NCBI RefSeq assembly: GCF_002113885.1
Contig: NW_018479988.1
Location: 129,176-193,175 of the forward strand
Reading direction: 5' to 3'
Length of the DNA stretch: 64,000 nucleotides
DNA from: Mizuhopecten yessoensis
Lineage: Eukaryota
The notes below the pieces were generated by a model. That model was not told where the DNA came from and did not search any database. It worked only from the letters and a program-made list of their open reading frames with translations. Numbering within the stretch: position 1 is the stretch's first letter; the number at the start of each line of letters is the position of its first letter. The translations under genes and the position numbers were made by a program. This document shows positions 1 through 64,000 of the stretch, in pieces.

Positions 1-1605
1 TGAAGCCTAGTTGAATTGAATATCACCAACAAGAGCGAGCCCAGCAGAACTCTTTTCTATTTCGAGTTTGAATTTCACGTATAATTTGAAGCTAACGATG
101 AGTGGAAATTTGGAATCCTGTTTATTTTCTAGAAAAACATGCATATAATATGAAGCAATATTTGTTTATGTTGCCATATTAGGTAATTACTTCAAGCCAT
201 AATTGAGTGACGAGTAGGGAAACTGTTTGATTATTTATAAAAGCTTCTTTTAATCGTTGTTGAACGTAGTAGACAAATAGTGTCTTAGAACGGTATATTT
301 TCACATATTTCAATACATGAACACGTTAGAGAGGAAAAATATTTGCTAATTCCACACAAAAAGAATTGCATGATTTTTAGTGAAAAGAAAAAAATCATGA
401 AATTGGGAAGAGCCATTTTCATTTTCGTATCCCGATTTCAACCGAGATCTAAAACAATATTTCAATGAAACAAATATTTAAACTGTCATGTTTAACACAT
501 TTGTTCATGACAGTAAGATTTTGATTGACTCTAGACACAAATTTAAAGTTGTTGTTCATATACACTTGTGGATATACAATTATACTATACTACCCAGTTT
601 TTTTACTTTTCATGTGATACACGTTCGCGATTTTGACAAAACCACATTGAATGAAAGTATATGAATTCCATGTCTACTTGCTCTGCTATAAACTTCCTCT
701 TTTTTAACAAATCTAGTATTATATGGTGGTATCATTCTGTGTAGCCACTTTTTCAATATGCGTAACTTATTTGCGTCCCTGCCATATCAGAATCATCCTC
801 CGATGTCAATTTTTACGAAAAAAGCTCTGGGGATTTGTTTTCGTCCCGTCTTAGACTTAAATTCGTCGAGAATTGTATTAAGTATGTAGTTCATGCAAAG
901 AATCACATTATCAGACGTGTCCATGGAAACATATTAGAAATATATAGGAGGGATGTTGCTCTGAAAACCAGCTACTCTTAGATCTTGTATGGATCGGTTA
1001 GCTCATTGAAATTCTCGCCAGTAAGTTGCGGTCACCTTTGATCGCCTATATCTAGGTAATGGGACACTTCTGAATGCACTTTGATGGATGATTCGGTATT
1101 TATTTAAGTATATTACAGGTTTCGCTTATTTTTACAAATGTAAAAAGTATTCACTGTCACTGCAACCACGTCTTTTGAAATTGAAAATTTGAGCATTATA
1201 CTCGATTTAGAACAAATGGCATGGATATATTCCCCAGTACTAGCGAGGGTATAAATAAGCGGGTATAACGCTCCGACTCATTTATAAATCATTGCGCCAT
1301 TCATTTAAAATACTTGATTTTTTTGTAAATGAAATTGACACATTTTGTAAAATTAAATTTACTTTATCAATTAAATGATAAGGATTGCACAAGATAATAA
1401 ATTGTTCCATCAATGTAAAGACCGAAAACCTGCATTCTTTTACATAAACGACTTAGTGGTTTATTCAGAGTGTACTTCGGTTTTCGATCCAAACATCGAT
1501 AGACTAATTTATTATTTGATCCTATCCTTAAGCCATCTATTTATGTATTCTATAATGCAGATTAACATACGCGTCATGCGCCTAATGTGATCGTATTCAT
1601 TCCTA

Positions 1606-1748
1606 NNNNNNNNNNNNNNNNNNNNNNNNNNNNNNNNNNNNNNNNNNNNNNNNNNNNNNNNNNNNNNNNNNNNNNNNNNNNNNNNNNNNNNNNNNNNNNN
1701 NNNNNNNNNNNNNNNNNNNNNNNNNNNNNNNNNNNNNNNNNNNNNNNN
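1606..1748. other. Assembly gap (143 N)
   Basis: Run of n from 1606 to 1748. Confidence 1.
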
Positions 1749-2874
1749 TCAATCGGCTTCGTTTATTTTTATTCACATCATTCATGTAGCAAGTTTTGGA
1801 AAACGATCAGCTATAGTGTTGAAATAATTCATTATAATAAATAAATAATGTACATAGGTGTCATGACCCTTGTTCTGTTTCCTTTTCCACTGGATGTACT
1901 GTAAAATATAAACATGTATTGTAAACAATATATAAACTGAATACTGTTAAAAACTAAAGAAGAGTTTCATGAAATGGTTGTCATAATAAATTCTAGCTAC
2001 ACCGATACGGCTGACCGATAGTCCTCTGGCCAGCAGAGCCACTAACTTGTAATGAATATGATCGCTAGAAGGACTAAAGCAGGAACCAAATGATGTAAGT
2101 CGATGTAGAAGTAAACATTTGCTTCGTTGTATTAAGTTATACCAAAGCTAAACATGAGAATCATTTACATTGGTGTTCCGAAACATATAGAGAAATACAG
2201 TAAAGGTGGAAATATGACAGTGAAACCGTTTATATCGTTTCAACCTTTAAAATATCAATACTAGGGATTTTCAATAATTATCAAACCACCTGAAATAAGA
2301 ATCTTTTATCATATTGACGATAAAGTAATAAAGACGTCAGCATTTCACCCATGATATCATAGCTGATATGAGTATGTTTAGGGCTCTCAAGTAGCCATAC
2401 CTTTTAACCAAGTAGCGTGCAACACCATTGAAGATAAGTGGGGGGTTTTGTGTGTTTTCCGTGATGGTTATAAATGTGCAGGACAGTAATGAAACATTTT
2501 AAAGAAACAAATACTTTATGATAATAAGTTTTGTCAACTAGGTCATTTAAATCAGCAAATTATTTTGGCAGGTTTTCATAAAATGAGGGATAATTAAGAA
2601 GGAAATGATATCTACAAGAAAACTTTACGCGGAGGTCACTCAAAATCTCACTAAACTTCCTAGGGTTTGTTTTCCTGCCACCACACATAAAAGCCGGTCT
2701 ATAAGAATATCGCTCCCTTTCTCAATTTCTCTAAAAGGAAGATAAAAGTCATTGCTTTTAGATAGCGTTATGTCCTCTGTGTAGTTGTACAGAATCTATT
2801 CCTTTCCAAATAAAAATATATTAATTACATAATTTATGGCTAGAAATAGTAACAAATCCAAAATATTCAGATAC

Positions 2875-3018
2875 AATATTACACCACTACGGAAGTACTG
2901 ATGACACGGAAGTGCTTGATGGTCAGACGGCGCCGGACACGTGGTAGCATGCCGGTCAGTATAAATAGCAGGTGGACAACTGAGAGGTCATTCATCCGAC
3001 CTCCTCGGCAGTGTCAAG
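2875..3018 (+). promoter_or_regulatory. Core promoter and non-coding exon 1 of Gly/Tyr-rich gene copy 1
   Basis: TATAAATA at 2960-2967; Inr-like TCATTC with A at 2990, 30 nt after the TATA T; exon ends AAG|GTAAGT at 3018/3019. The same layout precedes all five copies. Confidence 0.85.
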
Positions 3019-3545
3019 GTAAGTCAATATATATCCAATCTTATATCTAAAACATTTTTATTTTGATTCTTGATTCGAACTTATAACATTCTAAAACATT
3101 TAAGGACGTTTTTATTCATTTTTGTTAACAGATGTTACTTTAAAACGTGACCTAAATAGAAATATTTGTTATGTTAGAAAGACATCTGTACCATATTCAG
3201 TAGTCAAACTTTTATCAGTGGTATGCTAACAAAATATTTACTTTATATTAAATTTGTGAGCTAATCATTTAGATCCAAGACTCCATAAAACAAATTGTTG
3301 TAGGTAGTAAAATAAACTTATTTCAACTGTTCTTTAAATGAACATGATAAAATCATAAATATAACTAATAACTTAAACGTCGTCTTACTTACCAGCTATA
3401 TTGGACAGACATTTTGTCTATAAATAAAAAGCAATTACCATTCATGTTATACCAATAATGAACAGAAGTAAAAGAAATATTTTGTGAAGAGTAAATATAA
3501 CTCCATTGTTTGCAGAATCCTCGCTCGCCCCGCCCACCAATCACC

Positions 3546-4948
3546 ATGAACAAGTCTCTGATGCTAGTGTTGATCCCCTGTCTGGTGGCTTACGTCATGG
3601 CCCAGTATTACCAGCCTGGATACGGTGGTATGGCTGGATACGGTGGTGGGTACGGGCCTGGAACCTACTACAACTACGCTGCGCAGAGCGCCCAAGGAGC
3701 AAAGACAAGCAACTTGTTGAACTATGGTAAGGATTTTATGGCATCTGTTTTAATTTCAAACTATTCTACCAACACAGGTTTTCTCAATCAAAATTTACAC
3801 ATCCGGTGAAATTTAACTGGTACTTAACTTTAAACTTAAAATGATAACTTAATATAGAAAAATCATTTTTAATGCGGAACGTAATATTTCTATGCAGAAT
3901 GTTAAAAAGTAAAAGGAAACCCTGAAGTACATAAACGAAACATTATAACTAATCTTCGCATTCCAGTTGAGAATTGATTGATTTTCAAATAATGTAATTG
4001 TCACAATCTAATTAAAACTATATCTTCACATCGCTCCCGTTTACTGATATGTCGCGTTGAAGATCTAACAACATCCCGTAGAGGGTCATGTTCAGGCGAC
4101 CTTTGCATTAACCAATCAGATGAGAGCTTACGCATTTCTGTAAGTGATGATGTAATGATTTCGGAACACACTTGCTATGATAAAAGACCGAGAGGTGTCA
4201 AATGAGCATCGAAAATGGCGGCGCCCATGACACCACGCCGTGTCTATCTACACGACAACGTTTGTACAATTTGTGGATTTTGCTTTGAAATAAGAGAGAC
4301 TTCCTTTTCTGGTGATGTTGTCGTTAAAATGTTTAACAACCTGAAACTTAAATTAACCAATGACAGGCTTCGCAATATTCAAACTATCACTGGACCAGAC
4401 GAAAAAGTGGATTTTGGGCTACGAGGTGTCTGCATTAAATGCTACAGTCCTGCTTTCTGATTGGTTGAAAGAAAGAGTTATGTCGCGTTTTGATTGGCTT
4501 GTTATAAATACGATAATGCATTCATGTTGACCTCTGACGTGACCCTTTATGGAATGTTGTTAGATCTTCAACGCGATAATCAGTAAACGGGAGCGATGAG
4601 AAGATATAATTTTAATTAGATTGTAATTGTCACTAATGAAAATTAATGCAAAAATTGGCGTTTTGGACAAACATACAGGGATACATTATAAATGCTGAAA
4701 CAATCACAAATATATCCTAGAATGTAAATAAGGGATGTTGTAAGCATAATCTTTAACAAAAAGTTCTCAAAAGCATTACATTATATCATGATATCACCTA
4801 ATCCACATAAGAGGTGACAGAAAAAGCTTTAACTTCTCTTCATATATCACTGTTACTTCACGTTAAAAAACAAATGTCTTCTGCTCCAGGCCTTCTCTTC
4901 TTCGCCATCCTCATCCTGACAAATGCCACTGGAAGTATCACTGGTTAA
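3546..4948 (+). CDS. Small secreted Gly/Tyr-rich protein, copy 1 (79 aa; join 3546..3726,4890..4948)
   Basis: Exon 2 starts 3516 after tgcAG; ATG 3546 in ACCATG context; 60 codons + G|GTAAG; acceptor ctccAG at 4889; exon 3 adds GLLFFAILILTNATGSITG-TAA. Exon 3 ends 4994 (G|GTAAGT), 3'-UTR exon 4 starts 5415, AATAAA 5472-5477. Confidence 0.93.
4004..4623 (+). mobile_element. Mutator-like (MULE) non-autonomous element in intron 2 of copy 1
   Basis: About 90-bp terminal inverted repeats (CAATCTAATTAAAACTATATCTTC... / ...GAAGATATAATTTTAATTAGATTG); exact 9-bp TSD TAATTGTCA at 3995-4003 and 4624-4632; absent from intron 2 of copies 2 and 3; internal truncated ORF 4215-4460 with CxxC...CxxC. Confidence 0.9.
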
Positions 4949-7764
4949 ACGTAGTTAACAGAAGCTTACATGCACCTTCACAAGAAATCAAATGGTAAGT
5001 CTCTTGAACACCTGATATGGCTGGTGTTTTTTTCTAAACGCTTGGTATAGCTGATGTTTATGCACATATGTGGCTCATCCTGACAAACCCAAAACAAGAG
5101 TTTGTCTGTAAGGTGGAAAATGCCTTTGCTTCCTAAAATACATTATGTATAATAAATATAAAGATAGATTCAAATTTGTTGTTTAAGATGATGGATACAG
5201 GATAAAGGAGATTATAATTGTAAATGGTGACAATATTCTAAGGTATAATGCATCAACTCTCATCAGATAGTTACGTTTATTCATGCTAGAAACATTTCAA
5301 AATAAAACACGCAATGGAATAAGACGAAACACGTTTTTTATGAATCATGTTTATATAAATAGACCGTGAACATGTGATTCACTTGTACTAAAAAAAAAAT
5401 CTTTATACTTTCAGAATTCCACAGACGTCCTGTTATTGCTGATATTGCGCGATGTATTTTGTGTTGCTATGAATAAAACTGTATTTACATAAAACTACTT
5501 TCGTTTTATTTGTAACTTTTTTATAGAAGTTATTTCTGCGTCAGATACTCTATTTCATTACAGCATTGGAAGTAGCATAGGTGCTTAGTTTGTACAAACT
5601 TAAAGTGAAATAGGTAAAAGTTTAAACGACAGCAAAATCACACCGGGACTAAAATCAGGACAGCTTGGAACTAATAAATAAAAAGGGGAATGGATAAAAA
5701 TAACAAAACAAAAGCAAACCTATCGTACATCATAAACTCTAACAAGAGAGCAGAGGTGAAAACCTGGGCCCGTTTTGGCGAAACTACCACCATATTTTGA
5801 TGATTACTTATTCAAATTTCACATAATTGTAATTAAATGAAAAGTACTATGGACAGATTTAAACTAAACAAAATACCAAGACTGTTTTTGTTGAATGGTT
5901 TTAGCGAATTACAAGACACGTGGTTAGAGATCAGATAAGAACCTATTGAAAAAATGACTTCGTTGAATACAAACGAATGTATATGTTTATCATAATGTAT
6001 TTGCAAGCAAATGGTTTGAACAAGTAAATGACTTAAAATACTAAATATGAAAAGAAAACCTTTGTTGAAAATAATGAACCTCGGTATTTCAAATACAAGA
6101 TTAACCTTAATCATACACATGAGACTGCAACCTAACGATTTGGTTATAGATACAGCATGCCAGAAATAAATATCTGCACCATACAGATAGTCAAAATTTC
6201 TGTTGAAACAGAAGGAAATGTACATATAATCCCTTTATTATGCGAATTTCAAACATCAGGGCAGTACTTATTACATACAGCTGTTTCGTCCTTCTAGGAC
6301 TCAACCAAACTACTATATTTCTCTCATAACAAAGAATGTCAATTAAAATTACACCGCTGAAACAAAATCCTCTCTCATAACACGGAATGTCAATTACTAT
6401 TACACCACTGACACAAAATCACTAGAAAACGAAGTAAACAAATACCAAATAAGAAAACAATAATTATGGCTATTTTGTAAATTAAGGATTCATCAGTGAA
6501 ATAGACAATGAGATGAAAACTCTAAACTGTGAACAATTATATATAAAAAAAAAAACAATTAAAGTCATCAACATACATTGTCTGTTGCATAAGATGACTT
6601 AGATTCAGTTATATTTTTCATTACATTTTACTTCAATATGATAACGATGTCCATAGCTACAAAACCAGACACCCTGAACACTCATGCATAACAGCTATTC
6701 TTTGTGAAAAAACACATCCGTGAATACAGTTCTTTCGTCTGCTATGAAAATGGAATTAATGTTAGAAATAATTCTTTAATATCACATATAAAAGCTTTTG
6801 TTAAATCAACCAGAAAATCATGTCTGCCGTTACATTACTTTCTAGGATAGCGATAGGATCTAAGTCATCATGTGACTGCTAGATCCATGCAGTTCTCAAC
6901 ATGAAGGAAAACACCGTACCATCCCCGCACTTCTCCTTTCGTGTTCTGGAAAGCTCCGCACAAAAGCAAATATATAGTTTTTAGACAGCTTCATAATTCA
7001 GTATATTCCATTAAGATAACACTGAAAGATCGTCCTTGCTTTCAAAGATCATACACTAACAAGATATCCCAGAGGGTTCTTGGCGCCCACCATTGTACCA
7101 TCTTCATTAGTTCTTTGTCAGTTCGATCTTTTCTCTTCTTTCCTCTAATCTGTTTGATCGAGTCATGTTAACAGTAAATGCACCTTGAGGTAACTTTTGA
7201 TCTAAACTTAATACTGATGTGTATGAAAGCCAACCTTCAAAGTGAGTTTGTCATTTCACATATTTACTAGTACAGTACTTTATGTGAAAGAAATAGAATC
7301 GATCATTGCATTATGAGAAAGATCTGTTTAGTTCTGCCTTTAGCCATTTTGTTTTTATGATCAGTCTCAAAATATTTGAATAGCCTATGAGCTAAAAAGT
7401 AATAAAAACTAAAAGTTTGATACTTAATGAATAGCCGTTACAACTTATAAGATTTACATAATTGTGTTTGTATCCGTTTTACTAGATTACTCTAAAATTT
7501 GTTTGGATTTATGTGCTTGTTCGTGAAGTTACAGCCACTGTAGCTGTACATTTTATGACGAACTGCCAACGAGTAAGATTTATTGGTTCTTACGACTGTT
7601 ACCTACGATAGCTTGATGTTCCAGGAACGAGGTGGGAATGTGCATTGATTGAAAAGAAAGATGTGTACCGCACTTTTGAAATAATTTATCGACAGGTTTT
7701 ACAGTGGTAGTATTTAACACAGTGTGGTTAATTTCTTGTTGCAGTTATAAATTCATAAACAAAT

Positions 7765-7928
7765 CTTATTTTGCCAAAGTTTTGGAAAAGATTTGAAGAG
7801 ACTTGAACCTGAACACTGTTTACATTTGGCATTTTGATCGTTTGGCATGATTTAAGTGAGTAACAAGAATGTTGGTTTGAGCACAGAATCCATGCTAGAG
7901 CATGTGAACGGTTTCATGAATACGGGCC
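7765..7928 (+). mobile_element. Truncated right end of a GGGCC-terminated MITE (Harbinger-like), same family as 63348-63606
   Basis: Aligns with 63443-63605 (…ggtttgagcacagaat.catgct..agcatgtgaac.gtt.catgaatacgggcc). Confidence 0.65.
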
Positions 7929-8458
7929 AAGAGGAGAAAACTTTGGCCCGTTTTAGGGAAAGTGTCTCTATGTACTGACTCAGAGTCTGTTCTCCAGTAC
8001 AATTTCGTGTTTCCATGATATTCTTTCAAATTTCATGTAATTTAAATGATTCGAAAATTACTTTGGAAAGATTTTATTCCAAAGTCTCGTTTCATTCCTT
8101 GTCTAGACTTTTTTTAGAGATCAGAATGTAGGCTTTATAACAGATGCCTTCGTTAAATACAGACGGATTTATTCCAAAAAGACTGTCCTTCATGTTTATT
8201 CCGTCAAAGTCAGAAAAGTACGTGGGTAACTGATGATCTGAGTTTATTATAATGTATTAACAAATAGCATGAACGAGTAAAAGAACAATAATAAGAAAAA
8301 ACAAATATGTAAAAAAAAAAAAAAATGGAATTTCTTCGTTTAAAATAGTGACCTCTTGTACCTCGGTATATCACTTGGAAATTGAACTTTAGACATACAC
8401 ATGGGATAGCAACTTTAAGATTTCGTTTTAGATACACCTTGCTAAATATGACTTGTAC

Positions 8459-8848
8459 TGTGCCATACAGCTTTTGCGTTGTTCTAGGACTGATCGGTGA
8501 TGCTAGTGACCGAAAAAATGGTAACCTAAATTAATCTTAATAACCGTTGAAACAGAAGGAGGGGTGCATAAAACCCCTTAATGATGTGAATTTCAAACAA
8601 TAGAGCAGTACTGATCAATTTAATATAAATAAGAGTGTGCCACTTCTCAAAGGGAGATAACTGTGGTCATCACGGATACGGCAAACCTCGAGGACTAAAA
8701 CATCCACCAACAGATTATATCATCTTTTATCTTGAAAAATAGACCACAGACACATACATGGGACTGCACCTTTCACCTGTTGTAATAGATACACCATGCC
8801 AACAATGAATTACACTGCACCATACAGATGTTTTCCTTCTAGGACTCA
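8459..8848 (-). ncRNA. Two degenerate type-I hammerhead ribozyme motifs about 357 bp apart (retrozyme relic)
   Basis: Minus-strand consensus from the copies at 6274, 8459, 8816, 16349, 22157 and 22508: TGCATCA-CYGATGA-GTCC-TAGAA-GGAC-GAAA-CAGCTG-TA-TGATGCA. Every individual copy is mutated or truncated. Confidence 0.6.
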
Positions 8849-11724
8849 ATAAAACTATTATAATCCTCTATCATACCAAAAAATGTCAAGCACAACTAAA
8901 CCGCTGAAATAACCCCCTCTTTCATCACACCGATGATCAATTATTCTAAAAAAAATCATCACTAGAAAACGAAGTAAACAAATGCCCAAATAAGAATGTC
9001 GACGCCAGAAGCCTATTGAATTAAGCATTTATTACATAATATGGGCATTGTGTCAGTTTAAGATTATTCAGTCGAATTGACAAAATAATAATAAAACTTA
9101 AAATAGTTAACAAACAAATGTAAGCAAAGGCAAACTTGGGGAGGTACCATTAAAGACCTACTCAATGTTATCAATTGCTATCAATTCAGTTATATTTTTT
9201 ATTATGTTTTATCTCAAAATAATAATGGTGTTCAAAGTAACAAACCCAGACATACCAATCCCTCATGTGTAACATCTATTCTTTGTGAAACAAAAACATA
9301 CGTTAATGCAATTCACACATCTACTATAGGATAAAAGTCATTGCCTGAGACTGCGAAAGCCTTACAGTTCTCTAAATAAACATATATTGAAGAAAATTAC
9401 CCAACCGTCCAAGAACTGCTCCAGTGGTGTAGTATTATTTTCTACAATAAAGCAAAACTGAAACACTTAGACAGCTTCATAATTCAGTATAATCTATTAG
9501 GATAACACTGAAAGATAGTCCTTGCTTTCAAAGATTACATACTAAAAAGTACTAAAAACTTAAAGATTCATACTTAATGAATAGCTATAACAACTTATAA
9601 GATTTACATAATTGTGTTTGTATACGTTTGTCAAGATTTTTAAGTGGTTTGAATATATGTGCTTGTTCGTGAAGTTACCGCTATTGTAGTTGTACATTTT
9701 ATGACGAACAATCGAATATGATTGATTGATTCTTACGACTGTTACCTACGAAGAGCTTGATGTTCAAGGAACGAGGCGGGAATGTGCATTGATTGAAAAG
9801 AAGGGTTGCTTATTTTTGTACCGCACTGTTATAATAAGTTGTCGACAGGTTTTACAGTGGTAGTATATAACACTGTGTGGTAGTTATTTGGAAATAGCAA
9901 ATATAATTTGTATGTTTGGATAATTGACCATGGTCATTAACAAAACTTAGAATTATTTAATATTGTTTGTAACATGTTTTTGCATCGATTTGTGTTTACA
10001 GTATGACAAGTGCTAGACCAACAAATTAAAAACATATTTTGACATATGACACGAAATGTTGTTTTTGTTTTACAAATAAGTTGTCATCTGTCATACTTGA
10101 ATATTCCTCTGCAACCACGCCTTTTGATATTGATAATTCGAGCATTATGATTATACTCGACTTAAGAACAGATAGCATGGAAATATTCCCGACGACTAGC
10201 AAGGATCTATTAATGGATTATTTGAGTGAGTGGATGAAATGAGCATGTTGAAACCTCCTCCTCAACTAGATCGGCGAATTATAGCACGCGCAAATGGTTA
10301 TTAAAATTACTTTATTTGTTGTAAATGAAAATGACACACATTTTGCAAAAAAAAAAAAAAAATCTTTCCAATTTTTTAATGAAATCATAAGGAATGGGCT
10401 AAATGATGAATCGGTGTACTTCGGTGTTCGGTTTATAACCCGATCAGAAATCTGATTTTATATTCTATAATGCTGCTCATCAATTATCAATATGAAAATA
10501 AAAATGGAGATTAACATATTATGGTTATATGCATAATAGAATCTTATCCATCCTGGATTCCCTGGCTTCCAATGCATACACTCATTCAGTTTTGTTATAT
10601 TTATTCTATTTACTTCATATATGTAGTAGGTGGTGGAAACGATCAACTAGTAATGAAACCAGTAATAATGATAAAGACAACAAAATTACATAGTTGCCAT
10701 GGCACTTGTTTTGTTTCCTTTTTCCACTGCACGTACTATAAAAGTGTATTATAAGATAAGATATATATAAATATAAAACCTTGTTCGGACTGAATTGTTC
10801 ATGAATTAAATCGGTTTCAGAATAAAGTCTAGTTGCAAAGTTACGATTGACCGATAGTCCTTTGGCCAGCAGGAAGTCGATTTGAATGGATAAATACATC
10901 AATATTTGCTACACAATATGGTCATTTCGTTCATTTAGTGGAATCAAAACCCATAGGTATTCCGAAACATATTAAGAAACACGGCAAATGGGCGAAATTT
11001 ATAATTAAACCCCTAAAGTAATCATCTTTTATGACTATGACGTTAACGTATTAACGACCTCAGAAATCCGGCCTTGACATTCATAGCTGATACGAATATC
11101 ATCGATTTGGTCGAGTAATGTAGTGAATAAGTCATTCAATGCATGGTTAAGATATTGACTGTAAATACTAAATGAGTGTAGTTCAATGTTTAGGGAGTTC
11201 CTGTAGTCATACATTTTAACCGAGTAAATTTTGGACGTCTTAAACAGGGGATGGCGTTTTCATTGAAGTATGTGTTGTAAGTATGTTATGTGTAATGGTT
11301 ATGAAAGTGCAGGACAGTACTCAAAATTTTAAAGAATAAATTGACTTGAAGATAGTTAGTTTTGCTGTCTTTGTAAGAAAGATATATCTACAAAAATAGC
11401 TGTCTAGTGTTTGTTTTAATGCCATCAACATAAACCGGTCTATAACAGTATCGCTCCTTTTCTCAATATCTCTCTTTTTAAGGTTCATAACTTTGCTCTT
11501 AGGTAACATTATGTCCTCTGCACAGTTGTACAGAATATATTCCTTTACAAAATGAAATATATCTATTACACAATTTATGGTCAGAGATGATGAAAAATTA
11601 ACAAAAATATATCATGTCTTCCTGGCAATGTTCATATACAATATTACAACACTGCAGAAGGACTGATGACACGGAAGTGCTGAATGGTCAGACGGCGACG
11701 GACACGTGATATAATCCCGGTCGG

Positions 11725-11783
11725 TATAAATAGCAGGTGGTCAAATGAGAGGTCATTCATTCGACCTCCTCTGCAGTGTCAAG
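11725..11783 (+). promoter_or_regulatory. TATA/Inr and non-coding exon 1 of copy 2
   Basis: TATAAATA 11725-11732, TCATTC (A at 11755), AAG|GTAAGT at 11783. Confidence 0.85.
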
Positions 11784-12231
11784 GTAAGTCAATCTATAAA
11801 CGTTTTATTATGGGATTTTTTGTTTGAATTTATAACCTCTAAAACATGTTTAGTTGTAAGATCGTTTTGCTCAAGTTCGTAAACCAATGTAACTTTAAAA
11901 CTTGACCTTATTGCGCTACAAGCATAGAACTATTGGAATGTTCAAAATATATATATACCAACTTCAATAGTCAAACTTTTACCAGTGGTTCGCTTACAAA
12001 ATGTTTACTTCATATCCAATATGTGAACACATATTTGAGCTCGCCATTTGAAAACATTTTGATACATACTTGAAACAAATGACGAGATCAAAGACTATCA
12101 AAGATATTTTTGTAGAAAGAAAATAATACTTTTTTATACTGTCCTTTAAAGAGATAAAACAAATATATTGTGAAGAGTAAATATAACTCCATTGTTTATA
12201 GAATCCTCGCTCGCCCCGCCCACCAATCACC

Positions 12232-12940
12232 ATGAACAAGTCTCTGATGCTCGTTTTGATCCCCTGTCTGGTGGCTTACGTCATGGCCCAGTATTACCAG
12301 CCTGGATACGGTGGTATGGCTGGATACGGTGGTGGGTACGGGCCTGGAACCTACTACAACTACGCCGCGCAGAGCGCCCAAGGAGCCAAGACAAGCAATC
12401 TCCTGAACTATGGTAAGGATTTTATGGCATCTGTTTTGATTTCAAATATTCTACCATTCTACCGGTTTTTATAAAACGAAACATAAATATCTAGAGTAAT
12501 TTAAGGCGTATTTAACTATAAACTTTACAATCCATACACAAAAGTTAAACAGAAAAAGGATTTACCGATTTATTTATACGAAAAATTATAACTCCACCAT
12601 GCTTTCCGGTAAAAATTTACCGGTAATGATGTAAATGTTATTCATTAAAATGAATGCAAAAAATAGCCTTTTGTTAAAACTGTCACAATACGCACGGATA
12701 CATTATAAAGGCTAATTTTGCCTTAAAATGAAATGAGGGATGATTTAAACATGATCTTTTATAAAAAGTTATAAATGGCATCACATTACATAATGATATC
12801 AGCTTGACCAAAAAAGAGGTTTAAATTTACATTTACATAACACGATTACATTACTTTAAACACGAACGTCTTTTGCTCCAGGTCTTCTCTTCTTCGCCAT
12901 CCTCATCCTGACCAATGCCACTGGTAGTATCACTGGTTAA
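12232..12940 (+). CDS. Small secreted Gly/Tyr-rich protein, copy 2 (79 aa; join 12232..12412,12882..12940)
   Basis: Protein identical to copy 1; GT-AG introns; exon 3 ends 12987 (G|GTTAGT); exon 4 from 13402; AATAAA 13459-13464. Confidence 0.93.
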
Positions 12941-13876
12941 ACGTAGTTAACAGAAGCTGACATGCACCTTACACAAGAGATCAAATGGTTAGTCTTTTGA
13001 ACACTTGATATTGCTCTTGTTTGTTTATCCATTTATCATATGTGGCCCAACCTGACAAACCCAAACGAGAGTTTCTTTGTTTTTAAGCTGTAACATGTCT
13101 TTGGTTCCTTAAATACAGATTAGAAAATAAATATCAAAAAGATAGATTCTAATTTGTTGTATAACCTGCTGGATACAGGATAAAGGGGATTATAATTGTA
13201 AGTGGTGACACTATTCCAACGTATATTGGATCAACTTACATCAGATAGTCACGTTTAGTCACGCTTGAAACATTACGAAATAAGGCATGTAAGACGAAAC
13301 ACTAAAGAGAATACCCCGATTTTATTTTTTCCTATTTTGAATATAATTTGTCTTTATTTTGATAAATATATGTATTTATTTTATTTTTTCTATACTTTCA
13401 GAATTCCACAGACGACCTGTTATAGCTTATATTGCGCGATATATGTTGTGTTGCTATGAATAAAACTACCTTTATATAAAACTTGTTTACGATTTATTTG
13501 TCACTTCTGTTCTCATAGAAGTTATAATTGCGTCAGATACACTTTTTCACTACATTTCTGAAATAATAATTATTATTTATACAACCTTAAAGTAAAACAG
13601 GCAGAAGTATATACGCAAGCAACAACACACAGGGACCCAACACAAGGGAGGAATGGATTAAAATAACAAATCAAAAGAAAATCTATTGTACATCATAAAT
13701 TCCAACGAAGAATCAGAGGAGAAAACTTTGTTCTCTTTGTTCTGACTCAGAATCTATTTTCCAGCACAATATAGTAGTTCTATGATAATTCATTCCAATT
13801 TCATTTAATTTAAATGATTCGAAACCTTCTGTGGAAATATTTAAATCCAAAGTCTTGCTTCATTCCTTGTCAAGAC

Positions 13877-15057
13877 AGCAACTTAAAGATTTTTCATCTT
13901 ATATTCCTCCTTTCCCCCATCAACTATCAAATATTATTATTACTGAGCAAGAAGTATGTGACCAGCTCCATCTCATTTATGTAAAGAAGTCCCCAGGACC
14001 GGACTCAATTAACCCTAAATTTAGCAAAGGTGTATCTGAATCACTTGTTAAGCCTTTATATATTCTTTTTAATAAATCTCTGAAATCTGGCTATTTACCT
14101 CAAATCTGGAAAAATGCTAATGTTACTGCTATTTTTAAGAGCAAGGGGGTAAGGGGTGATCCATCTAATTACTGACCTATTTCTGTCACACCATTGTTTA
14201 GTAAAATGCTTGAAAAGATAGTTTTTAGATATCTATTCAATTATTTTTCAACAAATAACATAATTTTAAAAATCAATCTGCATTTCTGCCAAAAGACTCT
14301 ACAGTGATCCAGCTAATAAGAGTATATGATGCAATTCTTAAACAACTTAATATGAGAAAAGAAGCAAGACTATTTTTTGAGATATTAGTAAAGCATTTGA
14401 CATGGTTTGGCATGATGGACTTGTATATAAACTGAAAAAAGTATGGCATTAAAGATAATGTGCTTAACTGGCTCTTTAATTTCTTAATCGATAGGCAGCA
14501 ACGTGTAGTAATTGATGGATTTCGCTCTTCCTGGAAGACTTTATCAGCTGGGCTACCACAGGGCTCGGTCCTCGGTCTATATCTATTTCTTATTTATATA
14601 AATGATTTAGTAAATGAAATTCAGTCTAATGTCAAATCATTTTGCTGATGATACTTCATTATTTGTGCTAATAGGTAATGATAAAATAGCTGCTATCGAC
14701 ATTTTAAATAATGATTTTAATATAATATCTATGTAGGCAAATAGATGGGGTATACTTTTTAATCCCAACAAAACAGAAGCCCTTCTAATTTCAAACAAAC
14801 ATAATACTGATGGACTACATCCTGACCTTATATTCATTAACAACATTGTGGCAAACGTAAAAAAGCATATAGGTACTATTTAATGTTCCAACCCAGTGCT
14901 AATATGTTAATGTCTAAATTATAATTCTGCTATTGTTTGAAATGTATGTAACCCAAAGGAGAGGCCTTGTTAGGGCATAGTCTGTTGCCCAATTCCCATT
15001 AAATTACTTGATTTAATAAATTATTTTGAAATGAGAAAAATGAAAAAATGAAAAAAA
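13877..15057 (+). mobile_element. Degenerate 5'-truncated non-LTR retrotransposon (CR1/L2-clade reverse transcriptase)
   Basis: RT motifs in broken frames: KSPGPDSI, WKNANVTAIFK..G.R.DPSNY*PIS, DISKAFD.VWHDGL, G.PQGSVLG..LFLIYINDL, FADDT; stops and frameshifts; 3' tail with AATAAA and (AAAAATG)n at about 15013-15057. Confidence 0.9.
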
Positions 15058-15064
15058 CAGTAAT

Positions 15065-15563
15065 TCTCCTGAATAACTGATATTGCTTTGGTGTATTCTG
15101 AACGCTTGCTATATCTGTTGTTTATCCATTTACCATGTGTGACCCAACTTGACAAACCCAAACAAGAGTTTCTTTGTTTGTAAGGTGTAACATGTCTTTG
15201 TTTCCTAAAATACAGATTGGAAAATAAATATCCAAAAGATATATTCTAATTTGTTGTATAACCTGCTGGATACAGGATAAAGGGGATTATAATTGTAAGT
15301 GGCGACACTATTCCAACGTATATTGGATCAACTTACATCAGATAGTCACGTTTATTCACGCTTGAAACACTACGAAATAAAATGCAATGGGATAAGACGA
15401 AACACTAGAGAGAATATCCCGACTTTATTTGTTTTAATTTTGAATATGATTTGTCTTTATTTTGATAAATGTACTTATTTGATTTTTTCTATACTTTCAG
15501 AATTCCACAGACGACCTGTTATAGCTTATTTTGCGCGATATATTTTGTGTTGCTATGAATAAA
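15065..15563 (+). pseudogene. Orphan intron 3 plus terminal exon 4 of the Gly/Tyr-rich gene (no exons 1-3)
   Basis: Paralogous to about 12995-13464; intact acceptor tttcAG|AATTCCACAG at 15500/15501; AATAAA 15558-15563; starts right after the LINE tail. Confidence 0.8.
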
Positions 15564-18500
15564 ACTGCCTTTATATAAAAAAAAAATACGATTTATTTGT
15601 CACATTTTCACTACTCTCTGAAAGTAGCATAATTATTATGTATATAGTTTGTAAAACCTTAAAGTGAAACAGGCAGAAGTATATACGCCAGCAACAACAC
15701 ACGGGGACCCAATCAGAACAACTTGGAACTCATACTAAAAAGGGGGGGAACGAATTAAAATAACAAATCAAAAGAAAATCTATTGTACATCATAAACTCC
15801 AACAAAAGACAAGAGGAGAAAACTTGGGCCCGTATTAGATAAAGTGCCTCTATGTTCAGACTCAGAGTCTGTTCTCCAGCACAATTTCGTGTTTCTATGA
15901 CAATTCATTCAAATTTCCTTTTATTTAAATGATTCGAAAATTACTTTGGAAAGATTTTAATCCAAAGTCTCGTTTCATTCCTTGTCAAGACTTATTTTAC
16001 TTCAAGATCAGAATGTAGGCTTTATAACAGATCCCTTCGTTGAATACAGACGGGTGTATTCCGAAAAGAGTGACCTTCATATTTATTCCGTCAAAGTCAG
16101 CAATGTATGCAGGTAACTGACGTTCTGAGTTCATCAAAATGTATTAACAAATAGCATGAACGAGTAAAAGAACAATAATAAGAAAAATCAAATGCGTAAA
16201 AAAATAAAACAAAAAATGAAAATACCTTCGTTTAAAATATTCTTCTTGTACCTCTGTATATCAGATACAAGATGAACCTTCATAATACACATGGGACTGC
16301 AACTTAAAGAATTGGTTATAGATAAAGCATGCCAAAAATGAATTACACTGTATCATACAGCTGTTGCGTTCTTCTAGGACTGATCGGTGATGCTAGTGAC
16401 CGAAAAAAATGGTAACCTAAATTAATCTTAATAACCGTTGAAACAGAAGGAGGGGTGCATAAAATCCCTTAATTATGTGAATGTCAAACAATAGAGCAGT
16501 TCTGATCAATCTAATATAAATAAGAGTGTGCCACTTCTTAAAGGGAGATAACTGTGGTCATCACGGATACGGCAAACCTCGAGGACTAAGACATCCACCA
16601 ACAGATTCTATCATCTTTTATCTTGAAAAATAGACCACAGACACAAAAAAGTATCACTAGAAAACGAAGTAAACAAATGCCCAAATAAGAATGTCGACGC
16701 CAGAAGCCGATTGAATTAAGCATTTATTACACAATTTGGGCATTGTGTCAGTTTAAGATTATTCAGTCGAATGGACAAAAAAATATGATAAAACTTAAAA
16801 TAGTTAACAAACAAATGTAAGCATAAGGCAAACTTGGGGAGGTGTCTTTAAAGATCTAATCAATGTTATCAATAGCTATCAATTAAGTTATATTTTTTAT
16901 TATGTTTTATCTCAAAATGATAATGGTGTTCAAAGTAACAAACCCAGACATACCGATCCCTTATGTGTTACATCTATTCTTTGTGAAACAAAAACATACG
17001 TGAATGCAATTCACACATCTACTATAGGATAAAAGTCATTGCCTGAGACTGCGAAAGCCTTACAGTTCTCTAAATGAACATATATTGAAGAAAATTACCG
17101 CACCGTCCAAGAACTGCTCCAGTGGTGTAGTATTATTTTCTACAATAAAGCAAAACTAAAACACTTAGACAACTTCATAATTCAGTATAATCTATTAAGA
17201 TAACACTGAAACATCGTCCCTTGCTTTCAAAGATTAAATACTAAAAAGTTCTAAAATCTTAAAGATTCATACTTAATGAATAGCCATAACAACTTATAAG
17301 ATTTATATAATTGTTTGTATACGTTTGGCAATATTTTAAAGTGGTTTGAATATATGTGCTTGTTCGTGAGGTTACCGCTACTGTAGTTGTACATTTTATG
17401 ACGAACTGCCATCGGATATGATTGATTGATTCTTACGACTGTTACCTACGATAGCTGGATGTTCCAGTAACAAGGCGGCTATGTGCATTGATTGAGAAGA
17501 AGGGTTGCTTATTTGTATACCGCACTGTTATAATAAGTTGTCGACAGGTTTTACAGTGGTAGTACATAACACTGTGTGGTAGTAATTTGGAAATAGCAAA
17601 TATAATTTGTATGTTTGGATAATTGAAATTGACCATCGCCATTTACAAAATGGCGCAAACTGAGAATTATTTAATATTGTTTGTAACATGTTTTTGCATT
17701 GATTTGTGTTTACAGTATGTTAAGTGCTTAACTAATAAATTAAAAACGAATTTTTTCATAAGACACGAAATATTGTTTTTGTTTTCCAAATAAGTAGTCA
17801 TCTGTCATACTTGAATATTCGTCTGCAACCACGCCTTTTGATATTGATAATTCGAGCATTATACACGATTTAAGAACAGATAGCATGGAAATATTCCCGA
17901 CGACTAGCAAGGATCTATTAATGAATTATTTGAGAGAGTGGATGAAATGAGCATGTTGAAACCTCCTCCTCAGCTAGATCGGCGAATTATAGCACGCGCA
18001 CATGGTTATTAAAATTACTTCATTTATTGTAAATGAAAATGACACTCATTTTGTAAAACTATTTTTTTTCTTTCTAATATTTTAATGAAATCATAAGGAA
18101 TGGAGTGGATGATGAATCGGTGTACTTCGGTGTTCGGTTTATAACCCGATAAGAAATCTGATTTTATATTCTATAATGCTGCTCATCAATTATCAATATG
18201 AAAATAAAAATGGAGATTAACATATTATGGTTATATGCATAATAGAATCTTATCCATCCTGGATTCCCTGGCTTCCACTGCATACACTCATTCAGTTTGG
18301 TTATATTTATTCTATTTACTTCATGTATGTAGTAGGTGGTGGAAACGATCAACTAGTATTGAAACTAGTAATAATGATAAAGACAACAAAATTGCATAGT
18401 TGCCATGGCACTTGTTTTGTTTCCTTTTTCCACTGCACGTACTATAAAAGTGTATTATAAGATAATATATATATATATATCTAAAACATTGTTAGGACTG

Positions 18501-19495
18501 AGTTTTTCGTGATATCGGTTTCAGAATAAATTCTTGTTGCAACGTTACGATTGACTGATAGCCCTCTGGCCAGCAGGAAGTCGATTTGAATGGATAAATA
18601 CATTAATATTTGCTACACAATATGGTCATTTCGTTCATTTAGTGGAATCAAAACCAATAGGTATTCCGAAATATATTAAGAAACACAGCAAATGGGCGAA
18701 TGGTGCCATTGAACCCGTTTTAACCTAAAATATATTAATACGAAGGATTTTCATTTATAATTAAACCCCTAAAATAATCATTTTATGACTATGACGTAAA
18801 CGTAATAACGACATCAGAAATCCAGCCTTGACATTCATAGTTGATACGAATATCATCGATTTGGTCGATTTATGTAGTGAATAAGTCATTCAATGGTTAA
18901 GATATTGACTGTAAATACTAAATGAGTGTAGTTCAATGTTTAGGGAGTTCCTGTAGTCATACATTTTAACCGAGTAAAATGCAAAACCAACTTTTTGTCT
19001 ATTTTGGACGTCTTAAACAGGGGATGACGTTTTCATTGAAGTATGTTTTGTAAGTATGTTATGTGTAATGGTTATGAAAATGCAGGACAGTATTCAAAAT
19101 TTTAAAGAATAAATTGATTTAAAGATAGTAAGTTTTGCTGTCTTTGTAAGAAAGGTATATCTACAAAAATAGCTGTCTGGTGTTTGTTTTCATGCCATCA
19201 ACATAAACCGGTCTATAAGAGTCTCGCTCCTTTTCTCAATATCTCTCTTAAAGGTTCATAACTTTGCTCTTAGGTAACATTATGTCCTCTGCACAGTTGT
19301 ACAGAATATATTCCTTTACAAAATGAAATATATCTATTACACAATTTTTGGTTAGAAATGATAAAAAATCAACAAAAATATATCATGACTTCCTGGCAAT
19401 GTTCAGATACAATATTACACCACTACAGAAGGACTGATGACACGGAAGTGCTGAATGGTCAGACGGCTCCGGACACGTGGTATCATCCCGGTCAG

Positions 19496-19554
19496 TATAA
19501 ATAGCAGGTGGTCAACTGAGAGGTCATTCATTCGACCTCCTCTGCAGTGTCAAG
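19496..19554 (+). promoter_or_regulatory. TATA/Inr and non-coding exon 1 of copy 3
   Basis: TATAAATA 19496-19503, TCATTC (A at 19526), AAG|GTAAGT at 19554. Confidence 0.85.
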
Positions 19555-20004
19555 GTAAGTCAATCTATAAATGTTTTATTATGGGTTTTTTGTTTGAATT
19601 TATAACATCTAAAACATGTTTAGCTGTAAGACCGTTTTACTCAAGTTCGGAAACCAATGTAACTGTAAAACTTGACCTTATTGCGCTACAAGCATAGAAA
19701 TATTGGAATGTTCCATATATATATCTATACCAACTTCAATTGTCAAACTTTTACCAGTGGTTCGCTTACAAAATGTTTACTTCATATCCAATATGTGAAC
19801 ACATATTTGAGCTTGCCATTTGAAAACATTTTGATACATACTTAAAACAAATGACGAGATCAAAGACTATCAAAGATATTTTTGTAGAAAGTAAAATATA
19901 CTTTTTTTATACTTTCCTTTAAAGAGATAAAACAAATATATTGTGAAGAGTAAATATAACTCCATTGTTTATAGAATCCTCGCTTGCCCCGCCCACCAAT
20001 CACC

Positions 20005-20757
20005 ATGAACAAGTCTCTGATGCTCGTGTTGATCCCCTGCCTGGTGGCTTATGTCATGGCCCAGTATTACCAGCCTGGATACGGTGGTATGGCTGGATAC
20101 GGTGGTGGATATGGGCCTGGAACTTACTACAACTACGCCGCGCAGAGCGCCCAAGGAGCCAAGACTAGCAACTTGTTGAACTATGGTAAGTATTCCATGG
20201 CATCTGTTTAAATTTCAAACTATTCTACCAACACAGGTTTTACTTAACCAAAATATACATATCCGGTGAACTTTATAGTGGGTTTGATCAATAAACTGTA
20301 AATAATGACCTAATCCAAAACAATAAGTTCAATCCGGAATGTAATATATGTATGCAGTAAGTTAAACCGAAAAAGTATAACTAACCCAAGTATCCCGGAA
20401 AAGAGTTTTTTTCTAAATACTGTATTTGTCATTTGTGTAAATGAATGCAACAATCTGCGTTTCTGTCAATCTGTAACGATACACATGAATACATTATTAA
20501 TGTTTAAAATAACTACAATAATGCCCTAGAATGTAAATAAGGGAGGATTTAAACATGATCTTTAAAAAAACGTTCTCAATACCATTACATTATACCATGA
20601 TATCAACTTAACCACAAAAGGGGTAAAAAAAAATGGTTTAAATTTATATTTATATATCAGGATTACATTACCGTAAAAACGAATGTCTTTTGCTCCAGGT
20701 CTTCTCTTCTTCGCCATCCTCATCCTGACCAATGCCACTGGAAGTATCACTGGTTAA
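20005..20757 (+). CDS. Small secreted Gly/Tyr-rich protein, copy 3 (79 aa; join 20005..20185,20699..20757)
   Basis: Protein identical to copy 1; exon 3 ends 20804; exon 4 from 21268; AATAAA 21325-21330. Confidence 0.93.
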
Positions 20758-22500
20758 ACGTAGTTAACAGAAGCTGACATGCATCTTACACAAGAAATCA
20801 AATGGTAAGTCTTCTGAACACTTGATATTGCTCTTGTTTATTCTGAACGCTTGCTATAGTTGTTGTTTATCCATTTATCTAGTGCAGAAACTTGTTTCAT
20901 CCTGACATGCCTAAAAAGGGACTATCTTTGTAAGGTGGAACATTTTTTATTTTTTTAAAATATATATTAAGTATAAAGAAATATCCAAAAGATTCTGATA
21001 TGTTGTTAAACCTGTTGGATACAAGAAACAGGAGATTATTATTGTAAGTGGTGACGCTATTCTAACGTATCACGGATCAACTCATATCAGATAGTCGTGT
21101 TTATTCATGCTGGAAACACTACAAGATAAAACATGTAATGGAATAAGACAAATCACAAGGAAAAACATTTTATTTTCTTCAAGAATCATATCTATTTAAA
21201 TAGACCGTGAACTTGTGATTCTCTATTAAATAATTAAATGTTCTAATTCTATTTTTTATGCTTTCAGAATTCCACAGACGTCCTGTTATAGCTGATATTG
21301 CGCGATATATTTTGTGTTGCTATGAATAAAACTGTATTTACATAAAACTATTTTCGTTTTATTTGTCTTTTTTTTTTACTAGAAGTTATTTCTGTGTCAG
21401 ATACACTATTTCATAACAGCATTGACAGTAGCATGTATATAAAGTTTGTACAAATTTAATGTGAAATAGGCAAATGTAATTATGCCAGCAACAACACAGG
21501 AGAACCAAATCACAACAACTTGGATCTAATACTAAAAAAACGTTGAAGAACGGATAAATATAATTAAAGAAAATATATTGTACATCATAAACTCTAACAA
21601 GAGACCACAGGAGAAAACCCGGGCCTATATCAGGGAAACTGTCACTATGTTCAGACTCTGAGTCTGTTCTCCAGCACAATTTCTTTTTTCGTTGATAACT
21701 TATTCCAATTTTAATGAATTGAAAATGACTATGGATACATTTGAATCCAAACACTCGCTTCATTTATTGTCAAAATCTTCTTTGTGGTATGGTTTCAGCA
21801 AATTAAAGAAATTTAGGGACAGATCAGAATATAAGCTTTTGAAAAAAATGGCTTTGTTGAGTACAGGCGGATATATTATAAAAAGAGTGTCTTATGTGTT
21901 TCTCTCCTCCAAGTCAGGAAAGTCCGTAGGTTACTAACGTTCTGATTTATCATAATGTATAAACAAATGGCATGAACGAGTAACTTTTTTTACAAAATAT
22001 GTAAAAATAAAAACGAAAAATAAAAAAACCTTCGTTGAAACTAATGTTATCTTGTACGTCGGTATATTAGATACAAGATCAAACTCAGTCACACACATGG
22101 GACTGCAACTTCAAAATTTGGTAATAGTCTGATTCAGCACGCCAAAATGAACACTTTGCTGAACAGATGTGTCCCCTTCTAGGACTCATCGGTGATGCAA
22201 GGGACCTCAAAAAACTAAACTGGTCTAAAGTACTGTTGAAACAGAAGTAGAGGTGTATAAAACCTTGTCATTATATGATTTTCAAAAATTAGGGAGAAGT
22301 ACTATTTAATTTCGAATTATTAAGAATGTACCACTCCTCAAGGGGAAATAACTGTGGGCATCAAGGTTTACGGCATTCCTCGGGGACCAAGAAATCCACC
22401 AACAGAGTCTACCACTTTGTATATTGAAAGATGAACATAAAACACACAGATGGGACTGCACGTTTAAAATGTAGTAACAGATACAGCATGCCCAAAATGA

Positions 22501-22970
22501 ATTACACTGCATCATACAGATGTTTGGTCCTTCTAGGTCTCCACTAATTACACTGCATCATAGAGATGTTTGGTCCTTCTAGGGCTCGACTTATTACACT
22601 GCATCATACAGATGTTTGGTCCTTCTAGGACTCGACTAATTACACCGCATCATACAGATGTTTGGTCCTTCTAGGGCTCCACCGATTACACTACATCATA
22701 CAGATGTTTGGTCCTTCTAGGGCTCGACTTATTACACTGCATCATACAGATGTTTGGTCCTTCTAGGGCAGGACTAATTACACTGCATCATACAGATTTT
22801 TGGTCCTTCTAGGGCTCGACTAATTACACTGCATCATACAGATGTTTGGTCCTTCTAGGGCTCGACTAATTACAATGCATCATACAGATGTTTGGTCCTT
22901 CTAGGGCACGACTAATTACACTGCATCATACAGATGTTTGGTCCTTCTAGGGCTCGACTAATTACACCGC
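22501..22970. repeat. 46-bp minisatellite, 10 copies, derived from a hammerhead-relic motif
   Basis: Unit ATTACACTGCATCATACAGATGTTTGGTCCTTCTAGGGCTCGACTA; period 46 (22501, 22547 ... 22961). Confidence 0.95.
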
Positions 22971-25379
22971 TGAAACAATCCTCTCTCATAACACGGATTT
23001 TCATTTACTATTAAACCACAGAAAATAATCACCAGAAAACAAATACCCAAATAAAGATTTGACTCCATATACCCATTTAAGTAAGGATTTGCGACACAAT
23101 GTGGACATTGTGTAAATTTAGGATTCTTCAGTCGAATAGATAAAAAGAATAAAACTCTAAAATGTTAACAAACAAATTTAGGGAGATGTCAACAACACCC
23201 TTATCAACGACAGACAATTACATGGTCTGGCTACATCAGATAATTTATTGTAAGGTTATATATTTTCCATTACATTTTACCTCAATTTGATAACGATGTC
23301 TATAGCTACGAAACTAGATATCCTGATACAACATGTGTGACATCTATTCTTTGTGACAGTAATTTCGAGTCCAGAGTTATAGGTTCCAACATTATATACA
23401 AACATGTGTTGATTATATCTATTCTACCAAGTAAAACGTAGTGAACATCTGTTTTGTGTCTATCCAGTGTCCATACGTCTATGATAAGTAAGGTGACGTA
23501 GACAATCTAAATATTTAAACAAGGCAGTTATTTAATGCGCTTACATTTGTCACGTGATGACTTGTATGTCTTCATTTCACAACAAGGTGAACGTTATAAT
23601 CATTTCTGACCCTGTCGGCATTTGTCAAATTTAGTCTTTTTAACCTGGATTATTTTACTTTTGAGAGATTTTTTAAAATTTTGAATATTTCCGGAGGTTT
23701 TTGGAAGAATGTTAGTCTGTTGACACATGCACGGGAATAATCTATCGTGCAATCATACTAGGTTAATAAGCAGTGAAAAGTGTCGTTACATCGCAAACAT
23801 GGTATACTATAATATTGAACATTTAATTGAACATGAACATTTTAATTAAACATTTTATCAAACTTGTAAGCATTCAGTTAATCCTTTTTTTCATAAATTG
23901 ATTTAAATAAAAAATGTTAACTAAAACTTAGTCTAACATCATAGTTTTTATACCATAAAACGCTTAAACGTTCAAATAAGAAAGTGTAATTCCATCGATC
24001 CTTTCAATCCTTACATCAAAGGTAATTTATTTTAGGAGTAGCAGAATACAAGTATGATATACCGTCAATGTTTGCGTATTGCCTGCTCTGCCATGTCGCC
24101 TGCTCACCTAATATCATGTTTAGGCAATAAAATCTATATCTTGCCCGCGGGTTTTCTGCTAGATAAAAATGTTATGCGTAATACCAGGTTCACTTCCTAC
24201 ATCAAGGACATGAAGTTTGCACCTGTATGTACCTGGATATGTAACAGTGTTAATAATTTATGTTTTTTTAATAAGATTTAACTGTTAGTTGTTATACTTA
24301 CAATGTCATTAAATAGTCTGATGGCGACTCCTAGTCCTCCATTAAGGACTCCACATACATGCTATGATATGAACCGACTTTTCATGCATACCTTCGTTGA
24401 TAAAACTTGAAAACTTTAGTTTTGTTGTTGTTGGGTTTTTTAATTAGAGATGTACAAGATTTTGAGCCATAAAGATTTTGAGCCATAACGATTTCGCATA
24501 ACCCGCACTTTTTATAGGTTTTTGAAACCATTTCGTTACGTTGCCCGCTTCATCAGATAGCCCGCAGAGGGTATTTCTTAGGTCCAAAGTATATAGCCTG
24601 TGGGTAATACGAAAGAAATCATGCATAACAGAGTACAAATTTATAGAACAGATAAATTATTATATTAGAGTAATTAATATAAGAAATATACGTAATTTTA
24701 CGGAATAACAGAGTAAATACAATACAGAGTAATGGAATAAAACTATTATAGTTTAGAGATTAAGTGTTTGTATTATAAAATAATAAAAGATATTTATTAC
24801 AGAGCACAGCAAAAAAAGTATATGACTGTAAGAAAATGCGTTTTATCATGAAGTTTTATTTGATAATAATCCGAGTGTCCGTCACTGGTGATTTCTATTG
24901 AGGAAAAAATGGCTTTAAAACAAATTCAACACTATTGGGTTTATTCTACCTCAGTTCTAGATCAATTACCTCCTTTACAATGTTTGTAACCCACCTGGAG
25001 AAAAACAAACCAGTCTTCAGTATATTTTACCTGGATGCTACATAATGTAAATGCCACCGGTTCTGGTTAATGTACTAATTAAGATGTTGCTTAAACAATG
25101 GTTGAGTTAACTGATAAACACACATGGTTCACCTTATATATTGATATTTGGATATTAAAATTACACTTCCAAATATAATCACTTTAACCTTTACAAGTCT
25201 AATTAGTTGTCAATTCTTTTTGTCATTTCATTATATGTATTATCTTACTTATTTTGTGACCTAAATCTGTTTCATTCTTTCTTGATTTATCATTCATGAG
25301 TGAAACTAAAACCTTTTTAGAAATCAAAGATTGAGCTTGCTTATTAAATGTTAAATGTTCCTCTTAACGCATGGAATAT

Positions 25380-25762
25380 TAGAGAAAGTGTGTTTCTCCT
25401 GCCGACACAACTCCAACAACCCAGGTGGAGTATACAATGGTCTGAGGTGGGTGTTGCGGTATCTGTACTGTAGCATTCAAGTGAGGTGGCACTATAAATG
25501 ATACCGTTGGAAGGACGGTCCCACTACAAACAGAACACAATACATATCCAGCACACACACAGGCATACACACATAGGGAGATATTAGCCAGGTGGCATAG
25601 GACTAGTAGTTCCTCAAAATTGTTTTGATTGGTATATATGCTTATTGTATTGACTGTATAAAATTGAATATCTATGTACTGTAAAGCGCTTTAGTGTGGC
25701 TTATGTTAGCTAGATAGGGCGATATATCAAATGTTGTATATTTATTTATTTATTTTTTATTT
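25380..25762 (+). mobile_element. SINE/LINE 3' fragment with an L2/CR1-type tail
   Basis: AACCCAGGTG...TATACAATGG core-like motif; tail TGTAAAGCGCTTTAG...GGGCGATATATCAAAT followed by (TATT)n. Confidence 0.55.
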
Positions 25763-25869
25763 AACGACAATGATATTTTCTGATGGATTTACTAGTTTTA
25801 TTTTGGAATTAACAGTTTTATGAAATTGGTTTCGATTTTAACAATGCCATAAGTTTAATTTCGCTTAAC

Positions 25870-28800
25870 GCATTGATATAAGTAAGTATTCGGATAAACA
25901 TTGTTATGAGTTAGTATTTTGTTAAACAATGCTATGAGTTAGTGTTTTGCTAAACAACGCTTTGAGTTAATATTCGGATAAACAATGATGTGAGTAAGTA
26001 TTTGATTAAACAACGCTATGAGTAAGTACTCGGATAAACAATGATGTGAGTTAGTTTTTTGTTAAACAACGCTATGAGTTAGCATTCGGATAAACAATGA
26101 TGTGAGTTAGTTTTAAGTTTAACAACGCTATGAGTTAGTATTCCGATAAACAATGATATGAGTAAGTTTTTGGTTAAACAACACTATGAGTTAGTATTCG
26201 GATAAACAAGGATGTGAGTTAGTTTTTGGTTAAACAACGCTATGAGTTAGTATTCGGATAAACAATAAACAATGATGTGAGTTAGTTTTTAGTTAAACAA
26301 CGCTATGAGTTAGTATTCTGATAAACAATGATGTGAGTTAGTTTTTGGTTAAACAACGCTATGAGTTAGTATTCGGATAAATAATGATGTGAGTTAGTTT
26401 TTGGTTAAACAACGCTACGAGTTAGTATTCGGATAAACAATGATGTGAGTTAGGTTTTAGTTAAACAACTCTATGAGTTAGTATTCGGATAAACAATGAT
26501 GTGAGTTAGGTTTTAGTTAAACAACTCTATGAGTTAGTATTCGGATAAACAATGATGTGAGTTAGTTTTTGGTTAAACAACGCTATGAGTTAGTATTCGG
26601 ATAAACAAGGATATGAGTTTGTTTTTGGTTAAACAACGCTATGAGTTAGTATTCGGATAAACAATTATGTGAGTTAGTTTTTGGTTAAACAACGCTATGA
26701 GTTAGTATTGGGATAAACAATGATGTGAGTTAGTTTTTGGTAAAACTACGCTATGAGTTAGTATTCCGATAAATAATGATGTGAGTTAGTTTTTGGTTAA
26801 ACAACGCTATGAGTTAGTATTCGGATAAACAATGATGTGAGTTAGGTTTTAGTTAAACAACTCTATGAGTTAGTATTCGGATAAACAATGATGTGAGTTA
26901 GTTTTTAGTGAAACAACGCTATGAGTTAGTATTCGGATAAACAATTATGTGAGTTAGTTTTTGGTTAAACAACGCTATGAGTTAGTATTCGGATAAACAA
27001 TTATGTGAGTTAGTTTTTGGTTAAACAGCGCTATGAGTTAGTATTCCGATAAATAATGATGTGAGTCAGTTTTTGGTTAAACAACGCTATGAGTTAGTAT
27101 TCCGATAAACAATGATGTGAGTTAGTTTTTGGTTAAACAACGCTACGAGTTAGTATTCGGATAAACAATGATGTGAGTTAGTTTTTTGTTAAACAACGCT
27201 ATGAGTTAGTATTCCGATAAACAATGATGTGAGTTGGTTTTTGGTTAAACAACGCTACGAGTTAGTATTCGGATAAACAATGATGTGAGTTCGTTTTTAG
27301 TTAAACAACGCTATGAGTTAGTATTCCGATAAAGAATGATGTGAGTTAGTTTTTGGTTAAACAACGCTACGAGTTAGTATTCGGATAAACAATGATGTGA
27401 GTTAGTTTTTTGTTAAACAACGCTATGAGTTAGTATTCGGATAAACAAGGATGTGAGTTAGTTTTTGGTTAAACAACACTATGAGTTAGTATTCGGATAA
27501 ACAAGAATGTGAGTTAGTTTTTGGTTAAACAACGCTTTGAGTAAGTATTCGGATAAACAATGATGTGAGTTAGTTTTTTGTTAAACAACGCTATGAGTTA
27601 GTATTCGGATAAACAATGATGTGAGTTTGTTTTTAGTTAAACAACGCTATGAGTTAGTATTCCGATAAATAATGATGTGAGTTATTTTTTTGTTAAACAA
27701 CGCTATGAGTTAGTATTCCGATAAACAATGATGTGAGTAAGGTTTTGGTTAAACAACACTATGAGTTAGTATTCCGATAAACAATGATGTGAGTTAGGTT
27801 TTGGTTAAACAACGCTATGACTTAGTTTTCGGATAAACAATGATGTGAGTTAGTTTTTGGTTAAACAGCGCTATGAGTTAGTATTCGGATAAACAATGAT
27901 GTGAGTAAGGTTTTGGTTAAACAACGCTATGAGTTAGTATTCGGATAAACAATGATGTGAGTTAGGATTTGGTTAAATAACGCTATGAGTTAGTATTCGG
28001 ATAAACAAGGATGTGAGTTAGTTTTTAGTTAAACAACGCTATGAGTTAGTATTCCGATAGATAATGATGTGAGTTAGTTTTTGGTTAAAAATCGCTATGA
28101 GTTAGCATTCGGATAAACAATGATGTGAGTTAGTTTTTGGTTAAACAACGCTATCAGTTAGTATTCTGATAAACAATGATGTGAGTTAGTTTTTGGTTAA
28201 ACAAAGCTTTGAGTTAGTATTCGGATAAACAATGATGTGAGTTAGTTTTTGGTTAAACAGCGCTATGAGTTAGTATTCGGATAAACAATGATGTGAGTTA
28301 GTTTTTAGTTAAACATCGCTATGAGTTAGTATTCGGATAAATAATGATGTGAGTTAGTTTTTGGTTAAACATCGCTATGAGTTAGCATTCGGATAAACAA
28401 GGATGTGAGTTAGTTTTTGGTTAAACTACGCTATCAGTTAGTATTCGGATAAACAATGATGTGAGTTAGTTTTTGGTTAACCAACGCTATGAGTTAGTAT
28501 TCGGATAAATAATGATGTGAGTTAGTTTTTGGTTAAACTACGCTATCAGTTAGTATTCGGATAAACAATGATGTGAGTTCGTTTTTAGTTAAGCAACGCT
28601 ATGAGTTAGTATTCGGATAAACAATGATATGAGTTAGTTTTTGGTTAAACAACGCTATGAGTTAGTATTCGGATAAACAATGATGTGAGTTAGTTTTTTG
28701 TTAAACTACGCTATGAGTTAGTATTCCGATAAATAATGATGGGAGTTAGTTTTTGGTTAAACTACGCTATGAGTTAGCATTCGGATAAACAATGATGTCC

Positions 28801-28990
28801 CCTAGTTTTTTGTTAAACTACGCTATGAGTTAGTATTCCGCTAAACAATGATGTGAGTAAGGTTTTGGTTAAACAACGCTATCTGTTAGTATTCTGATAA
28901 ACAATGATGTGAGTTAGTTTTGTGTTAAACTACGCTATGAGTTAGTATTCGGATAAACAATGATGTGAGTTAGTTTTTGGTTCAACAATG
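25870..28990. repeat. 56-bp satellite (dimer of two related 28-bp monomers), about 55 copies
   Basis: AAACAATGATGTGAGTTAGTTTTTGGTT alternating with AAACAACGCTATGAGTTAGTATTCGGAT over about 3.1 kb. Confidence 0.97.
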
Positions 28991-29627
28991 TGACGAGCTT
29001 AGGTTCGGTTTAAATAATTTTATAGTATTAACTCTACACTTTATTCCTGTCCTCAAAGATAACAACGATATTATACATTACTGACTTGAAAATAGGCAGT
29101 GTGGCCATGTTGTGCTTAATTAGGTGGTATAATACCCTTCCAATAGTTTAATTATTTTATTATTTGAGCCAATTCACGCTTACCTTAAGATTATTTTATT
29201 TTATTTATTTTATCTTTCTTGTATGAAATATTATTTATGATTGCTTTATACTGGAAAAAAATGAATAAAAACCCTTTACTCTATATTCTACAATTTTCAT
29301 TTATTGTATATGTGTTACAAATCACCTAACCTTTACCATTTCTCTGCACCTGATCTTCCTTTTAACTGTATTACATATGAAAAAACATGCATCCCCTTTA
29401 AGAGGGTAATGTTATAACATAAATGTCTACGGATATACCCGAATGACATAGTTTCACATCATATTTTTACATTTCAATACAAAACTCAATCATACTACCC
29501 GAAGATTTCTGTGAAAGGTCAGACTTCTATACGTAATGTTACGACATTTCGGCAGCACAGCGAAAGGCGGAAGCACTGATGGTCAGACATGTGACGGCCA
29601 CGAACACAAAGTGACCAGTCCTGTAAG

Positions 29628-29686
29628 TATAAATAGCCCAGCTAGAAATCAACTCACCATTCACTTGTTTGCCCTAGCAGTGTAAG
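29628..29686 (+). promoter_or_regulatory. TATA/Inr and non-coding exon 1 of copy 4
   Basis: TATAAATA 29628-29635, CCATTC (A at 29659), GCAGTGTAAG|GTAAGT at 29686. Confidence 0.8.
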
Positions 29687-30053
29687 GTAAGTAAGATTTC
29701 ACTGCTCTACTTTCTATCTGTTTTTCTTCTGAAGCATCTTCATAATTTCGTCATCATGCACTATACAAACTTCACTAAGCATTTAACTATTTTGTATGAA
29801 TACTAGCACCTAACTATATTGTTATATCCTTAGAAGAAAAATACATCATTTTTACTCAAATGTAAAGTTTCAAACTTGCTCTAGTCTTGTGCCAGTCAGG
29901 GTTGCTTATCAAAAGCGTCGCGTTATTATTTATTTATTGTAGGACATGAGACCACAGCCAACAAGAACTCTTACCTCAATAGTGCTTAATTTCATAACCT
30001 AAACTATTCTAATAATATTTGTGGTTGTTACCAGAATCCGCCCACCAATCACC

Positions 30054-30694
30054 ATGAACAAGTCTCTGATGCTCGTGTTGATCCCCTGCCTGGTGGCTTA
30101 CGTTATGGCCCAGTATTACCAGCCTGGATACGGTGGTATGGCTGGATACGGTGGTGGGTACGGGGCTGGAACCTACTACAACTACGCCGCGCAGAGCGCC
30201 CAAGGAGCCAAGACAAGCAACTTGTTGAACTATGGTAAGGATTTGTATGTTCTTATATGTGCGCTCATTTTTACTGAATATGTATTTATTACCATTTTAT
30301 AATATTCAAAAATACAGCCGAAAAGTTGAAAAATTAAAAATTATGACTACATAAAAAAAAAAAAAAAAAACATGAGCTCCGCAAAAAAAAATTGTATTTA
30401 GAATAAACAGTTCTAGAAAAAACAATATATTTCAATAATGATGTTGTCGCTTAAAAAATGAATGCGAAAATAAAAGTAATATTCGTTCTGCTAACTGTTA
30501 CATATGCTGTATTTAAAACATCAAAAATAAGATATGAATTACGTTATTACCTTCATTTGACTTCCCCTATTTACTTTTGCCTCTATGCCTGAATTTGAGA
30601 AAGTGCGAGACTGATAACTAATGTTTTTGTTCCAGGCCTTCTCTTCTTCGCCATCCTCATCCTGACCAACGCTACCGGAAGTATCACTGGTTAG
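30054..30694 (+). CDS. Small secreted Gly/Tyr-rich protein, copy 4 (79 aa, P38A variant; join 30054..30234,30636..30694)
   Basis: Same exon structure; TAG stop; exon 3 ends 30746 (G|GTGAGT); exon 4 from 31175; AATAAA 31231-31236. Confidence 0.93.
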
Positions 30695-32699
30695 ACGTAG
30701 CCTCCCGATACTGACATGCTCCCCTCCCCGTACAAGTGATCAAATGGTGAGTCTTTTGAATGTTTGATTGATACAGCTTCTATTCATATATTAGAAAAAT
30801 GTGAAAATTTCATTTCATTATAATGTAACACTTCCTGGAAAATATTTTCCATTTTTCCTTTTTTCCATTTTTTAAACAACATAAAAGAAGCAGGCAGATA
30901 AATTGTTCTATTTGTTTTAAGCTACATTAATTTGATTATTAGTAAAGTTCACTGCATTATACATTTGAAAAGTATTCCGTTTTAGGTACCCTCTCAAACG
31001 TGTAATGGACTGACTACAGCCATCAAATTCTGGACAATATCAAGCTTTGATAAAGTTTAACAAAAAAACAACAAAATACAAATAAAAAACGATTTTTGCT
31101 ACTGTTTCTTTAGGCGTATGTTATGAATCAATTTAAAACGTGTTCTAATCACATCTTTTTTCTTGTTCTTTCAGAATTCCACAGACTTCCTGATACTGTC
31201 ATATTGCGTGAATCATAATATGTTGCTGAGAATAAAACTTAATTTATTATGTAAATATTTGAATTTTTATCTTTGCCTTCGCACAATGAAATCATTGGAA
31301 AGTTGTTTAGTGTAATGAATGCTACATCAATTTTACTTAAACATATGAAACTGTCTTCAGTTTAATTCAAACTGCAACTAAAATTGCTGAAAATGTAGAT
31401 AATTAAACAAATAAACGATACTGCTATATAAAAATTAGGCAATGTATATAAAAGGAATTTCTTACGCGAGTATATAAGCAAAGAAGTATCTTTATTTTTT
31501 AGTACAGTCATATATGCACATGGTGCAAGGTTAAGTAAAACAGAAAGGTTTACACCACTGAGTCAACACACCACAAGGACCTAAACAGGCGGTTGATGTT
31601 TGACTATCTGAACAGGCATGTTATAGATAAACATTGTGTATAAATAGCAGGATTATATACTATTTTTGTATAGTAAAATTCACACTCATTAAAGCGGTTT
31701 TTTTAGCGTATGGTGGAATGTTAACCGTTTAGTGCATTGATATATTGGCTTACCGTTTGTATATATAAAAACTTCAATTTGAACCACCATAATTGAGCGT
31801 AATATAAAAAACGCGAAAAGTGTTAATTTATAAGTTTATTAGAATACGTGCACCAGTAAAATAGGTACGCTTACAGCATAGCATATATTTGTAATGAAGG
31901 CAGAAAAATCTCGATCAAGGGTTAGAGTGCTTGTGCTTATCACAAATCTTCTCCCGGAGGTTGAGATTTGTCTGCCTTCATTACACAGGAATTAATGATT
32001 ACTTTCCCATACTTTCTTATGGTAAACCCAATACAACGCACTATCATCAATATGATGCTAAAGAGGAATGGCAATACTGTTGACGCGATCAGTGTGAAGT
32101 GGTGAGCTTTCTTCCCTGAAAAAGATACACGTTTCCCCACCTCAGCGTATACAAGATGAAAGTGACTCATGAGATACATATCCTAAAACGGACATTGTAT
32201 TCGCCGGAACAATACCTGACACCAACACACAGTTTAAATCTTGCACAACATCAAGGAAAAAAGGAGGGGGCGTGGGGGCGGGGGCAGCGATGGTTACCCT
32301 GTTGATGTCTCCTCAACTGGCTGGTTATTTCTAATGTCGATTAAGTTACTGTTTTCTATAAACGTCTAATGTATTGTCATCAGTATTTACTTTAATAATT
32401 CTACAGGACGTCTTATCTTGTGAACTGATAGATGTATTTACCGCGAGCATTTCCTTTACAGAAAACTTGCAGTTGGGAAGTATATAAGAAATTTATATTT
32501 TGTGAACATCATATGAAATAAAAATGTAAAATGTTAGGTGCTGAATATTATGTAAGGTTTCTAGTATACGTAAATTGTTAATTTACTGTCGGTTTAAGGA
32601 CTAATTTATATAATGTGCCAACTTAATAAGTGGGGTTTAAGTAAGGGACCGCAGAATTTATTAACTTTGCTCCAAACGAAACTACTAATGAATAATTTA

Positions 32700-33400
32700 T
32701 AAAACTCATTTAACAAGCGATGACCCAAACACATCTTCAAACAAACTCCGACATTCACGATTACCGAACTAGATATCCAAATAACATTCTACTTATACGC
32801 TATAAAATATCTGTATATCAATAAGTCCTTTCTGCCTTCTACCATTACATTATGGAATCAATTGTAAGAAACAATAAAAATTGATTCGTCTATCACTAAA
32901 CCTAAGGAATGTTTAAACGGACATTGTATAAGTACTTGGTACTTGATTCCTAATCGTTGATGATTATGTATTGAAAATATGATGTATTGTATATTACCAG
33001 AAATAAATACTACAGTTTAAACTAACTGTTTAAACAGAAATGTTGTTGCTATTCCTTCCTATTACAATAACATGTCCTGTATTGGATAGATCTACCTTAC
33101 CAGGCTACGCATGGAATGTAGTTCTTTGAACTATTATTACCTCCAGAAAAGTCTTGTCGATAGTCCTGGGACGTCTTTTCTTGCGTTGCTACCTTCGAAA
33201 CAAACGAACATTTCCTAGAACATGGTCACAAGCATGAAACTCCCAGACGTAAATGCCTGTATCGCCTCTCTTACCAACTCTCCACTAATGTATTGTTATA
33301 TGGAGACTAAAACGTCGCAACAGCTCAAAATGTAGAAATAGTTGAGAGACTTCAAAAGTCCCGTGTTCAGTCTAAACGGTTAGATTAAGTAATACAAGTA
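32700..33400 (+). mobile_element. Degenerate 3' end of a CR1/L2-type LINE ORF2
   Basis: Translatable relics KSFLPSTITLWNQL (about 32823), LTRLRMECSSLNYYYLQKSLVDSP, ETNEHFL and LLYGD*...SKRLD*. Confidence 0.7.
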
Positions 33401-34479
33401 TGAGTAATATTGTTATTTGGAGTTGACACAGCAGATGAAGATAATCTGCAGATATTTATCAGAATCAAAATGGAGAAGGAAACTTTAACCCTGTGTCCAA
33501 TATAAAATCTATGAATTATTTCATTACCTCTAGAAATGAACATATTCATTTCCTCGAAGATTTACAAACAAGCCAAAATATAGTTTGGAGATGAACGACA
33601 ATGCCAGAAAAGTAAAATGAATATATTGGGGAAAAAAACATAAACTAATAACAACATTGATTTTTTTAATCTTAACTACAACAGGGCCAGATGGGATAAG
33701 AGATGTAGGTAATTTAAGATGACTTAAGATAATATATTAGGTAATTGCACTCACTCGATCAACAGTGTTAAGCATTATGTACACTCAGGTTTTAATGGCA
33801 GTTTGCATATCATTTGTCTACTGTAAAATCCAGAGATAAAATATCACAAAATTGCTCTTAAAAAAAACACACAAAAAAATACATTTATCAATTTGTTGAT
33901 TAAATGGAATTGTTAAAACTTCTCAAATGTTTGTTTTTTTCCATAATAATACAATTACTCTCTATTTCATGGAATATCAATGTATGTGTTGTTACATTCC
34001 CTTACCAGATATTGTTTCTTCGGTTTTTTTACATGTACCTGTAGCATTATCCGATATTAGTCATTTATAAGGCCACTAGTTTGTCAGAAAGATGAGAAGG
34101 ATTTATAAAAGTACACTGTGCTTGTTTCCTCATCATGTTTGCTTTTGTGATTTGTACTATTCATGCCATGTAATCGATAATTTGTTTAAAGCAACAAGCG
34201 ATGTTTTTAGTTATATGTATGTGAATCTGAAATATTTTATCAGAATTATGTATTCAGTTCGGTAAACACAGCATTTTTCAGAATGTACGTCGTTATTTAT
34301 CAATCGTGTCCGATTAGGATGTATTCCAAACTTAGTGATATTCAATGACAAATTGCTGACATGGGAATGCATATCCTCTACACAAGACAGAAGCATAAGA
34401 TATCAACAAAGCTAACTGTGATGACACATCTATGTGTATCTATTTATTATTTTAACATTATTAAGTACCAAATCAGAAT

Positions 34480-35380
34480 TGTTTTTCTTTCTATTGTTTT
34501 GATTGATACATCTTTGGAACAGTTCAAATTAGGAACTCACACGATATTTTCTGCAGATATATCTGAAAACTGTTCTTCCTCTCCACAGTTTTACAAAGTT
34601 GTGTATATGACTAATATGTAGCACCCTTCCGTAGTGTAAGGAAACCGGTAACGTCTTTGTCATAAACTCCATGAATCAGCTTGTAGACTAGCATATCCCC
34701 CGCTGACTTTTGTCCGATATGGTTGGCATTTTTAGACGTTTTGGTCTCACCAGATATGAAAGATCGTTTAGTCCCGGGACAAGTTTAGTTCGCTTCCTTT
34801 GATCCCCTTCATTTTTTCGATGAATCTTATCTTATATGGAAACCAAATGGCACTCGTGAAGTAAGGATGTGTCCGAACTAGTTACTTGAATACTGTAAAG
34901 GTTGTGATATCAAGATTTTGGAATTATATTCTTATGATGGACATCATTTAATAAGCTTCCCTGTTTTTTTTAAATATTAGTTTTTCATATTCGATGTTCT
35001 TACAGATGATCTCTTCGATGTCTTTCTCTGGTTTTTAAGACTGTTTAGTGAGGGTGAGGAAGATGAGCGTACAAAATAGAGAGAGTCAGAGAATGAAGAT
35101 GCTACATGTACTATGTACAGGGATCAGGCCCCATCCTGGTATTCCCTATTGTATTCGGGATAATAAAACATAAAATAGAGAGAGAAAAAACTGTTTTATT
35201 AATTTGGTAGACCTATTCTGATCCAGTGTTTCTCCCAGTGTGCATATGTTTTGCACTATTGGTTCATCTGCTGGAGATCTTCTTGAAGTATTTAGTGTCA
35301 GATACTTGATAATTTCTCCCAATGCATGTTCATAGATGTTACTGATTGATTAAATATCATTGTCAGTGAAGGCTAAGTTT
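34480..35380 (-). mobile_element. Degenerate CR1-type LINE RT fragment
   Basis: Minus-strand relics with frameshifts: SAIWFPYKIRFIEKM..., TKLVPGLNDLSY, KRLKMPT...RG...VYKLIHGVYD, EKDIEEII, LQEDLQQM. Confidence 0.75.
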
Positions 35381-35859
35381 GTTTTAAACACAAACAGGAA
35401 TTGAAAAGATATTTTGCGAGCTTACGAAAAAGCCTGTTTCCTTTGTCAAGCAAAGAGTGTAAATTACTGGTGTCTCGACTCTAAATCAGTCGAAACACTA
35501 GTCATTTACACTCACTGCTCGTTTTGCGTCCAATAACTCCCCTGAAATTTTTGAACTCAACCTAATTCGGCGGCATAGCTATTGTTTTTTCAATGTGGGA
35601 TTTGACTAAAATATGAAATGCATGCTTGTTGCGAAAAGGAACAATATTTGATGACTTTTTTTCTTTTTAGCCATAAGCAAATATAACAAGAACATGCTTA
35701 TTTGATTTTAATGACTTTGACTTGATAGCTTATAAAGAACATTATATAGCATTATTGTACCGCTTTTTTCATGTAATATTATGAAATCATTTCCAAGTCA
35801 TTTAAACATGTAGCTGTGCAAATATATATACACATATTATGAATATCAATAAAAATATA

Positions 35860-36420
35860 ACTGCACCCCTGCAGTCGGTGTTAGAGAAAAGAATACACCT
35901 GCTTGTATCGTAAGAGGCGCCTAAAGAGGGAACCCACTGAAGTATTGAGGATTTTCTTGTGTGCCCTCAACTTGGGGACATAAAAGCGACCAAAATAAAT
36001 CTGCTGCACCCGTTGCATTGGGCTCTTTATGATTCTTTCTCCTTTTAACTACCTTTATTTTCCTACCGCCTTGCTTGGCAACACCTCGCTTTTGGCTTTA
36101 ATGTTGAACGTTTGCTCAGGTTAGGAAGGAAATGGGTTCTGTCCAAAGGGTGGCATACCAAAACCATCCAAATGGGAGTTGTTATTCCCCGCTTAACGTT
36201 CAGCATTAAGGATTAAGGCAACAACTAGCTCATTCGTTGTCATCATAATGTGACGGGCTGAATGCTGTGCTGGGTATATGGTATTTCAGTGAGGTAGCAG
36301 CATAAGTCGGCATCAGATCCGCGCTATCACAAGCAGGCAAGTACCCCAACATACCCGGCATTTCCGGCACACATACACACATGTACGCTTTCACATCACA
36401 AATGGAGGCACACGAGTGGA
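35860..36420 (+). mobile_element. Probable SINE relic(s)
   Basis: CGTAAGAGGCG.CTAAA motif and a ...CAGCATTAAGG...TTTCAGTGAGGTAGCA... segment resembling mollusc SINE central domains; related to 25470-25570. Confidence 0.4.
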
Positions 36421-37167
36421 AACTGTATACATTCTGTATGTCCTCGAATGGTTTTGACTCGCTTCATTCAGCAAGAGAGAGAAAATAATAAAAACATGTT
36501 TAAATAACAGTCCTCAAATCCGTACAAATCCTCAATAGTTCCTTAAAATCCCTCGATACTTTAGTAAAAATCATTGATGTTTTCAAAACACAAATCAGAA
36601 CTTCTAAAGGGGACAAATTAAGTCCTTAGAAACAGCAAAATTTAGTTTTGTAATTTCACTCCTATACCAATGCACTCATATACTTTTATTGGATAGCGTC
36701 GGTAGTGGAAGTTACAAGTATAATTAGTTTGTTTAAATATGAATATCTGAAATCATGTGCGAAGTTGGGATTAAAAAAAAAAAGGCTGACACCCACCTAA
36801 CATCCAATCTCCAATCAGGTTTTAATGCAGTAATGATACCATGAGCTACAATGGATCGTTTGACATAACTGTTATGAAGTTGGATTTTTGTTTTTCAATG
36901 AGACAAACCGAGAGTAAGCTATCTATATGTGCAAGTCCGAAATGTAATTTCAAACGTAAATGTGGACTAATAAGAAATCGGTGAATGTGCAGTTTTATTT
37001 TGGTGATTAGTTTTTTGACACTTGAGGCTACAGTTTGACTTTGATATTTTTTGTAAGCAATTGTTTTAAGGATATTTTATTGGTTTAATAGCTAATAAAT
37101 ACCGGGCACGTGTGTCATGGCGTGTCAAACGTTGCAATATTCAATTATTTTATATTTATGTTGGAAA

Positions 37168-37537
37168 TCTTATATTTGTATTCAATAATTGTAAATATAT
37201 GTGCAAAAATTTATATTTGTATTCAATAATTGTAAATACATGTGCAATAATTTATATTTGTATTCAATAATTGTAAATATTTGTGCAATATTTCATATTT
37301 GTATTCAGTAATTGTAAATATATGTGCAATAATTTATATTTGTTTTCAATAATTGTAAATGTATGTGCAATAATTTATATTTGTATTCAGTAATTGTAAA
37401 TAAATGTGCAATAATTTATATTTGTATTCAATAATTGTAAATATATGTGCAATATTTCATATTTGTATTTAATAATTGTAAATATATGTGCAATATTTTA
37501 TATTTGTATTCAATAATTGTAAATAAATGTTCAATAA
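37168..37537. repeat. 41-bp AT-rich minisatellite, about 9 copies
   Basis: Unit AATAATTTATATTTGTATTCAATAATTGTAAATATATGTGC. Confidence 0.92.
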
Positions 37538-37808
37538 AACAAATATGTATCAGCATTCTCAAGATGAAGACATAACATGAATAATGTTGTATATCAAATA
37601 TTTCAAATGTTTATAACGTGTTAAGTACCGACAAGCAGGATGACCCTTCAAAGAGCCGCCGACGTGTCGTGTCTAGTAGACGGCGCCGTCTTCCTGGTAC
37701 TGGTCACTGCAATGTTACGACACTTCGAGATCGGCTGAGCCGGACAAAAAGGAAGTGTTACCTGGTTAGTCGTAATAGCTCTGGACACGCAATGACCACC
37801 CTGGTCAA

Positions 37809-37868
37809 TATAAATAACCATCAGTTTCTCCGGAAGATCATTCTGGCTGTCTACCTCTGCAGTGTAAG
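37809..37868 (+). promoter_or_regulatory. TATA/Inr and non-coding exon 1 of copy 5
   Basis: TATAAATA 37809-37816, TCATTC (A at 37840), GCAGTGTAAG|GTAAGC at 37868. Confidence 0.8.
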
Positions 37869-38598
37869 GTAAGCATCGTGGTTACTGACTTATAGTGGTT
37901 TCAGAATTTTTTATTGTTGACATCCAACATTTTTTGAAATCGCTGCCTTCTTTATACGTTTCATATTTTACTTACATATATGTATTTAGTTTTCAACTCC
38001 CCTTGTTAATGTGCACATGAATTTTTCATAACTAAAATTCACTTAATTTTTCGTACGAATCACCTAACACAGCAATTGCATTTAAAAAATCAAAGACATC
38101 GTTGAAAAGGGAGTAGAATCTTTTCATTAAAGATGGTCATTTTATAAATGAAGGAATTCTTTTGGCTATATCAACTTGTACTGTGTCCCCGGTTTCCTAT
38201 ATGGTCCTCGCTAGTACCGGTAACTAATATACTAGGTGGAAGATTTATCGCTATCCTTGATTGACTTTGGTCAAACGCAATTATATTGAAAATGCATCGA
38301 TTGTTTATATACGTATTGGATGGTCAAGCTTTGAATTCAGGTCACATTAAGTTTTTATGTAAGTCCGGGATATTTAGGTAATTTACACCAATGAAATACA
38401 AAACATCGACGTTTTTGATTAAAAATATAGTCTAAAGCTAAATGAATTTCAATTGTATTCAGACATGCACAAGATAAGAGGCGATTCAGGTAAATTATTT
38501 ACCTTATGTCTACCTTGACATACACGTTTCTCCTCGTCCTTTTTTATTTATCGATATTTTCCTTGTAGAATCATCGCCCGCCCCGCCCACCTCTCACC

Positions 38599-39060
38599 AT
38601 GAACAAGTCTCTGATGCTCGTGTTGATCCCCTGCCTGGTGGCTTACGTCATGGCCCAGTATTACCAGCCTGGATACGGTGGTATGGCTGGATACGGTGGT
38701 GGGTACGGGCCTGGAACCTACTACAACTACGCCGCGCAGAGCGCCCAAGGAGCCAAGACAAGCAACTTGTTGAACTATGGTAAGCAAAAACACAACAGGA
38801 CAAGTTTGGCGTTGTATCCATTAGTTTTAACATTTCGTTTTCTTTGTATATTGCACATTTTACGCGTATTAGGATTTGATGGCCTATATCCATAACTGTT
38901 ATTACCTCATTAATCGTACACTACAGACCGGGCATTGTTATTGACGAGGTTGAATAGTCTGTTCTCACAAAACACGCTCAATATAAACTTACTTGTTCCA
39001 GGTCTTCTCTTCTTCGCCATCCTCATCCTGACCAATGCCACTGGTAGTATCACTGGTTAG
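38599..39060 (+). CDS. Small secreted Gly/Tyr-rich protein, copy 5 (79 aa; join 38599..38779,39002..39060)
   Basis: Protein identical to copy 1; TAG stop; exon 3 ends 39101; exon 4 from 39374; AATAAA 39454-39459. Confidence 0.93.
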
Positions 39061-39665
39061 AGTTGGATACAAAGAGCAAGCTAGTACACGCATATCAAAT
39101 GGTAAGTTTGTGATTTTGTAAAAGGGTCAATATTAATTATTTATTTTAATTTAATCAAAGATGGATCATAATTATATAGTTATTTAGCTAAAGCACGAAA
39201 CTCAATTACCTTACAATCAGGTAAAAATCAAACTAAAAAAAAAAAATCGAAGAAAAAATCAGTCATTAAAAACCGAAAACTAAATAACTTTAACTTTGTA
39301 CCATATTTTGAATCAGATTTAATTTTCAAATAATTTCTACATTATTCTCATATCTGTTCTCTTTATCTTTCAGATTTCCACAGTCGGCCTAACATAACTA
39401 TTATATTGCGCGATCGTCACCAGATATTGTTGCTTCTCTTCTGTTATTGTTTTAATAAAAAATATTTATTGGATACTGTGGTTATTCTTCTATCTGAAAA
39501 TGAACGCTCCGGTAACCAACTTTTCTTGAATACGAAAGTGTGTTTAAGCAACATGCTTTGTAATTCGTAACATGAAGTGTAACTCCCTTTCTTAAAAGGT
39601 CTCATGTATCGTTTTATAATAACATTTTCAGATAAATAAATGTATTTTGAAGATGTTATCAAAAT

Positions 39666-40445
39666 ACAAGAGGCCCAGTGGCCATAAGAGTTCAGCGGGA
39701 ATTCGATATTTTAATTCAAAGTCTGTCAAATACCACACACTAGTCAAGGTCATTTTTGTTTGAAAAATTTGTAATGATCCATCCTAGAAAGCTACCGGAT
39801 GAATATCGGGACTCTAGACCTTTTGGTTTATCATGAGACATCATTTGCAGTTTTTGACGTTTGACCTCAGTGACCTAAAAGTAGGTTAAGGTTATTTTTA
39901 TTCACAAGCTTTAAGTCGGCTCCAACAAAGGAATCTACCGGTCTAATATCATGACTTTAAGCCTTTTAGTTCTTCAGGAGAAATTGTTGGAAGTTTAGAA
40001 ATATTTGACCTCTGTGACCTTGAAAGTATCCCGAGATCATTTTTGTTTGCAACCTTTCTTAGACTCCATCCCAGGAATCCACCAGCCTAATATCATGTTT
40101 TTAGTATTTTTTTCATTAAGTTTTTTGACATATTTGACCTCTGTCACCTTGTAAGTAGCTAGGTTTAGGTCATTTCTGTGCGCAAATTGTGTTGGGCTCC
40201 GTCCAAGGAATCTACCAGCCCAATATCATGACTAGGCCTTTCTGTTCTTCTTCCGAAGTTTTACACATATTTGACCTTTGAAAGTTGATCAAGGTTATTT
40301 TTGTTTGCAAACTTTGTTGGGTTCCATCCAAGGAAGCTACCAGCCAAATATAATGACAGTAGGCCTTTTACGTTTCTTTAGAAGACGGACAGAAGCTGCA
40401 CCATGGCATAACCCCACTTGACCTTTCGGGCCAGGTGAGGTAATA
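39666..40445 (+). mobile_element. Helentron/HINE-like non-autonomous element with internal tandem repeats of about 140 bp
   Basis: Starts ACAAGAGGCCC; about 5 degenerate units containing TGACCTCTGTGACCTTGAAAGT...AAGGTCATTTTTGTTTG...CCATCC.AGGAA.CTACC; ends with the hairpin CACTTGACC-TTTCG-GGCCAGGTG. Confidence 0.7.
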
Positions 40446-40574
40446 AATGAAAGCCAGTGGCATTGTAACAATAATAATGTCCTCTGCACGTTGGACACGT
40501 GTTTGAATTATTTAGATGTCTTAACATTGGTAGAAATTTGTTTCTGAAATAAGATGTGTAACGCTATCCGTGAC

Positions 40575-40648
40575 CAATCTCTACCCAGAGTTATCGTTCC
40601 TTATAAGCTGAAGTGAGTGTAAGGAACGACAACTCTGGGTAGAGATTG
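40575..40648. mobile_element. 74-bp hairpin MITE (MULE-like ends)
   Basis: 29-bp arms CAATCTCTACCCAGAGTTATCGTTCCTTA / TAAGGAACGACAACTCTGGGTAGAGATTG; both flanking 9-mers end in GTGAC (degenerate TSD). Confidence 0.75.
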
Positions 40649-41319
40649 TTAAGTGACAAGCTTTGGTATACTGTGAGGAAACAAATAAAAAACAAGCAAC
40701 AATAAGGTACAATTCTTTACTTTTGCATTATCGCCACTTACAACCATTAGGAACAAATGTTAGATAAATATGAAATAAGGAATCAGAAGTAATGTACACA
40801 ACCACCTGGCTCCTTCTCAAGCTAAGTTCTGGATGGGTCAAGCTGTGACACCGACAATCATATGCAAAGTTTTCTAGTTTGAGCATTACAAACAATCGTC
40901 AGTGACCTGTACCCAGTTGTTCAAATCTACACAACTAATCATATTTTCGTCAGATATTTTGGAAACGCAAAACATAACAATGAGTATTCATTTTGACTTT
41001 CAGCGATTCCTTCAAGATTCTTAAAGAAGATGAATGTCAAACTATTGTTAGGTGATTTGGCTTTGAAGATATAGGTATACAGTAGATTGCTGATCATCTG
41101 AACCCAAGATACAATTCTTAAACTAATTGAATTATTGTCTTTCCCCTTATAAAGAGCTTTAATACTGTTTAATTGGTTATCAGGACAACCACTTATCCAC
41201 CCTGGATACATGTCTCCCCTGGGGTTTGATAATCAGCTTTCTGCTATATAGATAACAATGCATACTAAGGTCAGCAACAGTGTCTCTCATATCAGGGCAG
41301 TTCGGTGGTGCAGTACCAT

Positions 41320-41408
41320 AAACTCATTCACCCCTACATTTTTAAGCTGAACTTGCCCAATCTTTGATTGTTAAGGTCTAATTGTGACTTCAGGGATGAA
41401 TGGGTTAA
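41320..41408. mobile_element. About 88-bp TTAA-type MITE
   Basis: TAAACTCATTCACCCCT...AGGGATGAATGGGTTAA; related copies at 45441-45530 and 46628-46718. Confidence 0.65.
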
Positions 41409-42230
41409 GCAACAGTACTTGAAAAACACCAATAAGCAGAAATTTTGGACATTAAAGGAAGAGAGACAACTCATTTCAATACACATGTTATGGCCTAACC
41501 TGTATGGTCATCAGCAACGGTTGATGAAAAAGCAGAGTTAGACAAAAATAAATATATCAGAAACAACAGCTTTGTTCTTTAACAATTTATAAAGCATGAA
41601 ATCTCAATCCTTGTAAAAGTTCTTCTTGTGACATTCTTATATATTCAACCACATTTTTGTACCATATGGTTCTTGCCCCACTCAGTTTTACTTTTATATA
41701 AGTCTAATTCAAATCTTTTCCTGTACAAGCATAAAAAAGCAGAGCACCAACAATAGAAAATCAATTACTCTTTAGCAAAATAATAGCTCCAACTTTTCAA
41801 CTTAAATATTTCAAATCATCATATATATACAATTTAGAAATAATCAATAATAACAATACGTAGCAAGCTCTTTTTAACCATATAAATATATCATGAAGCA
41901 CTGTTAATCACAAAACACTTTGTGAATATTATCCAATGAAAGTTCTGGATTGATCAAATTCACCAATAAACTAACGAAAGCTAATTATAAATAGAGCACA
42001 ACTTGTTGGTACGTCTTTCCCTCGACACTCCTCATCATTTTTAAAGCACAATATCAATTATATAGAGTTTTAACTGAAGAAACCTAGCACAACCAGTCAA
42101 GACCATGTAGCCTGATCAATGCAATGTTAATTAGAAGGAACTAAAATCAACACACCAGCAGTTATCCACACAAAGCATAGATAGCTCCATAAGTATGTCT
42201 TAATGTCAAAATCTGTGTCCAAATATATCT

Positions 42231-42300
42231 ATAATAATAATAAGCGTTTTTTTATAAACCGCTTTATCACAACTTAGGTCATCTCAAAGCAGTTCACAAA
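42231..42300 (-). mobile_element. L2/CR1-type 3' tail relic
   Basis: Minus strand TGTGAACTGCTTTGAG...AAAGCGGTTTATAAA followed by (TAT)n. Confidence 0.5.
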
Positions 42301-43249
42301 TTATCATCTATGGTTATACCTCAAGTATCTTACTGTATCATTCTGGTTCATCTTTATAATTATTTTAGGGTAAAACGTACCACTGCATCAGTTAAAATCA
42401 CAAAGAAGAGTTCTACTCGGAGATTAATTGGGGTACCAGGGTATTCTTCCTTCTACATAGAAACATAAAGCTACCAAAAAGGACTTTTTCTGGCTTAAAT
42501 CAACTCCTCCTGTCAAGTTTTTCTTGGGCTTTGCGGCTTATTAATTGGATACCATTTTTGATGCTTTGCGGTTATAATTCCTATATAGCAGCATTGATAA
42601 AGAGTAGGCTTTGTAAAGTAAAGGTCCCGACCTATGGTATTTTTCTATTTTCTTTCTTATTTCTATTTTCAAACATTCTCAAATTTTGGACGACTGGTAT
42701 TTTATAAAATGCATGGCAACATGTGATACCAACCCATTACCCACTTCCCTATTCCCGTATTTGTTCTGTTGTTCATATTACTTCAATCCTGTACCTAGTG
42801 TTGAAATAATTGATTACGAAGCAGGTAAAAAATGTACATACTTAAGGGTCATGACACTTGTTTCTGTTTCCTTTTATATTCTATATAACGTACAATTTGT
42901 ATTTCAATGTGACCAATTTTCCTGTTTGGACTCTGGTCAGTTTGGGTGTACAAATCATTAAACGAAATCGCAGTTAGTACAGAATACTGTGATGAAGTTT
43001 GTTTTTCTTATGAACGACGTGGTTTTGACAGTCCGCACACTTTACAGTCTTAAGCTTTATCGTAAATTATTTTTACCGATTTCATGCTAGTCTACTCACG
43101 AAAGATGTTCATAAACACGGAATGGCAAAATGCGGTAGCTTTGCGTTTTATTTGTATCATTTAATAAATAATTGACGAAATAAAATTTGAACACTGTTTC
43201 AGTAGACGATGTTTTGATGTTGGATTCACACTATTGAAACCAATATCTT

Positions 43250-43403
43250 ACTTCGAGGTATCCGAGTTTTTCGAGTTTTCAGCGTTCGATTTATCAGATT
43301 TTTATTTACTAAGATAAAGAAATTTGGCCGGGACCGGAGAGATACTTCAAGATAAACGGGGTCTTCGAGTTATGAGAGTTTGAGATAACGAGGTTCGACT
43401 GTA
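43250..43403. mobile_element. Tc1/mariner (pogo/Tigger-like) terminal fragment
   Basis: Ends GAGATAACGAGGTTCGACTG-TA, the reverse of a TACAGTCGAACCTCG-type TIR, with subterminal TTCGAG repeats; no partner end found. Confidence 0.5.
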
Positions 43404-43884
43404 TTGTCAAACATTTGAATAAAACAAAGTTTAAACCAACATTTGATTTTTACGAAACACTTCCTTCAAAAAGGATATAAACAAATATTTCCCAGCAGTG
43501 ATTAGACAACAGTGGTGTCCTCTGCCTTAAGTATTAGATAAGCTCTGCATGGACTTCAAAATGCAGTTATATAATAACCACAATAGTGAATATTCCCGAA
43601 TTGTTTTCCTGATTCACAACAAACCCTCCAGGATGCAATTCTGTACAGAACAGGTAGATGTGTTAATACAATATACATATTGGTGCACAAAATATTTGAG
43701 CAGAGTTTTTTCTTGGATTTTCAGTCTCAAAAAGTACCTTCACAAATTACATAGGTGTGCAAATTACACGGGTTTTTACGGTAGTGAAAACTAGATACAG
43801 AGTATCTGTACATAATCAGTATATTTACATTATCATTATCCATGTTATAAGTGTATCATAGGCATAAAAAAAAATGCAATCACT

Positions 43885-45036
43885 TGATATTTACCGAGTC
43901 TATATGTTCCTGATATTTACCGAGTCTATATTTTCCTGATATTTATATGTTCCTGATATTGACCGAGTCTATATGTTCCTGATATTTGCCGAGTCTATAT
44001 GTTCCTGATATTAACTGAGTCTATATGTTCCTGAAATTTACCGAGTCTATATGTTCCTTATATTTACTGAGTCTATATGTTCATGGTATTTATATGTTCC
44101 TGATATTGACCGAGTCTATATGTTCGTGATATTTACTGAGTCTATATTTTCCTGATATTTACTGAGTCTATATTTTCCTGATATTTATATGTTCCTGATA
44201 TTGACCGAGTCTATATGTTCGTGATATTTACTGAGTCTATATTTTCCTGATATTTATATGTTCCTGATATTGACCGAGTCTATATGTTCGTGATATTTAC
44301 TGAGTCTATATGTTCTTGATATTTACCGAGTCTATATGTTCCTTATATTTACTGAGTCTATATGTTCTTGATATTTACCGAGTCTATATCTTCCTGATAT
44401 TTACCGAGTCTATATTTTCCTGATATTTACCGAGTCTATATCTTCCTGATATTTACCGAGTCTATATCTTCCTGATATTTACCGAGTCTATATGTTCCTT
44501 ATATTTACTGAGTCTATATGTTCTTGATATTTACCGAGTCTATATGTTCCTTATATTTACTGAGTCTATATGTTCCTGAAATTTACCGAGTCTATATGTT
44601 CTTGATATTTACCGAGTCTATATGTTCCTGATATTAACTGAGTCTATATGTTCCTGATATTAACTGAGTCTATATGTTCCTGATATTTGCCGAGTCTATA
44701 TTTTCCTGATATTTATATGTTCCTGATATTTACCGAGTCTATATGTTCTTGATATTTACCGAGTCTATATCTTCCTGATATTTACCGAGTCTATATGTTC
44801 CTGATATTAACTGAGTCTATATGTTCCTGAAATTTACCGAGTCTATATGTTCTTGATATTTACCGAGTCTATATCTTCCTGATATTTACCGAGTCTATAT
44901 TTTCCTGATATTTACCGAGTCTATATCTTCCTGATATTTACCGAGTCTATATTTTCCTGATATTTATATGTTCCTGATATTTACCTAGTCTATATGTTCC
45001 TGATATTTACTGAGTCTATATGTTCCTGATATTTAC
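43885..45036. repeat. 26-bp minisatellite with interspersed 17-bp deletion variants, about 45 units
   Basis: Unit TGATATTTACCGAGTCTATATGTTCC; short variant TGATATTTATATGTTCC. Confidence 0.97.
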
Positions 45037-45440
45037 TTACCAACAAGTACCATATTAACTTGTTGCAGATTTAAATAGTCTTATAAAAGTAGGAAGGGAA
45101 TCTCCACATTACATGCAATTCTTGATATCTACTTTCTTTAATTATCTTTAAGTGACAATTCAGGTAACTATATATACATGCCCACACAAACTTATAAAAA
45201 GTTTAAGTCGTAAACATTGAAATAAAAAAGTGGTTTCTTTTTCCATGTAATTTTCATTAAGAATAACAACATTGCCTGAACCTAGTTAGACATCTATGGT
45301 TATCAGACTAAAACTGACACTATAAAATGCCCTTATTCTATACATATATACAATGTATCAGCAAACATGTATCAAAGAAAATATTAAGAATTGCCAATTA
45401 TCAAATAAGTTGTGTTTGCAGTGAAATATATTTGAAAGTT

Positions 45441-45530
45441 TTAACTCATTCACCCCTGAAATTTTATGATGAACTATTCCAACCTTTGAATTGGAAGAGT
45501 TTGAATGTGTCTTCAGGGGTGAACAAGTTA
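45441..45530. mobile_element. About 88-bp TTAA-type MITE
   Basis: TTAACTCATTCACCCCTGAA...TTCAGGGGTGAACAAGTTAA. Confidence 0.7.
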
Positions 45531-46627
45531 ATGAATACTATTTGTACGATATGTTATCATCTTGTTTATAAATACAGTGAAATAACATTGAACACATAGA
45601 TCATTATCAGATATGCTGAAAAAAGTCATTCTTACAGTTACAGATTAATCCATTTTTTGTTTTCCTAAAAAAATGGGGTTCATTATTATTATTTTTGTTT
45701 TACATTTCTGAGCTGAATTGTTTAAAGCCTATTAATATTAATGAATCATGAAAGCAAATTTAAAAAATATAGTAGTTGATAAATAGTATTAAATTTCTGT
45801 CCTCAAAGAATCATTTTAAAACCAATTAGTTTTGAAACTTTTTGCTTTGAATTTCAATATTTTTGAAATTTTACTACAGTTGTAGATGATGTCATGAAAT
45901 AAACGGTATGCAATACAATCGCTTTGTCAGGTAAAGAGGTGACGCTGAGACTATTTATAAATCTTTAGACTTGTATAAATCTAACTTCAGTTTTGCTATA
46001 GAGTATTGTAATGTTTACAGTTTATCTGCAGATGCAGTTTTCAGTATCATTTCTGAACAAATCAAAAACGAAATATGTACACATATTTATTGTTATATAC
46101 ACATTGAGATCAGTATAAAATATACATTACTACATATCTTGGGTATGCTATGGTTTTAGATTGTACTTGGCTGGTGGTTCCAGATTAGAACAGCAACTGT
46201 TATTCACAAGAAATCATTAATACATCATTAAAGTAATGCTGCAGACTCCACTGTCACATTCTACAGGCCATCAGGACATTTTGTGAAAGAAAAATATATT
46301 GATTTTTTTTTAAAGTTGCCTATTGCAGGTTTTTTGGGGGGGTTTTCTATAAGTTTTTTCATTTTTGTCTTTGAAACAACGACTACATTTTGTTCAGTTG
46401 TTCATTACTTTCTGTATTTTTACTTATGAAAATCTTTCACTTTACACTGAAAATATCCAATGATCCTTGATCTCCCCAAAGAATACCACACATGTATATA
46501 CTTCACCAAAGCGGCAGAATACCAATATTTCTCGTCAGTGTGTAGCACGAATGAGGAGTATCAACATATTCTTTTTTACAATCAAAATATCATTTCTTTT
46601 CGACATGAAAACCATCACATTTTGATA

Positions 46628-46718
46628 TTAACCCTTTTCCCCCTATGTAACATTAGTAGACTCTACCATGCATTGATATGGATGAGTCCATTATGGTCTA
46701 CAGTGGTGAAAGGGTTAA
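46628..46718. mobile_element. About 90-bp TTAA-type MITE (piggyBac-like CCC...GGG ends)
   Basis: TTAACCCTTTTCCCCCT...AGTGGTGAAAGGGTTAA. Confidence 0.65.
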
Positions 46719-47194
46719 TTACATTTTTAAAGGATAAACACGAAAATATCATTGAATTCAGACAATGCAGGAATTATTTATCTCATTTTGAACACCATAT
46801 TCTCAGACATTTTGATTGACATTGTGCCATTTTGAAACAGTTTCTCACCAATTTCATGGTTTCCTGGTTTTATTCGATCTATTAAATGATAAAATTTGCA
46901 TACAAAGTTATGATCAATTACGTAGGTAATCTGTATAAACTTCATCACAAGTACTATAGACCCTTATTCTACCCTAACTTCATCTGTATCTGAACAGATA
47001 ATATACTGCTTTGAAGTGAACCAAAAATACGGACTGGTCATTCAGAGTGATAACATGTATATCTCTCTCACAAAAATGTAATAAATCTCACTTTTCCTAT
47101 ATATTGACACCAGTGATCTAACATCTTTTGAGTTGATGATTATCGACATGACAATAAAAACTGATCGTCACTTTACAAATAGTCTGGGGCACAC

Positions 47195-47547
47195 CATCCT
47201 CGATATCCAGGGGTTATGCTCCCCCTTGCTCTCTACACCCCTGGAATATGTCATAGCAACATTGAAGGCTCGGTGTGCCCGACTTTTTGATGAGACAAGA
47301 AGACTAATTTGATCTTTTGATGTAAATCAAAAGAATCTCGTGGTCACGTAACAGTAAAAATTTACAGGCTTTGAAGTCGGGCGTCTCTCCTTTGTAATCT
47401 TCAAAGGACAGGTATCAGCCTAGCGATCGCTCAGTTTTTTTTTACCTTAGACCAATCAAACAGCTATCTTCGTGCTTTCAATTTTGCTGTGACATATTCC
47501 AGGGGTGTAGAAAGCGAAGGAGACATAACCCCTGGATATCGAGTATG
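47195..47547. mobile_element. MULE-type MITE (353 bp)
   Basis: About 75-bp TIRs (CATCCTCGATATCCAGGGGTTATG... / ...CATAACCCCTGGATATCGAGTATG); exact 9-bp TSD GGGGCACAC at 47186-47194 and 47548-47556. Confidence 0.92.
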
Positions 47548-47625
47548 GGGGCACACACAAGCATCTTTACCTCTAAGAATTAATTTTGTCAAGCGATTAG
47601 GTGCAAGACATAGAAGTTGTGACAC

Positions 47626-48333
47626 CCCACAGGTCCATGACGAAGGTAGAGAAATAAACAGATCCCACAGGCCCCTAACAAAGGTACAGAAATAAACAGA
47701 TCCGACCGGCCCCTGACGAAGGTACAAAAATAAACATATCCCACAGGCCCCTGACAAAGGTACAGAAATAAACATCCCACAGGCCCCTGATGAAGGTACA
47801 GAAATAAACATATCCCACAGGCCCCTGACGAAGGTACAGAAAAAAACATATCCCACAGGCTCCTGATGAAGGTACAGAAATAAACATATCCCACAGGCCC
47901 CTGATGAAGGTACAGAAATAAACATATCCCACAGGCCCCTGACAAAGGTAGAGAAATAAACATGTCCCACAGGCCCCTGATGAAGGTACAGAAATAAACA
48001 TATCCCACAGGCCCCTGACGAAGGTAGAGAAATAAACAGATCCTACAGGCCCCTGACGAAAGTACAGAAATAAACAGATCCCACAGGCCCCTGACAAAGG
48101 TACAGAAAGAAACATATCCCACAGGCCCCTGATGAAGGTACAGAAATATACATATCCCACAGGCCCCTGATGAAGGTAGAGATATAAAAGATATCATAGG
48201 CCCTGATGAAGGTACAGAAATAAACATATCCCACAGGCCCCTGATGAAGGTACAGAAATAAACAGATTCCAAAGGCCCCTGAAGAAAGTAGATTTATAAA
48301 AGATCTCACAGGCCCCTGACGAAGGTACAGAAA
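47626..48333. repeat. 38-bp minisatellite, about 19 copies
   Basis: Unit CCCACAGGCCCCTGATGAAGGTACAGAAATAAACATAT; it explains the overlapping repetitive minus-strand ORFs. Confidence 0.95.
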
Positions 48334-48392
48334 CAGTTAGGATCTATATGTACATTCCATAATCCGCTATTATACAGAATACACTGGGTAGC

Positions 48393-48571
48393 AAACACAC
48401 AACGCTACACCAGATAGGTTTAGACAAACACACGCAATGCTACACCAGATAGGTTTAGACAAACACACACGACGCTACACCAGATAGGTTTAGACAAACA
48501 CACACAATGCTACACCAGATAGGTTTAGACAAACACACACAATGCTACACCAGATAGGTTTAGACAAACAC
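48393..48571. repeat. 35-bp minisatellite, 5 copies
   Basis: GCTACACCAGATAGGTTTAGACAAACACACACAAT at 48404, 48439, 48474, 48509 and 48544. Confidence 0.95.
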
Positions 48572-49062
48572 TTGTTGTTTATCTTTCTTGAGTTACAGCA
48601 GTATTAGCACCTTACACACAATAGAGGTTTAATATAACTATCACAATTTATCAATCAAGTACGTACTTCATTTATAAAAAATTTGTGACAAAGCAAATAG
48701 TCATTTGCTGCATTTATGATTGAATGCATATTAAACCTGAACTACTTCAAATTCAGTTTTGCGTTAAATTCTTCACAAAAAGTATCTATGGTTATAACAA
48801 AAATATTGCATAACAAAAAGTAACAAAACTTGCAACTGGAAAAATATCAAAACTTAAAACAAGAGCGACATGCATTTGTAGATGTGGATGTAATTCCTAA
48901 TGCAAGCTAATGCTCAGTTGTACTGTGAGCATTGTAAAGTTCACAACAAACGGTGTTCCAGGAATCAAGATAAACGTTGAGGACTTCAAGCCATGGTATA
49001 ATTTAAATCTATCAACACCTTAACAACTACCAATTGAACATTTCATCTGGCAACAGACATTT

Positions 49063-52000
49063 TTAAAACACAGGAGACGAAGATATCTTGAAGCTGTCCA
49101 ATTGTCCATGATCATTTATTTTGTGGATATCTTCTGTTTCATTTTCCTCAAAATTCTGAGTCTGTTCAATGTTTGCTTCAAATCTACATACAGCAGGGGA
49201 AGAATTCTGGGAGTCTTGATCATGGTTATTCACACTGTTTGTAACTGTCTTGGTGTCCTTTGATGAAGGGTGACTAACACTTATAGCACTTGACTCTTTC
49301 CTTTTTGTTCCTTCTTTTGACCTGGATCTAGTAGGTTGTTCTTGACCTTGCCTTGTTCTTGACCTTTGACCTTTGTTGTTGATATTCAACACAGCACTTG
49401 TTGTTGTGAGCTGGTGCTTCTGTAGCCGTGATGATTGACGAGTTGATTCTTCATCTTTGTTGCTGATAGAAGCTGACACAACTGTTGCAGCACTAACAGC
49501 AGCTGCTTGGGAAGTGGATTTCTGCGGGGCGGTCATTTGACCTCCAATTGGCACAGACATGGAATTAGTATGATTATAGGAGTTATCCAGTCCTTTAGAT
49601 TTAATAGGTTTTGTTTTTTCTTCGGCTAAAAGTCCACTAACAAATGAGAAATGATCCCTATTACTGGAGTCAGATTTAGTATCATGGTTTAATGTGACTG
49701 ATGGGACATTCATATCAGGTAGGGTCAATCGTACAGTTTGACCTTGATGAGGCAATAAGACGACCTCTGTCTCCTTAAAATGTTCCCGGGTAATTTTCTG
49801 ATCCTGCATATTTTCTCTTTGCTTCAATTCATCATCAGACTTTGTGTCCATTTCCTCTTGTTCTGTGACTTCAGGTACATCTGCGTCTATAAACGCTATC
49901 TCATCACTAAGGTGACGACTGTGAGTGGGTGTCGGCTCATCCAGCTCCGAGCTGAGACGTCGAGTCAAGGGATGCAACTGATCTGCTTTCAGCTTGGCAG
50001 ATGAAGGTCGTCCTGAGGATGCATTTGGATGTGCAGATTTGTTTGTGTCCCTTCGCCTCTGCTCCCCTGTCAAGAGAAATTTGGTTTAATATCAGGGATA
50101 TCAACACAAAATATAATGAAAATTAAAATTAAGTCAAGTTAAATCCTGATTTTATGATAAGAAAAGGCTTATTATACTTTTAATGAAGATTTACAAAGTT
50201 GCTGAGTGTATGAAGAGTCTACTGTATATGAATAATGATGAAAAATCATTCACCTGTTCAGTCAATTTAAAATAATGCCGCCTGCAGTGAATTTGCGATT
50301 TTTTGTTATTTTTTTTTTACATTATCAGCAAATTTTACATTATCTGCAAAAAATGTAAAATTACTACAACACAGCTGATATTTTGTTTCTATCCTCAATA
50401 GTATATCAGATAGATAAATTTTACAAATTGACATCACAGCAAATAAATCAGCCAAATCTCAGTCTTACGTTTCTGTTTTGCTATGGAGACGGCCTCCTCA
50501 GGGGTGACCTTGGAGTTGACCTTGTGACTAGAAATATGATCGTAAGCTGGTGGCGGGGTTGTTTGTGAGTGTGCCTTCGTGTCTTTCTCCTTCTGCAGCC
50601 TTACTTCCATCAATTGTCGCTGCTGCTTGACCTCTTGTTCTAGTACATGTAGCTGTCGCTCACTCTGATCTACTGAACGGGTCAAATCCTGTAAAAAGAT
50701 AGATCAATGAGCCAAATTCCAAAACGTGGGGTGTATGTGTGCTCTCACTAAAAGTACCACAGGAACAGTGTGTTGGATACCTATGAAAGTGAATAACCCC
50801 ACAAATATTCAAGGATCAATGAAGTATTATGTAATCTACCAGTTGTGTAATTTTACGACTTCAGTACCTAAGTGTTTCATTCCAACACGACCCTGTTAGA
50901 CCAATTTAACTAAACAGTATACATGTATTTTCTTTATCAAGGTGTGCTAAGGGCATTTAAAAGGATCTCAAAGCATGCCAAAAAGTTCTGAACTTCATCA
51001 CATTCTCATAAGACATGTATGATTGTCTCCCTTCTGCATCACCGAAATTTCAGTTGGGCTTACACGGAAGTTAAGCTTGATGCAAAACAGTTTGTTGCTA
51101 AAATGCATGGTCAGTTCTCCACTGCAGCCATAGCCCATCATAGTTTTGAACTTTACGTCACAAGAAAAGTAAGTCTTTACATTTTTCTCTATATATCTCC
51201 ATTGTAATTGAACAAGTAGTTCCATTTTGATTTTAACCAATACCTGATAAAAAAAATGTAATTATTTCTGTACAAAGTTTCACTGAAATCTATGACATGC
51301 AGGGTTAGATAAAAACTATTTCACTTGGTAGTCCACAGGAATAGTTGATTTGCAAGTCCTTTGTTAACGCAATTACTCAAAGATAAGGGAACATCTCGAG
51401 CATGAAATATAAATACAGTATTAATTGAATGTGGTGTCCATGAAATTACTTTTACTGTGATAAAGTATGGTGAAGTTTTAGGAAAATTTGGATGATTATC
51501 ATGCAATATGTAATTTTTCCAAAAGGAATATTCTTTTTTCATAATTTATGTAAATCAAGTGATATCCTATCTGAAATGTAACAATCTCAGACTAAAGGAT
51601 TAGTGTTAGTGTCGAACATTTGGAATGCAGTACTTTAAGAATAGTCTGCATAGGCATACAGACTGACAGCTGACACCCTGATTTCAGTTATATGTTAATA
51701 TATGTGTAGAAATAAATCATTTATAGACAGCATTGAGACTGGCAAAATATATATTGCTTGAGGCACCAACATCTAGTTTAGGTTAAGTAGGATCACTGAT
51801 CTATTTGGCCTTATCTACCTGTAACTTATCTTGTACAGCTACTGAGTTTCTTCACTTCCTGGACTTGGTGTTACTTAATCGTAATTTGTCCTGTAGTGCT
51901 GACCCAAGGCTACTAATTTTCTTCACCTCCTGAACTTGGTGTTACTTACCCGTAACTTGTCCTGTAGTGCTGACCCAAGGTTACTAATCTTCTTCTCCTC

Positions 52001-55000
52001 CTGGACTTGGTGTTACTTACCCGTAACTTGTCCTGTAGAGCTGACCCAAGGCTACTAATCTTCTTCACCTCCTGCACTTGGTATTACTTACCCGTAACTT
52101 GTCCTGTAGTGCTGCCCCAAGGCTACTAATCTTCTTCACCTCCTGGATTTGTGTTACTTACCCGTAATTTGTCCTGTAGTGCTGATCCAAGCCTACTAAT
52201 CTTCTTCACCTCTTGGACTTTGTGTTACTTAGTGTTACTTACCCGTAATTTGTCCTGTAGTGCTGATCCAAGCCTACTAATCTTCTTCACCTCTTGGACT
52301 TTGTGTTACTTAGCCGTAACTTGTCCTGTAGTGCTGACCCAAGGCTAATCTTCTTCACCTCCTGGACTTGGTGTTACTTACCCGTAATTTGTCCTGTAGT
52401 GCTGACCCAAGGCTACTAATATTCTTCACCTCCTGGACTTGGTGTTACTTACCCGTAACTTGTCCTGTAGTGCTGCCCCAAGGCTACTAATCTTCTTCAC
52501 CTCCTGGATTTGTGTTACTTACCCGTAATTTGTCCTGTAGTGCTGATCCAAGGCTGCTAATCTTCTTCACCTCTTGGACTTTGTGTTACTTACCCGTAAC
52601 TTGTCCTGTAGTGCTGCCCCAAGGCTACTAATCTTCTTCACCTCCTGGATTTGTGTTACTTACCCGTAATTTGTCCTGTAGTGCTGATCCAAGGCTGCTA
52701 ATCTTCTTCACCTCTTGGACTTTGTGTTACTTACCCGTAACTTGTCCTGTAGTGCTGCCCCAAGGCTACTAATCTTCTTCACCTCCTGGACTTTGTGTTA
52801 CTTAGCCGTAACTTGTCCTGTAGTGCTTTACCCGTAATTTGTCCTGTAGTGCTGACCCAAGGCTACTAATCTTCTTGACCTCCTGAACTTTGTGTTATAT
52901 TACTTACCCGTAATTTGTCCTGAAGTGCTGACCCAAGGCTACTAATATTCTTCACCTCCTGGACTTGGTGTTACTTACCCGTAACTTGTCCTGTAGTGCT
53001 GCCCCAAGGCTACTAATCTTCTTCACCTCCTGGACCTGGTGTTACTTACCCGTAATTTGTCCTGTAGTGCTGATCCAAGCCTACTAATCTTCTTCACCTC
53101 TTGGACTTTGTGTTACTTACCCGTAACTTGTCCTGTAGTGCTGCCCCAAGGCTACTAATCTTCTTCACCTCCTGGATTTGTGTTACTTACCCGTAATTTG
53201 TCCTGTAGTGCTGATCCAAGCCTACTAATCTTCTTCACCTCTTGGACTTTGTGTTACTTAGCCGTAACTTGTCCTGTAGGGCTGACCCAAGGCTACTAAT
53301 CTTCTTCACCTCTTGGACTTTGTGTTACTTACCCGTAACTTGTCCTGTAGTGCTGCCCCAAGGCTACTAATCTTCTTCACCTCCTGGATTTGTGTTACTT
53401 ACCCGTAATTTGTCCTGTAGTGCTGATCCAAGCCTACTAATCTTCTTCACCTCTTGGACTTTGTGTTACTTAGTGTTACTTACCCGTAATTTGTCCTGTA
53501 GTGCTGATCCAAGCCTACTAATCTTCTTCACCTCTTGGACTTTGTGTTACTTACCCGTAACTTGTCCTGTAGTGCTGCCCCAAGGCTACTAATCTTCTTC
53601 ACCTCCTGGACCTGGTGTTACTTACCCGTAATTTGTCCTGTAGTGCTGATCCAAGGCTACTAATCTTCTTCACCTCTTGGACTTTGTGTTACTTAGCCGT
53701 AACTTGTCCTGTAGTGCTGACCCAAGGCTACTAATCTTCTTCACCTCCTGGACTTGGCCTGATTTGTCCAAGACTTCTGACCTGTTCAAAATGTAGCAAT
53801 GATAATAAATGATAATATCAAACTGTCTTACCATGGTGAGCTGTAATCAGATATAATGTTCAGGAGCTAGGCACCCACACCATAATTAAAATACGACATT
53901 TTAACTGAAGGAGAAACAGTTCAAAATGAAAAAATAAATCATGAAATGCTTCCCTGAAAGATTTACTCAATGTTCTCTTCCAAAACAGCATTAATTTAAT
54001 AGCAATTGTAACCTTAGCTTTGACCTTGGAACTAAAATAAGAACTAATCTGAGGTGCTCTCATACCTGACCTTTACCTAAGTGGAGAGAGATGACACCGA
54101 ATTGGGATACACATGGATCATGTTAGATGTCCTTTTCCCCTTCCCAGACAAATAAAGGGGATATAATACTTTCAACTGAAATATACAGTATCTCAAAATT
54201 GTATTTCTCTGATATAGGGTCAAATATAGGACCCTTATTTAGAATCCTATTCTGTTGATTATCTATTACTTACTGGAACTGTGAGATGACGGAGGCATAG
54301 ATCCCCGAGGATGCTGATGCTGTACAACTGCTGTCATGTTTGTACTGATTATTGGTGGTATCTTCCAAGTTAACAACAGTTATTGGCACTTTTACAAAGT
54401 CAGCATCACTGAAAAAGATTACACGTAGTTGGACTTAAAATAAAATTCATAATTAACACTGGCAATATTCAACATGGAAACACAGATGGACGAGCAGTAA
54501 TCCGATGCCAGGATACTCCTCTAAGGTAGCAGTGTACAGTAGTGTACGGTGGCCATGGTTGATATTTTTGTACAAAGAATAACCCCTGTAATATTACAGG
54601 CATCAAAATTTTTAAAAAAAATCAGCAATAAAATTTGCATATACATGATGAAGTGGACTATGTGGGCTTCATAATTTTTTTATTTTTTTTTAATTTGGTT
54701 TGAGACTACAGTTTGGCCATTTACAAATCTGTGTCTACACAACAAATGCTAGCTTTTCATTTAGTCTATTTTTGTACTCGGCACATGTGTTAATATTGTG
54801 AAAAGTCCACCAGAATAACCAATGCTAAAAAGTGAGTATTTCTGTTACCGAGTAGGTGATATGTAATTTAAGACATGTTTTGTGAAGAAAATTACTACCT
54901 GCAGAGGTCAAATTTGGGGTTAAAAATCATGTTTTTTGTTGCATTTTTTGGTGTTTTTTTGTTGGGGTAACCATGGTTTTCACAAGTCCCAAATCTGGGG

Positions 55001-58000
55001 AAAACACTTTTTGAAAACAAAATCATTCTTCTAAAAAAACTGTATTCAAAATGTAGTTTATAAATATAAATATATATATGTAGGTGTGTTGTGCAAGATG
55101 AATTCACTATTCATGTTTATCTGAGACATGCCCTTTCTTTTTAGGATCAGGCCATTTCTACCCAATGTTGTTGTGAGGTGGATAAAAATTAAGGTATTGC
55201 TTGTGCTTCCATTTACCATCAAAAACAATTAAAACTTATGAAATTCCTGAGTGCTACATAAATAAAGGCAGATTTGACTCCAATCTGAACTTAATCTTCG
55301 CCTTTGTATATAATATATAAATGCTGACCAAATTTTATCAGAATCTGGTTAGTATGTTAATTAAATATGTATGGGTTTGACTTAACTACATCAATGCCTT
55401 CATTAGCTTTTTCATATTTTGCCTTCTCCCAAGTTTCATCCTAATTGAATGGTATTTCAGTAAGTTACAAACACCAAAGCTTTAACAGACCTGATGGAGG
55501 TTTCTAAACATTTTCTTCAGGTTGGTATGTATGGATTATGAAAAGTTTTTGTTACACAACCAATAGGTGTTTCTATGTGATGTTTCGATGATTAGTACGG
55601 TATGTACTCTATCACCTTCATCAGACAAATGACAAGTGAAGCGTATGCACGCAAAGGTGTAAAATGTGTACGAGTTGTCATGTCACATGTACAATAGTTG
55701 TTATATATGTATTGAAATGACTCGATTCAGATATGCTTTGTTTAATACTTGGTCATAGATGTGCGAGATTTTGTGGACAACTCGTACACATTTTACACCT
55801 TTGTGTGCATACTCTTCACTGGTCATTTGTCTGATGAAGGTGACAGTTTACATACGCTTCCCTGGTCATTTGTCTGATGAAGGTGACAGTTTACGTACGC
55901 TTCACTGGTCATTTGTCTGATGAAGGTGACAGTGTACATACGCTTCACTGGTCATTTGTCTGATGAAGGTGACAGTTACATACGCTTCACTGGTCATTTG
56001 TCTGATGAAGGTGACAGTTGACATACGCTTCACTGGTCATTTGTCTGATGAAGGTGACAGTTTACATACGCTTCACTGGTCATTTGTCTGATGAAGGTGA
56101 CTGAGTACATACCATACTAGTCATCAAACGTCACATAGAAACACCTATTGGTTGTGTAACAAGAACTTTTCATAATAAGACCTGATGGAAGCTTTCCATA
56201 CCATAATACATCCATCCAATATTTATTGATAGGCACATGAAAAGGGATTTAACATCAGTGACACACCACAGAGGTTGCAGATCAAATTTTAACTGATTAT
56301 TTGCAAATTTTGTTTATAACTGATAATTAGTCCAATGATATTATTTATTATTTAGAATATTATAAACAATCATTACTTATTATGATTTTAAGCAGTTTTC
56401 TCATCATATTTAAATCCAACTTCATCTACGGGTAACTCACCCTCAAGCGTCTACTAGGTCAATGACCATCGTGAATAATTAACTTATTGCCAAATACTAT
56501 CTTGTTTAAGCTTACTCTTTGTTGAGTTTGTAGAAACCAAAATCAAAATTATGTGTGGATCTGTTTGGCGTGTTGGAGGAGGTGCACAAAAGAAAGTAGA
56601 AGTCCTCCCGGCCTTGTGATGGTAGCGACTTCAGCATGGTGTGGTGGAGACTCCTCTCTCGCATAGAAAGCCGGGCTGCTGTGTTCCTTCGTGAATGGTA
56701 CCATCCAACAATACACTGAAAGTATAAAATACTTACATCAGGAAAGTGAAAAAGATCTTCAAAGCTATTTCGGGAGTTTCCCTGTTAATTTTGGATAGTC
56801 CACCTTCCTCCTATCAGGATAATTTGACAGCGTATTGCAATCACTTCAACCCAATTTCTCTACTAGTGTACAATGTTAGATATTTTCAATGCTTTTTTGT
56901 AGCACAGAAAATGTGTAACCAATGAATATATATATTATATTTTAAACAAATTCATATCATAAAACTGTTCAAAGGGAAATGAACATATTAACAAGTTATC
57001 ATGAAGTTATCAGTTCCAGCTGCTTACTTTATGAGATATGTATTTTGATCATTTTGATAGAAAACTGACTTCAAATTTTTATTTTTTTTCATTTTGTATG
57101 GTGTCATTGTAACAGCCAGGGTCATATGTCATAATGAAGATGGGTTTCTAGATGGACACCAAGAAAAAAAAAAGATTGAGAAAAGATAAGAGATCTGAAG
57201 ATTCATTTTCTTTTCTTCAATGTCCCTGAGGTGAAGCAAAAGACACAGAAGAAAACCTGGCCTATTCTACATAAGGCGTCACATTATTGCCTCTTACAAT
57301 ACCATGCAGAGAAATACAGCAGGCCCATTTTTTCCCCTGAACCTGCATGGGTTGTAAATCATGATAAAAATGTTATTGAAATTCAAAGCAGTGGCAGCAT
57401 ATATACAACAACAGTTGTAGTGGTAATACAGCAGCCTATGCACCAGACAACATACCTTTTCTCCATGCTTTTTTATCTGTTCTGTGATGCATTTCTGTAA
57501 CTGATCTTTTCTGGAAAGAGCAGTGCTCCTCTGCAGCTCATGACAAGAGTAAATGTCTGAAATAGCAAAATAATATAAACATTACATTGAACCACATGTG
57601 TCATATTTTCTTCAAAAAAAAGAAACATCATCATCGTGCAGACATCGAAAACACTTCAACTTTAACTTGCTCATTTCTAATAAACCATTTTTATTTCCAA
57701 GATCACAAGCAGAATTTAGGTTAAGGGGAACGTCAAAGGTACCACTGCACAAATTATAATCATGAAAAAGAGTGATTTCCCCCAATATTATACACAGAAA
57801 ATAAAGCAGGAGTTTATCAATCTGGCTTAGAGGTACTTTCCTGGGCAAGGTATCCTTTCAATTTTTGATAATAGTTCTGTCTTCATGAACATGGTTTAGG
57901 CACTTGGCAGGAATTCAATTAGCTATCCGAAAACAGTCGGCATATTTTGATATTTTATACTTAAGACGCACCAACATATGTTCTTATTACTATGTACTAG

Positions 58001-60420
58001 ATTATTATATATACCAAGCCATCCTTCCATCCTGTTGTGGGATATACATGTTTCTATGCTCCCCAAACACGGTGCAGATATACACACCTGTTTCAGTGTT
58101 TGTATCCTTGACATGGACCCTAGCCTATATCCACAGTGTGTGATACATGTGTGGGGTATGCTGAAGTGTGTAATGCATTCTGCTTGTTATGGGTCTGTAT
58201 GTCCAACAGCTCATTTATAAATCATGTCACACTATACTATACAGAATGAGAAACATATTCCCAAACTAAGACCTTATTTCAACCACTATAGGCAGGACGA
58301 TTAGGTTATAAGTGTCTTCTCTTTGTATGAAGTTGGAATATCGGATATTGGGTGAGCATAAATAAAGTTAACTCAGTGCTGAGCACTATTTATTACAAGA
58401 CAATTAACCAATACTTAACACACAAGTAATGTTTTACTCACAAAGCTTTGTTTCAACCTTGTAGTTGTTTATCTGAGAATCACTGATGGTGTCCTTCACA
58501 GAGTGGCTTACTTTACCAATCAGAAGTCCCTCCTGCCAACAGAAGAGCATTAATTATACATATATATATAATATTTCATTTGGAAATCAAATTCTACCAT
58601 TAAATTATGTTATGCTAATAAAAAGCCCAACTCTTCTGAACTTCATGTATTAGCAATGATAAGCCCTTTTGATTTCTAATCATAAATCCATTTTTATGTA
58701 CATCATTGCTAACCATATCATATGGTTATAGCAATGATGTACATAAAAATGGATTTATGTTAAATATTATTTAACAGCGACAATTTTGTGTAAGGCCTCG
58801 AGCTCACTCCAGTATATCAAGGCTACGTTCAATTTTAAGCCAATTTCTTGTTAACATACATATTACAGGGTTAAGCAAATGCTTTGTGATATGCCAAACA
58901 TATGTACCCCTTTGCTTATTGATAACCAGATGTATGCCAGTGATAAAACCATTTATGTTAAAGGCCATCCGCAGCTCAGTATATAACTCCACCCCTTGTT
59001 AAATATATTACAAATTATATACATCATAAGCCCAAACTCTGTATATATAGCCTGCCCCTATTTGCCTAATGTTGAGGTCGAATGAGTGTATTGATAAACG
59101 GAAATAGGAAGTACCTCCCTAGTTGAAAATCCAATGTAGAGAGACAGTATATATCACAATTTCCACATAATCTAATGTTAAATCTTAAAATGATGAATAC
59201 AGTATGTTTATTATTGACAGAACAATTACTATGTGTATATGGTTTTATTATAAAATGTTAATTTTTAATCCTTTATAGATAAATATTACTTTACACAATT
59301 TCAGCATTTATTAAATTGATATACATTAATGCAAAACTAATCTATGGCAGTATTATTTTTATTGACAATATTTGCCGAATTGTTTCTTTCATTTATTTTT
59401 TTTCAAAATTCACTCCTATTTACATTAATTTCCATTTAAAATCCATGCAGACAACCTATATCTTTTTTGTGGCAGAACATTTTCTTTACTTCAAAGCAAT
59501 ATAACTACAAAATTTGAAGAAATTCAACTGAGAAATGACGATACAAACCTATTACCTTAACTGATTTTTGAACAATTAATGGGTTTTTTTCCTTCAAGAC
59601 GATTCATCATTTGGAAATATGTAATATCAAAGTTTTACTAATTTATACACATTTACAATTGTACATATGTATATAGTGTCGCAACATTTCAAGACCAACT
59701 TTACAAATTCCCTTCGTTAAGTTTTGACTGAATGAGCGATTTGTATTGTTTACCTGTACAACAATGTGTGACGAAATTGTATATTTCTTATGTCACTCAG
59801 TCATAGCTTAATGGAAATTGTTTCTGAGATGAGTAATAACTACTGCTACCCAAATGCAGGATTATTATACACATTTGTGCAGTTGTGCCTAATGCAACAT
59901 GTTATATGCAGAGGTACAATCAAATATAAATAATGATATTTCACTTTGATAATAATCAAGCATGAGTGACTTCCTCTGTCACACATACATTTGTTTTGTT
60001 ACCATATGTATCATGAAAAATGAATCAAAACATCAGTCTGTCAGTCAGAAATATAATTATTAAAAATCGTGATCACTAACAGATGAATTCATTCCAGTGC
60101 ATGATATCGATCGCACGTAAGATTCAGACACATATAATCGTTTTCGATACGTGATATGCCCAAAATGGCATCGGCTTTATCCAGTAACTGTTTTGTGCCA
60201 GCTGATGAGTCAGTCGACCTGTCACTGTCAGCTATGTCAGGAATCTAAATTGCGTACAATCGTGAATAAAGCTAAACCCATTTGATTTCATTCATATGCA
60301 AAAATTGCTGATAAATTCCCAATAATGAAAAGTTCATTTTGCATATACCTGATCACCAGAACAACGAGACTGATCATAAAATAGTGAAGCAAGCACTGGT
60401 CCTGAAATTATTGCCGCCAT
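49063..60420 (-). CDS. ABRAXAS1: BRCA1-A/BRISC complex subunit Abraxas (FAM175 family, MPN- domain), 8 exons, 635 aa
   Basis: Phase-compatible exons: 60420-60349 (MAAIISGPVLASLFYDQSRCSGDQ), 58532-58442 (EGLLIGKVSHSVKDTISDSQI..), 57556-57456, 56715-56516 (IVGWYHSRRNTAARLSMRERSLH...STHNFD), 54408-54274 (FVKVPITVVNL), 53781-53697 (QEVKKISSLGSALQDKLR), 50688-50469 (coiled coil DLTRSVDQSERQLHVLEQEV), 50066-49063 (ends SSSPVF*); total 1908 nt. The motifs match the Abraxas/Abro1 family, and C-terminal SPxF is the BRCA1-BRCT-binding motif. The exon-6 donor is non-canonical in this assembly. Confidence 0.92.
51855..53757. repeat. 71-bp minisatellite (about 27 copies) made of the 3' end of Abraxas exon 6 plus its splice donor
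   Basis: Minus-strand unit CAAGTCCAGGAGGTGAAGAAGATTAGTAGCCTTGGGTCAGCACTACAGGACAAGTTACGG|GTAAGTAACAC; the first unit is the coding exon itself. Confidence 0.95.
55535..56176. mobile_element. Inverted pair of Penelope-like terminal repeats with minimal hammerhead motifs, plus an internal 43-bp tandem array
   Basis: Arms at about 55535-55680 and 55776-56176 are reverse complements; each contains TGT-CTGATGA-AGGTGAY...RTCATC-(G)AAA-CR-TC-ACA; about 7 copies of CTTCACTGGTCATTTGTCTGATGAAGGTGACAGTTTACATACG in the right arm. Confidence 0.75.
58681..58759. repeat. Near-perfect 79-bp palindrome in Abraxas intron 1
   Basis: CATAAATCCATTTTTATGTACATCATTGCTA-ACCATAT-C-ATATGGT-TA-TAGCAATGATGTACATAAAAATGGATTTATG. 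Confidence 0.9.
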
Positions 60421-60460
60421 TTTTGTCTCATCTTCCTCATTTTCACTTCCGCTTCCTGTT
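60413..60460 (-). promoter_or_regulatory. Housekeeping-type 5' region of Abraxas (YY1-like and ETS-like motifs)
   Basis: AAAATGGCGGC overlapping the start codon; CAGGAAGCGGAAGTG just upstream; locally CpG-rich. Confidence 0.5.
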
Positions 60461-62285
60461 ACGACGATCTCTCGGGTATTTTACTGCTGACGACTCGGGC
60501 GTACACACGACGAGTATAACTTGTTAATTTATTCAAAGCTAATTAATAGTGGTAAAGAATACATAAAAAGACACACTTGTTCTAATGAATAAGACACCAA
60601 TGCAACGTAAACATAACACCGGCTGAAGGTAGAGACTAAAAGTAGCTCGTTTCCCGGTAACAGAATCAACCGGATTTTAATAGACCCGTTGATGATTAAA
60701 AACTTTATTTTTAGAAAAAACATTCCTTTAAAAATAACACAACTGATAAAGTTGCCTGATTTAAAAGACATTGAAATTCGAATCAGGACTGGTGGCGCAC
60801 CAACTTGGTGGTGGATGGAAAGGCTGCTATAGCGCTATGACATGTAGAAATGAATGAGCATGGAATAGCAATTATGCAAAATTAAAAAAAAAAAATAGTA
60901 TCGGACTTGAACAATGTTAACAGCCTTAGAAATCAAATACCTCTTAAAGTACTAGCACGGAATGGTATTACAAGTCCGCGTTATAACAGTAGTGAGATAT
61001 TGTCAAGTCCCCGATAATTATTTTGGGGCTGACTAGATATAGGCAATCGATACTGGGATTTTCATCAGAAAATAAAGCCAGTGTTCTAGGAAAATGTGAA
61101 GTATTTTTCTTTTGTAACTTTCCAGTAATTTAAATATTGAGTAAAAATCCATTTATATGTTATGTATAGATAGAGACACTTGAAAAAGTAAAATACCAAC
61201 ACTGGTACATCTAACTTCACTTCGTGCAACATGCATGACATGGCTCAGACCACAAAAAAAGGAAATAATAATAATTGGGAAAATTTAATAATGCATGTGC
61301 ATGATAGAATACCGATGATTAGCGACTATGACTTAACAAGATTTTTGTTTATTCAAGATACAATTAGTGTTGAAGTTCCCTCAGCACTTGAGTAGGATAA
61401 AGAATGTAGTAAGATTGTGTGAAGAGATATCTACCAATGTAATTGAGTTGTGGTATTTTACTCCCTGTCATTACAACACACACATTGTCCTTCAGTATAC
61501 AAACACTGAGAAACTTCGATACGATATTTGTTGCCTTTAGTACTGAGTTTGATATAGAGCTATTTGATAATTGCACTCTTTTTCAGATTACAATATGATT
61601 CAAATATAATACTTGGAGGAATAAAATGCATTTAAACGCACATATACGTATATCTGAGAATATATTACCCCAGTCACAATGAACTAAGAATTGTATCATA
61701 GACGAGTAATGGTTTTTAATGTGTCATGCTATTTTTGTACATAAGTCTATTGTTTAAGTATGAATTTACTGTTATGTTCTTGTAACTCTTCAAATTGAAG
61801 AAAATAAAGAAATTATAATATAGCAACTGTTCCCTCATTGGACACAGAAATAGTAAATGTGTTGCCAAGGGGAACATAAGAAATCTATTATTTTCTAGAT
61901 ATAATATCTGAACGTTGTGGGAGAAAAAAGTCGCCAACTCGTGATGGTCAATTATCGTGTTTATATAACTGGACAGAGACGTATATATTACATTTTTATT
62001 TATGTAATGTATGTCTCTGAATTGGAGTAAGTAAATTTTCAAATCGTAAAGACACTCGATATACCAAGGCGGAACAACCGGTTTGACCGTTTATAAATGT
62101 AACAATTTCGGGTAGAAATCCTAGCGGACCTGCAAATGTTAATGCAGGCCTTGCAAGACTTTGTCAAGGCTCGCCTGAAAACTAGGTCCGACCTTATTTG
62201 ATAAACGAACAACAGTGGCCCGACCGGTTTTATCGTTTAAACGAAAACGGCCCTGGTGTCTTTATACAATTTGACCATTAACTTA

Positions 62286-62868
62286 TAGTAGGGGAGACCG
62301 GGGCAAGTTGGGACCCGGGTCAGTTCGGTCATTCCTGATATTTTTGGTCTTGAGCAAATAGTTCAGTTAACTGGGCGAGATATTCAAACGGAAAAAAATG
62401 GCGAGAAAAACCGATGTATTAAATTACTAACGTTAAAGGAGAGATAAGAAAGAAAATCAGTCATATATATTTGCGAATTTTCAGTGAACCGACGGTATTC
62501 ATAAACGCATATAGCATTGATTTTTCGTGTTCAATTTGGGGCTGGGTAGACCCGCGGGCATGTTCGACCCATTCAACACATAGAAAGTCGTGAAACTGGC
62601 GGGGGAATCTGACGTTGCATGTTTAATGACGTCAAAACCATGATGATTTCAACATGGGCCGAACTGAGGCCTACACCCAGACCGCCTGTCCAAACTTGCC
62701 TCAAGGCGGGGCACGTACTTTGGCCATCAAATCTTCCGACAGACAAAAAATCTTCATTACGGCCCCGGATATGTTTGCCCATTTTTTTTTATGAACGGCA
62801 TGGAATTTCTCTTCAAACTGGTGAATGTCTTAAATGGGTTGACGAACTTGTCCCGGTCTCCTCTGCGG
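62286..62868. mobile_element. TA-flanked MITE (Tc1/mariner superfamily-like)
   Basis: Degenerate TIRs GTAGGGGAGACCGGGGCAAGTT / AACTTGTCCCGGTCTCCTCTGC, flanked by TA. Confidence 0.7.
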
Positions 62869-62944
62869 TAACTCGAGTTACAAGTGAAAAATGTTAACCA
62901 ATACCAGAGACGTATAATACATTATACGTCTCTGCCAATACCAA

Positions 62945-63150
62945 CCACCACTCATTGTGGAATCTATTATCATGACATTACCAGACCATTTCCTATCCAC
63001 ATGGAAATCAGTTGAACTTCCATATTGACAGTGTAACCGTAACGACTATTTAGAGAGTTTTATGCTTCCACCGGGGATCGAACCCTTGACACCCAGCTTC
63101 CCAGTCCGCCACTCTACCATTGAGCAGCAGCTAAACGGTAATTCCCTCAA
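62945..63150 (-). mobile_element. tRNA-derived SINE
   Basis: Minus strand GCTCAATGGTAGAGTGG (A-box/D-arm-like) ... GGGTTCGATCCCCGG (B box); no proper acceptor or anticodon stem. Confidence 0.6.
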
Positions 63151-63347
63151 GGCGAACCTAGAAGACGACCGTTATCCTACGTACAATTAAAACATGCCAC
63201 AAATGTAGGCAAAAGAAATATTCAATAAAAAAATAAAGGGAAAATGATGCTATGGTAATAACTTAGTCACGATTTTTTATTTTAATTTATCCTCATGTGC
63301 GTCGCAAACTAATTGATTATGAATCCTACTTGACGAACCCCGAACCA

Positions 63348-63606
63348 GGGCCTGTATTTATTAAAGCGATCTCATGCTCAAGAATGGATTTTGTGCTTTA
63401 AAAGCCTTATTTCTTGTTTTAGTTATGAATTAATAAACAACTCTTATTTTGTCAATGATTTGGAGGAAAAATTGAAGAGACTCAAAGCAATTTTCACATT
63501 TGACATTTTGATCGTTTAATGAGATTATTTAAGCGAGTTACAAGAAAGTAGGTTTGAGCACAGAATACATGCTTAAGCATGTGAACAGTTCCATGAATAC
63601 GGGCCC
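63348..63606. mobile_element. GGGCC-terminated MITE (Harbinger-like)
   Basis: Degenerate TIRs GGGCCTGTATTTAT / ATGAATACGGGCCC; second partial copy at 7765-7928. Confidence 0.65.
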
Positions 63607-64000
63607 AAATTATTGTCTACGGTACATTTTTACCTCTACAACATTTTCGAGAAATAATAATTTAAAAAACAATATTAATCGACGTAACGTTACACATTTA
63701 ATCTCACATGTTACTATCATCAAATATTACACGATATAAGGGGTATCTTCATGTCTTTTCCAAAAAAATATAATCGAGTTATCACTTTTGATTGAATTTC
63801 TTATTTATTTATTTTCGAACAAATATTTATTCAGCGTCATGTTTTCCGGAATTTTCTTTCCGTACTCCTCCAAGTTTATTATAACCATGATGTTAATGAT
63901 AAACAACAGTAGACGAGTAACTTGGGAAGCTCCCTATCTCCGACCTTCATTTATGTGAATGAGTATGTCCTTGTCTAAAGATGATGCCCTTCCACCAAGT

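What the first reader, a model, noticed from the sequence alone, without database searches (positions are those of the whole stretch)
2960..39459. Five-gene tandem array of an unrecognised 79-aa secreted Gly/Tyr-rich protein with a hydrophobic tail
Seen: five same-strand four-exon genes, all intact from TATA to AATAAA, encode the same protein apart from one P38A change. The predicted 60-aa mature chain has 13 Gly, 9 Tyr, no Cys and only one charged residue. It is tripartite: a YG/GY-repeat head, a polar AAQSAQGAKTSN linker, and a hydrophobic LLNYGLLFFAILIL block followed by TNATGSITG, which contains an N-A-T sequon. The hydrophobic block is encoded largely on its own exon. Established: Gly/Tyr-rich small secreted proteins are typical of molluscan shell-matrix, periostracum and byssus materials (e.g. 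shematrin, KRMP, prismalin classes), where Tyr can be oxidised to DOPA and cross-linked. N-terminal Gln after signal cleavage can cyclise to pyroglutamate. Inference: a dosage-amplified, highly expressed amphiphilic structural or self-assembling (or defence) peptide family. I cannot assign it to a named family.
Basis: partly seen in the sequence, partly recalled or inferred. Interest (0 to 1): 0.85.

Follow-up and report, generated by a model that had tools for sequence, protein, structure and literature searches.

The report
Scallop six-copy secreted glycine-tyrosine protein
The Yesso scallop keeps at least six neighbouring copies of a small, undescribed exported protein nearly identical and makes it in bulk in one RNA sample; it is probably a building material of shell, ligament or attachment tissue, has a relative in a distant clam, and its job is untested.

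Summary
Five intact four-exon genes encode one 79-aa protein (P38A in copy 4); a sixth identical copy lies about 4.4 kb upstream of the window. The genome is Mizuhopecten yessoensis (LOC110441983, uncharacterised; no paper found). One RNA run carries 1.2% of its reads on these exons and confirms all three introns; another has none. Copies 4 and 5 have unalignable introns but near-identical codons, pointing to exon-limited gene conversion plus strong purifying selection (dN/dS about 0.01). The only outside relative found is in a gill metagenome of the file clam Acesta (another order), with the same exon layout; signal peptide, linker and hydrophobic start are conserved while the Gly/Tyr head drifts. 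It fails tests for Mfp-3, KRMP and abductin. Best reading: a bulk-secreted structural protein with a cross-linkable Tyr/Gly head and hydrophobic tail (0.45). Main rival: the tail is a GPI signal, leaving a roughly 27-residue surface peptide (0.25). Tissue and function are untested, and my most sensitive homology search was wasted on a wrong frame. The scan had not reported this family on other DNA.

The parts
2960..5494 (+). Copy 1 gene: TATA 2960, predicted +1 about 2990, exon 1 to 3018, exon 2 3516-3726, exon 3 4890-4994, exon 4 from 5415, AATAAA 5472
   Evidence: introns and 3' end near 5494 confirmed by reads
3546..3602 (+). Signal peptide, residues 1-19 (copy 1), V-x-A before Gln20
   Evidence: sequence; 16/19 identical in Acesta; no predictor run
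3603..3665 (+). Gly/Tyr head, residues 20-40, predicted disordered
   Evidence: least conserved part versus Acesta, 11/21
3666..3713 (+). Conserved YYNYAAQ motif and polar linker, residues 41-56; holds candidate GPI omega sites N43 and A46
3714..4948 (+). Uncharged C-terminal segment, residues 57-79, split by the phase-1 intron 2 (3727-4889); predicted helix 56-78; sequon N72; stop 4946-4948
11725..13464 (+). Copy 2 gene: exon 1 to 11783, exon 2 12202-12412 (ATG 12232), exon 3 12882-12987, exon 4 from 13402
   Evidence: its variants seen in reads
15060..15608 (+). Orphan duplicate of intron 3 and exon 4 without coding exons (relic or partial duplication)
19496..21330 (+). Copy 3 gene: exon 1 to 19554, exon 2 19975-20185 (ATG 20005), exon 3 20699-20804, exon 4 from 21268
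29628..31236 (+). Copy 4 gene (P38A): exon 1 to 29686, exon 2 30035-30234 (ATG 30054), exon 3 30636-30746, exon 4 from 31175; introns unalignable to other copies
   Evidence: its 3' UTR in 6,600 reads
37809..39459 (+). Copy 5 gene: exon 1 to 37868, exon 2 38569-38779 (ATG 38599), exon 3 39002-39101, exon 4 from 39374; introns unalignable to other copies
   Evidence: its 3' UTR in 8,894 reads
4003..4624 (.). 622-bp element with 25-bp terminal inverted repeats inserted in intron 2 of copy 1 only (passenger)

Best explanation
A small protein secreted in bulk by one glandular tissue or stage as part of an extracellular organic material (periostracum, shell matrix, ligament or byssus-type). Shown: six intact copies, spliced, about 1.2% of reads in one sample and none in another, amino acids almost frozen, coding exons homogenised. 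Inferred: after signal removal a 60-residue chain starting with Gln (probably pyroglutamate) is released. The uncharged C-terminal segment, too short in strictly apolar residues and lacking flanking basic residues for a firm membrane anchor, makes chains associate with each other or with a membrane or lipid surface. The disordered Gly/Tyr head supplies tyrosines for cohesion and oxidative cross-linking. The array exists for output, with selection and gene conversion keeping the product uniform.
For: 149,096 of 12.4 million reads in X21 (about 28,000 RPKM pooled), none on exons in X24 or X6, a trace in X2. Copies contribute similar shares (copy 1 about 12%, copies 1+2 26%, copies 0+1 27-36%). 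25 synonymous against 1 replacement column; tail 71-79 has 6 synonymous and 0 replacement changes, P=0.0004. AlphaFold: disordered head, one helix 56-78. Gly/Tyr regions of KRMPs are thought to be quinone-tanned (PMC3191542); duplicated, highly expressed low-complexity proteins typify mantle secretomes (PMC4897951).
Against: No tissue label, proteomic hit or paper. The Tyr head is the least conserved part across orders. Known shell and byssus families usually diversify, whereas this one is frozen. The cleaved signal peptide is as constrained as the tail (6 synonymous, 0 replacement), so tail conservation does not prove that it is retained. The C-terminus satisfies GPI rules of thumb.
Confidence: 0.45

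Rival explanations
1. GPI-anchored surface peptide. Residues 46-79 are a GPI signal (omega site, polar spacer, hydrophobic tail) that is replaced by a lipid anchor, leaving a 24-27 residue peptide holding 8 of the 9 Tyr, displayed densely on a cell surface (CD24/CD52-like layout, from memory), perhaps tethering an epithelium to tanned matrix.
For: Rule-of-thumb omega sites N43-Y-A and A46-Q-S/A are acceptable in both scallop and Acesta; A46 is 11 residues before the hydrophobic start; the spacer is small and polar; no charge after K53; low hydrophobic moment, so not amphipathic.
Against: 33 residues after omega and a 9-residue polar end are long for GPI signals (general knowledge). TSNLLN is invariant across two orders and the tail is under strong selection. 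1% of tissue reads is unusually high for a GPI protein. No GPI predictor could be run.
Confidence: 0.25
2. Defence peptide, analogous to the Gly/Tyr-rich NLP-29/caenacin antimicrobial peptides of nematodes, with the hydrophobic tail acting on or trapping microbes.
For: Tandem cluster of six, conserved signal peptide, N-terminal Gln and YGG-type head; such clusters of Gly/Tyr-rich peptides defend C. elegans (PMC2453101). ETS-like GGAAG and a TGACCA element recur in otherwise diverged promoters. On/off expression could be induction.
Against: The nlp-29 cluster diversified under positive selection; this one has dN/dS about 0.01. Net charge +1, no amidation or dibasic site. Zero exon reads in X24 and X6 argue against constitutive haemocyte expression, since haemocytes permeate bivalve tissues.
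Confidence: 0.12
3. Single-pass membrane microprotein: residues 57-79 span a membrane with the Gly/Tyr head outside or in a secretory granule lumen.
For: 23 uncharged residues, predicted helix, 19-residue hydropathy about 1.6.
Against: Only 9 strictly apolar residues, no basic residues after the helix, no cytosolic tail; hydropathy is borderline.
Confidence: 0.06
4. Gamete-coat or larval structural protein (egg envelope, larval shell or settlement secretion), amplified like insect eggshell genes.
For: Strict on/off expression and conversion-homogenised Gly/Tyr-rich arrays recall insect chorion genes (from memory).
Against: No stage or tissue data; no sequence link to any known coat protein.
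Confidence: 0.08

Closest known systems
LOC110441983 / KP79_PYT16916, 16918, 16919 (M. yessoensis database records)
   Same: Identical protein.
   Different: Uncharacterised. RefSeq treats copies as isoforms of one gene, one model running from copy 2 to copy 4; the 102-aa forms use an ATG found only in copy 2, upstream of the predicted start site; copy 1 is also modelled in a wrong frame; UniRef's 'SecG' name has no profile support.
Unnamed Acesta excavata homologue (P0002, L001)
   Same: Same TATA, short non-coding exon 1, phase-1 intron before the hydrophobic exon, signal peptide ending V-x-A then Gln, YYNYAAQ and TSNLLN motifs, exon 3 starting GLL.
   Different: Head has drifted, linker has two Arg; contig ends 20 nt into exon 3; copy number unknown. 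Host origin is inferred from the sample (PMC8755941) and the introns.
KRMP and shematrin (pearl oyster shell matrix)
   Same: Secreted, Gly/Tyr-rich, duplicated, highly expressed.
   Different: No Lys-rich six-Cys basic region (KRMP); no basic C-terminus and far shorter than shematrins (from memory); C-terminus hydrophobic; copies homogenised rather than diversified.
Mussel foot protein 3 (PF04202)
   Same: About 6 kDa, Gly/Tyr/Asn-rich; weak Pfam score (E 0.0045).
   Different: Below cut-off (17.8 vs 22 bits), lost without the signal peptide and absent for Acesta; no Arg/Trp richness; Mfp-3 is highly polymorphic (PMC9999432) and has no hydrophobic tail.
Abductin (scallop hinge ligament)
   Same: Scallop, secreted, 19-residue signal, Gly-rich, one GGM.
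   Different: 22% rather than 58% Gly, one Met in the mature chain, no GGFGGMGGGX repeats (PMC9999432).
NLP-29 / caenacin peptides of C. elegans
   Same: Small secreted Gly/Tyr-rich peptides in a six-gene cluster.
   Different: Those diversify under positive selection; no homology found; this protein has a 23-residue uncharged tail.

Membership tests
Mfp-3 (PF04202) | Pfam score above gathering cut-off over the mature chain | tested here: not met
   17.8 and 15.3 bits vs 22; no hit for mature chain or Acesta
Mfp-3 (PF04202) | Foot/plaque location and DOPA | not testable with these tools
   run tissues are coded
KRMP | Lys-rich basic region with six Cys | tested here: not met
   mature chain has 1 Lys, 0 Cys; definition from PMC3191542
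KRMP | Gly/Tyr-rich region | tested here: met
   13 Gly, 9 Tyr of 60, but N-terminal rather than C-terminal
Shematrin | Basic C-terminal motif ending in Tyr (definition from memory; source paper not held) | tested here: not met
   last 26 residues carry no charge
Shematrin | Presence in prismatic shell matrix, mantle-edge expression | not testable with these tools
   no tissue labels or proteome
Prismalin-14 | PIYR repeats and Asp-rich termini (from memory) | tested here: not met
   no Asp or Arg in the protein
Abductin | GGFGGMGGGX repeats, about 58% Gly, high Met | tested here: not met
Scallop Tyr-rich byssal proteins (Chlamys farreri) | 20.5-28.9 kDa or Mefp1-like repeats; foot expression | tested here: inconclusive
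GPI-anchored proteins | N-terminal signal peptide | tested here: met
   sequence rules and cross-order conservation; no predictor run
GPI-anchored proteins | Omega site, polar spacer, hydrophobic C-terminus without charged tail | tested here: inconclusive
   rule-of-thumb fit at N43 and A46 in both species, but long tail
GPI-anchored proteins | Release by PI-PLC | not testable with these tools
   bench test
NLP-29/caenacin-type antimicrobial peptides | Adaptive diversification of cluster members | tested here: not met
   dN/dS about 0.012 vs PMC2453101
NLP-29/caenacin-type antimicrobial peptides | Induction by infection and antimicrobial activity | not testable with these tools
   no labelled expression data
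SecG (UniRef label) | Match to SecG profiles | tested here: not met
   no Pfam or NCBIfam hit

The most novel reading that the evidence does not exclude
An old, undescribed bivalve family of GPI-anchored micro-peptides: a 27-residue, probably pyroglutamyl, Tyr/Gly chain tethered to the membrane at very high density and cross-linked through its tyrosines, forming a lipid-anchored tanned layer that joins a secretory epithelium to periostracum, shell or byssus.
Probability: 0.15. Interest if true: 0.7.

Novelty: new variant of a known kind. Interest (0 to 1): 0.42.

Why it matters
It is among the most abundant transcripts of some scallop tissue or stage, yet is undescribed and mis-annotated. It is kept across two bivalve orders and can be synthesised, so its role is cheap to test. 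If structural, it adds a head-plus-hydrophobic-tail design to mollusc biomaterials. If GPI-anchored, it would be an unusual membrane-tethered tanning peptide. The array is also a clean case of exon-limited concerted evolution.

Tried and rejected
Error: searches used window:3548-3727, two bases off frame. Correct-frame searches: word-seeded search found only the scallop and Acesta records; metagenome scans blank; Atlas features 0.80 or less, leads only; PDB nothing; Atlas fold search only generic helices; Rfam nothing. Literature: IDs and peptides absent from main texts and from the supplements held for five scallop papers (68, 70, 71, 89, 90; none held for 47, 69); ID formats may differ, so these blanks are weak. 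Rejected: assembly artefact or alleles (introns 68-95% or unalignable; copy-specific UTRs in RNA); neuropeptide precursor (no dibasic sites); amphipathic helix (moment 0.06-0.16 over 57-71); codon preference alone as the cause of synonymous identity (4-fold codons 4/16 identical to Acesta vs 27/32 between copies 4 and 5, P=9e-5). The Logan runs listed mostly match the intronic element, not the gene (shown for X2, X6). The N stretch at 1606-1748 was not filled; L002 was not read, and L003 letters over that stretch were not read.

Full report
Observation. Each has a short non-coding exon 1, a coding exon 2 (residues 1-60 plus one base), a coding exon 3 (61-79, stop, start of 3' UTR) and a non-coding exon 4. 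All introns are GT..AG. A TCATT-type initiator sits 30-31 nt after TATA in all five, even where promoters have diverged. The proteins are identical except P38A in copy 4, and the composition counts are as stated.

Identity. The correct-frame exon 2 matches Mizuhopecten yessoensis LOC110441983 at 100%; L004 from assembly GCA_002113885.2 equals window 10005-30757. The records are uncharacterised and partly wrong: a model spanning copies 2 to 4, an upstream ATG present only in copy 2, a wrong-frame model of copy 1, and a SecG label with no profile support. A sixth gene with the same protein lies about 4.4 kb upstream of the window (L003, ATG 10001). It differs from copy 1 at 7 synonymous sites and about 6-7% of intron and flank and lacks copy 1's insertion, so it is probably a paralog rather than an allele.

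Expression. In raw-read run X21, 149,096 of 12.4 million reads lie on the copy 1 region, nearly all on exons (1.2%, about 28,000 RPKM pooled over copies). All three introns are spliced as predicted. Paralog-specific letters give copy 1 about 12%, copies 1+2 26%, copies 0+1 27-36%; the 3' UTRs of copies 4 and 5 appear in thousands of reads. Run X24 has no exon reads, X6 none, X2 a trace. Expression is therefore very high and tightly restricted, but tissue and stage are hidden from me.

Evolution. Across six copies there are 25 synonymous and 1 replacement variable columns (dN/dS about 0.012); every segment, including signal peptide and tail, is constrained. Copies 1-3 align in their introns at 68-95%, in line with their synonymous divergence of about 0.2. 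Copies 4 and 5 have introns with no BLAST match to any other copy, yet synonymous divergence of only 0.11-0.21, with one silent difference between their exon 2 coding parts. Similarity drops at or near exon and stop boundaries, and 6 of 15 pairs of informative sites are incompatible with one tree. Four-fold codons are randomised against Acesta (4/16) but not between copies 4 and 5 (27/32; P=9e-5). Gene conversion in coding islands plus purifying selection is the best account (inference); codon selection may contribute (GC3 0.63-0.70).

Outside relative. P0002 (56% identity, E 1.8e-13) lies on a 1.8-kb contig of JGI Ga0072491, the gill metagenome of Acesta excavata (PMC8755941), order Limoida against Pectinida. 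It has the same TATA, exon 1 donor, phase-1 intron and an exon 3 beginning GLLCFFF. Identity by region: signal 16/19, head 11/21, residues 41-50 8/10, 51-60 6/10. Signal and linker beat all 5,000 shuffles; the head alone barely does (87/5,000). Both chains start with Gln after V-x-A. So the family is old and is defined by its signal, linker and hydrophobic start more than by the Gly/Tyr repeat. Its wider range is unknown, partly because my index-free search ran in the wrong frame.

Mechanism. AlphaFold on the single sequence gives a disordered head and one helix, residues 56-78 (pTM 0.32, so only secondary structure is usable). The helix is hydrophobic, not amphipathic, has nine strictly apolar residues and no flanking basic residues, so it would be a weak membrane anchor and is probably carried into the ER lumen (inference). 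There it is either kept, giving a secreted head-and-tail chain that self-associates and can be cross-linked through Tyr, or exchanged for a GPI anchor at N43 or A46, both acceptable in both species. Bulk expression, dosage and the constrained tail favour the first (0.45); the spacer-plus-tail layout supports the second (0.25). A defence peptide like the nematode Gly/Tyr-rich NLP-29 cluster (PMC2453101) is possible, but that cluster diversifies and is the opposite of this frozen array (0.12).

Comparison. It resembles the Gly/Tyr-rich, duplicated, highly expressed low-complexity proteins of mollusc mantle and foot (PMC4897951, PMC3191542), but is not a member of the named families tested: Mfp-3 (sub-threshold and signal-dependent), KRMP, shematrin, prismalin-14 or abductin. 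No paper in the library names the gene or its peptides.

Verdict. Real, expressed, undescribed and conserved across two bivalve orders; most likely a new architectural variant of a familiar kind. Interest 0.42. Limits: no tissue, no predictors, no function test, one wasted search. The joined spliced model was left out of all searches, and the masked N stretch was left alone.

Noticed in passing
window 4003-4624: 622-bp non-autonomous element with 25-bp terminal inverted repeats in intron 2 of copy 1, absent from copy 0; related copies are abundant in RNA runs, with depth about 850 in X24.
   Followed up: partly
window 15060-15608: Orphan copy of intron 3 and exon 4, 89.6% identical to copy 2, with no coding exons.
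   Followed up: partly
window 13789-14593: Open stretches on both strands that read like a LINE/reverse-transcriptase fragment; no Pfam hit.
   Followed up: partly
window 6274-22970: Duplicated flank that another reader called a fossil hammerhead retrozyme; Rfam found no hammerhead at E up to 1. A 46-bp, 10-copy tandem repeat at 22500-22967 derives from this flank.
   Followed up: partly
window 2860-2960, 29535-29630, 37700-37810: Short promoter elements (TTACGACA-like, GGAAG, TGGTCA/TGACCA, GACACG) recur in otherwise diverged promoters; candidate tissue-specific sites.
   Followed up: partly
window 49066-50085 (-): 340-codon Ser/Thr-rich open exon of a neighbouring minus-strand gene; no Pfam or NCBIfam match.
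   Followed up: partly
window 25905-28988, 37170-37537, 43885-45037, 47626-48333, 51848-53755, 55808-56112: Large minisatellites (56, 41, 26, 38, 71 and 43 bp units); the 56-bp array separates copies 3 and 4.
   Followed up: no
L003 1-4513: C2H2 zinc-finger gene is the upstream neighbour of copy 0.
   Followed up: no
window 4963-4994 (reads of X21): About 2,800 reads carry an exon 3 UTR variant not present in any of the six assembled copies: an allele or a further copy.
   Followed up: no

What the first reader, a model, noticed from the sequence alone, without database searches (positions are those of the whole stretch)
12232..39060. Exon-restricted homogenisation: coding exons nearly identical where introns are unalignable
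Seen, by hand count over the 181-nt coding part of exon 2: copy 4 vs 5 differ at 2 sites and copy 1 vs 5 at 4 (all synonymous), although I could not align their introns or flanks. Copies 2 and 3 share a near-identical intron 1 and about 4 kb of upstream DNA, yet differ at 11 sites, all synonymous. Protein-level selection alone does not preserve synonymous sites. Inference: recurrent short-tract gene conversion confined to exons (concerted evolution), possibly plus codon or RNA-level constraint. The exons are also much more GC-rich than the surrounding DNA, consistent with GC-biased conversion or codon bias.
Basis: partly seen in the sequence, partly recalled or inferred. Interest (0 to 1): 0.7.

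Follow-up and report, generated by a model that had tools for sequence, protein, structure and literature searches.

The report
Exon-limited gene conversion, scallop gene array
Six neighbouring copies of a tiny, very highly expressed secreted-protein gene in the Yesso scallop keep their coding exons almost identical, most likely by copying short patches of DNA from one another while their introns have drifted beyond recognition; this is a clean example of ordinary concerted evolution, not a new mechanism.

Summary
The window is Mizuhopecten yessoensis DNA. It holds five tandem copies of a four-exon gene, and a sixth copy lies 11.6 kb upstream. The gene encodes a 79-aa protein: signal peptide, Gly/Tyr-rich middle, hydrophobic tail.

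One of the two copy 4/5 differences is non-synonymous.

The conversion reading is largely supported, with corrections:
- **Copies 2 and 3.** Their 11 differences reflect an exchange breakpoint in or just after exon 2. Upstream DNA is about 94% identical, downstream 60-80%. Their exon-2 dS (0.30) equals intron divergence, so synonymous sites are not constrained.
- **Copies 4 and 5.** These are the real anomaly. Their introns carry no alignment signal (K at least about 0.7) and are single-copy. Yet exon-2 dS is 0.025 between them and 0.08-0.17 to the other copies. Copy 4's exon 3 and the UTR exons are diverged.
- **Sister cluster.** It shows 200-bp islands of 99.5-100% identity in unrelated flanks. 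One island includes about 40 nt of intron.
- **GC-rich exons.** Their GC3 matches the conventional actin genes, so biased conversion is not needed.
- **Reads.** RNA shows huge expression and confirms the private variants of copies 0 to 4.

This is a known kind of process. The scan made a similar finding (PPP1R15) elsewhere in this genome.

The parts
2960..3018 (+).
   Evidence: Alignment A4 and motif positions. The start site is inferred from copy c5.
3516..3726 (+). c1 exon 2: 30 nt of 5'UTR plus 181 nt of CDS, ATG at 3546, phase-1 donor
4890..4994 (+). c1 exon 3: 56 nt of CDS, stop codon, then 3'UTR
5415..5480 (+). c1 exon 4: 3'UTR with AATAAA. The end is approximate.
11725..11783 (+). c2: TATA box and exon 1. 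The ATG at 11745 used by NCBI isoform X1 lies here.
12202..12412 (+). c2 exon 2, ATG at 12232. It carries a private cluster of four synonymous changes at CDS positions 168-172.
   Evidence: RNA reads with this cluster: about 7,900.
12882..12987 (+). c2 exon 3
13402..13470 (+). c2 exon 4 (end approximate). A second, duplicated copy of exon 4 lies at 15492-15567.
19496..19554 (+). c3: TATA box and exon 1
19975..20185 (+). c3 exon 2, ATG at 20005. The breakpoint of the c2/c3 exchange lies between about CDS +104 and intron +227.
20699..20804 (+). c3 exon 3
21268..21335 (+). c3 exon 4 (end approximate)
29628..29686 (+). c4: TATA box and exon 1. It is homologous to c0-c3 but clearly diverged apart from a few kept motifs.
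30035..30234 (+). c4 exon 2, ATG at 30054. The near-identity island runs from -16/-19 to about +195, which is about 10 nt into intron 2. The 5'UTR has an 11-nt deletion. Private changes: GTC to GTT, and Pro38Ala.
   Evidence: The Pro38Ala letter is seen in 10.5% of RNA reads.
30636..30746 (+). c4 exon 3. Its CDS is NOT homogenised (dS 0.31-0.54 to all other copies). Its 3'UTR part is 70-75% identical to c0-c3.
   Evidence: The c4-type UTR is seen in 7,855 RNA reads.
31175..31240 (+). c4 exon 4: 76-79% identical to c0-c3 (end approximate)
37809..37868 (+). c5: TATA box at 37809 and exon 1 at 37845-37868
   Evidence: RNA read starts at 37845 and 37849, and the exon 1-2 joint..
38569..38779 (+). 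c5 exon 2, ATG at 38599. It equals the six-copy consensus at every coding site. Identity to the other copies ends at the splice donor.
39002..39101 (+). c5 exon 3. The CDS is c2-like (0 synonymous differences) but keeps the TAG stop shared with c4. The UTR part cannot be aligned to c0-c3.
   Evidence: Splice joints.
39374..39423 (+). c5 exon 4, with poly(A) sites at 39411, 39419 and 39423
   Evidence: joint 39101/39374 and read ends
8950..12412 (+). Young segment shared by c2 and c3 (c3 counterpart 16645-20185): about 94% identical from 3 kb upstream (88% further out), ending in exon 2

Best explanation
This is a tandem array in the Yesso scallop. It has six assembled copies, five of them in the window. 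The gene has four exons and encodes a 79-aa protein: signal peptide, Gly/Tyr-rich middle, short hydrophobic tail. The family is uncharacterised, occurs in scallops and mussels, and is very highly expressed.

The array evolves by homologous exchange between copies. The 211-bp exon 2 acts as the island of homology where exchanges start or end.

**Two kinds of exchange are visible.**

1. Long exchanges, meaning unequal crossover or long-tract conversion, with one end at exon 2.
- Copies c2 and c3 share a young segment of more than 3 kb upstream that ends inside or just after exon 2.
- Copies c0 and c1 share a young 3.2-kb segment that begins about 50 bp before exon 2.

2. Short non-crossover conversion tracts of about 60-220 bp that overwrite only a coding island, in copies whose introns are too diverged to pair.
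- Exon 2 of c4 and c5.
- The coding part of exon 3 of c5.
- Exon 2 and exon 3 of dispersed copies in the sister cluster.

Protein-level purifying selection keeps the coding islands similar enough to remain substrates for pairing. That is why identity appears restricted to exons.

**Shown:** the identity pattern, the breakpoints, the contrast between synonymous and intron divergence, expression of all copies, and the lack of long-term synonymous constraint.

**Inferred:** the molecular mechanism (DNA-templated repair between paralogs), the direction of each event, and its timing.
For: **Synonymous sites are not constrained in this gene.**
- c2 and c3 have exon-2 dS 0.30 against intron-2 divergence of about 0.30.
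- Among c0-c3 the mean exon-2 dS is about 0.75 times intron K.
- Eleven differences are far too many for the young upstream segment (P = 2.7e-5).

**c4 and c5 are old copies with young exon 2.**
- Their introns carry no alignment signal.
- In my simulation that means K of about 0.7 or more.
- Their second introns are single-copy in the genome, so they are not transposon insertions.
- Exon-2 dS is 0.025 between c4 and c5 and 0.08-0.17 to the others.

**One gene pair shows two histories.**
- For c4-c5, exon-2 synonymous differences are 1 of 40 sites. Exon 3 has 5 of 16 (p = 0.0056). Exon 4 has 22 mismatches in 62 nt (p = 5e-5).
- c5 exon 3 matches c2, while c5 exon 2 does not.
- Six pairs of the six informative CDS sites show all four gametes.

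**Breakpoints sit beside exon 2.** They lie at -78 for c0/c1 and between +104 and +227 for c2/c3. Both give permutation p <= 0.002.

**The sister cluster repeats the pattern.**
- L013 against L018 has a 201-bp island at 100% identity and nothing else alignable within 1.5 kb either side.
- L016 against L018 has islands at exon 2 and at exon 3, and the exon-3 island includes about 40 nt of intron.
- Copies with 92-99% identical flanks differ by 0-5 nt in exon 2. Most pairs differ by 4-5, which is more than between flank-unrelated copies.

**There is no long-term sequence constraint.**
- Synonymous sites between subfamilies A and B are saturated (pS 0.75).
- Actin paralogs with the same GC3 reach dS from 0.2 to above 1.5.
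- Exon-2 RNA folds no better than shuffles (z = +0.67).

**Paralogs group by species at the protein level.**
- Five M. yessoensis B copies are 98-100% identical.
- The two Ylistrum balloti B paralogs are identical to each other over the shared region.
- Between the two species identity is 85%.

**The pattern is not an assembly artefact.** The private exon-2 variants of c0-c4 listed appear in raw RNA reads at 10-17%. The c4-type and c5-type UTRs are spliced to this exon-2 pool. Independent DNA contigs join c5's flanks to its exon.
Against: - No orthologous DNA from another scallop could be examined. The classic test, in which paralogs group by species in exons but by position in introns, was done only at the protein level and only for the sister subfamily.
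- The numbers are small: 40 synonymous sites in exon 2 and 16 in exon 3.
- Differences from the consensus (3, 4, 6, 5, 2, 0) do not depart significantly from a star tree (p = 0.22). So the extra closeness of c4 and c5 beyond a single old homogenisation rests mainly on the flank contrast.
- The genes are extremely highly expressed and share the high GC3 of the conventional actins, so some codon-usage selection probably lowers dS as well.
- The reference is, from memory, a short-read assembly. Exact zero-difference counts inside a 200-bp repeat could in part reflect consensus gap filling.
- DNA depth and one unassigned RNA variant suggest copies that the assembly lacks.
Confidence: 0.72

Rival explanations
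1. Selection only. The copies are old and never exchange sequence. Protein-level purifying selection, plus strong selection on codon usage or another mRNA-level feature in a hyper-expressed gene, keeps even synonymous sites nearly fixed.
For: - About 1.2% of all reads in an RNA run map to this roughly 400-nt transcript family.
- GC3 of 0.63-0.72 matches the conventional actins (0.55-0.71). GPCR genes average 0.49 and flanks are 0.31-0.42.
- Identity tracks the coding parts rather than whole exons.
- Most changes away from the consensus go from G/C to A/T, as expected if G/C-ending codons are preferred.
Against: - c2-c3 have dS 0.30, equal to intron divergence, with no amino-acid change. A functional copy therefore tolerates free synonymous change.
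- dS is unrelated to flank divergence. It is lowest for the pairs with the most diverged flanks.
- Exon 2 and exon 3 of the c4-c5 pair differ about 16-fold in dS.
- Synonymous sites between subfamilies are saturated.
- Actin paralogs with equal GC3 diverge freely.
- Exon-2 RNA shows no special structure.
- Orthologous proteins differ by 15% between scallop genera.
Confidence: 0.12
2. RNA-templated conversion. Reverse-transcribed mRNA of this very abundant transcript serves as the repair template, so only exon sequence is overwritten. This has been proposed for duplicated ribosomal-protein genes in fungi.
For: - Expression is extreme.
- Identity ends within a few bases of the splice sites in c5 and in L013.
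- The fungal precedent and its argument are in bioRxiv 10.1101/751792.
Against: - The exon-3 island shared by L016 and L018 includes about 40 nt of intron 2 at about 97% identity.
- c4's identity runs 5 nt beyond the donor consensus into intron 2.
- The UTR parts of the mRNA (exon 1, the exon-3 UTR, exon 4) are not homogenised in c4 and c5, although a cDNA would carry them.
- No copy has lost an intron.
- Long exchanges that include kilobases of non-transcribed DNA occur in the same array.
Confidence: 0.07
3. Assembly artefact. A short-read assembler collapsed the roughly 200-bp repeated exon and pasted a consensus into each locus, which exaggerates identity.
For: - The genome has 82,659 contigs.
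- c5 equals the consensus at every coding site.
- In an independent DNA run the consensus core contig has depth 98.7 against 11.3 for unique flanks. That is more than six copies with the assembled variants would give by my rough reckoning.
- One RNA variant (38631 C>A, 13%) is in no assembled copy.
Against: - The private exon-2 variants of c0-c4 listed are seen in raw RNA reads of another sample at 10-17%, and c5's private 5'UTR letters at about 18%.
- At a threshold of 5% of reads, the whole expressed exon-2 pool shows only 17 listed variable coding positions plus c2's four-base cluster (two further rows were not shown).
- The c4-type and c5-type 3'UTRs are spliced to that same pool.
- Independent DNA contigs span c5's intron 1 into exon 2, and exon 2 into intron 2 and exon 3, with 0 mismatches.
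- No N runs lie near the genes.
Confidence: 0.05

Closest known systems
Concerted evolution of tandem paralogs by interlocus (non-allelic) gene conversion and unequal crossing-over. Textbook cases, from my own knowledge, are the globin, growth-hormone, hsp70 and histone clusters. The mammalian gene pairs of PMC2720389 appeared in the listing and were not read.
   Same: - Coding identity is far above flank identity.
- dS is far below intron divergence.
- Histories along the gene are mosaic.
- Exchange breakpoints fall in the best-conserved segment.
- Short tracts of about 60-220 bp fit the usual animal tract lengths (own knowledge).
   Different: The gene family is new to this literature: an uncharacterised ~80-aa secreted protein of scallops and mussels. 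The homology islands are single small exons. The pattern also links copies about 350 kb apart and on another scaffold.
Coding-only homogenisation of duplicated ribosomal-protein genes in fungi (bioRxiv 10.1101/751792, read)
   Same: Highly expressed duplicates whose dS is much lower than intron divergence, with diverged promoters and flanks.
   Different: There the donor is argued to be cDNA. Here intron bases are included in at least one island, the UTR exons are not homogenised and no intron is lost, so a genomic DNA donor fits better.
PPP1R15 inverted paralogs in the same scallop genome (earlier scan finding s1-514833)
   Same: Same genome and same signature: coding blocks 99-100% identical with diverged introns and flanks, read as gene conversion.
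   Different: That case is one inverted pair of a regulatory gene. This one is a six-copy direct array plus a sister cluster of a structural or secretory gene. I did not re-test that finding.
Mussel foot protein 3 (Pfam PF04202, Mfp-3)
   Same: A small secreted Gly/Tyr-rich bivalve protein encoded by a multi-copy family. The weak Pfam match covers residues 6-52.
   Different: The score is 17.8 bits, below the curated 22-bit cut-off. The conserved hydrophobic C-terminal exon with its N-x-T-G motif is, as far as I recall, no part of Mfp-3. Membership is not supported.

Membership tests
Interlocus gene conversion / concerted evolution | Paralogous coding sequence is much more alike than the flanking and intron sequence of the same copies | tested here: met
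   Exon-2 CDS is 94-99% identical among all six copies. Introns of c4 and c5 align at the level of shuffled sequence. Sister cluster: 201-202-bp islands at 99.5-100% identity in unalignable flanks.
Interlocus gene conversion / concerted evolution | Synonymous divergence is far below neutral divergence of the same pair, while synonymous sites are shown to be otherwise free | tested here: met
   c4-c5 exon-2 dS is 0.025, and c4/c5 to the other copies 0.08-0.17, against intron K of at least about 0.7. Control: c2-c3 dS 0.30 equals intron K 0.30.
Interlocus gene conversion / concerted evolution | Mosaic or incongruent histories along the gene (breakpoints, four-gamete violations) | tested here: met
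   Max-chi-square breakpoints at -78 (c0/c1) and between +104 and +227 (c2/c3), p <= 0.002. dS in exon 2 and exon 3 disagrees for c4-c5 and for c2-c5. Six four-gamete site pairs.
Interlocus gene conversion / concerted evolution | Paralogs group by species rather than by orthologous position | tested here: inconclusive
   Tested at the protein level only, for subfamily B. M. yessoensis copies are 98-100% alike, the two Ylistrum balloti copies are identical to each other, and between species identity is 85%. No orthologous DNA or flanks were available.
Interlocus gene conversion / concerted evolution | Tracts significant in GENECONV or RDP | not tested
   Those programs are not installed. My own max-chi-square and Fisher tests were used instead.
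cDNA (mRNA)-templated gene conversion | Identity stops exactly at exon borders and covers the whole mRNA, UTRs included | tested here: not met
   The exon-3 island of L016/L018 includes about 40 nt of intron. Exon 1, the exon-3 UTR and exon 4 of c4 and c5 are diverged.
cDNA (mRNA)-templated gene conversion | Occasional precise intron loss in converted copies | tested here: not met
   Intron 2 is located in all six copies and intron 3 in all six. Intron 1 was located in c1-c5. All located introns sit at the same positions.
Selection on codon usage alone | dS is uniformly low across exons and pairs, and scales with flank divergence | tested here: not met
   Exon-2 dS ranges from 0.025 to 0.30 and is lowest where flanks are most diverged. 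Exon-3 dS reaches 0.54. Synonymous sites between subfamilies A and B are saturated.
GC-biased gene conversion as the cause of GC-rich exons | GC3 is above that of comparably expressed genes that are not being converted | tested here: not met
   GC3 of 0.63-0.72 lies within the range of the conventional actins (0.55-0.71). GPCR genes average 0.49 and flanks are 0.31-0.42. Changes from the consensus run mostly from G/C to A/T.
Mfp-3 (PF04202) | Score reaches the Pfam gathering threshold | tested here: not met
   17.8 bits against a 22-bit cut-off, for exon 2 of c5. The two other subfamilies tested gave no hit.

The most novel reading that the evidence does not exclude
Homogenisation in this family may be coupled to its extreme transcription. 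Breaks or R-loops in the hyper-expressed coding islands would be repaired from any paralog, or sometimes from transcript-derived templates. That would let copies about 350 kb apart, or on other scaffolds, stay 100% identical over one 200-bp exon, and would make exon 2 a true recombination hotspot rather than merely the longest stretch of homology.
Probability: 0.1. Interest if true: 0.6.

Novelty: new member of a known kind. Interest (0 to 1): 0.3.

Why it matters
- **A compact worked example.** One locus shows how a tandem array evolves. It carries its own neutral control (copies 2 and 3), copies with old flanks and young exons (copies 4 and 5), and breakpoints that map to a single 211-bp exon.
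- **A warning for dating duplications.** Paralog dS values in this bivalve genome cannot be used to date duplications. A second case (PPP1R15) was already noted in the same genome.
- **A new family to study.** The work points to an uncharacterised ~80-aa secreted-protein family, found in scallops and mussels, that takes about 1% of RNA reads in at least one sample.
- **Annotation fixes.** The 102-aa isoform and the "SecG" name attached to these genes are not supported.

Tried and rejected
**Explanations tested and rejected**
- *RNA-structure constraint.* Exon 2 folds no better than shuffles (z = +0.67).
- *Functional antisense or alternative-frame ORF over exon 2.* Such ORFs exist in all copies. 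Changes that are synonymous in the sense frame alter their amino acids, so they are by-products of the GC-rich codons.
- *Transposon replacement of the c4 and c5 introns.* Both second introns are single-copy in the genome.
- *GC-biased conversion as the cause of GC-rich exons.* GC3 matches the conventional actins.

**Searches that gave little or nothing**
- *Pfam.* Only a sub-threshold Mfp-3 hit.
- *Protein atlas.* Best score 0.79, uninformative.
- *Cross-species DNA.*
  - The scan with P0002 found nothing.
  - Runs labelled as two other organisms (X16, X17) carry the c5 transcript, including its 3'UTR, at about 100% identity. They are the same or a very close species and are no distant-species test.
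- *Literature on the gene identifiers.* No papers found.
- *The Chlamys farreri genome paper.* It does not mention this family.

Protein searches used exon 2 by reference, or the database proteins P0002 and P0003.

Full report
**What is there**

The window is G000:C76661:129176-193175 of a 988-Mb genome in 82,659 contigs. Exon 2's peptide matches "uncharacterized protein LOC110441983" of Mizuhopecten yessoensis at 100%.

Self-comparison finds five copies of a roughly 220-bp block in the window, with ATGs at 3546, 12232, 20005, 30054 and 38599. A sixth copy, c0, lies 11.6 kb upstream of the window on the same contig.

Each copy is a complete four-exon gene:
- a TATA box and a short non-coding exon 1;
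- exon 2, with about 30 nt of 5'UTR and 181 nt of CDS, ending in phase 1;
- exon 3, with 56 nt of CDS, the stop codon and some 3'UTR;
- exon 4, which is 3'UTR with AATAAA.

The product is 79 aa: a signal peptide, a Gly/Tyr-rich middle, and a short hydrophobic stretch followed by an N-x-T-G-type tail.

Raw RNA reads confirm every splice joint of c5, its start sites (37845 and 37849) and its poly(A) sites (39411-39423). Expression is extreme: exon-2 depth is about 80,000-fold, and about 1.2% of all reads read from the run map here.

Over the 181 coding bases of exon 2 the differences are c4-c5 = 2, c1-c5 = 4 and c2-c3 = 11, exactly as reported. One correction: one of the two c4-c5 differences is Pro38Ala in c4.

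Introns 2 and 3 of c4 and c5 align to every other copy no better than shuffled sequence (z from -1.4 to 2.7). Copy c5 equals the six-copy consensus at every coding site of exon 2. The other copies differ from the consensus at 3, 4, 6, 5 and 2 sites.

**The puzzle of copies 2 and 3 is a breakpoint**

- c2 and c3 show 5.7% mismatch from 3 kb upstream to just past exon 2. Identity then falls to 54-84% in intron 2.
- A max-chi-square scan puts the change between CDS +104 and intron +227 (p <= 0.002).
- Eleven synonymous differences are far too many for the young segment (P = 2.7e-5). They are just what the old segment predicts: dS 0.30 against intron-2 K of about 0.30.
- In mirror image, c0 and c1 are about 92.5% identical from -90 to +3.2 kb but only 66-72% identical upstream. 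Their break is at -78 (p <= 0.002).

So the array has grown or been reshuffled by long exchanges whose ends fall at exon 2. That exon is the longest well-conserved stretch in the unit.

This has an important consequence. Synonymous sites of a fully functional copy pair (no amino-acid change) have drifted at the intron rate. Among c0-c3 as a whole, exon-2 dS averages about 0.75 times intron divergence. No exon-specific homogenisation is needed for those four copies.

**The real anomaly is c4 and c5**

These are old paralogs:
- Their promoter and exon 1 are homologous to those of c0-c3 but clearly diverged. A few motifs are kept, including the TATA box and the exon-1 donor (alignment A4).
- The 3'UTR part of exon 3 is 70-75% identical to c0-c3 in c4 and cannot be aligned in c5.
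- Exon 4 is 76-82% identical to c0-c3 and 64.5% between c4 and c5.
- Their introns carry no alignment signal, which in my simulation means K of about 0.7 or more.
- Their second introns are single-copy in the genome, so they are not transposon insertions.

Yet exon-2 dS is 0.025 between c4 and c5 and 0.08-0.17 to c0-c3. That is lower than among c0-c3 themselves.

The same pair gives a very different answer in the next exon. For c4-c5, exon 3 has 5 synonymous differences in 16 sites, against 1 in 40 in exon 2 (p = 0.0056). Exon 4 has 22 mismatches in 62 nt (p = 5e-5).

The coding part of c5's exon 3 matches c2 (0 synonymous differences) but keeps the TAG stop that it shares with c4. That bounds a tract of at most about 60 bp. 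Six pairs of the six informative coding sites show all four gametes.

**The pattern repeats in a sister cluster**

A search of the whole genome with the exon-2 peptide finds a second subfamily (B, 67% amino-acid identity) on contigs C5386 and C1654, and more distant members on C5563.

| Pair in subfamily B | What aligns |
|---|---|
| L013 vs L018 | One 201-bp block at 100%, nothing else within 1.5 kb either side |
| L016 vs L018 | Exon-2 island, 202 bp at 99.5%; exon-3 island, 149 bp at 97% |
| Copies with 92-99% identical flanks | 0-5 nt apart in exon 2, most pairs 4-5 |

L013 lies about 350 kb from the main cluster and L016 is on another scaffold. The exon-3 island of L016/L018 includes about 40 nt of intron 2. 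Exon similarity is again uncoupled from flank similarity.

**Selection alone does not fit**

- Between subfamilies A and B the conserved signal-peptide codons are saturated at synonymous sites (pS 0.75).
- Actin paralogs with the same GC3 reach dS from 0.2 to above 1.5.
- Exon-2 RNA has no unusual fold (z = +0.67).
- The antisense and alternative-frame ORFs over exon 2 are not conserved between copies.

The full library search shows the family in Ylistrum balloti, Mytilus edulis and M. galloprovincialis, always uncharacterised. The five M. yessoensis B copies are 98-100% identical in protein. The two adjacent Ylistrum B paralogs are identical to each other over the shared region. Between the two species identity is only 85%. 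An A-like protein from a metagenome is 69% identical to A.

So the protein itself is not frozen, and paralogs look alike within each species. This is the classical signature of concerted evolution. I could test it only at the protein level, because no orthologous DNA was reachable.

**GC content**

GC3 of the family is 0.63-0.72. It is 0.55-0.71 in nine conventional actin genes and about 0.49 in 18 GPCR genes. Flanking DNA is 0.31-0.42.

GC-rich exons are therefore a general coding and expression effect in this genome. Changes away from the consensus run mostly from G/C to A/T. GC-biased conversion is not needed, though it is not excluded.

**Donor type**

The literature offers a close analogue: duplicated fungal ribosomal-protein genes with coding-only homogenisation, ascribed there to cDNA donors (bioRxiv 10.1101/751792). 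Four things here point to genomic DNA donors instead:
- intron bases inside the L016/L018 island, and 5 nt beyond the donor consensus in c4;
- UTR exons that are not homogenised;
- no intron loss in any copy;
- kilobase exchanges of untranscribed DNA in the same array.

**Is it an assembly artefact?**

In raw RNA reads of a 2026 run, the private exon-2 variants of c0-c4 listed appear at 10-17%, and c5's private 5'UTR letters at about 18%. The c4-type and c5-type 3'UTRs are spliced to the same low-diversity exon-2 pool. That pool has 17 listed variable coding positions at 5% of reads or more, plus c2's four-base cluster; two further rows were not shown.

Contigs of an independent 2025 DNA run join c5's unique flanks to exon 2 with no mismatch. 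There are no N runs near the genes.

Two loose ends remain. One RNA variant (38631 C>A, 13%) is in no assembled copy. The DNA depth of the consensus core suggests more copies than the six assembled.

**Limits**

- The numbers of synonymous sites are small.
- The position-orthology test across species could not be run.
- Exact zero-difference counts in a short-read assembly deserve confirmation with long reads.

**Verdict**

It is refined for copies 2 and 3, which reflect a breakpoint; for the exon restriction, which is really coding islands of homology alongside long exchanges that include non-coding DNA; and for GC content, which is codon bias. This is a new member of a well-known kind of process. 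The scan already noted a similar case (PPP1R15) elsewhere in this genome.

Noticed in passing
G000:C76661:117578-117758 (L008:1501-1681), 11.6 kb upstream of the window: A sixth gene copy (c0). Its DNA beyond about -650 is unrelated to the other units, so it looks like the first member of the array.
   Followed up: yes
window 38631; exon 2 at 38569-38779: RNA reads show a synonymous variant (38631 C>A) at 13% that no assembled copy carries. In an independent DNA run the consensus core contig has depth 98.7 against 11.3 for unique flanks. At least one more copy or allele probably exists than was assembled.
   Followed up: partly
window 11745-11783: NCBI isoform X1 (102 aa) starts at an ATG present only in c2; c0, c1 and c3 have CTG there. 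By analogy with c5's mapped start sites, this ATG lies between the TATA box (11725) and the expected transcription start (about 11761). The 23-aa extension is probably an annotation artefact. UniRef's 'SecG' name for the 79-aa model is also unsupported.
   Followed up: partly
G000:C5386 (about 323-376 kb and 729 kb), C1654:168512, C5563:511-554 kb (loci L013-L025): Further subfamilies of the same gene family (67%, 51% and 39% amino-acid identity), some in head-to-head or tail-to-tail pairs. One is a pseudogene with in-frame stops (L021). Homologs occur in Ylistrum balloti and Mytilus species, all uncharacterised.
   Followed up: partly
window 25905-28988: A 56-bp satellite with about 55 copies (91% matches) and very strong GC skew (+0.4), lying between c3 and c4.
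   Followed up: no
window 22500-22967; 37170-37537; 43944-45037; 47626-48333; 51848-53755; 55808-56112: Six more tandem-repeat arrays, with periods of 46, 41, 26, 38, 71 and 43 bp. The 41-bp array sits just upstream of the c5 promoter. The 71-bp array is the one noted in earlier finding s1-517245.
   Followed up: no
window 13831-14648 and 12992-13876 / 15093-15991: A LINE-type reverse-transcriptase fragment downstream of c2. It is bracketed by an 80%-identical local duplication that created a second, orphan copy of exon 4 at 15492-15567.
   Followed up: no
window 4003-4091 and 4537-4624: An 89-bp inverted repeat (91% identical) inside the roughly 630-bp insertion that makes c1's intron 2 longer than c0's. 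It looks like a MITE-type element.
   Followed up: no
window 38626-39473, runs X16 and X17: Runs labelled as two other organisms hold c5 transcripts, including its private 3'UTR, at about 100% identity. They share the 39076 G>C polymorphism with 22% of the scallop RNA reads. This suggests the same or a very close species, a hybrid, or carried-over scallop RNA.
   Followed up: no
window 12196-12381 (-), 19969-20154 (-), 30009-20203 region (-), 38548-38793 (-): A 61-81-aa antisense ORF spans exon 2 in every copy. Its amino acids change wherever the sense strand has a synonymous change, so it is a by-product of the stop-poor GC-rich codons.
   Followed up: yes
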